Source of the DNA: Trichoplax adhaerens
Taxonomy: Eukaryota; Animalia; Placozoa
Direction of reading: 5' to 3'
Assembly (NCBI RefSeq): GCF_000150275.1
Contig: NW_002060955.1
Coordinates: 1,804,126-1,868,125 of the forward strand
Length of the DNA: 64,000 nucleotides
Shown: positions 1 through 64,000 of the stretch, one piece after another
Layout of the letters: every line of letters begins with the position of its first letter
Position numbering within the stretch: position 1 is the stretch's first letter
Position numbers and translations under genes: made by a program
The notes under the pieces: model-generated
Told to the model about the DNA's origin: nothing
Seen by the model: the letters and a program-made list of their open reading frames with translations, nothing else
Databases searched by the model: none

Positions 1-74
1 ATATAGCACTCCTAGAATTTTAATGTCACATAAATCTCTCCATGGCATAAATGAACGGCGTTACGAGTACTAAC

Positions 75-2415
75 CTCATCGAGTAAAACAACAGCGTTGG
101 AACACTTCTTTAAACGTTTTGTTAATTGACCACCTTCGTCATGACCAATATATCCTGGAGGTGAACCAATCATTTTTGCTACCTGAAAGGGTACGAGTTA
201 CGAGCAAGCGTGTGAGCAATATAAACATGTAGTTTCAATATATGATATTAAAGATTGCCTCGTGTTTTTCTTGATATTCAGACATATCGAGTCGAATAAA
301 GCCCTAGCATAAATTGGGAATTAAAACGCTAAGGATTTGATCACATTTGTAACTGAAAAATGAACAAATCATTGCAAACATGCTATTGATTACGTTTTCT
401 AAATCCTTGTGAATATATTTTGCAACTTGCTTTGCGAGTTCAGTCTTTCCTAGTTAAATAATAAATTTTACAGTGAATGTCGTTGAATTTGCCTGTATAA
501 CTCCTCTATTTAAAGACTAGCAAATTGCTTGCATGTTAGATAATATTTACTATCCACACAGGTACCTATTCCTGATGAGCCAAGAAAAAGAAATACCATC
601 GGGCGATCTTCGTTATGCCAACCATTCTCTTTTCGGCGAATTGCTAAAAGTTTGTAACGCACGATGCATGTAAAATTATTAGTTTTCATTTGATCGGTGG
701 AACAATAATCTGAATAATTGCAGTAGTTGCACTGCTAACAAATACAAAATGATATTACCAGAAGCAACTGCAGCAATAGGTAATTCTTGTCCAATAATTT
801 GCTCTTTAATACGTTTTTCCAAAGGGTATCGTTTGCGTTCGACAGCAGCTTCCTTCAATTTCTGTGCTCGATACTACGCCATCACAACTCATATTAGTAT
901 CATAATTTTTACTTGATCTTAAATATTAAACGTTGACCTTCACTTCAGCATTTTTCAGCGTTTCGATAATTTCTTCATCATCGGTATACTCGACCGGCAA
1001 ATGTCCCATTTGACTCTTCAAGTTCGGCGCAGCACCTGTTTATTGGACAAAATAGTCATTAATTGAAGTCATCAATGTGTACTATACAGTATTTTAGAAC
1101 TGGAAAACGTTGAATCATGGCGCTTAAAATGTAAATTTACAGTTGAGCCTAATAAAATTTTATGTATGTACAGTAAACCGACCTGCTTCCAGTAATATTT
1201 CAATAATTTGAGTTTTGCGAAATAAAACGGCATAATGCAATGCAGTAAATCCTCTGCAATCATAGTTGGGTCTTAAACTGCTATTGAATTCAGCTTCTCT
1301 TTTTTGAATTACTAATACGTATACAATTTAAAATTATCGATATAATTCAATAAAATAGCTAGTAGCCGTTGGAAATGAATAAGTTTCAGTGAGATTGATC
1401 ATCTTACCTGAATAAACATCGATGCCCTTTTGCTGAGCTATACGGAATGGTGTTGAATAGAAATCACCAGCATCGACATCGGCTCCAGCATCAAGTAGCA
1501 CCTTTACAGCCCTTTACGATGTCAACAAAATGTTAGCCTGGAGATAAAGTGTCAATCTTAACACTAGGCTATTCATGATAAGTGTAGCGAGACGGATGGC
1601 AGTTCAAATGGAATCAAGCAGAGGTACAGTATTTACTTACTCTTGGCAACCATTAGCAGTTGCACATTGAAGAGCAGTCCAGCCTAAAGGATGGCGCTGA
1701 TTGACATCAGTCCCATTTTGAATCAGCCTACCATGTCGAGATGGATCATATCAACGTTGTTAGGGTTTTTAACGCAACCGCTTTGATATGTATTGCAGAT
1801 TGTCAATTCATATAGCAAAGGTATTTTTCTATTTTCATACATTCAAGAATACGGTTGTGGTACTGACAGTACGTTAAGATGTTACCTTTTCAATATTGTA
1901 ATATCATTGACCTTTGCAGCATAGCAGAGCTTGATAATTTCACCCGAGTCTGCAGACAACGCAATAGTAGAATTTGTAAATAAATGATCAATTTTGAAAA
2001 GAATTGATGTACGACAAGTAGTCTGGATTATAGTTACTATCATTACGCTAACAGGTTTAGCTATCATCAATACTACATCAAAGGCACCAATAATTTTGTA
2101 TTCCTTCTTAATCATGAATATCCGAATAGACATACCAGTCTTGCTGCAAGGTATGATGGATAACTGATCGCCATCGTTGACAGTTAAAAGGAAAAGTCCA
2201 AGTGCAGCTGTCGATAGCCACGGGACGGTACGAGCTGGGAATGAACAAGCGGAGATCGAAGGCAAGCCATAAGAATATTTTATTCTTGATCTCCAACCAT
2301 CAACAGTCTTAATGACTGGATTTGTTTGCTTCGATCGTTGTCGAAGTACAAAGATTAAACGGCCAATAAGGCGATCAGTATTGCGAGCTAATTTGCAAGC
2401 GAAATTCATCGACAT
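75..2415 (-). CDS. CLPB: Mitochondrial disaggregase CLPB/Skd3 (ankyrin repeats + AAA+ ATPase), spliced, 3' part continues beyond the left window edge
   Basis: Hand-spliced exons (approx. 2415-2136, 1949-1886, 1727-1641, 1511-1409, ~1311-1183, ~1035-939, ~872-759, ~643-566, ~450-395, ~303-259, 182-75) give an Arg-rich presequence, ankyrin segments [16 protein letters not shown] and GFTALHYAV, then [32 protein letters not shown], Walker [51 protein letters not shown] and Walker B VVLLDE, which is the metazoan CLPB architecture. Start taken as ATG at 2415; the ORF-track start at 2448 is GTG. Confidence 0.95.
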
Positions 2416-2909
2416 TGAACCAATTCTTCTTGAAAGTCGAGCAATCACTTTCTGGGTCCACCTGGAGTTCTATGACGATCAAATCAGCAACAACTTGCTC
2501 CTTTCCAAGACAGTTTTACAAGGCGGTCAACACTACAACCTAGATCGAGCAGATTAATGCTAACTAATACTAACTATAATCAAAAATTAGTCAGATCATC
2601 GATAATTATTTCTAATTCATTCTCGATGATGCAATCACGAATCAGCAAAATGTGCAAAAGTTCACCAGCTTACTTGACTTATATACAGTTATCCTGTATG
2701 TGGACAACTGGACATTGTAAGCTACAGTATAGTAGGCGTTTTCCACCGGTCGTTTGCTGACAAGCAGTGGTACGGTACTTAACAACATTTCGCTATACTC
2801 TAGTATATAATGTAGTATATTGTATAGGACGTAATACTATCTAGTCTGTTTCATATTGATTTTAGTAAAATCATAAATGCTCCCAAAGCAATCCACTCTC
2901 TTCACTTTA

Positions 2910-4720
2910 AATGGATTTTGAACTGGCACTTGACTAAACTAGTTTGCAATACGTGTACTGATTGAATATGCAATGCTCACTTTACCGACTTTGATCGACT
3001 GTGCAAGTAGAAGGATTGTGATCGTAGATGTTTAGCATGCTATTATTGGTAGATAGATAACGATCTACACTTACAATGTTATCTAAGTCCTGCTAATAGA
3101 TGTTTATACAGATGGGCTAGAAAAACGTTGGTATATCAACGCCAAATTGAGATTCATGTACAGTCTATCAGAAGTATAGTTAGTGCATGCTACAACTGCA
3201 ATAGCAAAACAAACCACTCACGAATACTGCGAGATCGATCATTAATAAATTTCTCCATCGTCCTAATGATTTGAGTTACGCACCAATGTAGTTAACAAAG
3301 TCTCTGAGCGTTAGTGTAACCTCAGACAACGAAGTACTAGGGTTGTAAGCCTAACACAAAATCAGATAATAAATGTGCACGGTAACTCAAGTTTATTTTT
3401 AAGCAAGCACGAATCTCATATTAATGGAAATCTTTAGATCAAGATAAACCTGAACCAATTTACATGAGTTATCCAATCATACACTGACTACTCATCCAAA
3501 ATGCTTCAAACGCGACTCCACTTGACTCTAGCAAAAAGCAGTTCAATGCTAATCTTTAGATCAAGATAAAGCTAAACCAGTTTAGATGAGTTATTCAATC
3601 ATACAATGACAACTCATCCAAAATGTTTCAAACGCGACTCCACTTAACTTTAGCTAAAAGTAGTTCATTACTTAAATATGGCGATACTGCAGCCAAATGT
3701 CAAGAAGACATGCCTGACAATCGCCTAGACTGTAGTCTATAGCTTCCCCGTTACAAGTCTCGCAACTGAGTTATATTGGATTAGATGATTATTTAGTAAG
3801 AAGTTACAAATTTGAACTAGCTCTTGACTAATAAAGTAGTTTGGAATACGTGTACAGTTTGTATATGGAATCTTTCCCTAGCCGAACTTGACCAACTATG
3901 CAAGTAGAGGGATTGTCATCGTGGATGACAGGTGTTTGGCCTACAATCATCTCTATACTGTAGCTAACGATATGTTTTTACGATGTTGTCGAAGTCATGC
4001 TAATAGATGCTTATGCAGATGAGCTACAAATAAGTTGGTATTTCAACGCCAGCAAGAGATTAAAGTCCAGTCTATGAGAGGTAGGTAGTTGGTGCTCCTC
4101 TTGGCAATACAGCAGGTAAATGTTAAGGAAGACATCCCTGACAATCGTTTAAACAATAGTCCCGAACGTTCTCGTTACAAGTCTCTCAACTTGGCTATGT
4201 TGGATTAAGTAACTACATCAATAGTTTGTTAGCAATAAATTACTACAGCATTTTGAACCGTCTCTCGATTAATTAACTAGTTTATAACGCGCGTATACAG
4301 TTTATATATGGAATGCTAAGCTTACCGAACTTGATCAGCTATGCAATTACCGTACAAGTAAAGCGATTGTGATCGGGTTACTGGATGTTTTGCATGAGAT
4401 CAATTATGTAGATAATGGCATACTGTTATAATGCTGTCTATGTCTTGCTAATTCATGTTTATATGAATATGTTAGAAATGAGTTAGTATTTCAATGCCAG
4501 TTTGAGATTAAAACTTGCTCTATGAGAGACAGTTAATGCACCTCCTGGCGGCAAATAAGGGTTGGTATGGAATCGTACTGAAGGCGAATGTCAATAGGGA
4601 AATGCTTTTCGAAATTTACTTATAGTCCTAACTTTCTTGTTACAAGTTTCACAACTTAGATACGAGTAGGTTGGATTAAATAATTACACCAACAGTTATT
4701 TAGCAATGAGCTACTACTAT
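2910..4720. repeat. Degenerate tandem repeat, unit ~430-470 bp, about 3-4 partial copies
   Basis: Recurring blocks TTTGAAC..ACTAGTTT..AATACGTGTAC..CCGAACTTGA..GCAAGTAG..GATTGTGATCG at ~2916, ~3810, ~4250, and AATGTCAA..GACAATCG..GTTACAAGTCTC..TTGGATTA at ~3696, ~4118, ~4587. Confidence 0.8.
3428..3670. repeat. Two-copy tandem duplication, ~122-bp unit
   Basis: AATCTTTAGATCAAGATAAA...ACTCATCCAAAATG.TTCAAACGCGACTCCACTT occurs at ~3429 and ~3552 with few mismatches. Confidence 0.9.
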
Positions 4721-5782
4721 AATAATAATTCACTATTGTTTTCCATAACGAAAATGAGTTCATAACCATTATTATCTTTTTCTGTAATACTAATATTGAC
4801 ATGGAAAGACATCGAATTTTAGAGCAAGCGGCTAAATTAGTTCAACTATACAATTAAAGGATCTTGTAACTGTAAGCTGCTAGCACAGTAACAATTTATC
4901 ATTGATTTCTATAATGGAAAATGGATTTAATTGATAAAGTATATTTGATCATGTCATCCTGTAATGCATCACTACTGTAATTAGCTAAAGCCATTACCGT
5001 TAACCTAAAGGGAAATACTAGAAGCGTAACAATTATATATGTTAAAATCTGCAGGGAAGCCGTATAAAATTTCGAAAGGGTACAATAAATTTAGATTAAA
5101 TTGACGAAAATATCACGAAAGTTTTCTAACAGCAAGCTGTTAATATAATAAAAATTCATTGTTGCTTCCCAAAATGAAAACAGGTTAATAATCATTTACA
5201 TCCTTTGAGTAATACAAATATTGACATAGAAAACGTTAGATTACGAGATACGGTAAATAATTTATTTCCAGTATTACTGGAGAATACTGATTAGAATACC
5301 CAATAAGTCTAATCCTGATTGAAGTTCAAGTCGGATTCTCATTCTACTTCATTGCTTCAATTAACTCTAACAAATCTACACCATAGCCTTTGCTAGTAGT
5401 TAGGAATAAGCTTTTAATGACTTTTAAGGCAAAAATATATCCTACAGATTATTCAGCCTTTTTAATTCACTGTCATTGATTAGCACGTTATTCCATGGAT
5501 ATTGTGCATCGTATAAGAAATAATTGGTCTGTATATTGTCATTTATTCATAAATTCACTAATGATTAATGGATGGTACTAACCGTAAGTAGTCATGATTC
5601 ATTGATGACATTTTTATTGTTCTGTAATATCGTAAGATATGTCTAGACTTTAAAAATGCGCAAAATTCGTATTTAGAAAAATCTCAGCAACAGTCTCCAG
5701 TATGCAATCTTCTGCATAATAGCATGTCAATTATGATAAGGGATGCCAATAAATTAATTAAATAGAAAATAATTCATTAGAA

Positions 5783-6780
5783 ATGAATTTTTTAAATTGG
5801 GAGAATAAGAAGATAATGACTAATTTAAGTGCCAATCTCTCGCTCTTGAATATAACTTCAGCAACGTGCCTTCCAGTCGGCATCATGGGCATACTGACTA
5901 ATTTCTTCCTTCTCGTCATTATTTCTACATCAAAATCTTTAAAAGATCCGATTTATAGGATAATTGCTAATATTATGGTTTGCGATTGTATTAGTTGTCT
6001 TCAGTTTTTTGTTATTTTCCTCGGACTTCATCTATTAAAAGATTCAACATTTCATACTAGTCAAATTTATTGCAAGACTCTGATGTATTCCATGTATTCG
6101 ACATATAACGTGTCTGCTCTTAATTTAAAAGCTATTAGCGTTTATCGTTATGAAGCAGTTGTTAAAGCTTCACGAATTCGTTTTAAAGAGCTTGAGCTGC
6201 GAAAGATAAGAAAATTATTAGTATTGATATGGGCTACAAGTTGTCTATTTTCTATACCATCGTGTTCTTTAATGAAACAAATTTTCTTATAACTGGTTAT
6301 TGCGAAATTGGCTATATCCAAAACAATCTGTATTTAACTCTCATTTACTATCTTATTGCAACCGTAATCACTTATCTTATACCGTTAATCGCCATGATTG
6401 TTAATTATTCAAGATTAATTAGGCGGTTATAAGGATATGTAGCCCCGGGAGAAAATCGAATACAAGCTATCCGTCGGTACCATTATCATATTACTAAAAT
6501 GTTACTAGCCGTTACCACCGCATTTATGCTCTTTAATTGTCCATTATTTGTAAGCTTTAATTTTCTAGCTGGCAACTTTAAAACCTATTACTTGCTACGG
6601 CAGCAAAGCTTCATCTTATATCTAATTTTTTTGCTATAATTGCCTCTAGCTGTGGTTGTAAGTGCTATTAATCCAATATTTTATGTTGCATTCGATAAGA
6701 ATATCTCCAAAGAGGTTAAACAGATACTATATATTAATTCTAGTAGCCGTATAAGATCTACCAGGGTTGTTTTAGTTTAA
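5783..6780 (+). pseudogene. Intronless rhodopsin-class (class A) GPCR pseudogene
   Basis: TM1 GILTN, TM2 ANIMVCD, TM3 C..ISVYRY (DRY-like), TM4 W, TM5 YLIPL..NY, TM6 F..FNCP, TM7 SAINPIFY (NPxxY), stop at 6778-6780. Disrupted by one frameshift (~6265-6290) and in-frame TAA stops at 6430-6432 and 6637-6639. Confidence 0.85.
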
Positions 6781-7560
6781 ACTGATACATAACTCTAATT
6801 GTTACTGACACGGATATTAACATTATGTTAATTGAACAATATTGAAAACTAAGTCATAATGATATTATCTATCGCAATCACAACGTAATTTTAATCAATA
6901 TTGGCAAGATTAATAATAAAACTTGAAACAATTATTATAATGATTTATTATTCAAGCGATAAATTCTTTCCATCAGCACCTAGAATAATATTAGAAGTCT
7001 TTTAATTGTAATATTAGTGTATGATTAAAAAATAGACTCAGTTTATAATTGAAATTACCACACCTTATGGCCTAAACTTCGTGGAATTAGGCTAAACAGG
7101 GTTGGAGAAGAGAATATATTCAGTGTTCTATCGTTATTGTAAATGACTAATAGGGTTTGTTCGGATCAGATTGAAAGATTATAAAAATAATTCGGGTAAT
7201 GAGTATATTATAATTTATAACTGAAGCTCCATTGTAATATCATGAAGAATGACGAAATGGAGCTAACTGGGCTTCTAGATTTGCTTTTAAAGTAGAAAAA
7301 GTGGATACAGCTGTAACTATTTACAATTTTTGTCTTCTTAACTGCAACTCAAATTAAGTGTGGTATTTAAAAAATACAGTTCGCGCAATTATATAAGCCT
7401 TAATACTGTATAAAACTTCAAAATCTTACTAACTTTAAAATTAATAGTCATCTCTGGTCCATTAATGTCTCCGACTTGTACATATTTCCAATATAATCCA
7501 CAAATATTAAAAATGTAAAGAAGTTCCCATCAGTTATTATTAGTATATTGCATTGCATTT

Positions 7561-7606
7561 CGTGATCCCCAGCCTTCGCTAGGGATGACGACAAATTATA
7601 CGCTAG
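7561..7606 (+). mobile_element. Possible Helitron-type 3' terminus (GC-rich hairpin + CTAG)
   Basis: CGTGATCCCCAGC-CTTC-GCTAGGGATGACG forms an imperfect stem-loop, followed by a 12-nt spacer, then CTAG and T. The 5' TC end was not located. Confidence 0.4.
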
Positions 7607-8705
7607 TAACAACAGTATCATCACGTAGTTTTAATTTCCTTCATAAAAATAATAATTTTTCCGATAGCAATTGCGGCTCCCTTACTGTAAATATTCATCC
7701 AAAAGTAGCTCATTCCGTTCAGAAGTGTAAAATGTTAGTTAAATTTTAAATACTTTTATTGTATGGTATAAAGCAAATAAGATACTAACCGATAAGACAA
7801 TAAGCTGCTACGTACTTTTGTAACGTAAAGAACGGCTGGAAATAGCAGCATATTTTAGCAGTATTACTACCTGAGCGAGCTGGCTTTTAATAGATTTAAT
7901 GTGTTATATGCTTTTGCTTTAGTTCTTGTTACAAACTGAACTTTACAACAAGAAAATATAAACTACTAATACCACGAGTTTATTGTTCAACTTGCCCTCT
8001 CGGTGTTTGTTCGTATCGCAACTCATTTACTAACGATATCGTATCATCGTGAGGCCACCGTAACTACACAAATCTCTAAGACCATATTCTGAAACTTAAA
8101 TTTTATTGGAAAGCCAATTAATGCACCGGGTAACTACGTCAATAACATCATCATTGGATAAAATTATAATAATGTACTTCGATGAATAGACAAATACAAA
8201 TATTCTCAAAGATATGCAGTAGCTCTATCTAATGACAAGCATGAATCTACGTCATATGGAAGCGACATAAAAATTAGCTCTAAGACACTTTACCGTAATT
8301 GATTTTGTCACAATCCATTATCTATTACAATATTGTTGGTCTATGGACATATCTTCAGAGAAACAATATCATTTTATGCTACAATCAGTAATGTCGGTAA
8401 AATGTGAGGATATCGTAAGTTAGGGGGATTGTTGGTATAAGTTAATAGCTGAGTATGCCATACATTAGTTAAAATGACCATAAGATAATTTCTTTACTGA
8501 CAAACATACTGTGTAGAATTGCTTATTATTATTATTGAGGACGGGGTTAAAAAATATCAGAGCGATTGATGGCTATACTAGTATGGATTAAAAATGTTAA
8601 ATTAAGTAATCCGTGTTTAATATAGCACTGCACAAGTTGTACTATGAATTGATTGTTCGAATAGCGATTGCAGTCTTGACTGTTAGTGAATTTGTAAAAT
8701 CCTTA

Positions 8706-9816
8706 TCAAAATCTAGTGAATAGTTGGTTTTGTTGATCATGTAGATTCATAAGCTTTTTCTTCATAATTGCTGGCTTAGATTGGACTCGATTTCTTGATC
8801 TCCTAAATGAGTTTCCTAAACGGGCAGCCGGACGAATAAATAATCCTTTAATTACGGCTGCATTTGTAAAGGTATATAGGAATGGATTAAGGGCTGAATT
8901 AACAGGCAATGCAAAAATACCAACAAATTGTAATGTAACAACATCAACACCGTCGCTGCTAAAGATAGCATAACTGTTAACTACATAATAAGGTACCCAA
9001 CTAATTAAATCGGTTAACAGTATGACCGATAGACGCCATGCGAGTGATTTGTTTTCCTTAGTAGGTGATCTTCCGGCTGCTTTACGGGTATTTTGGGCTG
9101 AGATAAACATTCCAATATAAAGTGAAGAAGTAATTATCCAAGCAATAATAGTCGTGGTTATATAGGATATCATCCAGATGCGATATAGAGGGTGCTCATA
9201 ATTGCTTGGCATGCACATGCTATTATAGGTATATAATCGCTCAGGACCAGGTTTATCGATACTGAATAGTGCTGGCACAATTGCAAATGCAAAGCCTATT
9301 AGCCATGCCATACCAGTGATCATTTGAGCTGTATACCTGCTCAATTTTTTTCCTTTAATCCCATAAACGATAGCGATAAATCTATCGATACTGATAATTA
9401 CCATTAGAAACACAGATACAATACTTGATGTAGTCACAAAAACACAGGATGCTACACATAGACCACTTCGTAGCCAATTTTCAGATTGTAGACCGTATTG
9501 ACCTTGGCCGCTATAAATTAAATTAGCGGTCGCAATTATGAATAAATATATAGACATGATAAAATCGGATAGTGCTAGATTATTGATTAAGAATATGTGA
9601 ACTTTCTTTTTAGTCTTTTGTCTAAGAAATTGATTTCGTGCAATAACCATAATGTTGCCAAAAAAGGCCAGAGAACCAATAACCCATACAAAAGTTTGTA
9701 ATGAAACATGAGCAAGGAGATGTTGACACGATGATAAAGTATCAGATATCATCGATGGCTTACACGTTGTAATTTTAGCAGGTATAAAGCAGCAAAAGTA
9801 AGGACGATTTGTTAGC
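8706..9816 (-). CDS. Terminal exon of LGR-A: hinge + 7TM domain
   Basis: YFCC..TCKPSMISDTLSSCQHLL hinge, GN (TM1), NLALSDFIMSIYL (TM2), ISIDRF (TM3), LTDLISWVP (TM6), NSALNPFLY (TM7). Acceptor CAATAG precedes 9816. Confidence 0.95.
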
Positions 9817-12800
9817 CTATTGAGACATATCGTAGTAAAGAGGATGGTACATTTTAAGTTCTGATGTCGATGCAAATGTACTATTTGAAAGTAGAATAGT
9901 TGGTTAGCTATTGTTATTTTGACTTACGTTTCTTCCAACTTAGATGGACCAAAGAAGGATTCTCGAGATATATGTGCTAAAGAATTCATTCGTAAATCTC
10001 TAAAAATTGCAGATAGTAAATGTCTTATCATTGGAAGATGCGGTAAAGATTACCTCGCGTAATGAAATAAAGGTATGGACATAATAGTGTTAGCAAAAAG
10101 TTACTTCCTGAACCAATATAATATACGAATCGGATATTTATAAAATATCAGAATACTGTACATTATAAAGGTCACTAATATGGTACAGCTTTTGAATTAT
10201 TTCAAAGTTAGTCCAGTATATGAACGGCTTTGCATGATGTATGTGCAAGTTAAGTCTCAATTTTTACAAAACAAAGCGTAGTAGATAAAATTATCAGTGA
10301 AAAATATAGAGTATTAAAAGTAATATAATTTGTTCATTGATTGTGTTCAACATCAGTGAATATTCAGTATAACAATCTTCTTCACCTAATAATCAAAGCT
10401 AAAATTGTTTGCTTGCTCATACCGTGATGAGAATGCTACTACCTGTTCATAACAACGTCGTTTTATAGTTATAGCACAAAAAATATTAAGTAAAAGGAGC
10501 AATGGTAGTAGTACTAAAATGGTGCCATTCTGTCTTTGTTGAACTTACAATTTTTGCAGGCTTGATAGTCCTTTAAAGCATCTCTTATCGATCCTGTCAA
10601 TCTTGTTTCCGCTAGCATCACTTTAATCAATTTACGATTTGATAATTTTTAGTCAATAATCTTTGTTTTTACTACTACCAACAAAAATTAACCTAAATTT
10701 CTAAAATGATTATTAAATACCCACATTTCGATTATATTGAGAAACTGTCCAGCAAAATCTAGATTTGGGCCACATATTATCTTGATTCGATTATTGGAAA
10801 TATTGCTGATTCAGAGAGATAAAGGTATTAGATCCATGCTTCTTAATATACTCTGTCAGTCTTAATATCGTGATACTATCGTTTTCTAGTTATGAAATAA
10901 ATCTACGAGGGCTACCGGTACTGCCTTCGGATTTCGAGGTTAAAAATCTAATCATGAGTATATATTTTGCATTACATACATTACATTACATACATTATAC
11001 TTACAGCTTTTTCAGCTTTTCAAATCTAACTAATTTTGTAACTTTAAATCCTGTTAGATTATTGTTTGCAAGACTCCTGCAATAAATATTCGGATATTAT
11101 AGCAAAAATTGCATATACGCTTATTTCTCTAAAAGCTCCTATCGCGTAAAATGAGAGCTTAATCATAAATCACCATATTTACACAAGTCACTTTAATAAC
11201 TGCAGTAAATAGGCCGCATATGAATTATGTAGAAATTACATATTATAATAGCCAAGAATGGCTTTGATGTCGCAGTAGACAGTCCGTGATTGCAACAACA
11301 GCTAATTAAATATAGCTGAACCAACTCTGTCAAAAAGTCTTATAACTGAGTGCCACTGTACTTAGTAAATAGTGTATTCTTCCTACGTAACTTACTACCA
11401 CAGACATTAGACTGTTCTAAACGGTTGTACTCTAGCTTTTGTTTCTTTAGTTTGATATAATGGTAGGAGTATCACTTTACATTAGGTAAACGAGGTTTGT
11501 AAGACTTAAGATCATAATAAGGATCTATTCTGATGTGTGACAATTGTCCACTATTCTTTAAATAGATGTATCTGATATTTTTTACATTAATTTGGAATAT
11601 GAGTAGTTAAATCATCTTACAATTCCATTAACACATTTGCATCATTGACAGAGATGTCGACCATATCAAATTCGCTTAAGTTGTTGTGATTTAATGATCT
11701 GTTAATTTAGAAATATTAAAATAATCCGCCGATAAATCTTTAGTAAGGTTTTGAAATACCATCATTATCTATATAGATCATGGCAATAAATTCCAATTCA
11801 AAGTTAGTAGTGGTAGCGAGCTAGAAAGGTAACTCTCACGTAATATTATGTAATGTTAAGTTAAGATACTTACATAATTCTGAGATCATCAAAATAAAAG
11901 GCTTTTCTTGGAATTTTCAAAATGTTACATTTATTTAATTGGCTGTAAAGGATTTAGATATTAAAGTTAGAACTGATAGCACCATATAAATATGTGATGA
12001 ATCATTCTATTTTTTATGACCTAAATTTATTTCGATACTTAAGAAAATTAGTACTTTAGTTCTTAATATTTAAAACTGAATGTTACGCACAATTTATGAC
12101 TTAAAATCTTTGATATGGAATCATAAGTACGCAAAATTTTAATTTTATGGTCTTTCAGCTATTACTCGTTCATAAAAATTTTCCAGTTTCTACGTATACA
12201 TGTATAACTTTCAAAATGCTTCAATCATTTTTGGTACTATTTATAACCCCTACTTAGCAACACTTTTGAAGACTAGATTTAATTAGCTAGGTGAGTTGAA
12301 ATAATAATTTGGTTTTCAATTTGCGTTTAAATTGATTTAATAGTGACTGTTTTTACATGTTAAGCTGTATACTTTTATGTCTAGCCTAACTTGATCCTAA
12401 TATTTAACTTTTCGATAATAACGACACATTCTGTAAACATTTCTAATTCCTGTAAGGCGCCTATTATTATCCTCGTATTATGCATCATAATAAACTCCTG
12501 ACATACCTATAAATGGAATGTCAGTAGTTATTTATGGTTCTGGTCAGATATAAACTGGATTTATTTTATTTCTCTGGCTCTATATTTATGACTTGAATCA
12601 ACTGTAAGTACATGAATGCTGAGTTTTTATTAATTATGTGTTTGTTACACATTCACTTTACCGGATTTAAATTTAGATGTTTTTGCATGTTAAGAGTAAT
12701 TTTGATCTAAAACTATTGTCAATATTATCATGGATGTAAAATTGTGATGTGAATTCGCTAATGGATTTGCATTAACGACTGTGATGCTTTTAGATGACGA

Positions 12801-15800
12801 TGATAAAGATATAACGTAATTACTATGAATGCAAAGTATAAAGTTTAAGATGGATATTGTCTCACTTTTAGTATAAGATGTTAGATTGCTAACTTCTTAA
12901 TTGGGCTAAATGTGCTAGCACTCATTATCAATTAATACATATGTGCCCTATAATAAGTATTATAAAACTAAGTCTATAGAAAAGTATGTTAATTGTATAA
13001 GCCTAAGAATTAATTGTTTTGTACCAGAAAGCTTGGCAAATGTATAAAAGAGGATTCATTTATTTAATATAACAGTGAGGTAATTGCAGTTGCTGAGTAG
13101 AGTACGCTATCATCGATAAAGATCTCATTAAGTAATCACCAAAAAGCTTTTTGTCTGTGACTTACTATTGCCTAAGATTATGCACTAGGTCAGTGAAGTT
13201 TGTGGCGCTTAGTAGTAGGGATACTGTACCATAAAAACTAACGGTAGTGAAATAGGGAGTTTTTTAAATGTCGCAAACGCGGTTGTGATGATGTTGTAAT
13301 TTCGATCGTTTGATTTAATTACTACTATAAAGTACTAGTGACATTGAAAAAGTTCTTGGAAATATTGTCTAGAGATATATCTTGTACCGTTATTTTCTTG
13401 TCTAAGTGCTACCTAGAACTGCGTTGTATTTCTTAAAGCACAATAATACTATATAAAGAAGTACTTTAAACTTTGAAACATTACAAGAAACTGTATGAAG
13501 ATTGTACGGTCTAAAATATCAAAAATGATTATCTCGTTTATCTTAGCCAAGGATCAAATCCGCTTTGTATGAATTTCTAGTGAAGGATGTAGCATAGAGT
13601 GTAGTCTCATTTTGTATAATTTTATATGAAATTATAATAGCTTTAGAAATTGGCTAAATCTTGTTCGGATTATTTTAGTCACTTTCGACAGTTGGGAAAT
13701 AAAGTACTAGTACGACGGATCTTGTATAGATGTTTAATAAATCTTCAAAAATTAAAGACTATATATACGTGTATATATTATGGTCATCATTATTGTGAGA
13801 TAAGGTAGAGTTTTGATAATTTAGCAAATAAGGCAAATTTAATCGGATTGAAGTGAGCAAGATGAAAGAGTTACGAATTTCGATTTAAGATAGCTAACCT
13901 AATAAGAAGAGATAATTATCAAGGATTGGCGATCCTATCTAGTGCAAGTAGCGCTATGTTTTGATCATCTGATTACTATCATATTTCTTTATATTCCGAT
14001 TATATAAGATTCTATATTAGATATTTAGCCGATTCACAAACAGTTTTGTGTATCCGCAAATTATACTATGCAATATTGATTTCATCTGATCCCTGCGTTT
14101 CTTTAATTAATTTTAAATTTACACACATTGGCGTAGCTGCAGCTACTAAGAAATCTACATGTAAGATCGTTTACTAATAGCCTATAGTGCAAAGTGCATA
14201 TCTAGATTACAGTGCTTTATGGACCTTACTTTTTGCATATTCCATGTTAGTATTATTACTTAGCCATGTTTTTGTTATACGATATGAACATGTTAATAAT
14301 ACATTCTGTTATTTAATGATATTCTAACTATAATGTATAGCATTTCTTTATCTAACATCTTCTATTTCTGTTGTTATTTATGAGTTACAGATTCAATAAA
14401 TACCAGTCATTCTTGTTTTGAAAGTAACTCTAGTATTCAATAGTTCTGAACTCTCAAGTAGTTGATTCTTTTCGAACAAACTACGCTTCAACTTTTCTAT
14501 ATTTCATCTCATTTTACTTGACAGAGTTCATATATGCATAACATAGCCGAATAACCGAATAATCTAATTAACTAAGCATTCTAACAAATGCTAAAAGCAA
14601 GTTATCGTAAGAATATAGAGATATATCAGAGGAATATGCTATTATTTAATCTAATCTACTATTAAACTCTCATTCGATTTATTTAAATATAAAATTAATG
14701 ATTCTATCAACTATTTTCTGTATTTATGAATAAAGTACATAGCTGCATACTTATTCTCATACTGTCCAGTTGTTATTATTAGTCAGTGTTATTAACAAAT
14801 ACAGTGTAATAGAAACTAACCTTTTGCGGGATAGAGTAAAATATTCCTTATTTTGACTACTTACATGCCAGTTAGGAATGGCCCAACACGGTCGTATAAA
14901 TCTCTCAGGAAGGAATTTAATATTATTGGATTATCACTCACATCTCTATACGCTCAAAAATAAATACAGATACGATCGTTAACATTTTCCTGATGGTATA
15001 TCTTTTAAGTTATAAATATCTAATGAAAGCTCAGTAAAATAAACTGGTGATATCAAATGGAATATCGTCTAAATTATATATAGCTAATGATAAAAATTAG
15101 TAAATAAAACTGGCGATATCTTGTTTTTCAATTAATAACATTACAAATTTTAGATCCTTAGTAATTATATCATTGTTTTATGTACATACAGTTTTAAGTT
15201 TTTCATAGTCGGCATTCCGTTAATAATTCCAGCCCAATTATTCCCTGCTAATTTCCTATGAAAGTAATCGACAAGGCAAATCATTAAATTTGTATAAGCG
15301 TATCAATACTTATAGTTAGAGTTTACTTTGTAAAGAGATTTATATCATAAATAGGCTCTATAGTGGCTTGCTATCTAAGTAAATTAATAACGACCCTAAT
15401 CTGAAGTCAGATCACCAGCGTATTACTTCGTAAAACGTACAAGTCATTAATCAGCTTTAATTTTTCAAGCAAGTCTTTCTGCATATTTATTCCGTTTGTA
15501 ATCAAATTGGTATAGCTCATATCACTATCGAATAAATACAAAAGCAAATGGGTCACTTAATTCCAAATGCGTATCAAATAAATCATAACAAGTTATTTAT
15601 GGAGAGGTTCAATCAGTAACCTACATTTTGGTAACTTGATAGAATAACTGATCACAATTAGGATCAAACTTTTTGATATTATTATTTGCTAAAATTCTTA
15701 AATTAGCCAATTAAGCATAATAATTAGAGAGTAATATTTCCAGAAATAATTAGCTTTCAATTTAAATACTTAAGGGTGACCGTAGTTAGTAACAGTATCA

Positions 15801-18800
15801 TCAATAAAGAGAAATTGTTAAATGAATTTATTATTACTTACATAGATTTTAGTATTGCAGGCAATCCTGAGCAGTTCAAGTATTTGATGTTGTTTCTCGC
15901 TAAATTGCTATAATAAAAGTAGACTTGAGAATTCTATAAGAATACGATTTCATAAATGATACGGTACAGATGTAAGATTTTTTACTCTAGGTTTGATACT
16001 ATAACATAAAAAGCTACGAAATAGTAATTATATTGAAAATTTAGACGAAGAATTTAAATATTCGCGTTCCCTGTTACAAGTACAAATCTTTAGATTTTAT
16101 TCGTCCTATTTTCACTTACAGCTTTTCAAGAAAAGTTAATCCCAGATTATCTTGATCAGACAGTGTTATAGCATTATTACTTAAATCTCTAAAAAAAGAA
16201 TTTTAGTATGCCTGAGCTTCTAGATCATTCATTTACTATATAGTAACTGAAATGGTTATTTATTTAGCTCACAGAATTCTTAAATTTTTGTAACGCGAAA
16301 ATAATTTGTTTCCCAGCATCGTAATGTAATTGTTGCTTAAATATCTGAAACAAAGTCACTTCAATTAATTTAGAAAGCTACACGCATAAAATGTACTACC
16401 ATTGTGATTACATACGTTTAGAATTGTATATAGACTAAATTTATGAATATTCCTAATTTGCACTTACAATTGGCTCAGATACGGCAGTTTCACTTTAAAA
16501 ATTTTGCCAACATTTCTAATATTATTGTAATTTAAGTTCCTTGTATACCGAAATATCATGAAGATATAAAATGATAAGGAATAACTGGGCTTAGCTACAA
16601 ATGAAGTAATACAATTTGTCTTACAATATCCGTATGTTGCTTAATCCTCCCAAAAAGGTATTTTGATGATCGGATATATGATTATGATGTAGATATCTGA
16701 ATCATATACAGACGTTATGAATTAATTTATCAGGTAATCATAAATATTTTACTACAGTTAGCAGTATATATTTCCCTGTGTTCTTACAAACTATTTAACA
16801 TCGTATTTTTAAAAACATTTTCTGGCAATGTTCCAATGTGGTTGTAACCAAGGTATCTGTTAAACATAAATGTAATTATACTGTACTTTAAAAGATATAT
16901 TTTTCTTTCATGCCATCCTCTCTGGATGAAAAGATTGTTCAGCACTATAAATTTGTTGATAGCTACTCGTATACTTTATAAATGAGTACAATTAATTTAT
17001 TAAATAATAAAATATTCTCAAGATTCATATTAACAATCGGCGCTTAGAAATATAATCATTGAATGTGACATAAATGACGATCATAAGACGTCTTGTGCAG
17101 TCAATCGAGTACAATTTTGTAACGGTAGTGAATCTACTGTGATGAATGATATCTTACTTAATTTAGACACGTACATGTATCACGATAAGATAGTTATCAA
17201 TTTGGATATGTGCATGAATTATTTTATGACTTAATTAATATAGCCGATACAAACCTGTTCCTAATACAGGCTAAATTACACTAAATATAGTATATGAATT
17301 GTCAATGGTAAATTCAATATAAATCCTGTTAATTATAAGCTAGTGAAAACATAAAGTTAATATATCGTAATATTACAAAGTCATTGGATTAGGCTAGGAA
17401 TAATTTAATGTATTCACTAAGTCTTATTGGTCGAAATATATCACACATCGTAAACCGATTTTATGGCTAGAATAGCTATTTTAATGATTGATTTAGAATA
17501 TTAAATTAGACTCGTATTTTCTAGAATAAAGATATAATTAGAAGATTCCGAAAGTGCATTTCTTAGTTATTGTTACTTATCTAGGGTAATCTAATTAGTT
17601 TAGATTAGGCAAGTTTGGTTAAGTAACACATTTATACTTTTACAAAGTTACTTACAATTCTTTAAGACTTCTTAAATCTTTAAAATCATCGGAGTCTATT
17701 GCTTCAATGCGATTATTTGCTACAGATCTAGGCATTTAAAATGACAATTAAATGCTTTAGCATTTGGTATTTGGCAGTATCAAGATAAATTAATTTTTCT
17801 TTATATTACCGAGTAGGTTATGGATTGCATTCAAAAGCATCGCAACATTAAAATCATTCTAACGAAGTACCACTTTACGGTATAAAGTTACTGAACCTCT
17901 GTTAAATGAGCACATTATCGTAAACCGTCAATAAAGCGACGGGAGTTTGCACTAGTGAATTCTAATTTAAACACCTTGCGAAGATTTATTGTTATAGGCA
18001 CATGCTCTTTATATGGTATTCTTAATGAAAAAGTATACTAACTAATCTTATTTTCGTAGACAAATATTTACACCATTATTTCTAACGCTATCATTTTATA
18101 CTTTTGCACTTATACTGATAAGCTGTACAAGTTAGCCTGGACTTACGATAGAAATAAAATACTAGCAAAATTCCCTTTTCAATATATGTCTTACGTGAAT
18201 ACAAATACGTCATTATAATCTATGATATACTATTCAAATTATACTTATTTAATCAAATTTGATAACAAGCTAGGCTAGGAAGTTTATAAGCTTACAAAGC
18301 AACAAGTTGAGATAGTGGTCTTATAAAATCTATCTTTCTTAGGTTGTTCTTACCCAAAAATCTGAAAAATCGAAACAAAAAATAAATTATCAGAAAGCTT
18401 AAAAAGCTTACAAAGGTAGCTTGCCAATGCTTTATCCAGAAATCAGCTTAAAATGAATCGCTCTTACGATTAAAATATTATGAAGTAAATGATTTAATCG
18501 AATTTTACATGCCAATTAATTTAAGTAATATTTCTGCTGATTAAACTTACAGTGAATGTAACCCTGACAATGGTTTTAGTGCGTCTGTCTTAATAGAGTT
18601 TAGATTATTGGAAGAAATATTTCTGCGGGATTTGAATAGGAATTAGTAACTTAGAATAAATTTTGAAATTATATCTATAATTAATTTATCAAATACTATT
18701 TGAATTAAGTCTATGGCAAAAGATAAGGACGATGCTCTGTCAACCTTATAACATTTTAATAATTCAGATATTAGAAATTTCCAAGTATCTGTTGCAGATT

Positions 18801-21800
18801 AAGCTAAATTATTTTAAATAAAATTACAGCAAGTGAATTGGCTTTCAATGACGTGAATTTGATTATTAAATGGTAACTTTGTCAATTGTAAATGGACAGT
18901 ATTGAATACAGTAATATAATATTAACATGTTAGCCGTAATTTGTGCCGTATCTTATTAGATACCCCAGTACTAGAGCTTATATTAGAGTAACACACATTA
19001 CTGTTACAGAATTACCGTAAATTTCTTTTAAAGTTGATTATTGTGTTTTACAATACTCTCCATCAAGAAAGTTCATTATCTGATAATTTACATCTTAGGT
19101 GCAAACACCGTTGTCATTAAACTTTTTAATATTTAAATTATAATTACGTCATAATAATTTCTATCATTAATTGTTATAACATGTTAATTACCGTATTACA
19201 TATCACTATGCATGCTTTAGGAGTAAGATAATTACAATTTTCATATATTGCCTGATGCCACATACAAACCAATAGATAAAATATTAACGTAATATCAATG
19301 TAGTTCTTTATTTGTTAGCATACCTAAAGATACCTTCTAGAAATTATCATATTAGATATCATGTCATCTTAGCGTCTTCAAAATAATTTCTCAACTAATA
19401 CAGTATAATTTAATGAAGAAGTTTCTGTTCTAGCAATGTATTCTAATAATTACAAATCATTCTCTCTATCTCCGTCCAACTAGAAACTATTGACACTATA
19501 TTACACTTGAATTTAAAATAACATAACATTAAGCACCTGAAAAGGAGGTATCAAATCTGGAGGTGATAACTCAACAAATATGCTCCTAGTACTACACTAG
19601 TTTAACCTGATCAAACTTTGATATTTACTAAAATCGAGTAAGAAATTATTAAGAATCAGCACGAAAGATTTTAATATGAACTTAGCAGTTAGACTTCCTA
19701 TATGGACATTTTATCTTAACATTAACAAGACTTTTGTGCTACTATTTAACATAATTGGAAAAATTTCCGTAAATATCAGCATAAGAATTAAGGTAAATAT
19801 GCTATCAGACTGTGAATATGCATAATAGCTATCAAACTGTTATGTACAAATGCTGGTAGCTATTTTATTTCCTCATATATTGTCACTTACAGTGGGGCTA
19901 GATAATTTAATGCAGAAAAATTGAGTGGATTTGATTGATGTAGCTTGTTATAAGATAAGTTACTGTTTCAAAGAAGATCTTCACTAAGGTCATATAGTCT
20001 TAAAGTGATTACTTCTTAAGAAATGCAGCAGTAATTAAAATTATTGCTTTAATTATAACTTGATGTTTTACAATGGTTACAATTGCAACTGAATCATGAT
20101 CATAAGCATTACAGGGTTCTGCAGTCTCCAAAGTCTAAGTTTTTTATTGTCGATAGGAAATTATTGGTTAAATCCCTACATTGAAAAAAGATATCGAAAG
20201 ATTGAGTAATCAGTAGATAGAAAAATTATTAAAAGATATGCTAGTGTATCAAAGTAAGTTTAAATAAGATTAAATGTTTCCTATAATACAAGTATGATTG
20301 TGAAAAGTGCTTGTTCCCATTTTCTTGTTAAATTACTGAGTGCAAATGTGGTTAGGGTTAAGGTTACACTATTTGCTCAATATCTTTCAATTTTTATTTG
20401 TATGGTATAGCATTTGAGCTGTGAAAGTGTCTACTTCAAGTATATAACGCCTATAAGACTTACAAAGTCTCTATTATAACTGGGTTACTTGCTCTGTTGC
20501 GATTTTCGTCCAGCTTCAATGGATATGATCTTGATAAACCCCTTCGTAAGTCAATAATAATCATAAATAATAAGCGTAGAAAAAAACTTTTCCAGTTGAA
20601 AAGTGTAAAATGTAATGTTATATCCTATTTAGGGTCTATATATATAATAGTTTAGTTATGGTTATTCACTTAAGAAGGCTTTTATGAGATTGAATTATAA
20701 GTGAGAAGTACGACATACAAAAAGTTCATCGATGCCGTATTGGGTAAATTGAATTCTCGAAAATTTCCAATAGGATTACCACTAAGCTGTCTAATAAAAT
20801 TATATTAGAAATATATTTAATTACTTTACTTATTTATCTCTTATTATAATCTTTGTTTATAATTGGTGAAAGTAAACAGCATATAATTATATCGTTAGGA
20901 ATCAGGCTATATAGTGAAGGAGGTAACAATGATAGTGTACTTACAGCAATTTTAGTTTGTTTAGTCCGAAAAAAGCTTTCCTATCAACATGTTTTATGTT
21001 ATTTGTTTGTAAACGTCTGGAATACACGTAAAACATATCAAAGATAAGCATTTAAATATTATATTATATAAATACACTGAAGATATGTAATTCCACCTTC
21101 AGCAACAATATACCGGACGAAGAAAAACTTCTTGAACTATTAACTGTAAATCATTATCACTATTTTTAATTATTGTTAGATACGATTTGATTAAGGTTAC
21201 AGTAAACTAAATGAGGGATTTCAAGCGAAAATCTTCTTAACTGCAATCTATATAATGCACCATACATTACATGATACGCATTCTGTAAAGCACACGGTAC
21301 AGCATGTAATTTTATTACTAATTAGTAATTCATGTTATCGTATAGCGTGTAGAGTAGAATGAATATTTACTTAACCTTAACTTATAAACAGTGACATTGG
21401 AAGCAACAGTTGTTAAAAATAAAGCCTAATTGTCTCTTTAATAATGTACTTTGCATGTGCTAGTAAAAAATGATTAAAATTAACGAATTCCGAATTTTAC
21501 CAGTTACAGTGATCTTCTACTTCTTTTGAGTTAGTTACAGACTACGATAATAAGCTATGCACATAACTGTTCCGGAAAATACATTCATTTTCTATTTTAT
21601 ATGTCTAACAAGATCGACTTGCAGTTTCATTAGATATTTTGACATCATATAATGATTGAAAGATGGATGAAGAACAAATTGTAGTTTCAAATTTTACTTA
21701 GGATTCGCAAAAATATTACAATATCTAGGCAAAGACCATGCCAGCTTACAAATTATGGAGATTTGAAAGGTACTCAAACTGATTGGGAGCTAAATTTTTG

Positions 21801-24800
21801 AGTTCATTTTCATTTATATTTCTAGCCAATATTAAGTATTGAAAACGAGCAATTATTAAAATGACAGTTAGACCAAATGTTATGATCTCATTAATAAAAG
21901 CAGTACTAGTGAACTTACAAGTCCTGAAGTCTGACTAACGGTTGCAAACTTTCTGAGCTCAAATCGGTTAATTTATTTCCTGCTAAATCTCTTATCGACA
22001 TAACATAAGAAACTATGCAATTAGTAGATTGATATTCACATGTTATGCGTAAATAGCTTAATAAATATGATGATTGTAATAGAGAATATATAATATGTTG
22101 ATGAATAATTGCATGTTCTTAAATATACTGGTACAAAGTCGGGAAAATTTTCTAATGTATTATTATACAGCATTTATATGTGAGTTATAATGGCCAGCTA
22201 AATAGCTACGAATAAGAAAGGACAGGTAAGTTATGATGTATGAATGATATTTTATCTTCTAAAAGTTTGGAGAAAATTCTAGGTTTGTTATGATTGTATA
22301 CTCACAGAATAGCAACTTTGTCTAGGTCCTTAAAAGCGGTAGCATCGATCTTAGAAATATTATTAAAGGGTAGTCTCCTAAAAATTTAATTTGATTAATC
22401 TTGATAGGTATTTCCTGAAAGCTTTAAATATGTAATAATTGATTCTAATAAATTGATTGGTATTAGGTTAATTTCCGTTGCTAACTTTTACTTTCAAAAT
22501 CTAAATCTTGTGACGCTTATATATAGATTAAATAATTACAGGGTTATAAGGCTTTTGAGGCCCTTGAACTGGTAGCTATCCAACGAAGTTAACTTGCCAT
22601 TAGTGATATTCCTATTCAATATTTAAAACATCAATTGTTATTTTAGAAGTAACTTCAAAAGATATGTCAGTATCTAACTAAGTGCACTTTGTTACCTAGC
22701 TATTAAAATATAAAAAATCTATTAAAACTTCTCTTTTTGAAGGTACGAATACGTTTAAGTATAAGGTCTCATTTAGATTTAAAATTCCAACTTTCTTTAA
22801 CAGAATTCGTCAGCACTACTGTTGGTTATTAACTGAGACTAATAGCGGTTTAAAAATATTTAACTTACAAAATTGTTGTCTTAACCGTCGATTTAAATAA
22901 TTCAGGAGGAAGATTCAATATGGGATTGTAATCCAAATTTCTAAAAAATATATAGTTAATTAGATGAATAATGCACTGGAAAAAAAAGATCATTTGCTAA
23001 TTTTGTATTCGCTGAGGTAACGAGTAGTTTATTATCTTAAACTAGCCATGAAAATCTATAAGAAACTAGTTCGTATGGAAATTTTTAATTAAATTCTTAT
23101 TTATTTTATGTTGATATCTGCAGTTCCAGCGACTTTGTACTATTTTCATACTTACATCAATTTAATTGCAGTCAATGGCTGGAATGATGTTGAGGCAATT
23201 AATTGGATATTATTATAATCTAAATGCCTTTATTATTCCGGTTAGAAATCGGATTTAGGAAATTTTGTTTTCAATTATTCAAGATAATTGAATTTGGGTT
23301 ATGTAATAGTAACTTATAATAGTGATCATTTGATTCTTACAGTTCCCGCAAGTTTGGAGCACATATAGTTTCAGGATAAATAGTTGTTAGATTATTACGA
23401 TCTAAGCTCCTAAAAATGAAAACCAGTGGTGTGTTATCATAAGCTTATAATCCAATTAAATGGCTGATATCTTATAGGAAAAATAGCTGCTAAGAGCCGA
23501 GATATTCACGGCTTACAGTATAATTAATTATACATTATTACTAGGTCTAAGCCAGTTTGAATTTCAACACTTTTCTCAGTAAAATATAGTTGGAGGGGTT
23601 CATCATATTAATACAAGGTCTTATCGCAGTATCTTTATACAACGCTTTATGTTTAGACAAATCATACCCCAAAAATCTAATGTAACTTTCTATGGATTAA
23701 TAGTGAAATTAATTTGTACATAGATAATCTAAAATGAAGTACATATAATTGATTACCGCTTACACTATTGTAATGTAACATAGTATTGTGATTGTAGACT
23801 GTTAGCCATGTAATCGTGCTCCCTAGCAATTAAGAATTTAAATTTTGATATAGTAACGTTACTTGGTAAATTTTTAATAAGACTTACAATACTTCTAGTT
23901 TCTTAAAGTCGCAAAATGTATTATTTTCTATGGCATGCAATTTATTTTGAGCAAGGTCACTATATAAAAGAAAAGAAGATATGCGAACGAAATTGATATT
24001 AAGGATTTATGACTACATTAACACCATTTATATTATTTGCAATGTAATTATATCCTAGTAGACGATAGGATATGACATTTAGTTTAGTCTTTTGCTTCAC
24101 ATTATTACTTGTATGTGTATATCATGTAAATAAACGCGCAAACAATTTAGCTTAAATAAAATGTCAGAAATATATACGAGCATTACAGATTTTATGCAAT
24201 AAATTCTCTCAGTTTGCTTACAAATCTATCAAATTTGTTAAGCTGCTAACAGAATCACGTTGTAAATTCTCCAAATTGTTGCCTGCAATGAAACTAAAGC
24301 ATAAATAATCAATACTCCGATTACTATTATCCAAAATAAGTTATTTGTCGTGATACTGTAATTTACGGTAAAAATAAAGTCAGATCAATAATTAAATTCG
24401 AAAGTGTATCGTATCAATTGAATTTAGTATTAAATTTGTAGTTGTTGACGTATAATGATTACCAAATGGATATTAAATATGAAGATTGCATTAGTAAATA
24501 TATTTAAATATGATTTTACTGTAATCCATTATTATAAATGTATCGTGCATTAGATTCGTATTACATGAAATTAGTATCAGAGCTTATACTTTAAAGCAAC
24601 TGTCATCTAGATTTAGTTAAATAAATGATCAACTATCTTCAATTAAAAATTGCTATTAACCAGCATAACTACAACTGTTATGTCAGCAATATACAATGTG
24701 TTGAAATACTCGTAGACATTCCAAATCTTTGTACAGTTTGTTTGAAATCTTACGTACATCCTCCTAAGCCGGTTTGAGCCACTAAAAGCATTGCTTTCAA

Positions 24801-27800
24801 TTGTTTCAATTTCATTATTCGAAAGGCATCTAATTTGAAATAGTTACCGTACTTCATTATGACTGATATTCAAAGTAGCATTCATTTCTATAGAATAATA
24901 TCAAAAATTCTTAGCTGGTAAGTTATATGTAGGCTAGAAAAATTAAACATTTGAACTTCTATTTAAAATGATAATTAAAAATTATCATCGTTACTACATA
25001 CAAGGTCTCCAGGTTATGAAGATCGATGAAATAGTTCGATCTTATGATTGATAGCTTGTTTTTGGAAAGCGATCTGCATAAATATAACAAATTTAATCAA
25101 TGTATGAATACCTGGCTGCCATAATACTTAAATAGGCCGATCAAAATTGCAACTTTTTCTTCTATATTCACAAAGTGGAGCATAGATTGATTAAATTCTA
25201 CTTCAGTAATCTATAGCCTTTCAACCTCAATAAGATACTATAGATCTTTATATGGTATATTACCTGCATACGATACGCTCCACTAATTTTCTAAACATGT
25301 TTGTTTGTTAAGATCGTAATGCAATCGATTTATACTTTCTTTTTCAACTGTTATTATTACTACTACTTACATTACTTACATTATTCACATGATGGCTTAC
25401 ACTGTAATATGTCTTTATTAATAACTATCAACCGCGAATTATAGCAAACAATTACGGATCTATTTCCTGCTAGAGTATCTATGCGAATCCAGATGATAGT
25501 CATGAAATAGGGTTATTTAGATTAATTGAACTCTCTATCATAAAAGTGAAATACAAACTATAGTGATATATCGTAGGCAATTTATACATTATTCTGCTTT
25601 ATCAGACATACAACAAGTTCAATCCAGCAATTGGCTTAAAGGCTCCATCATCGATAGATAAGATTTCATTAGATTCCATAGTTCTGTCAATAAAATGAAA
25701 AAGATAGATAAGGATAAATTTGTATAATATAAATTCTTAGTCGTCAGATTGAATTATTATTTGTAGAACCAAAATGCAATTGCAGAAGTATCCAATTATT
25801 TACTGTAAATAAAATGGTTGAATGATAGTTTCAGTTCTATCAAACGAAAGTTCTAGCCACATCAACTAGAGATTAGTCTGTAATGTTTTCATAATTAATT
25901 AATGGTTTAATGATATTCAATCATGAGATTAGCAGTAATTTATTTGGCTTTATATCTTCGAAAATCTTATCTGAAATTGGCAAGTGTGGTAGATATAATC
26001 TTTATCATTAAATTAATAAATCGAATGTATTATTAAAAGACATTAATCATCTACGGGGTATTGTAAAATACATGACAAAAATGAAATGACATTATAATAT
26101 AAATCATTAGGAAATTTTTCTTACACTTCCGTTAGTTTGGAGAGGCATGCAAAGCTACCATTTGAAACTTTAGATAAATTGTTATCATTGAGGTCTCTAG
26201 AGAAAACAGTTCAAAATTACAATTTTTTCTAGCTTCAGAGATAAACTTGAAATTACGTGTCAGAATATTATTTAAAGTACGTATGTACAAACCAATTAAC
26301 GGTTTTACGCCGCCAATGTTATACATGAAGTAAAATTGCTGACATATAAACATATACTTGTAAATGATTACTATAAAACTGCTATGCAGTATTATATATA
26401 CATCACAAGAAGTAAATTGATTAAAAGAAACATTAAGAAAAGGTGAAATTTTAAGGGGTATAATAAGAACTAATATCTAGAAACAGTTCATGTTTCATTT
26501 AATATGCATGCGATAGTACCATTATCTTGAAGTATGAAAGACAATTAAGAATTTTTTATGATTGAGTTAATTAAAATTATTACGCGATTCAATGCGTTAG
26601 GTTGATGACCATCAACGATAATACAATATTTTACCAATAAGTTTCAGAAAAAAATAATAAATTTTGAGCTTTACTAAACTTACAGTAACCACAGATTGGG
26701 CATTGAACAGAATGACCCGCTTTCGATAGAATTGATATCATTATTGTGTAAACTCCTAATAATTAGAAATGCTACGTCAAATTCACGTACTTTACATCAT
26801 ATAAAGAAATACTAAATGTGCTATTTAATTAACATCGAATTTATAGCTAAAGTAGTACAGTACAGAATGGAATAATACATATCATAACTTAATTTAAGTA
26901 AGAAGGTATCCATAGTTTTATCTACAAATAACCGGAATGAAGCAAAGCATTTTCGTTATCGTAGTTTGTATATTATAATAAAGAATAAGTCTGATAGATA
27001 CTGCTCGATGAAAGGTAAGAAAAAGCCTAAGTTAATAGATACATATGCCTTAACTATCGATAATAAGGTTAAGGTAACAGAGAATTTTGCTTTATCAGAT
27101 ACTTGAGTATTTGACGATATACATAATAAGCACTATTATTTCATTTTATCTAATAGTTTACAAGTTTTTCAAGTTAGAAAGACAAGCAAAGGTGTAACGT
27201 TCAATTTTCTGAATTTTGTTCTGGAAAAGCCGTCTATAGTTAAGTCAAAAAAAGAACTTAGTGAGTATTAATCGTTTGATTTTTATGTATATCGCGTACG
27301 GATGAGGCAGTTCTTATGAAGATAGATACGTACAGATTCGAAACACTTAATAACGTACAAAACGAATTCGGTTCGATGTAAGTAATTGAATTTTGTTCTA
27401 TGTCTCTAAAATATCGAAATAGTTGAGGTTAGCACTGATCTGCCCAAATTGAAATTTTTACGGCTAATTCCAATATGGTTATTGGTTGATTTTGTGAATT
27501 GCGAGGAACCATGTAATAGTTCACGTAGCCGCTAGCAAGTCATTATGATATTTTTTGAAGGACATGCTTTACATGTTCATTAATGGCATCCGAAGCTCAG
27601 TGAGTATTTACCGAATTGATTATATAATTTATTTTTGAAATTCAAATTCTTACAGAAGTTGCACTGATGATAAGCCAGTGAAGGCCCATATACCAATTGT
27701 TTTCAGCTGATTTCTTGCAAGATCACTAATTAAAGATGATGTTTAGCGAAAAATTTAGACCGTATAGTAAATTAAGAATTTAAATCATTTTCATTTCCAT

Positions 27801-30800
27801 GGAAAATTAGCTCTATGTAATGAGAGAGTGTAATATTGTATTCTAATTTTATGATATATTTAGTACTGTCTACGTAGTTATTGTGTTCAACATGTGATAG
27901 ATATTCCGTTAGAGGCTTAAGTATTTGAGATGTTAATACGGAAGTGTGTAGCAAGTAAGGTGCTAAGATTGTTGACGCGGAAAAGTTTATAAGTGAATAG
28001 TTTAGCACGGTAAAATAGTTCTTTCTCGTTAGAAGTCCTCAGTTGATTGATTACGTTATATTTTGGTAAACGAGATTTTGTTCAATAAATCTTAATTTTC
28101 TAAAGTCTTGAAGATTCTTTATCTATCAAGCTCACACTCTGCTAATTAAAAAGTAGCGGTGGCTAATTATAGTTATAAAAGTAAATTTGATAAACTACAT
28201 TGGTAGATTGTGCGATAAGCTTTTGATACTATAAATATAATACTACACTATTACTGTCAATATAAAAGAATTCTGTAAAAGAATTCTATAAAATTTCAAT
28301 CTTACAGTGTACGAAGTTTGGTCAAGTTACGGAATGAATTTGGCTCAATTTCTTCGATAGCATTAGCTTCAAGAAATCTAAAATATTAAATAATGGTATT
28401 GTTATTTACTAAGTACTTGTATAAGCTCATTCAAGTTGAAATAGATTTTTTCGTTGCTAATGGTCAGAATATTTCGGTATATCAATGATCGCAGCTATTC
28501 AGGATGAGTATGAAAATATCACTGCGCTTTTTCTTCTATATTAACTTATTTTATACTTACAAGCCAATTAATGATATCAAACAATCCAAACTATCATTTT
28601 TAATCACTTTCAAACGATTGCCTTTCAAATTTCTAAATAGTAAATTTCATATGTGCCAAAAAGAAAAATATTACTTCTAATCTTAGATAGTTTCATAATT
28701 AACTTACAATGTCTGTATTGACTCAATCGTAATTAAAGAAATTTATTAATTGTTCTTTAGCTACGATGTATGATAACTCTGATGATTAACTTATTTTTAC
28801 ATATTAATACGTACAGACGAGTAAGTGACTGCAAACCACATAAGGAATTGGGTTCAATAACCGAAATGGCATTATGCCTAATTCGCCTGAGATGTTGATG
28901 AAAGAATGATAGTTCTAGATTAGTTGGTGAGAACACTGCCATTGCAATGTATTACATTAAAAATGAAATAAATATAATAGCTACTGATTGTGCCACATTG
29001 AATATTTGATTATAATTGTAAATCAGAAATAAGATTTTGAAATTAAAAAAAACACTACTTATACTGTACATTACAATGCGGTCTTAAAATGATTTACTGG
29101 GAATGAAATTCTACTGGATGATAGCAGCCAAAATTTAGAGCGAGCTAACGCACATAGATATATTATCAGATAGAATATCATCTATCGCAGACTTACAAAT
29201 ACTTCAAATTCGATAAACAACCGAAATTGTCTTTAGACAGGGTTTTAATTCGATTATTATCCAAAAATCTAGTCAAAATTCAGATAAGATTTAAAAGTGG
29301 GATCAAAATGCTAATATATGCTAATACAGCTAATGCAATTTCCCTCCGATGATACTGTTAACAGAGTATGTCCGTGTATTGCACTTACAAGTACTGCAGA
29401 TTTTGCAATGTACATAATGCTTTTGATTGGATGTCGATTAGAGCGTTCGAATCAAGTTTCCTACAAAAATTGGATATACAGATATTAACCATTACGTTTA
29501 CTAGCTAACGCTACAATTGTAATGATCATGTATAGTCAAGGAAGCAAATAAGGCAGCTAGGACTTGGATTTTTAATGTAGTTATTGGAAAATGATTTATG
29601 ACTTTTAGTGAAATTTCACTATGGGGCACAGAGGATTATGTAGCAACCGCTTGAAAAATAATTTCAAAGGGTTCTTTTTTAACTTTTGCAGTGTAATCTT
29701 AAATTATTACTATCAATATTATAAGAATACATAGATAGCAAAACGAATCATTTCACCGAGAATGCATTACTAGGACAATATAAGCCTTATACTGTATAAA
29801 AGGAGTGTAAGACTTCAAATTTGAGCTTAGGTGCGGGGTTATTCTGATTTGAAAGGCATAACTTACAGTGATTTTAGGTTGGTTAAGCAATTAAATGATC
29901 CATTTGTAATGAATTGCAGTCGATTAGCTTCTAAAGACCTTAAAAATGTATAAAACAGTATGCTGGATACATCTCGACATTCTTTAAGTAATACGAGTAT
30001 ACTCGTAGACAAAATAAATTTTGAAAACTTACAAATTGGCTAGCCGTGGCAAGCCACAGAATGCATCTGGTTCAATGGTCTCAATCAAGCTGCTGGTAAT
30101 ATTCCTATATTAAGTAATCATAGATGTTGGGTATCATTATCTAGAGATACTATTAACAACTGCTTTAAAGGTTCTTATTGCTTTTCACATGCATAGCGGA
30201 CAGAAAATTTAGCAGTAGTAAGAGTTATTGTAAAATTAACTATTAACTGCTAGTCCATTATTGATTGCAAGGACGACTTACGAGCGTCGTTCACTCTTGT
30301 AATGATTACAAATTACAAAGTTGTAGCATACACAGTAGATTATTTAATGTTTACTCGGTGCAATTAACAATTTTTTATGTAGAATTAAGAAGTACAAATT
30401 AGCAAATGTAAACATCTGTGCTTACTATACATTACATAATATTTATACAAAATTATAGTATTAATCTTTGCAGCATACAGCAACTGTAGGTAATTAGTCA
30501 CCGTTGCTAAGTAATTTGTAACGATAACAAGTTTTAAACATGAAAACGTAAAAAGCAAACTGTAACAATGGTAAGTTTATGGCTTCCAAATTCTCATTAG
30601 ATGAATGGAATTAACCCACTACATTATATGTCATAACATCACAATTACCGTCAGGAAAAATAGAATTAGATTATATTAATGTATAGTGATATTAGATATC
30701 TTGCGTTAAGATACTATAATATTTGATATCTTGTGTTAAAATATTGCGATAATTCATATTTTGCGTTAAGGTTTAGTGATAATAGATAGTTCGTCTTAAG

Positions 30801-32889
30801 ATATTGTCATATTGGATATTGTAGATATTTTAATACAATCTATTTGTAAGTTTTAAAAAGTATATCAGCATATTATAAACAGGCAAAAGGAGAAGTAAAC
30901 AAATTAATTCTCATCTACGTGTCTTGTATTACTGTGTTCTTGTAAACTTTGCTAAGGTAGACGATTAGGAATTATCTACAAATTATAATAGAGTTATTTG
31001 AGTTAAAGTGCCTAATGTTAAACTCATACTGATCGTGTAGAAAATGGCTATACATTATTGGCAGAACAGCAGTGAAAGTCTACATGGTAGAAGAAAATTT
31101 TTGTATTGCAATTGAGGTCGTGACTTCACGGTAGTCTGAAGGTAATGTCAGGTAATTTTTGATAGCCTTGTGTTGTGGAGTGACTTTTACTTACTATTTG
31201 CTTATCTTATTATCCTGACGTTGGTCAAGTTAGATTGGAAGACTTGGAGATTAAATAAAGGTAACTTATTTAGTAATTCTAGATTGTATGTCAGGGAATT
31301 ACGACAAGACAGATTACCCGATATAATCTCCCTCTCCCAAGGTAGTGGGAAATACTAAGAGTGTAATATGGCGCATGGCACTAGTATTATCTAAGTAAGC
31401 GCTCATTACTAATGCTTACATAAACTGACTGTAAATTAAGTGATTTTTCAATAAAGTTAAGGTTTAGTTTTATTCAGAAAGACCAGTAGTGCGACTGTTC
31501 CTCCTGCCGACTGGAGATTGTCAGTATCTAGAGTGGCACTGCAGGCTCGCGGTTGTAGTTTTCTGCAATAGCTTAACTTTCCTCACGTTACAAATTTAGA
31601 CTTACAGTGCATTGGTATTTATTTGTATTTAGTTGTAATAGCTGTCTATTCGTACAAATATTCATTGGTTTAAACTAGTATAGGATAATCAGCGAGGAAT
31701 TTTCCTATCTATAAATTCGTCATTTGAAGTATACATTATTTATTGCTCGAAAGCTTTTGATCCAGCTGGATAGTCAATAGTGAGTTCTGGAAATAATATT
31801 GCTCTATGTGGTAAGTTTATCAACTCAAATATAATAAAATCTCATCTTAGGAAGGCATACCATGTACCATCAGTATGTGATTACTAAATTATCCTCTCAT
31901 GAATTTTTAGGCCTTACAGCAGTAGGAATGCAATATTCTTGCTAGATTTTATTGCAGATTAGTGTAGTACAGTCATCTATTTGACCAGCTAAAGTCTAGT
32001 TAACTTGCTAGAAGGCGATCGGTGATATATATGGCATTGATTACTTCCAATAAAGTCATAAAATGCTACCGTATCTTTAAGTACGTAATAATGTTTTATA
32101 GAAGGCAGAATAAGCAAAATCCTCTAAAAATAAGATGAAAACAGTATAATAAGGTGAATACTTACAGGATGACTAGTTCTGGATAGTTTATAAAGCTTCT
32201 TGCTTTAATCTTTCTAATGCTGGTGTTGTTGATTATCCTATAAAATTAAAATTAAGCATCAGTTATCGTCTATAAATCAGTAGTGCAGTCATTTATCATA
32301 ACAATGTATTGAGACTATGATGAGATATAATTGCGACAAGAAATACTAAAGTGAATATAAATTCTTCGTTTAATAGTACCCCTGGCTTTAATTACAGATA
32401 TTTTGGTAGGTATTCTACTGTGACTATTACTAGATAATTTAAGTTTGAGTGCTAAATGATATCGTTTACTGCCTAGTACGCTTCGATTATTGTGCAATAA
32501 CCGTGCGTTATCAATAGAAGCGATCTTAAACACAAGTATATAAATAACAAACATTGAAATTTTCTATTGTTACAATGTCTACTAACAGTGATTGCACATT
32601 TTCAATGCCAGTGAAGTTAATGTTGGGCAATTCGATTAAGTCACTGCTAGAACAGTTTATAAACGAAATGTTGCACTTGCAGATACTTGGACAACCTTTG
32701 CTGATTTCTGTTAGAGGTAGTAGCAATATATCACTTTATATCATGAAGAAATTAATAAGGGAAGGCTGGCTCTTTGATATTAACGTTAACTGCACCTGCA
32801 ATTCCACCGCTATAAGCTGTTAGAAGCCAAATTATTGCTATAAAATGATTGTAAAGGATCCAATGCTCTAAATTGCGCTTGCTTTTCAT
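8706..32889 (-). CDS. LGR-A: giant leucine-rich-repeat GPCR (signal peptide, LRRNT, 49 single-repeat exons, RXFP/GRL101-like 7TM), ~1,620 aa, 52 exons
   Basis: Exons: 32889-32796 (signal peptide), 32707-32587 (GCPSICKCN..NCS LRRNT), then AG/GT-bounded phase-2 exons 32237-32166, 30104-30033, 29938-29867, 29460-29389, 29268-29197, 28886-28815, 28632-28561, 28377-28306, 27725-27654, 27405-27334, 27233-27162, 26755-26684, 26196-26125, 25683-25612, 25073-25002, 24829-24758, 24293-24222, 23959-23888, 23409-23341, 23227-23156, 22940-22869, 22611-22540, 22377-22306, 21990-21919, 21821-21750, 21016-20945, 20790-20719, 20541-20464, 20175-20113, 19962-19891, 18622-18551, 18361-18296, 17727-17656, 16856-16788, 16696-16625, 16539-16468, 16344-16273, 16188-16120, 15907-15842, 15696-15625, 15524-15441, 15255-15190, 14945-14865, 11942-11874, 11698-11621, 11076-11005, 10805-10725, 10620-10549, 9999-9928, and the 7TM exon 9816-8706. 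Nearly all read xLxxNxIxxIxxxxFxxLxxLxxL; all are stop-free and multiples of 3 in length. Confidence 0.9.
23769..23811 (+). repeat. Short terminal fragment of the family-C LTR in an LGR-A intron
   Basis: TGTAATGTAACATAGTATTGTGATTGTAGACTGTTAGCCATGT matches the first ~43 bp of the elements at 56864 and 61888. Confidence 0.7.
30682..30830. repeat. Degenerate ~30-bp minisatellite, ~5 copies, intronic
   Basis: Unit approx. TATAGTGATATTAGATATCTTGCGTTAAGA repeated with substitutions. Confidence 0.7.
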
Positions 32890-33254
32890 GGCTACCAAGT
32901 AATAAACTTGTAGTTAATTTTTAAAATATCAATTAAAACCACAACAGTAATCGCTATGGTTTATATTAAGAGTTGAAAAGTTTAGGCTAACTGTTTGACC
33001 TTAGTTTTTACAAGAAAGCTAAGAAAATTTTTATTATGATGCTGAAGTTGACAAATAAAATTTTAAGCAATTCTATAGTGATGCACCCCTTATTTGATTA
33101 TAAGGATAGCTATATTTGATATAGTCAGGTTACTAAGAATAGATATTATCTTGAGGCTTATATTAGATGATTGATAACTACTTGTCATTCACAGGAGTAA
33201 CTCCACTGTCTACTCTCTTCTAATGTGGGTGATCAACTAACTTACTAGCTACTT

Positions 33255-33571
33255 AGTCAATATTGTTGTTTGCATTAGGGAGCAATAGCTAAAATTAATG
33301 TCTAATTCAGTGAATGAATCCAAAGTTAGTCGTACTAACTATCACTCTTGAACTATTGAGGGAGAGTATATAAACGTAATATATCGTATAATAAAGTTAA
33401 TTCTTAAACTTAGTTTTTAGCGTAAAATACGAGGCATCTAAGTCTTTGTGTAGTCTGCTAGTAGAGCAAAAGTGTTCCTGATAGTGCAGATATCGTTTCT
33501 TGATACGTGGTTCAAGGAATTGACTCATTGATCGCACATTACATTATCGTGTTGCAAGCTGTTTTGTGACA
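33255..33571 (+). mobile_element. 5'-truncated solo LTR, family A
   Basis: Aligns with the 3' half of 35518-36148 and 38290-38917, ending GCAAGCTGTTTTGTGACA. Contains TATATAAA followed by AATAAA. Confidence 0.75.
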
Positions 33572-34824
33572 GGTAACTAATCAAATTGACAAGAAAAGAA
33601 GAACTTGAGCAACTTACCGTTAGCCTTGTAGCTCTTACTTTGCTAAGTCTAATATTTCTGGTACTAGCAATTTTTACCGCCGATTTATCTTGCATGCAAT
33701 ACAAAAGTGTTGATAGTACAGGCTACGGTAAATTGTATACCCATACAATGAAATCTAAGTAAGAATAGCGTTGATAAAGTAAATTGTAGAAAAAGCTGTT
33801 TGATTTGCATTATAATGCATAAAAAAGTATATTATTTCTATTCTTATTTATAAGTAATTTCGTTATTACTAAGGGAACTTTACAATACCACTAGCAACTC
33901 GATTCTCAACAGTATCAAAGACAATTACTGTCTACCTACCGTATGTACATAAACTACCTAACAGTTAAGTAAAAATGATTATTAATCGGCGAAACCTGTT
34001 ACGTGCCAATTAAAAATACGGAAGTGAAACCTGTTACGGGTCCGTCAATGGACCAACACCGATATACAATTTAACACTGTAACGATTAATTATAATTGAA
34101 TATTAAGTTTTATCGTTTGTCCTAAGTATAACATTGTCAATGTCTATAAAACTATTCAATCTATTATTCAAGTTCCAGTGAACTAATCAATTATTGAGAC
34201 GTTGTTCTACAGAAAGAAATCGTAACAATTAGTTATCTTCTTGACCAACATTAATTTACTATTATCGCGGACATCTAGATCTCAATCGAGATCTTGAAGT
34301 CCAGGCCACAACACCCATTACCTTGCACATACGGCGAAAATGTAAAATACATCGATCTATTGTAGAAGGAAACCTTATTGTTCTATTTTTTTCTTCCCGG
34401 AAGTTATAATTATTTAAGCTTGTGCATAGAATTTGATAGAAAATATCCTTAATAACTTTGATTGTTAAAGTAAACAACAGACAGCATAGGGTCAAATTTG
34501 ACGATATTATTCAACGGAAGTACAATATGGTAATTCATAAAAGTATCAGTTAGAAAATAAAGTTATCGAACGAGCAGGCGCTTTAATAAACTGTTTATTC
34601 TTAATATTGTGATGTCAATTTATTGATTGATTTTATGATTAGCAAGAGATTCGTTTTACAGTTACACTATTGTCTAGTACAGTTATTGTAAAGATATGAT
34701 TGACGTTATTATGGTGTATTATTTGTACCAATATTCCATGTATTTACAGCCATTCAAGTAGGTGCTAGTATCTTACTTACTGTTCAGCAATTAAGGAATG
34801 GCCTATGAGATTACCCATTGGATG

Positions 34825-35460
34825 ATTAAAATGGAGATAAAAACAACTCCTAATGGAATTTGTAATAGTCCAAATTCTAGATTTCTAGAAATTCATTTTC
34901 AATCTGACTGAACAACTGTAGAATAATTCAAGAAATAGATTAAATCAGTCTAAATGAGTCTTATTGTCAAAGATAATGTAATATAACTGTAAGAATCTGA
35001 TAATAAAATTAGACATTAACTACAGTTTATAGATTTACCGGCTTTATTGATTTAGGCTTAAAAGCAACTCTTATTGACTTATGGTTGTATTGCAGTAAAA
35101 TAAAATTGAATAAGAAACTGGGAATGACCTTCTATGAATTGTTGACTGAATTTTTAAAATGAAGACAAAAAACAGCTACTTATGGAATATGTGACAGTCC
35201 ATTTCTTACAATTTTAGAAATTCATTTTCAATCCTACGAAACAATTGTGGTATAATTGAAGACATAGATTAAATCCGTCCAAATCAGCCTTTCAAAGACA
35301 ATATAATTGACAACTGTTAGAACCAGATGATAAAATGAGGCATTAATTGCAATTTACGGATTAAGCGGCTGAATTAAATTAGGCGTAAAAATCAACTGTT
35401 AATAACTAATGTTTGTATTGTAGAAAACTAAAGATTGTACCATAAATTGGAAATGAAATG
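34825..35460. repeat. Two-copy degenerate tandem duplication, ~330-bp unit
   Basis: TTAAAATG.AGA.AAAAACA..T..TA.GGAAT.TGT.A.AGTCC...TAGAAATTCATTTTCAATC...ATAGATTAAATC.GTC.AAAT occurs at ~34825 and again at ~35155. Confidence 0.75.
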
Positions 35461-35517
35461 ATCTAAAGTCGACTTAAATTAAAGAGCTATTCATCTCGTC
35501 GCTTATAACTAATTCAG
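35059..35517 (+). repeat. Left arm of a near-identical inverted duplication (partner 63542-64000)
   Basis: Reverse complement of 63542-64000 matches with only about 3-4 differences seen by eye. Homology stops exactly at the LTR start (35518). Confidence 0.92.
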
Positions 35518-36148
35518 TGTTACAGTGTTAAATACTGTATTACAGTAGAAATAACTATGTTAGGATAATTCTATTAGACTATCCTTATTTAGTTAACTTC
35601 TAATTTGGATATACTGTATTTTAATATAGCACTGACTTTTTATGACAGTGACACTTATACACATACTGAAATTAATAGTTCTAATAGGGAATGCAAATCA
35701 TCTGCTTACAGTTCGAATCATTGTGATTGTAATTTACTTATAGTAGACTGTAAATTATCATGGAAATGTTCCGTGATAGGACATATCGTAATCTGACTAT
35801 TCTGTATTAGTCATTATATGTCTATGTTCGTAAATACTGTTGTCTGCATTAAGGGAGCAGTAGCTAAAATTAATATCTAATTCAGTAAATGATTCTAATG
35901 TTAATTGTATTAACTATGACTCATGAACTATTGAGGAATAGTATATAAATGCAGTATATCGTGAAATAAAGAAGAGATGTCCAACTTAGTGTTTAACGTA
36001 AAATACGAGGCGTTTAAGTCTTTGTGTAGTCTGCTAGTAGAGCAAAAGTATTTGTGATAGTGCAGATATCGTTCCTTGATATGTGGTTCAAGGAATTGAC
36101 TTATTGATCGTATATTGCGTTATCTTGTTGCAAAGCTGTTTTGTGACA
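35518..36148 (+). mobile_element. Solo LTR, family A, without matching target-site duplication
   Basis: TGTTACA...TGTGACA termini, TATATAAA (35942) then AATAAA, high similarity to 38290-38917. Flanks TTCAG / AACTC do not match. Confidence 0.8.
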
Positions 36149-36598
36149 AACTCGTAAGATAGATCACTTTGGAAGTCTTCTGATTTCACTGCCCATTTTA
36201 TTCGATGTAATAAGCCTTTTGAAGACTACAAGTTATAAGCGTTTTTTAGCTACGAATTTTATTACTTATCAATCATTTCATCTCGGACTTGGCTATATTT
36301 GACATTACTGCAGATATTAGCATTACTACACCAGATTAAGCTGTCTGTATATCTAGAAGATACAACAAATAATTTAATTGTAATTTACAAATAATCATTT
36401 AACCTATTCGCCCAGTTTACACGCTTAAGGCCACCTGTATAAATACAGTTACTATAGGAGCATTTATCCTTATTTCAACCATACATCCGATATTTCTCGT
36501 CATTATTACAATTCGCATGTTCTTCAAATATAGCATTAAATGAATTTTGTATCATAGATCATCCTATTGACCCTAATAGCTTAGCTTTCTTCACATAG

Positions 36599-39500
36599 GA
36601 TAATCAACAACACAAGCATTAGGAGAATTAGAGCAAGAAGCTTTATTTATTATCCAGAATTAGTCGTTTTGTAAGTATACACATACTTCATAGTTTCGTA
36701 ACCTTATCGCCAAGTTTTAAGATAGAAGGAGGTTTTAGACTACTATAGCCTTCTTTACTCATACCGTTGCATCGTAAAGAGGCCAAGAGAATTCATTAGT
36801 ATCTTGTAAGTTTATTAGAAGCACACAGAGTAGTTTGCGTCACGGATTAGTTCCTAAAGAATCAGCTAGGCAGCAATAGGTCTGCTTAAGATGCTGTCAT
36901 AAATGATTATTTTTTAAATTAATCAACAATGTTAAACTGTAAGAACATATTCTTCTTTGTAAAAGGGCAGAATTCTATTCTTCAAACCTTGATATAAGAT
37001 ACGAAAATGTTTTTGAATGGAATTGCTTGAATCGTTTATTTACGTCAATATGCATTCAGTCAAAACGTTAAATGAGCATTTCATGGCAGTTTATGCCAAA
37101 ATCATTTAGAAGTTCGTGCTCATTACTCACAATCGAAACCTAATCTTAAATATGACAGTGTATTTATTTTTTAACTTAACAAACACAAGGCAATAATTAT
37201 ATGAAGTTACGTCCTCACCAACAATTTCTATTTTCAAGTTTACTCATTTAAATTGATGAATGCAGGTCCAAAAAGAGACGATTTCATAATAATTATCAAA
37301 TTAATCAATACTAATTTGGCTAGATGACTCACACAATCAATATCTAGTACACTTAGTAGCATATTAGATCTATCGATATTATTTATTTCGAAAAAATAAT
37401 CCTATCTTATTTACAAACACTATCATAAGTCTTACTGCTCTGTGACGTATTGGATCTTAAATAACATGAATGATCTCTACATTTCGAATATTATATCCTT
37501 ATGTGACCGATACATGTCCATATTAATACCTATATTAGTAAGTACCATGCAATGATTTACCACCAATTTCAGCGCTAGCCAATACGTGTAAAATGACTTA
37601 TCTCACAAATAGAGTAGTACCGGTATTTCAACTGCAAGGTAAATCTATTTTAATAGAATCTTTCTCTGATCTAGTCAGCGGGATTGAATTTATTGATTGG
37701 TCGTAGGATATTATTTTAGTGCAAATAATAGCAAAGAATACCAGTAACTCGCCTTTATAACAGTACGGTAACATATATCGGAGTAAAGATTTTATCACCG
37801 GTTTAAATAATCAAAACTCGAGTCGCAACATCTATAGTAAATATATATTATACTGACAATAAATAATAGATGAATGCAAATCTTGAATCATAGAAGCAGA
37901 AAGGCATAGATGTAATGAATTATTTATTTTCATTATCAAATTATAGAATTATAGATTACAATTCAAGAATTATACTTTATTTCTGCTACTTACATAACAG
38001 ATATTAAGCAAATAAAGTCTTACAATGCCACCCTTAACTTTAATTGCGTCTCAGGAACATTACTAGTAGCCTAATTGAAGTCATTGAAACTGATGCATTC
38101 TGTGGATTATCACATCTAACCAATTTGTAAGGTTTTCGATTTTTGGGGTTACTAATGAAAAACGGTAACAATAACTGCTATTATACATCATGTTCTTTAT
38201 CAAAAGGTCTTTAGAAGCTAACCGATTGCAAGTTATTGAAAGTGGACCTTTTGATTTCCTAAAAAGTCTAAAGCAACTGTAAGTCACTCTGTGACAGTGT
38301 TATATACTGTATTGGAGTAGAAATATCTATGTTAGGATAATTCTGTTAGCCTATCCTTATTTAGTTAACTTCTAATTTAGATATACTGTGTTTTAATATA
38401 GCTCTGACTTTTTATGACAGAGACACATATACAAATACAGCATTAATAGTTATAATAGGAAATGCAAATCATCTGCTTATAGTTCGAATCATTGTGATTG
38501 TAACTTACTTATGGTAGATTGTACATTATCGTGGAAATGTTCCGTGATAGGACATATCGTAATCTGACTATTCTGTATTAGTCATCAGATGTCTATGTTC
38601 GTAAATATCGTTGTCTGTATTAAGGGAGCAGTAGCTATAATTAATATCTAATTCAGTAAATGATTCCAAAGTTAATCGTACTAACTATGACTCATGGACT
38701 ATTGAGGAATAGTATATAAATGCAGTATATCGTGCAATAAAGTGAATTCTCAAACTTAGAGTTTAACGTAAAATACAAGGTGTCTATGTCTTTGTGTAGT
38801 TTGCTAGTAGAGCAAGAGTGTTTGTAATAGTGCAGATATCGTTCCTTGATACGTGGTTCAAGGAATTGACTTATTGATCGTACATTACGTTATCTTGTTG
38901 CAAGCTGTTTTGTGACCCACTTCATTAATTTTACAAAGCTCGTTCTATTCCTATATCTACGGGATTATATATGATTGTAATGTCAGAATAGCAGAATCTC
39001 AAAAATTATATTCGACGAACATGTACGAGTTATTAAATAATTTATTTCAATAATTTAAATTTGCATTATAAATACAATAAAAATTTTATTTGAAAACTAA
39101 AGAACTTTCATGATTTAATTGAAACCTAGTTAGGGAATATTTTTCTAACATTATTTATCAGTGTTTTAAAATAAATTCAATCTTTTCGTATCCTAGAGAA
39201 AATTTGATAACAATATGTCGTCTATCGCCGATTATTACAGCAAAATCCCAATCGGATTGATTTGCTTCTAATCGGTCGATATAGTATTCATAATTGCGCA
39301 ATTTGCTATAAAACTGCTAAATGCACAACAGATAAAGTATATTAATCTCATAATCAAAATAAACTTAAAAATAGGGAAACTCTTGTAGCCTCTATCTTGG
39401 TCTAAGCTCGTTGTCACAAACCAGCTTCGTGACAAGGATAACGTGAAACAAATCTCTAAATTACTATAGTCTCCGGGATTCAGTATCCCTTAACTATCTC

Positions 39501-42500
39501 ACAAGAATTTAGACGCCTTTGATTCTACGTTAAAACAACTATACAATTGAGAACTGCTTTATTCAGCTATCTGACGGATTTATATACCCTTCTACAGCAG
39601 CTAACATTCACAAGTCATCTTATAAAAATACTTGTGTGAGAACATCTACTAACTAGTTTTTCACAGTCGGACTACAATATGTCCATTCACAGAATCATTT
39701 CAGTACACATTACAGCACAGCAATAAATTTACTGTAACACATTTATAATTAGAGTAATTTCTATTGTCAGGAACTAGATGTAATATATTATCACTATATT
39801 ATATTAACCAAATTTAGATAACTATTTCTTCACGGTAGTTCGTACCGTGACACTCGTATATCAAATTTAACATGCTAACCGCTAGTAAATATCTATATCT
39901 TCCATTCTTGTAGGACACTTCGATCAAATGCATTGACAAGCATTCAACCCAAAGCTTTTTGTATGTTGCAAAAGTTACAACATTTGTAAGTGGAACATAT
40001 TATTTTACACTATCATTCGCTAATAGGAAACTATATAATAACAATTACTTTTATTACTGTTTAAATTCTGGTTTTAATAAAATAATGATTGATTAGAATT
40101 CTAGACAATAATCGCCTTAAAACCATGTCTGAGGGTGATTTTGGTTGTCTGTTAAATCTGGAAAGTTTGTAAGTTTGTAAATGATGTTACAGTTAATTAC
40201 TATTTTACTAACAATCACTACAATTAATTTGTGGTGATTTAGTTACATATGTTATGAAGCTGTATCTAGATTGCGTATCATTTTTAAAGTAGATATCAAA
40301 TGATTTTAAATCCATTTGACTCAAAATAAAACTAAGTATCCGATAGAATAAATTAGCAATTATGCTAGTACACTTAAGTCTCCGTTAACCTATCAACAAA
40401 TTAGGTTGTATTATGCTTTAAAGCTGATCTGTTATCCTTCTTTTATCAACTTTTCAGACGGCTGAAACATAATGCAATATCTACAATTGAAACTAACTCC
40501 TTGTGCGGTTTAGAATCACTTGTTCGTCTGTAAGTATCGATATATGAAATTAAAGTATTAATTATTGCCCAAGTAACAAATAATAATTTTAATTATAATC
40601 AATAAATTTAGTTGTAATATTTGTTTAGTCATCAATATCAATAATTATTTATGATGCTATCTAGAGACTTGTACTATACTAGACGCATACAAGGAAAACT
40701 TGATTTACGCATAACGGAATTCTTTTCCCTATCTGTAAATATATTATACAGAAATTTGAAGGGCAATCGCCTAAAAGTTGTTAAAAACGAAAGTTTGGCT
40801 TGTCTGTCATCATTGGAAGACATGTTTGTATAAAATCAGATATTACAGACATTGTAAAGAAATGATAATTTTATATTAATAGGATAACTTGCAGACTAAA
40901 GATTTTATTATGACTAGTAATTGTCAGACTCTATTTTTTTAAATGAGCTCATGCATAGTAAACTAAATACTTTTCCAAATTTTTAGATACCTTGAATATA
41001 ATGTTATCGAAGACATTGAGCCTAATTCTTTTCGAAATCTGACTAAACTTCGCATGCTGTAAGTTTAATATGCCTCAATTTTACCCTTGTTTTATTGCAT
41101 CATTGACGGTAGGCGTTATGCATCTTACATCGCCTAAAGTTCATACTATAGATTGTATGATTCATTAATTTATACTCAGATAACTTAAAATTGCAACTAC
41201 CATTTAAAAGTTATAAACTTTATTTAATTCTGACGTAAATCATAACGAAATCTCGATAAATTATTGTATATAAGCTATTTTTAAACTTTCATTTCTAATT
41301 AGTGATATCGCAGGAAATCATCTGAAAACCGTACGCCGTTCTGTATTCTTTGGCCTACAATCATTAGAACATTTGTAAGCATATGAATTTTTAAATATAA
41401 TCAATTGCAATAGTAGCTGTTTATCAGACGCAATTTTAGAATAATATGACTATATTCGCAAAAAAATCAGTAAGAATACTTAGTGTATTACATAAGTGCT
41501 CCTTCAATGTAAGAAATCAAAATTAGATATCAAACTAAGACAAGAAATAATCTATATTTATTCACTGTAGTAGGCCAACAAAAGTACCCCTGATCAATTA
41601 TAGCCCATATTCATTTAACAAATCTATTGTTAGCACATTTTTGAGCTTTAAAAGTTTGCTATTAATATTGCTGCTCTACGATGTTTACAACTATTCATCG
41701 AGGCTGTTAAACACGTTATCTCTTAGATCATAATTTACTCACTTCTAAAATAAAAAGAACTAGTTACATAGCGCACATTTACATTTATTTGTTTGCTTTG
41801 TAGTCCTTTAATGATTCGGTGAATTACTTTAAACAATGTAACAGCATATACGCCATCTTTAGCAAACTGAATTTTTTCGACGTTTTAGAAAATTAGAACA
41901 AAATTCAATCACCAATATAGAACCGTATTCATTTTGTGGAATGCCTAAGGTATGGGAGCTGTAAGTACCATTCTTTATTTAAGCTACTTTATTCTTACTT
42001 AATTTAATATACTTATAGAATACTGATAATATGGCTGCATACTTATTTGTTACTTTTATATAATTTTAGTTGGCTTCACCTAAACAAAATTAAAAAACTT
42101 GAACGGTATACCTTTGCCTGTACTATCAATTTGAGACATATGTAAGATACTGCGTTCTAAAATAATTAGTTCGATAATTATCAATATATTAATACATGAT
42201 GAAACTGATTTCTTTGCGCAATATTTACTTGATAGAATTAGTTAAAGAATATTTTCTTATTCATATTTCATTGATAGTACATTCTTAAAGCTGTATCTTT
42301 GATATCAAGTAATTATTACTAAAAAAGACTACGGTATTGAAATCCCATATTTCAGCTATTCGTAGTTTTCTATACAATTATTACCTCCTTCACATCTGAA
42401 TCTAATTTACGAATTATATCATTGTCGACTACCATAATTCAGCTCAAGTTTGGTTCAAAATTTTATTAATGGCGAATTCGATTTCATTTAAATATTTAAT

Positions 42501-45500
42501 TAGCCTTCCCGTAAATTAGCATAATTCTGCTTTAGTCACTGCTTTGAGGCAAAATAAATCTGATATATCTATTCTACTCCATTAGAAGTATACACAATAA
42601 CGACATTGAATTTATCGAAAGCGAAACATTCTGCCCAATGCGTTATTTGGAAAAATTGTAAGTTAATTTAGATTCAAGAACTCATGAGAGAATTGCTTAA
42701 AGAATTTATAAGATTTCATGCTATCGATGATAGCTATGAATAATTAATTTAGAATATGACATTGCACTTGAAATCCAAAATAAATTAGTAAGAAATTCTA
42801 GTGAATTCTGATAGATTACTTCCAAAATACCTTCCATTGGATTTAAAAATACTGTAGAAATCGCGTTCTATACAGGCAATATTATTTTCTTTATATGCAA
42901 AATTTTAAAGTTTGGATTACTTTCGATACTTCCTTTGAATCTTTTTCACCGTATATAGTACGAGTACATAGTAAAAAATTCAGAGTAACATTTACGTGCA
43001 AAATGAGCTTATTCTTAGAGACCACATGCAACAGAAAGCCAATTATAAATTCGAAGCTAGTCAACTTTTTACAGTGCCACATAAGTTCAGGCTTAACATT
43101 TTTATTAAAATTTATCATATAGCTAATCATTATCATTTATAAAATTATAATACTGAACTATTTTTCTCTAGAAATTTGAATAACAATAAATTACCGAAAT
43201 TATCCAATGGTAGCCTTGCATGTCTTTCTCAATTGACAGAATTGTAAGAACGTGATTTAGTGATGAACATTACAATGCGTTCAATTTTTGCATATTTCTG
43301 TCATATCAATCAATACCAATTTACAATACCGAGATGATAAGATTTTTTCAACGTTAATGTAAAGTATTGCAATGTATTTAACAACATTATTTTCTTATGA
43401 CTGGACTAATCAGTCGTGCACAAAACATTACTGCGTTTACCAAATTAAATGCTTTCTTAAATATATTACCGAATCCTTATATGTTGGTAATCAAATCTTT
43501 TTACAATACGATATCTAATTCATTCAGATATAACTCCAATTCGTTGCTATTCTTTTAGTTATTACCATCGCTAGCTATGTAATAGTACTTTAACCGTTGA
43601 TTATTAAAAAATTACATTATGTTTAGCTATTCTTCTATATTTCAATTATATCTACTGTCAGATACGTTATATCAAATCAAATTACTTACATCGAAGATGA
43701 CACTTTCAAGCCAACCAATAAATTGGCCAAATTGTATGCCTACTAAATGTAAAATACGATATAACACTTTATGATGGTTTCATAACTTAAATTTGTCTCT
43801 AATAATGCTAGCTTCTATAAATTCATATACTAGCAGTCATGGAAATTAATACTAGACATTTTACTAGTTAAATAAATTCTTAGTTATCCGTTACAATTAT
43901 TGCCAAATAGAAACCATTTACAGTAGATAAAACTGATAACTGTTGCGAAAATAATAAAAACGTAAGATGTATATATCCTACAATGTGAGAAATCACCAAG
44001 GCATTCACCCTGGTAAACAGTAACGAATGTGCAATGTCTGCTTTAATGTAAATGACAAAAAATTGTTATTTTCTAATAGAAATTTTACCGATAATGGTCT
44101 TTCGATCATAAAGCCAAGCTATTTTGTCAATCTTGATCACCTCTATCTGCTGTATGTGGCAAATTAAAATGTTTTAATCCATAAGATGGAAATAATTAGT
44201 TCTCTGCCTTAATTTCAGCATTGACTTTAGTTCATAATTTTATCATATTAATTATAAATTGGAGTACTAATTTTTTGGTTTGCCTTGGCTATATATAAGC
44301 ATTTCAATAATAATTTATTGATATTGTTCCACAATATTTAATATTATACAGCTTTTTATCGTAATAATAAAATTTCTGAATTAGAGAGCTAGCAGATAAC
44401 AAAATTAGAACAATTGAAAATGGTTCTTTTACTAAATTAAAGAATCTCGTATTTCTGTGAGTAAATGATTTAAAAATATCTAGGAAAATTTGGGGCTATC
44501 TTTTAGAACTTTAAAAACATTATTAATGTACGATAGTCTTTCTTTTTATTGTTTGCTAAAGCATTTATTTACTATAATTCTATATTCTGAAGTTCTTATT
44601 ATAGTTATGCTAAAATTGAGTATTGCCAAAGACCTAATTTTTATTCCTCATGTTTTTATTAGCTCCCTCTCAGGTAACGATCTGAAGCATATACAACGTG
44701 ATCTTGTTAGAGGCTTAACTAAGCTTCAAGAGTTGTAAGTAGATCAAAAAACTTTGCTATGTATCGCAGTAGCAAATTTTCTATCACTTTAACTATATAA
44801 AAAATTGAAATAACCGCGTAAAAAGAAATAAATTGCGTTATAGCAGTCATTTTAAATAGTTTCGTCTTCCGCATTATGTATAATTTAGCATTTGCATATT
44901 CGTAATATCCTCTGCTAGTTAATGAAAAGTCTTTCTGTAGCTTCATTGCATGTTATTACTAAATTCAATTTAAGTCATCTTCTCTCAATTCTTGTAGTCA
45001 GGCTTCTCTAAATAAACTGGTTTCAATTGAAGATGGTACATTTTGTGATTTTAGACACTTGAAAACTTTGTAAGTCCTACAGATATCGCATAGAACAATA
45101 GGGTCAAATTAATAATTTAAATAGCAACGAAGTAAAGAGAAACATTTCTGTCGATGTTCCTCTAAGTTTATTTATCGAAGATTAATACTAATTCTCCACA
45201 ATTCGTTATAATATAAAAACCGCTATATCTATATAGTTTTAATATCAAGAAATATTAATCTAAGGCCATATATATGTCACATACATTTGGAAAGTCCGTA
45301 GAAAGTTTTAGTTTATTTTTCTTAGTAATTAGCGCAACAAACATAGCTGTAGCCACAATACTTAACCTTCTAGTAGCTATTTGCCAATCTAACTAATAAT
45401 TACTGCCTAGTAACACTAAATGCCAGTTACAGCTCTGACAGCAATCATAAATGATTACTTATTAAAATCTTTCTAGCTATAGTAAGGCTATTGATTACAA

Positions 45501-48500
45501 CATGATCAAGATATAATGGCATGAAATTTACTTATCTTTTTATAATTAGCCGACTTTAGAGATCCTAAATAAGTTGAAAAGTGGTTATAATATCGTAATG
45601 ATTTTAACAACTAGGAGATTAGATCGCAACAAATTATCACATGTTCACCCTCAAACCCTGTGTGCTCCAAGTTTACAGAGAGTGTAAGAAAATCGAATGA
45701 TCATAAGCTATAATTATGCATCAAATAATTCCTTAAATGTAATAAATTGTATATCACAATTTCCGACCGGAACTACATAGGTACTTAAACAGCAACAATT
45801 TCGATTCCATTGCACCAACAACTTTCCAGAATTTGGCATCCATTGATACATTGTACGTATGAAGACAACATTCAAAATAATTGTAGCTAAAGACTTAAGT
45901 TAACATTTGACGATTAATTGTTCAAGATTTTCAATGTGAATTAATGCGTTCATTAATTACCTGAGGTACTTTAGGCTATTTAGTATTGCTAACTCAAAGA
46001 TAAAACCTGGCAAGCGATCTTGTTAGCTTATTTATCTATTCATTTAAATTTTATACCAAAAATTTTTTAACAAGAGTTATGGATAACAACAACATATCCA
46101 AACTTCCCACTAAAGTATTTAAATCAATGAAAGTGACTTTGACGCTGTAAGTTTCATATTATTAACATCTCACACTAATTATATTCTCAGCTAGCAGCAG
46201 GATGCTTTAATGTCATGTTAAAATAGTTAACTAAAAAATTTAATGCCTGATAAGAAATCTGCTCATAAAATATGTTCGTCGATAGTGAAAGATAACTTAA
46301 TCATAAATCTATCGTCTTTTGATGCTCTTACCTAGTAATAAATATTAATAACTATATTAAAATTACTTCATAGAAAATAAGAATTTATCCCTTTCTTTAA
46401 TATTAAATAGGACCATTATCAATATTCAATTAAATTCATTGGATGCCTATCAGTTTTCAGGACTTATAAGCCTTAAACTCCTGTAATCATGCTAATCATA
46501 TATTAATTAGGCGTTTAAAATAAATGCTAACAATACTGATTCATTTATTTTACGGTAGTAAATCAACAAATAGAATTTACTATACCTAAAATCTCCTAGC
46601 GTATAGTAAAGCTAGCGTAATAATTAATGTGTTAAGACGTGTAAATCGAATTCTTCATCCTTAGACGACTAGCTTTCAATAACATCTCTTCCATCAATGA
46701 TACTGCATTCGAAGATCTCTACAATCTAACTACTTTGTAAGTACTCCTTACACTTACTGCAGTTTAAAACTGTCTAAACTAGTTTACTGATAATTGAAAA
46801 ATTTTAGTCCGTATCATGCAGGAATTTCTTTAATCATTATAATTGAGTAGACGGTGACAATTGCTTCGCTAAAGTGATAAGTAATACAATAATACAATAA
46901 ATATCGATTTCATAGCTATATCATTTAGCACATCTAATAAATGGAATGATATATTTTCTCCGGATTCATTATAGTAACTATAATCAAGAATAGCTAAATA
47001 GCCTGTAAGTTTTGATCTACTGACTGAATTATTTCTTATTTCTTATACTATTATAATTAGAGATTTGACAGACAATAAATTGAAAAGGTTCAGCTCTACA
47101 ATTTCTTCGCCGTTAGTCAATCTGCAAGACTTGTAAGTACAGATTAGTAGTGATTTACAGATAAATCTTTCTTAGATTCTAAAAAAATTTGTCGTAATTG
47201 GCTCACAACTATCTAGAAATTTAAACGAAAACGAAATTCAGCGGTTAAATGCCGGTCAATTTAAGCATTTACAAAATCTAAAAGCTTTGTAAGCATGAGT
47301 CATAATTTTATAAAAGATTACAATATCTTCTACATTCTAATATACGTTGTAACGTTAAATACGATAAACTATTCACGCCAATTTTATCTTACTTTGACAT
47401 CGGCAATACTGATATAACTGCGTATTAACGTTTTTAAGCAAAATCTATATTTGCTGCAATGCATTAATTATTAGCTAAATTTGCTTAGCGACTAAATTAA
47501 ACTCTATTTGAGCTGTTGCGGTCGATATTATACTGCTTCTAGATCAGGAGGGATACAAATCTTACATACATTCCTGTAACTACTGTAACTCTAGATCAAA
47601 GAACAGAAATGATCTAAATTTTGTAGTTTAAAATTTTAATTTTTTATACTCCTTGCATTCTGCGAACATTGTAGAACTAACTACAGGATGTTCAAAATAG
47701 TATTAATATTATTGTTATATGCTAATTTTTAATACATTTATATCTTTAGACGCTTGCGAACAAATGCTATATCGTATATTCACGAAAATGCATTTATAGG
47801 CCTAAATAAACTACAATTTCTGTGAGTGCGATAAACTTTTATACCTTTTTAAAATAAGTGCCTCAGCTAGATTTCAATTAAGAACTTTTCGAATGAAATC
47901 TATTAATATTTTTACATGCAGTTTTATTTTGGATAAGGGCTCGAGCTATGGATAAACGTATAACTATCAAGCAATTTAATTTATTAATAATGTAAACTTA
48001 TTAGGCAACTTAGTGGCAATCCCATCAGAAATTTTCCAGAATTTCAATTACCTAATGTTGCATCAATGGAATTTTTGTATGCTGCAGTTCTTTTCTATAA
48101 TTAAATCTTATCAAACTTGTATATTGCATAATTTTCTTACGCTAACTAGTATAGTAATGCTCTATAGATTTCAATCTTTAGTCCTATGGCTATTATTAAG
48201 ATTGCTTTTATGTACTAAGGGGACTATCAAGATCATATCCGCTAAGACTGAACGTACACAATGGATCAGTAGAAAGAAGTAGAAATTCTACGGTCATAAA
48301 GACTTTGTAAGTCTTAAATATATTCTGAGTATAATATGGAGGCAGTCAAAGCTCCAATATCAAATATCAATTAAATCAGCAAATAAATATCAGCAGTATA
48401 ATAGTAAGTTCATCCATATCACATCTCAATTTGTACGTAATACCTGTGGCAAGGATAAGAGAATAACTACCTACTACAATTAAAACTTAAATTTTTTAGG

Positions 48501-51500
48501 GCTATATGAAACTATAATACTCCAATATTTCTGAATAATCTGCTATCTGCTGATTTCGAAGTTTTAAGTTACTGTTTTTTCTAACAGAGATTTGACGAAT
48601 AACTACATATCAGAAATACGATACTTAGACTTTGCAGATTGCAGAACCCTGTAAGTCCATGTGCTCTAGATTTCAATTGCTATTCAAGTGATAGTGAATT
48701 ATCAAATTTATAGTCAACATTGTAAGTCTGATCAATTTTTTATCATTTATGTTCCAACTATATCAACATCATATCAATATGAATATCAAATATCAATATC
48801 ATGTAATCTTCTGTGAACTTGGTATAAAATAGTAATCTATCTTACAATAAATTACATGAATCAAATCCGCTCAATTTTTCTACACTTTTGAATTTAGCCC
48901 ACCTGTAAGTATAAATTTATGAATTCTCCTGAAATTAATATATTTAACTTGTACAAATATATTTAGTTCAATTCAACTTTAACCTTATCATTTCAATTTA
49001 TTTTTCTTAACAATTTCGATGCTTTATTTCCAGTGATCTAACAGGCAATCGGTATAGTAACATCAAAAATGTTAAAGATTCTTTTATTATGTCTAACTAC
49101 AGCAATCTGCAATCATTGTAAGTATTTCCATCTGATAAGTTCGCTAATAAACCTTACCTAATGCTTGAATGTGATCTAGTTTAAACTCTAATTTAATACA
49201 TAATTTTTAAAACGCCTTTATTAGTATTCATACTTACTAATCGCTATTTATATTCCATAGAAATATCTCTTCTAATATGCTGTCTAATATTGATATGAAG
49301 GCACTAGAACCGCTCTCAGAGTTACAGTCGTTGTAAGTTTAATATACAGCATGACCTTTATTTTATCTCGCATATATGAATTAGTAGAGTGCTTGCGACA
49401 GAAATACTTGAGTTGGAGTAACTATTTAATTGATTATGGGTTTGGCTACTGTGATATACACCGATTACGAAATTCCAAATTTTAGAAAAATAAGGGCTTT
49501 ATTGAATCTTATACAAAGATTAACTACTCACAGCTCTACTTTAGCCGAATACTAATACTAAAGACGTCTACAACGAACTAACAGAATAATCTAAAGTTGC
49601 ATGCTTTTATACTTTTCGTAGCATTCGCAGCTACAATCCGCATGGCAACCTTTTACCTTATTTTACACATAGTTAAATTATTCTTAGTAATACTATTCTA
49701 CTGCGGACCATCATTAATCCGATGTGGATACGACTACAGTATTTACGTAGACATTATTTACACTAGCTAAAGTACAATGAATTAACCATATCCTAATATA
49801 TGATTTACAGTTCTATTTTTGCCTATAACCTTATTAGTAACTTCACACCTTACTTTATATAGTCATCTGTACTCTAGCATAGAGTCTCTACCACTACAGT
49901 CTATAGTTATAGCTACCAAATATCTCTTAGGACAAATATAGAAGTTACGCTACCGTACATTATACTAAACATGGCTAACAGTCTACAATCACAATACTAA
50001 GTTACATTACAGCTACGAAATATTGATGTAGCATTTTGGCTGTGCTTCGAAAGTCCCAAATGACTTGTTATATTTTTATTGTGTAGAATTCTGCAAGATA
50101 ACAAATTACAGAAGCTAGATTTTATAGGAAAGCTATCCCAACTTCTTATACTGTAAGTACGGCAAGATTAAACAGAGACCTTTATATCAAATATCTCGTA
50201 CGTATTAGCAAGCGTTTATGTGGAGTTGTAGATTTCCTAGTATTTACCCGGAGATAATTAATTCAAAAATAGCTTCAGATCTTTATTTGCACATGAATAC
50301 AAGCGAAAGTAAAAAATGAGAGTGCAATATGCTTATTATTTAAGCGAATTGTAATTATTATTAATAAGATTCGCTTGCACTTTACCTGTCTCTATAACGG
50401 TAAAAATTCTTTAAGATTTTAATCAGAACATTGCTACGAGCTAATATTATAAGGCACATAGCAAAGTAGATAGACAATTTTCTGTTACCTAGAGCATTAT
50501 ATATTCTTAACTATAATTCATACAGAACAGATTTAAAGAGTAATATTGAAATCAGGCTGTCTGCAACTTGACTTTAGAGTTGATAAAGGTCATAAAATAA
50601 TGTACCAATGATTTTACTGCTCCATAAGAGTATCCATGATTGTTTCTTCTATTATCTAGATCTGTAGCATCTAATCACATTCACAGAGTAAATTCTGACC
50701 ACTTTAAGAACTTACGAAGTCTCGAAGAATTGTAAGTAAATGATTGGCACAACAGGATTTTAGATGACTGTAGTTAAATATTAGTGTCATGAATTGAGTT
50801 CCATTCCAAACTATTAATTAGTAAAATATGTTATGCAAACACGCAACTATCTCACTTGCTAGCCTAGTTTCAGATTTATAATAAAGACTTTTACATGGAT
50901 TTCATGCATCTAACAATTATTATTAATTCTTTATTAAAGATACCTAGATGATAACTTGATAGGCACTCTTAGTGAAAATTATTTTATGAATACGAAATTA
51001 ACTTCCTTGTAAGATATACACATATTATTAACAGCAAAATGTTATCAGTGATTAATATAAGTATTCGTAATACGCTTATGTTGAATATACAAAATAGATA
51101 TCTACAAAATAATCAAATATCGAACGTTAACCCTATTTTAAAAGGATTACAAAATCTACGAATATTGTAAGATGAGCTTATTATCCAATTCATAGCTCTC
51201 CACACTCAATTTTATCTTTTTCGCTAAATTAAAAATTTTCGATTTTACTTCTTGGAATGTTTATTTTAACGTAAATTATTCCTGCTTCTTGGTATTTTTA
51301 TCGCCCAAGAAACTTAAATACCAATCGTATTGAAAAAGTTACAGAAATTTTTAACATCACATTGCCCTACCTCAGCCAATTGTAAGAAATCTTATGAAAA
51401 ATTTTGGTGATAAAATCTTATTATATTAACTTAAATAATTTAACTTCAGGTATTTGATTAATAATAGAATCAAATCCTTGCAAAATAAACCGTTTTCAAG

Positions 51501-54500
51501 ATACCGAAATTTAAGAATTCTGTAAGTAGTACAACGATTGTTTCGTACATCGATAGTATAATTAATCACTTAGATACTTAGCTAGATTGTATTTCCTTCT
51601 ATAGTGATTTAAGCGGTAATGAAATAAAACTGTCTGTGCAAGATGATTTGGGATTAACGTTTCTTGAAAAACTGTAAGTATAAGATATGTATCCATAGAA
51701 TCTATAATAACCCAATTAGCAGACTGCAATTCTTGTAAAAATATTCTCAAATATAATTAATTCAATAAATTTAAACATCCGAAAGAAATGATTTATGAAA
51801 TATGGCGTGTTGTACTTTATCAAATACTAGCGGTAACGGTAATATTATTATGGCTGAAAGCGATGAATTAAGCATTATTAGAGAGAATAGTCTTGAAAGA
51901 GTCGATAATTGGAGCTTTATCTTATTGTCTATACTTGACATATTTACCTAACTATTTATGCTCGTGATTTAATACAACAATAAACCAACTATAAATATTA
52001 ATTATAAATTATTGATACTTTTAATAAAGTTCCTGAAATATAGCATGATGTACTGTTTAATGCCATAACATCACCGTTCCATTCATAAGAAATTTTCTCT
52101 TAATTCTTTATATCTGTTTCAATGATAGAGATTTGGCAAAAAATAAAATTTCAAATCTGACTTGCTCAGGATTACCTCCAGTACTTAGATCTTTGTAAGT
52201 AGCACACTCATTCGAATATTTCCTTGGCATAATAACACACTAGTAACTATTTTAAAAAATTTACGTTTAAGAATTTAGAATCAACAGGTATAAAATAGAC
52301 TAAACAGTATATCTGTTCATATCTTTTAGAATACTAGCGCATAATAATATCAAGAAGTTTGACCGTAATTGTGATGGTTTATTCTTCCAAATTAATAAAA
52401 TGTAAGTTGCTGATTGAAATTTGTGATCCAAGTCACTTAAATCTTTTATTTGATATACGTTCAGAACTAATTAGCTATTTTGCATTTGCTGACTAGTGAC
52501 ATGAGCTACACGAGACTAATAGCGAACGGAATAGATATGAAGAAAGATTTTCTAGACAAATTGAATTTAGTGAATGACTTGTAAGCTTTAACACAATAGC
52601 ATGATAATAATTAGATTTTAAACTTGTCTATTCTATTATTAAACAGTAAATCGTTTGCAAGTATTATAATTGCGGTTAGAGTAAGTTCATTTACAAAAAA
52701 TTGATTTATAATTGCCTGAATGATTATTTAATAGGAAATTAGCAGGAAATGAATGGAATGCAGATATTAGAGAAATAGTAGCTTTAACTTACCTGNNNNN
52801 NNNNNNNNNNNNNNNNNNNNNNNNNNNNNNNNNNNNNNNNNNNNNTTTATTGGTGTCAAAGTATTAGCGTTAAGTCGACCGGAGTGCAACGAAAGTAGAA
52901 TCAAAGTTTGTTAAAGTTTCGTAGCTTGATCTCTACACATTTCATTTCATTACACTTCAATTATATACAAGATAAGTATTTAAAAAAGTAATATGACTTA
53001 AAGAAAATTTTGATCTCAGGTTTACTTAGAAATTTGATAATTTTAAAGGATAAAATTTTATTAAATGATTAGTAATGAAATACAGTATTTAACTGAAAAA
53101 TTTCCAATCTATTTACTCTTTATATACTTTTAAATCCTTCATGCCAACTTTTACTTATTATTCTGTTATTGATTTATTGACTTGATATGAAAACTCTTCC
53201 ACTGTGTCCGTATTTTATTTAGGAGATCCATAATCATCTATTTTCATTCAATGATATGGGATTATTATTTCTATCTACCGTAGATACTTATAGTTAATGC
53301 CCAGTTATAAACTACCTGAAATGAAAGTAAAAACATTTTTCTAACATAAGCCCGCATTATAGAGATTAGATATCATCTATTTTATTTGAATTAATGATGA
53401 TAGTGTTCTTTTTGTCTATGTGCTTAATACTGATTTAGTTAATATTTTGGTGTACAGCATTAAGAAATTGTATTTCTAAACCTACAAATTATCATCGATT
53501 TGATTATTATTCCAAGGGCTAATAGCAATATCAATATTATAGCCACATAAGTTAGCATATCGATATATTTAAATTCTAAACAGGATATCCTAATTATCCT
53601 TGTATTAATTTCAATTGCAAATAAAAATGCTATACAAACAAATGGCTACTGGTGACAATTATAGATCAAATTTGTCTATAGAAAATGGAAAGAAAAAATT
53701 ANNNNNNNNNNNNNNNNNNNNNNNNNNNNNNNNNNNNNNNNNNNNNNNNNNTACACATTATGCTTGAGCTTTTACCCTTTGATTAGAAGACTGTATTTTA
53801 CCTATTTTATTCTAGTATAATTTTAAAATAAAAATAAATTCGTACTCAACTAGATTTATAAAGATTTTTGTTAAGCACCTATAGTAATAGAATTCCGCTA
53901 GATATGCCTTAAAATAGATATTAAGCTCTCTGTATATTACAGCAGTATTACAGTTGCGACTAATAATCACAGAATTCTAATTGAAAATTACTGATCACCT
54001 TTTATTCTTATTTTACCGTCCTTCATAGCCATTTAAATAAATGCAATATTTCATCCATCCCCGAGAAAGCGTTTGCATTTTATTCTCTTAGAATTTTGTA
54101 AGTTAATTATTTTAATACTATAGCTTTTAAGTTAGAGATGTGACTGTAAACCTCGAATACATTACAAACTTTTATATTCATTTAATTTAAGCTTTTAATT
54201 AATAATAGATCATTGGACGGTAACAACATATCTGAATTTGATATGGTCGACATCTCTAGCAGGGATGAAAACATATTAACGGATTTGTAAGATAAGTTAA
54301 TTTAAAGTCTTTATTAATTAATATAAAATATTACAAATGTTTTAATACATATAGTGGATCCTTACCATGACGGAAATATTTAGGTTTAATATTTTATAGC
54401 AACTTTACGGGGTTACAATAATTACTGATATCGCGGTTTTATGTTAAATCATCTATATATGGGTGCAATACGATATCATAATTGTGAAAAGATGCAAACG

Positions 54501-57500
54501 AGAAATTAGCTCAAATCCAATAATATTGGTTTAATACCAATGATATAACGCATCATAGAATAAATACAACATTCACTAAGGACGGAAGATATCCGCCTGT
54601 ACCCTTTACCGTATATAATTTCTGTGTTGCAAAGCACGAAAATTACAGATTAAAATTCTGATTGTAATGCTAATATACCTATAGTTTCTTATCCATTTTC
54701 AACATTGTGATATTTATTGTAGAAATCTCTCAAATAATAAATTAAAGAGGATCTATTCTTCATTAATCATTCGATATGGAAATTTAAAGAAGCTGTAAGT
54801 ACACGTGCAGTAAAATCGTATGAAAATGTAGGATACTTAGGATGTGATTTTATTTCTTAAAATCTGGAATACTGAATAGACTCATTTCTTTGAAAAATAT
54901 AACTGTAATATGTTGGTAAGGGTTTACTAACGACGATAAACCCTAACGATAAATCCATCATTATTTATACTTGTTTACGTAAGTAACATCTCCGGTAATA
55001 TAATTGAAGAATTATGTTATCAATCCCTTGCGAAACTTTTTCTCAATATAAGAGAAATGTGAGTCTTTTTGTAACGAACTTAATATTACTAGTTTACAAC
55101 TGATTTTTTAAACGAACATTACCAATACTAACTTATGCAATCATGTATTAACAACAAAGCGATGCAAGTAGAAATAAGATCAGCAAGCTCCAAGAAAGAT
55201 GCTTTAGAGGGTTATCAAGCTTGCAAAAATTGTAAGTACGGGAAAAGAAAATGTAAAATCTAATTTTGTTTCTTATGTTGCTCAAATGAAACCATAAAAT
55301 AATTATCATGATTACAAAAAGAAGCTTCAACATTTATTGCATTTGTGAATGGACTGTCGAATTTACGTTATAATATTAAGACGTAAATAATTTCAGATTT
55401 TTTAATTAGGTAATTATTGTATAATGTACTGTAGTAACTACTCTACATGATTCTTGAATACATATTCATATATTAGTCAGTTTTAGCGTACATCTACTGT
55501 ACATTTAATACCTTCGCATGATTTTCCTTTACTTCGATATTCACTAAATTTAGTACTCTACAAACTTCCAAGCACTAGAAATTACTACTTACACAAATCA
55601 TGTAGCAAACAATCTGTGCTGGTAATAAAATTATATCATGTAAATCCCACCCACCCTCCCTTTAAATGAGCAGCGCGGGGGTATTTATACTGTACTGCTG
55701 TTAGATGACTGTGATTATGGGTTGATTTCAATAGGTCAGTATAAGATTCTTACAGTACTTTTTACCTCAACATTTCTTCATGTAAAACGAATAGCTCTAC
55801 GGTAGTAATTTCTACAGAGTACTGATTTTTGAAATAGTATTCGTTATATCGCTAAGGCTGGCCACTGGGCCTTTATATTTTGATTTGACGTAATACTCTG
55901 ATGAAAATTGAATAAACATAGAATCTTTATAGAGTTTTCTACACAGCCATTTTGATTGTTACATTTTCTTATAACGGTTGTTATCGACAGAGCAAGTTTT
56001 GCTTCCATATACAAGCGATCCTTAGACACATTATAATGATTGGTATAGAATTGATCACAGTGCTAAGGACATTGTACCGCACTGTCGATATCTTACAGTA
56101 TCTGCTAATCTTAACTTGGTATGTCCATTACCGTACATTAGTTATCATAATGCGTTTTAGATTATTAACTAATATTAATATAGCATAGTACATTACTATT
56201 ACCGGGATATATATAATATCGAATGATAATACTATCTGTTAATTTTATTAACAAATTCAGCATAAACGTATATTTGACAGTTTCGCTAACCAACCTTAAC
56301 ATATCAATACTGTATATAGTAACCATCCTTATTCGGTAAACATACTAATACGAAAGTTACTTAAGGAAATTTGAATTGGTATAGAAATGAATGATCTCTA
56401 GGGTTTATGTAAATATTATTGAGAAGGTATAAGTGATTGATACACATTAGTAGGTACTATTAGTTCCATTGCTCTCATGCATTTCGTAGTGTTATCCTAC
56501 TGTAGTTCCCCTGTCCCGGTTATTTTTGATTGCTATATATCATATAACAAAAAGGGTTTCTAAGAGGATAATGTCAGTTAGTCAGCGATCTGATAGGCGA
56601 AAGCGAAGTGAACAACGTGGAAATGCACGATCAGTACGTACATTAAATCAATCTGTTTTAAATATAGTAGTACCCGACTATTACCGGGATATATTTAAAG
56701 TTGAATGGTAATACTATCTGTTAATTATTAACAAATGAATACATTATCGTAAACCGTCAGCAAAGCGATAAGAGTTTGGACTAGTATATACAAAAATGCA
56801 TACAAGTTCAATCATACTTCTTAAATTATGTGTGAAAATTATGAATAGTGCTACGTACACAAATGTAATGTAACTTATTATTGTGATTTTAGACTGTTAG
56901 CCATGTTTAGTATAATGTACGGTAGATGTTTATCCTAAGAGATATTTGGTAGCCATAACTATAGACTGTAGTGGTATAGGCTCTATGCTAGAGTACAGAT
57001 GACTATATACAGTAAGGGTAAAAATAGAACCGTAAATCATACATTATGATATGGTTAATTCATTGTACTTTGGCTGGTATAAATAATGTCTACATAAATA
57101 CTGTAGCCGTATCCATATCGAATTAATGATGGTCCGCAGTAGATTAGTGTTACTAAGAATAATTTAACTATGTGTAAAATAAGGTAAAAGGTTACCGTGC
57201 AAATTGTAGCTGCGAACGCTACGAAAAGTATAAAAGCATGCAACTTTAGATTATTCTGTCAGTTCGTTGTAGAAGTCTTTAGTAGTGGTATTCGGCTAGA
57301 GTAGAGCTGTGTGTGGTTAATCTTTGTATAAGATTCAATAAAGCCCTTATTTTTCTAAAATTTGAAATTTCGTGATCGGTATATATCACAACAAATTTTT
57401 TCGCTATTCTACAATCTTATAACTATTATACGCCGCAATTATGAATAGTACATGCACTTATACGATCACTATTCAAACAATACGGAGAGTAAGAGCAGTT

Positions 57501-59310
57501 GGTTTTACTCAAACTTTAACTGAATATACGTGCAATTGGCTATATCTTATACCAGTTGGGAGTAGTGCGAACCTTCAATATAGTTGTTGGTATTAAGTCT
57601 AGATAGCGATACCGTCACAAATTGAGTCTCGCAACAAGAACAGAAAGGTTAAGCTTAGAGCTTATCCTGTCATCGCCAAAGCTTTTATTCCAAATTGATA
57701 ACGTAATTACATTCCGACAAAAACATTTACACAAAGAGAAAACTAAACTCTAAATTATGATAGAAATTCATTATACATGCTAGCGAAGATTAGCCAAGCC
57801 ATTTTGTCTAAAGCTACTTGCATTCTATGTTAAAATAATATTTATATCGATGCAGCGTAGATATAGTTGAATGATTACTTTTGTATACAGTATTCTGTTA
57901 CAACCTTAAATATCCATTTGATTTTCATATATGTTTTATTGACATGAGTTAGAAAGCAGTTGGTTTACATATTGTGAAAATATTGCTGCATTTTATTATG
58001 ATATTTTCCATTTATTTTAATTGTAATTCATGTTTAAAATCTATAAAAATTAGAGATTTACGAAAGAATTGGTTAGACGAAGTATCTCGAGAGTCATTTT
58101 ATGGTCCATCTAAGTTAGTGGAAATGTAAGTAAAAGTAGCAATACTCAGCCAACTATCTTACTTTCAATCGGTGTATTTGCTTCAACTTCAGAGGTTAAA
58201 CAAGCTGTCTGTTTTACTTTTCAATATCTTAACAGATTAACCAATCGTCCTTACTTTTGTTGCATCATACCTGCTAAAAGGCTAACCTGTGAACCATCGA
58301 TGATATCTGATACTTTATCATCTTGTCAGCATCTTCTTGCTCATGTTTCATTACAATTCTTCATCTGGCTTGTTGGCATTCTGGCTTTTTGGGGTAACAT
58401 TTTCGTTATTGTACGCAATCTCCGCATTATTCGGGCTGAAAAAAGAAATCATAAAGACGACAATGTCAACCTATTCTTAATCAATAATTTAGCCATATCA
58501 GATTTTATCATGTCAATCTATTTATTTATCATAGGATTTGCTAATTTAGTTTATAGCAATCAAGGTCTGTATGGCATACGATCTGAGAAGTGGCTACGAC
58601 ATCCCCTCTGTGCAGTATCTTGTACTCTTATGACTACATCTAGCATAGTGTCTGTATTTTTAATGGTAGTAATCAGCATCGATCGGTTCATCACAATCGT
58701 TTATGGGCTCGAAGGAAAAAAGTTAAGCCGTTTCTATTCTCGGCTGATTATTGGTATAATATGGCTAGGAGGATTTACATTTGCACTCATACCGTCATTA
58801 TTTAGTATCAATCAGCCTGGTAACAAACGATTATACACCTTTAACAGTATGTGTATGCCAAGCAATTATGAGAACCCTGACTACAGAGTCTGGATGATAG
58901 CCTATATCGTTTCTACAATTATTGCTTGGATTATTACATGCTCACTTTATATTAGATTGTTTATCTACATTCGCGATACTGGTAAAGCTGTTACACAAGC
59001 AACTAATCGAAAAGCAAAAGCTAGAAAAGATAAAATGATTGCATTGCGTCTATTTATCATATTAATAACTGATTTAATTAGTTGGGTACCTTATTATATC
59101 GTGAATTTTGCTGGTTTCGCATCTAGTGATGGTGTTGACGTTATCACACTACAATTTATTGGTATATTTGCATTACCTATAAATTCTGCTCTTAATCCAT
59201 ACTTGTATACCTTTACAAGTACGGCCGTAATCAAAGGATTATTTATTCGTCCAGCGACTCGTGTAACCTACACAAATAGGACAAGACAACAAAAAGACGT
59301 AAGCAAATAA
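36599..59310 (+). CDS. LGR-B: paralogous giant LRR-GPCR, 5'-incomplete (signal-peptide and LRRNT exons not found), interrupted by two assembly gaps
   Basis: About 49 visible phase-2 exons collinear with LGR-A, e.g. 36599-36670 (IINNTSIRRIRARSFIYYPELVVL), 38055-38126, 38207-38278, 39914-39985, 40097-40168, 40458-40529, 40752-40823, 40987-41058, 41302-41373, 41889-41960, 42070-42141, 42586-42657 ... 48220-48306, 48588-48650, 48833-48904, 49034-49117, 49261-49332 ... 52497-52580, 52735-gap, 54029-54097, 54209-54286, 54723-54794, 54983-55057, 55160-55231, 58054-58125, and the 7TM exon 58236-59310. No in-frame stops seen. Confidence 0.88.
38290..38917 (+). mobile_element. Solo LTR, family A, intronic in LGR-B
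   Basis: TGTGACA...TGTGAC(C) termini, flanked by CACTC / CACTT (5-bp TSD, 1 mismatch). Internal TATATAAA + AATAAA. Inserted 11 nt after a splice donor. Confidence 0.82.
39412..39852 (-). mobile_element. Solo LTR, diverged relative of family A, intronic
   Basis: Perfect TGTCAC...GTGACA termini and perfect 5-bp TSD CTCGT. The reverse strand carries TATATAAA then AATAAA and an end similar to family A. Confidence 0.85.
49450..50011 (-). mobile_element. Solo LTR, family C, intronic in LGR-B
   Basis: TGTGAT...ATTACA termini, perfect TSD GCTAC, reverse-complement match to 56864-57390 and 61888-62439. Confidence 0.88.
52796..52845. other. Assembly gap (50 N), truncates an LGR-B exon
   Basis: Run of N directly after exon sequence KLAGNEWNADIREIVALTYL. 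Confidence 0.99.
53702..53751. other. Assembly gap (50 N)
   Basis: Run of N. Confidence 0.99.
56175..56735. repeat. Pair of ~75-bp direct repeats (~56175-56255 and ~56660-56735)
   Basis: ACTATTACCGGGATATAT..A...T.GAATG.TAATACTATCTGTTAATT..TTAACAAAT present twice, ~480 bp apart. Confidence 0.7.
56864..57390 (+). mobile_element. Solo LTR, family C, intronic in LGR-B
   Basis: TGTAAT...ATCACA termini, perfect TSD ACAAA, AATAAA ~50 bp before the end. Confidence 0.88.
58236..59310 (+). CDS. Terminal exon of LGR-B: hinge + 7TM domain
   Basis: TTAACAG acceptor, LTNRPYFCC..CEPSMISDTLSSCQHLL, ISIDRF, ITDLISWVP, NSALNPYLY. Close paralog of 8706-9816. Confidence 0.95.
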
Positions 59311-61887
59311 AGCTGGAGAAAAATATGGACGATCTGGATCCTCATCACGAAAAATCTAACGCCGATAAAGAATACACTAATACTTAGCTTGCATTTGTAT
59401 TTTAATATCATATTACCGCGACTAGTACATAACCTATTGCACTATTTATAATTGTATAATGTAATGTCATGTATTCTAACTCAAGCACTAGACGCCTTGC
59501 AACGTTTTTTCTCTAAATTTCGCAATTTTAATATGCATATAATCATTAATCTGCGATGCTACTAGATTAAGCATGTATCATGATATCTATACTATGATGT
59601 ATGGCAATGTTGTAGAGCATTAAGTTGTTAGTAAAATTTAGAATTGTAAAACTAATTCATTTTCGGATAAGGCTAAGCCATTTCTTTAGATACGGTACGT
59701 AATTTACAATGACCTCGACGATCAGATTATGGTCTCATCATAGTTAATCTTGTGTAATAGCCGTACTCTGACACGTTTAAATTACAATGTTAAATTATAT
59801 TCTTGTAATTCTAAGATTAAAACTGCTCGCCATCAAGTTAGAATTTATGAAACCCGACTACTTTTTGTAATAAACGGAGCTTTTAGTTTTAATTCTAGAA
59901 AAATTTGTGTGGGTGTTTAACTACTGTTGAAAATAGTTGCTAGGCAGCCATGATAGACATAACATTATGTCAGCAGTTAAAATACTAAAAAACTAAAGGT
60001 TACTCTTACTTAATTTCAAAATAATTTTTACTAAAATTCTGTAACACAGTAATTATAGATATATCTATGATCTTATACGTATTTTAATCAATCAAGGTTT
60101 GCTTTCATAACAATATCTGGCTATAAAATTTGATTTTATCGTAGTCGTACATAAATTAGCTAATATTTCTATAAAGCAGCTTCCTTATTACGATCAAGGA
60201 GACACGTTTAGTTATTGCAATCTCGTGACGGCGAGTAGTTAGTTGTCCGTACTTTGCAAGCAAATGCTGAGGAGGGCAAGTCGGACGAGCGACTTATCGT
60301 AGTTTTAATTACTCGTAATAAACACCGTTTCATGACATGAATAACTATTACATATTTAGAGTTTTTAGTATGTGTTAAGCGTCTATTACACATGTGTACT
60401 ATCACGCCTAATCACGCCTACATAATATAGTTATCACGCTTGTTGTTACACATTTGTACATGTTTTATGTTCGCCTAAAATGTATTTCCACGAATGTAAA
60501 TCATGGATAAACATGTTTCGTTTGATACTATTTACGCGGATATTTGTTATTATGAGAACAATCAAGTTTTTGTATTCAGAGTTTTATAATTTTTCTGAAT
60601 AGTCCTTTAAGAATTGTATAATTTTGCGTTAGTCCTTCTCTTACATTCTACCTTCACCCTGTACTCAAACGATCTTACCGTAATTACGATTACATATACT
60701 GATTTGAGCTTATAGATTTATATTAACTATAAGTCTGCCTTATTGTGACATTCATTAATTAATGCATCATCAATATTATAATTTTGTTGTGTGATGAAGC
60801 ATATGTTGACACCTAGCTACTAATTAACTAATATTAAATGTCATAGAAAGTGTGTTGTGATTCTGGCTATAATAAGTATGTAGACTGGGTTATTAATTAA
60901 TTACTGTTTTTGCACCAACGAAGTAATTGTAAGTTGTGCGTTCAATCGGACATTTTAATAAAATAGCTTCTAGAATAAAGTTTTGATCTTTAACGTGAGT
61001 AATCTATCGTCTAAGACTCGAATCTAAGTTTTGTTGATTAAAGAGTGCTTAGAGTTAGTTGCTTAGATAGTTAAGTCTACTTTAGAGGAAAGAATCCCGT
61101 TTAATTCTTGTGTTACAATCTCGGTTGTGACATTTATCTTGCTAAGTGACAGTTTTCCTAATAAAACTTACATCATTTTACACACTATACGAGATTTATT
61201 ACTTGACTTAAGCAGTAGTACGAACCTCATACATAACAACTTTCGATCAAAATTGATTGAATTGGTCGTAGCAGCATTACCTAGTCTATCCAACATTAGC
61301 ACGTTTTGGCTATGTAATTGATCAATTATTTAGCACCCTATAAATCTTCTAAATTCATCAAAATATTGTAAGTTGTGGTTTAACCACCTCTGATCTTATT
61401 TCTTATACCAGAAAAAGAATTAAAATCCGCGTATTGTTTTAAACTTTTTATTAATGGTTGTTGCTATTTGCTAACGAATTTTTTTGTAGTAAAATAGCAA
61501 TAATTTTAAAGGCAGAAATATGATACTATTGCTGAAATTAACACTGTTGTAGATTTAACCACGACTCTATTCCCATGTTTAATATGGAATATAATACGAT
61601 TAATCTGCAAGTAAACCAGACGTGTTGGCAAACTCGAAACTTTAATGTAACATATGTTTCGTTCTAATATGATTACATTTCATGACTTTCCGCAAAATAT
61701 TTACGCTTAAAATTGAGGAGTTACATCGGAAGTTATTAATATCTCAGGCTTTATGACAGTAGTAATCATAGGTATTATATTGAAAAAAATAATTATTGTG
61801 TCTCGTTTAATTTCAGTACGTACGAGAGCACTCTCGCACTTTCGGTACGTAAGGGAAATTCTGAATTTGAATGCATAAATACAGAAG

Positions 61888-62439
61888 TGTAAAGTAACTT
61901 AGTATTGTGATTGTAGACTGTTAGCCATGTTTAGTATAATGTACGGTAGATATTTATCCTAAGAGATATTTGGTAGCTATAACTATAGACTGTAGTGGTA
62001 GAGACTCTATGCTAGAGTACAGATGACTATATAAAGTAAGGCGTTGAGTTACTAGTAAGGTTATAGGTAAAAATAGAACTGTAAATCATATATTAGGATA
62101 TGGTTAATTCATTGTACTTTGGCTGGTGTGAATAATGTCTACATAAATACTGTAGTCGTATCCATATTGGATTAATGATGGTCCGCAGTAGAATAGTGTT
62201 ACTAAGAATAATTTAACTATGTGTAAAATAAGGTAAAAGGTTGCCATGCGGATTGTAGCTGCGAATGCTACGGAAAGTATAAAAGCATACAACTTTAGAT
62301 TATTCTGTTACTTCGTTGTAGAAGTCTTTAGTAGTAGTATTCGGCTAGAGTAGAGCTGTGTGTAGTTAATCTTTGTATAAGATTCAATAAAGCCCTTATT
62401 TTTCTAAAATTTGGAATTTTATGATTGGTATATATCACA
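61888..62439 (+). mobile_element. Solo LTR, family C
   Basis: TGTAAA...ATCACA termini, perfect TSD AGAAG, TATATAAA at 62028 and AATAAA at 62386. Confidence 0.88.
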
Positions 62440-63541
62440 AGAAGTTACTGAGATTTTGAGATCAAATTCGGCTTATAAGCTCATAAAAATGCTCAATTAT
62501 CTCCTTTAAGCGCATATTTTTCCTTGCCACTAACAAGACAGAATCGTAAATAATCCTCTGTATACTTCATTCTTGCTGATATGAGTGAGCGATATTGATC
62601 AATTAGTTTTATTTATTTACTCTTGCTGATATCTCAATGAAGCTCTAGTAATAATCTGTAGTAAATTACTAATTCTAGTAATTTCTCCTTTTCCTATAAA
62701 GTCCATAAATTTCATCAGGTGAAACGTAAGAGTAAAATGTTTTCTGGATTTTAGCAAAGTTTAATTTGATTTTATAGTTATTGCAGTCAACCCGATTAAC
62801 ATATATGCGTGAATGGCCATAAGCCGTATCAATTTTACGAGTGCATTTAAAATTTGCAGCGGCATATAATTCGTTAATGCCCATTTGGTGAGTTAAAACG
62901 AATACAAGCTCAACTTGAATCAGAAGGAAACTTGTTGTATTAGTCTTTGAAAGTGTCCACTAAAGCTCCAAGTGAGTAATACGTTACAAGTTTACAAGGC
63001 GCATCTAGTTCTTATCACTTATTTAGTAATCCTTTATAGTTCGTCAAATAAATACAACATTTCAACAATTTCAAAAAATTTTTGACGTTTGATTCCCTTT
63101 GTACTTGCAGCACGGTTAAAAATTTAGCAATCAAATGACACTATGTTACCCTTATATTTAAATTTAAATTTATCACAAAGTACCAAAGTGATAATTGGTG
63201 TCACAAGAACTATAAATTGTTATGTTTATCTAATTCAGTATCATCAACTAATATTCCAATAGAACGTTGATTCTATACGTCGGCATATTCAGCAAGGGCT
63301 AATTAAATCTATTTAGCAAATATTTAATTTAACATCAGTTTTGAAAATGATTCACAGGCAAAACAAATTTCTAATAAGGCGGTTCATGTCGTTTAGCTGT
63401 AGTTTGAAGTGGCTATTTTACAGCCTGAATTATTACCTACTAATTTTAATGCAAAACTTTCTTATAATCTATTCTAAAATCCTTTAAAAGAAACAAATAG
63501 CGTGGTTTAATACATTGCGATTTGATCCGTCTTCTGCATGG

Positions 63542-64000
63542 CTGAATTAGTTATAAGCGACGAGATGAATAGCTCTTTAATTTAAGTCGACTTTAGATCA
63601 TTTCATTTCCAATTTATGGTACAATCTTTAGTTTTCTACAATACAAACATTAGTTATTAACAGTTGATTTTTACGCCTAATTTAATTCAGCCGCTTAATC
63701 CGTAAATTGCAATTAATGCCTAATTTTATCATCTGGTTCTAACTGTTGTCAATTATATTGTCTTTGAAAGGCTGATTTGGACGGATTTAATCTATGTCTT
63801 CAATTATACCACAATTGTTTCGTAGGATTGAAAATGAATTTCTAAAATTGTAAGAAATGGACTGTCACATATTCCATAAGTAGCTGTTTTTTGTCTTCAT
63901 TTTAAAAATTCAGTCAACAATTCATAGAAGGTCATTCCCAGTTTCTTATTCAATTTTATTTTACTACAATACAACCATAAGTCAATAAGAGTTGCTTTAA
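63542..64000 (-). repeat. Right arm of the inverted duplication (partner 35059-35517), runs off the window edge
   Basis: Direct reverse-complement match to 35059-35517. Confidence 0.92.

Follow-up and report, generated by a model that had tools for sequence, protein, structure and literature searches.

A 52-exon receptor gene with 49 LRRs in Trichoplax adhaerens and a candidate specificity patch in its ectodomain

Structure and transcription of gene A

The window is the whole stretch of 64,000 nucleotides of Trichoplax adhaerens DNA that was analysed, and positions are given within it. It holds two related genes: A on the minus strand and B, a head-to-head paralog, on the plus strand. Gene A, at C1402:1812831-1837014, is an intact, transcribed receptor gene of 52 exons. 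Its ORF runs from an ATG at 32889 to a stop codon at 8706-8708, exactly as placed by the initial annotation. In an independent rebuild, all introns have canonical AG/GT ends and the donors are mostly GTAAGT. The encoded protein consists of a signal peptide, an LRRNT cap, 49 repeats each carried by a single phase-1 exon, a short Cys-rich hinge and a rhodopsin-type 7TM domain. The features are as follows.

32796-32889, minus strand: exon 1, start codon and hydrophobic signal peptide (31 codons and 1 base), read from the sequence, with a CAG/GTGCAG donor and in frame with exon 2
32587-32707, minus strand: exon 2, LRRNT cap (C-P-x-x-C-x-C ... C ... L-x-x-L-P), with a weak Pfam LRRNT match (E 0.0039)
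20719-32237, minus strand: exons 3-29, 27 regular LRR mini-exons (26 of 72 nt and one of 69 nt), phase 1-1, with exon-by-exon counterparts in paralogs B-E
22306-27233, minus strand: exons 13-25, candidate specificity patch, with the strongest paralog divergence at predicted concave-face residues (paralog comparison)
20113-20541, minus strand: exons 30-31, irregular units of 26 and 21 amino acids, a possible solenoid break
15625-19962, minus strand: exons 32-42, 11 LRR mini-exons of 66-72 nt (joined model and paralog match)
14865-15524, minus strand: exons 43-45, irregular LRR-like units of 84, 66 and 81 nt (RNA joints)
11943-14864, minus strand: largest intron, 2,922 nt, between exons 45 and 46
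9928-11942, minus strand: exons 46-51, six membrane-proximal LRR mini-exons of 69-81 nt (RNA joints)
8706-9816, minus strand: exon 52, Cys-rich hinge, 7TM, C-tail and stop codon (Pfam 7tm_1, and RNA at the adjoining intron)
36599-59310, plus strand: gene B, 47 matching LRR mini-exons and a 7TM exon (exon match to gene A)

Flanked by the LRRNT exon (32707-32587) and the 7TM exon (9816-8706), the 49 mini-exons are 63-84 nt long, exactly 72 nt in 36 cases, and all are phase 1-1. When joined, the 52 canonical exons give a CDS of 4,857 nt that encodes 1,618 amino acids with no internal stops, which upholds the claim of a giant LRR-GPCR built from one-repeat mini-exons. The same motif and splice-site scan, applied to both strands between 8.7 and 32.9 kb, yields about 45 LRR exons for the minus strand and 2 chance matches for the plus strand. 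The boundaries of exon 2 (an acceptor after CTAACAG and a GTTAGT donor) were picked by frame. A candidate exon at 32451-32380 was dropped; its phase is wrong and it is not conserved in paralog B.

RNA contigs from four runs, belonging to four studies, contain the eight joints that link exons 44-52, and in all four runs a loose contig end that matches the last bases of exon 43 indicates the joint between exons 43 and 44. Joints 14945->15190 and 11942->14865 each appear in all four runs. The latter spans the 2.9-kb intron, with CT..AC ends (GT..AG on the gene strand). This intron had been proposed as a point at which the model might break into separate genes; it is spliced out in every run, which argues for a single gene. 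All joints of exons 46-51 are found in runs X1, X2 and X4, and run X11 supplies the joints of the 3' end down to exon 48. Splicing of the last intron (9817-9927) is also confirmed by RNA, and across the exon 43-52 region depth on exons is far above that on introns. A 1,518-nt contig from run X2 begins at exon 45 and continues upstream. The RNA joint shifts the acceptor of exon 45 by 9 nt, so this exon is 81 nt (14945-14865) and not 72 nt from 14936; once corrected, it opens with the LRR-like D-V-S-D-N-P-I. The RNA joints cover exons 43-52, and exons 1-42 rest on splice sites, frame and paralog conservation. No exon-skipping isoforms occur among the contig joints of exons 43-52; contigs drop rare variants, and minor skipping of the symmetric exons is possible.

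The repeat consensus is the classical 24-residue LRR. Among 34 regular repeats, Asn occupies N9 in 32, L6 is Leu or Ile in 31, and F19 is Phe in 24. When exons were scanned singly against Pfam, LRR_8 was the top match in all seven regular exons that were scanned (E 8e-4 to 0.04), and irregular exons 30, 43 and 45 had no Pfam LRR match. The tally for gene A is 49 LRRs, 46 regular and 3 irregular. The protein has 23 N-x-S/T sequons, and Cys16-Cys17 staples are predicted in its ectodomain. Recent tandem expansion of the repeats was considered and rejected: no two repeats within the protein share more than 50% identity, and their counterparts in paralogs are closer to them. There is a weak period-2 signal among the repeats of exons 3-16. 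As a proxy for structure, model P0161 of Trichoplax sp. H2 was folded; it shares 59% identity with residues 598-1606 of gene A. The prediction has a mean pLDDT of 73.6, regular strands every 24 residues and 7 helices. Its low-confidence stretch (residues 90-213) is no reliable guide to a solenoid break and is attributed to errors in the public model, which skips mini-exons 27 and 31 and includes intron-like sequence.

Relationship to known LGRs and other LRR receptors

Gene A encodes an LGR: a 7TM domain, an LRR ectodomain on the same polypeptide, an LRRNT cap and a Cys-rich hinge are all present. Exon 52 matches Pfam 7tm_1 (PF00001) with E 2.4e-30 over the full profile (1-260). Its 7TM motifs include DRF, SWVP and NPFLY, of which DRF (for E/DRY) and SWVP (for CWxP) are atypical activation motifs. 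The best match to a solved structure is RXFP1 (7tmw) at 125.8 bits; TSHR scores 108.6 bits. The hinge is roughly 30 residues long with four Cys. Both the hinge (C-K-P, D-x-L-S-S, L-L-A) and ECL2 (Y-x-x-N-x-x-C-x-P) align with RXFP1. The 7tmw study reportedly describes autoinhibition of RXFP1 and a mechanism that involves ECL2.

RXFP1 and RXFP2 need the LDLa module, a tethered agonist, for activation. A motif scan of all six frames of the window finds no LDLa, and the sequence flanking paralogs C, D and E has none either. Searching the whole genome with the Pfam LDLa HMM (PF00057) gives 116 matches, of which the nearest on the contig of gene A, at about 750 kb, is separated from the gene by more than 1 Mb. 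These searches agree with the earlier reading that LDLa is absent. They also leave standing the description of the N-terminus as signal peptide plus LRRNT: the motif at 32693-32625 is the sole LRRNT-like motif within the window, and paralogs C, D and E likewise have an LRRNT exon immediately before exon 3.

Type C receptors (RXFP1/RXFP2, Lymnaea GRL101 and three Trichoplax LDLa LGRs) have the ECL2 motif and a hinge of the form C-C ... C-x-P ... (F/L)-S-S-C-x-x-L-(L/M) in common with gene A. The hinge motif is found in the three LDLa-linked Trichoplax LGRs and in seven bilaterian LDLa-bearing or RXFP-like LGRs; the type A hinge differs. The nearest non-placozoan database relatives of gene A are LDLa+LRR+7TM proteins. 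Unlike type C receptors, gene A has no LDLa and 49 LRRs rather than about 10, and its 7TM domain is 30-33% identical to those of Trichoplax's own type C genes. In a 7TM tree (IQ-TREE, 40 rows) built with long-branch outgroups and from sequences other than type B, and with an unresolved base, type C with LDLa and type A form a canonical clade (100/100) which excludes genes A-F. Genes A-E form one clade outside it (99/100). The initial annotation had called the 7TM RXFP/GRL101-type. The similarity in hinge and 7TM is real, the hinge motif being common to Trichoplax LDLa-bearing LGRs and bilaterian GRL101-like proteins, but membership is not supported, as the canonical clade excludes gene A.

Against TSHR, FSHR and LHCGR, the 7TM of gene A reaches 95-109 bits, compared with 279-292 for the two Trichoplax type A genes. 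Type B receptors (LGR4/5/6 and the bursicon receptor) resemble gene A in having an LRRNT cap and an array longer than those of types A and C, but they have about 17 LRRs. LGR4 is missing from the solved structures matched by the 7TM of gene A at E<=1e-10; a Trichoplax type A receptor scores 139 bits to LGR4. According to a review, Trichoplax has no type B gene (PMC9545775). With 49 LRRs, no LDLa and a tree position outside the type A and C clade, an architecture outside classes A, B and C is supported, as the initial annotation had proposed.

The implied novelty of this class did not survive a comparison with the literature. Koch, Hauser and Grimmelikhuijzen (2022; PMC9545775) report 41 species-specific Trichoplax LGRs with "unusually high" LRR numbers, outside types A-C, so a class of this kind is largely described already. 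Since this radiation (Tadh-LGR6 to -46; PMC9545775, also Koch, PhD thesis, 2020) has been published, a many-LRR receptor class is not new, and gene A opens none. Judged by its sequence, gene A belongs to this placozoan-specific radiation. It comes from the same species, combines LRRNT, many LRRs, a hinge and a rhodopsin-type 7TM, and lies outside types A, B and C. It differs in having 49 LRRs versus 34 in the published example Tadh-LGR15. The hinge of these receptors is described as their 'own specific' one (PMC9545775), whereas the hinge motif of gene A is clearly common with type C. Gene A may or may not be among the 46; Supplementary Table 2 of that paper lists LGRs by CoGe TriadITZ identifiers.

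The public model of gene A is a 293-aa fragment, recovered in a 7TM search whose range is proteins of 203-646 aa. A search through a long relative (P0003) finds Trichoplax sp. H2 models of 894-1062 aa and none near 1,600 aa. Public models of the subfamily are fragments, and a model from the sister species skips mini-exons. Genes of this kind are badly under-called in public models, so the LRR numbers published for the placozoan expansion are probably too low. Outside placozoans, a comparable LRR count was not found among the best 150 representatives (loose motif count).

Toll-like and other long-solenoid LRR receptors resemble gene A: 24-residue 'typical' LRRs form a long array behind an N-terminal cap, and there are many sites for glycosylation. 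A further point in common with the gene A family is sequence divergence that concentrates on one part of the concave face. The output differs, being a 7TM GPCR and not a single TM with a TIR domain, and gene A has roughly twice as many repeats. Canonical TLRs are absent from placozoans (PMC6321704). The many-LRR receptors are not discussed in the placozoan immunity paper, the fibre-cell paper or the 2025 placozoan GPCR preprint.

Paralogs and divergence of the concave face

There are at least 99 related 7TM matches in the T. adhaerens genome. Within this set, exon comparison places gene A in a subfamily of at least five genes with a common 49-exon plan. Exons of gene A match paralog exons one by one, and the introns have diverged. 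The irregular exons are included: exons 30-31 are kept in all close paralogs and exons 43-45 in C, D and E. Gene B has no signal peptide, LRRNT or exons 44-45, and it is about 93% identical to gene C (C1402:1890100-1911721), introns included. The 49-exon plan is kept one-to-one in at least four paralogs (B lacking exons 44-45), which is new here. Between old paralogs, dN/dS of the LRR exons is 0.18-0.24. Gene A thus shows how far an LGR ectodomain stretches, with 49 repeats kept through several old duplications under purifying selection.

The distribution of change along the solenoid is uneven. With concave and convex positions taken from a generic LRR template and segment boundaries chosen post hoc, paralog identity in exons 13-25 comes to 0.30 on the concave side and 0.49 on the convex side (difference -0.20, CI -0.27 to -0.13); 0 of 5000 permutations are as extreme. 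The corresponding concave and convex identities are 0.71 and 0.66 for exons 4-12 and 0.67 and 0.47 for exons 26-51. The young pair B/C has 21 non-synonymous against 4 synonymous changes at the concave sites of exons 13-25 and 0 against 5 at those of exons 4-12; these counts are small and B is perhaps a decaying copy. On the predicted positions, concave residues diverge among paralogs only in exons 13-25, an observation that is new here. These exons are a candidate specificity patch and a concrete place to seek ligand specificity.

Possible functions of the receptor

The evidence leans modestly towards gene A being a 49-LRR receptor of the placozoan radiation which takes a large extracellular ligand at the concave face of the mid-solenoid and relays the signal in an RXFP1-like way with no LDLa. 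The ligand would bind at roughly exons 13-25, a site suggested by the paralogs, whose concave residues differ in this stretch only. In the N-terminal repeats and the membrane-proximal half the concave face is conserved, and these parts may form a shared scaffold or a module for transmission. Signalling would then run through an RXFP1-like hinge and the second extracellular loop to the 7TM and a G protein, with no need for an LDLa tethered agonist. As the initial annotation proposed, the ligands may include microbial surfaces, matrix or neighbouring cells, and the solenoid may exceed one superhelical turn.

It is possible, if doubtful, that gene A is instead a classical hormone receptor, in which a small secreted ligand, insulin/relaxin-like or cystine-knot, sits on a few repeats and the rest is spacer or scaffold. 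RXFP1 is nearest among solved structures in hinge, ECL2 and 7TM, relatives carry database names such as 'relaxin receptor 2' and 'GRL101-like', and the conserved concave face of the membrane-proximal half would suit such a ligand. The whole placozoan LGR expansion has been treated as candidate hormone receptors (PMC9545775). However, gene A lacks the LDLa on which RXFP1/2 depend and falls outside the canonical type A and C clade. Purifying selection has kept 49 repeats one-to-one in old duplicates, which would be needless for a mere spacer, and paralog-specific change is concentrated mid-array and not near the membrane. A role in adhesion or self-recognition is improbable. The solenoid would then touch matrix or neighbouring cells, in homo- or heterophilic contacts, with the 7TM acting mainly as anchor or mechanosensor. 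The ectodomain is very long and heavily glycosylatable, and chaoptin and other many-LRR proteins act in adhesion; yet the 65-68% identity of 7TM micro-switch motifs and C-tail among paralogs argues for signalling over mere anchoring. A decaying or mis-modelled locus, whose exon chain is a computational artefact or what a pseudogenised tandem array left behind, is very hard to credit. Neighbouring gene B has lost its head and two exons and the public gene models of the family are fragmentary, but in gene A all exons are in frame without a stop, RNA joints from four studies fall at predicted sites, dN/dS is about 0.2 and the opposite strand yields almost no motif matches.

A broader extension of the mid-solenoid ligand reading is speculative and on present evidence rather unlikely. 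The five-gene 49-LRR subfamily would be a set of germline-encoded recognition receptors, in which a concave patch of about 12 repeats diversifies between paralogs on a fixed scaffold. Large non-self or environmental ligands (bacteria, algal prey or other placozoans) would be coupled directly to a G protein in an animal without Toll-like receptors. Apart from the identity of the ligand, an RXFP-like hinge and 7TM without LDLa constitute a natural case that bears on how type C receptors are activated.

Structure and transcription of the giant receptor gene

Gene A, the giant LRR-GPCR gene on the minus strand of the window (32889-8706), encodes a newly modelled LGR of record length, which belongs to a placozoan-specific kind already described. 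It is of note for its fixed plan of 49 mini-exons, for the localised divergence of its paralogs, and for combining an RXFP-like hinge with the absence of an LDLa module. The 52-exon gene reported in the initial annotation was confirmed; the interpretation placed on it was borne out in part.

The window is AT-rich (~30% G+C). A scan of 9.9-32.3 kb for open, phase-1, AG..GT-flanked pieces with an LRR start motif found ~45 exons on the minus strand and only two chance matches on the plus strand. Gaps were closed by visual reading (5' end) and by paralog conservation.

Exons of gene A (window coordinates, all on the minus strand)
Exon 1: 32889-32796
Exon 2: 32707-32587
Exons 3-12: 32237-32166, 30104-30033, 29938-29867, 29460-29389, 29268-29197, 28886-28815, 28632-28561, 28377-28306, 27725-27654, 27405-27334
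Exons 13-22: 27233-27162, 26755-26684, 26196-26125, 25683-25612, 25073-25002, 24829-24758, 24293-24222, 23959-23888, 23409-23341, 23227-23156
Exons 23-32: 22940-22869, 22611-22540, 22377-22306, 21990-21919, 21821-21750, 21016-20945, 20790-20719, 20541-20464, 20175-20113, 19962-19891
Exons 33-42: 18622-18551, 18361-18296, 17727-17656, 16856-16788, 16696-16625, 16539-16468, 16344-16273, 16188-16120, 15907-15842, 15696-15625
Exons 43-51: 15524-15441, 15255-15190, 14945-14865, 11942-11874, 11698-11621, 11076-11005, 10805-10725, 10620-10549, 9999-9928
Exon 52: 9816-8706

Introns are GT..AG throughout (median 212 nt), most with a GTAAGT donor. The final 52-exon model has a CDS of 4,857 nt, encoding 1,618 aa without internal stop; the coordinates, exon count and length first proposed are therefore correct. 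The protein begins with a signal peptide and an LRRNT cap. Residues 73-1249 form 49 repeat units, 36 of them exactly 24 aa long, and are followed by a hinge of ~30 residues with four cysteines, seven hydrophobic helices (with DRF, SWVP and NPFLY) and a basic C-tail. Pfam was run on gene A exon by exon.

The 7TM exon is present, wholly or partly, in 19 public runs. RNA contigs from four runs, each from a different study, were mapped onto window 9400-15399. All eight introns in this interval appear as RNA joints at the predicted bases, most in all four runs and two in only three; exon depth is roughly ten-fold that of introns. One joint spans the 2,922-nt intron at 11943-14864, which had been considered the likely break between separate genes; gene A is not broken there. 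Another (14945->15190) shifts the exon 45 acceptor nine bases upstream relative to a simple 72-nt guess, and the exon then opens on an LRR-like start, D-V-S-D-N-P-I. A contig with a loose end at 15255 carries on into the end of exon 43, and a 1,518-nt contig runs from exon 45 onward upstream, past the edge of the interval. Exons 1-42 are modelled from splice sites and reading frame together with conservation. The 11943-14864 intron is mostly covered by RNA-run contigs at a depth of 5-27 (exons 40-350), a coverage consistent with pre-mRNA or carried-over DNA; within the intron these contigs show no further exon joint.

Paralogs and their genomic setting

The Trichoplax adhaerens assembly (105.6 Mb, 1,414 contigs) contains 99 matches to the 7TM exon of gene A at E<=1e-10, the nearest at 65-68% identity. 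Mini-exons of the other loci (four fetched) were paired with those of gene A by dynamic programming. Genes B-E are close paralogs and gene F is a more distant relative; contig C1402 carries the window.

Gene A mini-exons matched at related loci
Gene B, window 36599-59310, plus strand: 47
Gene C, C1402:1890100-1912251: 48, with a 50-N gap at expected exon 3
Gene D, C1391:41239-69568: 49 of 49, one-to-one
Gene E, C1410:2910911-2930783: 49 of 49, one-to-one
Gene F, C1399: at least 37

Genes C, D and E have an LRRNT exon like that of gene A directly upstream of exon 3. Over the repeats, A and B-E share 60-63% amino-acid identity, with dN/dS of 0.18-0.24 and dS near 1. Together with the one-to-one mini-exons, these sequence comparisons indicate that the 49-repeat plan is old, has a constant number of repeats and is maintained by purifying selection. 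A recently expanding array is ruled out by the exon matches, by dN/dS, and by the identity between repeats inside one protein (50% at most).

Gene B lies head-to-head with gene A and has an intact 7TM ORF; no signal-peptide or LRRNT exon was found for it within the window. Exons 44-45 are absent from it, with 147 nt lost in frame. Genes B and C are on opposite strands and ~93% identical over C1402:1890100-1911721, introns included, suggesting that a segment of ~23 kb was recently duplicated in inverted orientation or possibly was assembled twice. Gene B is bracketed by a 457-nt inverted repeat (window 35061-35517 and 63542-63998, 99% complementary), for which mobile element ends, a duplication edge and an assembly artefact are candidates. 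A ~560-nt element, probably mobile, occurs at window 49450-50011, 56864-57391 and 61888-62440 and at C1402:1913476-1914028; its copies (87-95% identical) sit within gene B introns, downstream of that gene and near gene C. LRR mini-exons just past gene C (C1402:1886381-1888994, minus strand), adjoining a 17-kb N run, suggest another LGR copy or fragment in the cluster. Downstream of the 3' end of gene A, a 169-aa ORF (window 5783-6292, plus strand) resembles TM1-TM4, the N-terminal half, of a further rhodopsin-type GPCR. A 122-nt tandem repeat (two copies, 89% matches) is found at window 3429-3667.

Receptor class and published models

The usual LGR classes are types A (glycoprotein hormone receptors), B (LGR4-6) and C (RXFP1/2 and GRL101), the last with one or more N-terminal LDLa modules. 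A search for LDLa motifs in all frames of the window, and in the flanks fetched around genes C, D and E, found none. The Pfam LDLa HMM has 116 matches genome-wide; those on the contig of gene A, at 737-750 kb, are over 1 Mb from the gene and adjoin a different 7TM, which shares 30% identity with gene A. The initial reading of gene A as lacking LDLa thus holds. LDLa clusters also adjoin 7TMs on two other contigs, and the three loci probably correspond to the genuine Trichoplax type C LGRs, of which three are reported.

LDLa exon clusters with an LGR-type 7TM
C1402:733050-750220
C1410:6906417-6919913
C1407:2284047-2305223

Matches to solved structures (bits)
Gene A: RXFP1 125.8; TSHR 108.6; FSHR 96; LGR4 no match at E<=1e-10
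Trichoplax type C gene: RXFP1 165; TSHR/FSHR 103; LGR4 55
Two Trichoplax type A genes: RXFP1 117-121; TSHR/FSHR 279-292; LGR4 about 140

The juxtamembrane motif aromatic-x-C-C ... C-x-P ... (F/L)-S-S-C-x-x-L-(L/M) is common to the giant genes, other placozoan LGR-like genes, LDLa-linked Trichoplax genes and bilaterian GRL101-like proteins, whereas the hinge of type A LGRs differs. Outside placozoans, the nearest database relatives of gene A have an LDLa+LRR+7TM architecture and bear the names relaxin receptor-like or GRL101-like. In a maximum-likelihood tree of 40 7TM domains, genes A-E form one clade (99/100) and F clusters with other placozoan genes; LDLa-bearing type C sequences (Trichoplax and bilaterian) and type A form a 100/100 clade with the giant genes outside, in a tree whose base is not resolved, whose outgroups are long branches and which holds no type B sequence. 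The RXFP/GRL101-type assignment thus stands for the likeness of hinge, ECL2 and 7TM but not for clade membership; gene A also departs from type C in LDLa and repeat number.

A Trichoplax re-annotation, which rests on a 2020 PhD thesis, lists 46 LGRs: two type A, no type B, three type C and 41 Trichoplax-specific (PMC9545775). The class is thus known, and the new class implied by the initial annotation, which had itself named prior description as grounds against it, is largely refuted. The other placozoan literature examined does not treat these receptors. A sponge LGR has up to 26 repeats, according to Roch and Sherwood; no LGR model with about 49 was found in print or in protein collections. 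The public model for gene A is a 293-aa 7TM fragment, those for its paralogs are 362-599 aa, and Trichoplax sp. H2 relatives reach 1,020-1,270 aa. One H2 model of a paralog, P0161, is faulty at residues 133-160 and 185-220: it skips mini-exons 27 and 31 and includes intron-like sequence that genes A-E lack; because of this mis-splicing, the predicted fold of this relative is uninformative. Automated models of genes with 72-nt exons under-count repeats, and published counts therefore probably fall short of the true numbers.

Divergence along the repeat array

Repeat positions were set by the standard 24-residue LRR template, and 34 regular repeats were compared among A, C, D and E. Identity is 83% at core positions; at exposed positions it averages 55% (concave) and 53% (convex).

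Paralog identity by region
Exons 4-12: concave 0.71, convex 0.66
Exons 13-25: concave 0.30, convex 0.49
Exons 26-51: concave 0.67, convex 0.47

For exons 13-25, concave minus convex identity is -0.20 (CI -0.27 to -0.13), and none of 5,000 permutations gave an equally extreme 12-repeat window. In the young pair B/C (dS 0.09), non-synonymous changes outnumber synonymous ones by 21 to 4 at concave sites of exons 13-25; at those of exons 4-12 there are 0 and 5. The boundaries of exons 13-25 were picked post hoc, with the data already viewed, so this putative specificity patch is a lead, not proof.

In the simplest reading, the mid-array concave face would set ligand specificity, the concave faces towards either end, which are conserved, would have a role common to all paralogs, and the conserved hinge and ECL2 would relay the signal to the 7TM. 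RXFP1 reportedly uses ECL2 and is autoinhibited by its ectodomain (the paper behind entry 7tmw). A solenoid of 49 typical repeats is predicted not to lie in one plane.

In exons 4-15 of gene A (window 26125-30104, minus strand), successive repeats carry a cysteine at position 16 and at position 17 in turn, and these cysteines are conserved in the paralogs. Likeness at variable positions is 0.20 at lag 2, 0.09 at lag 1 and 0.07 at lag 3. The pattern is consistent with a super-unit of two repeats, possibly with disulfides between repeats.
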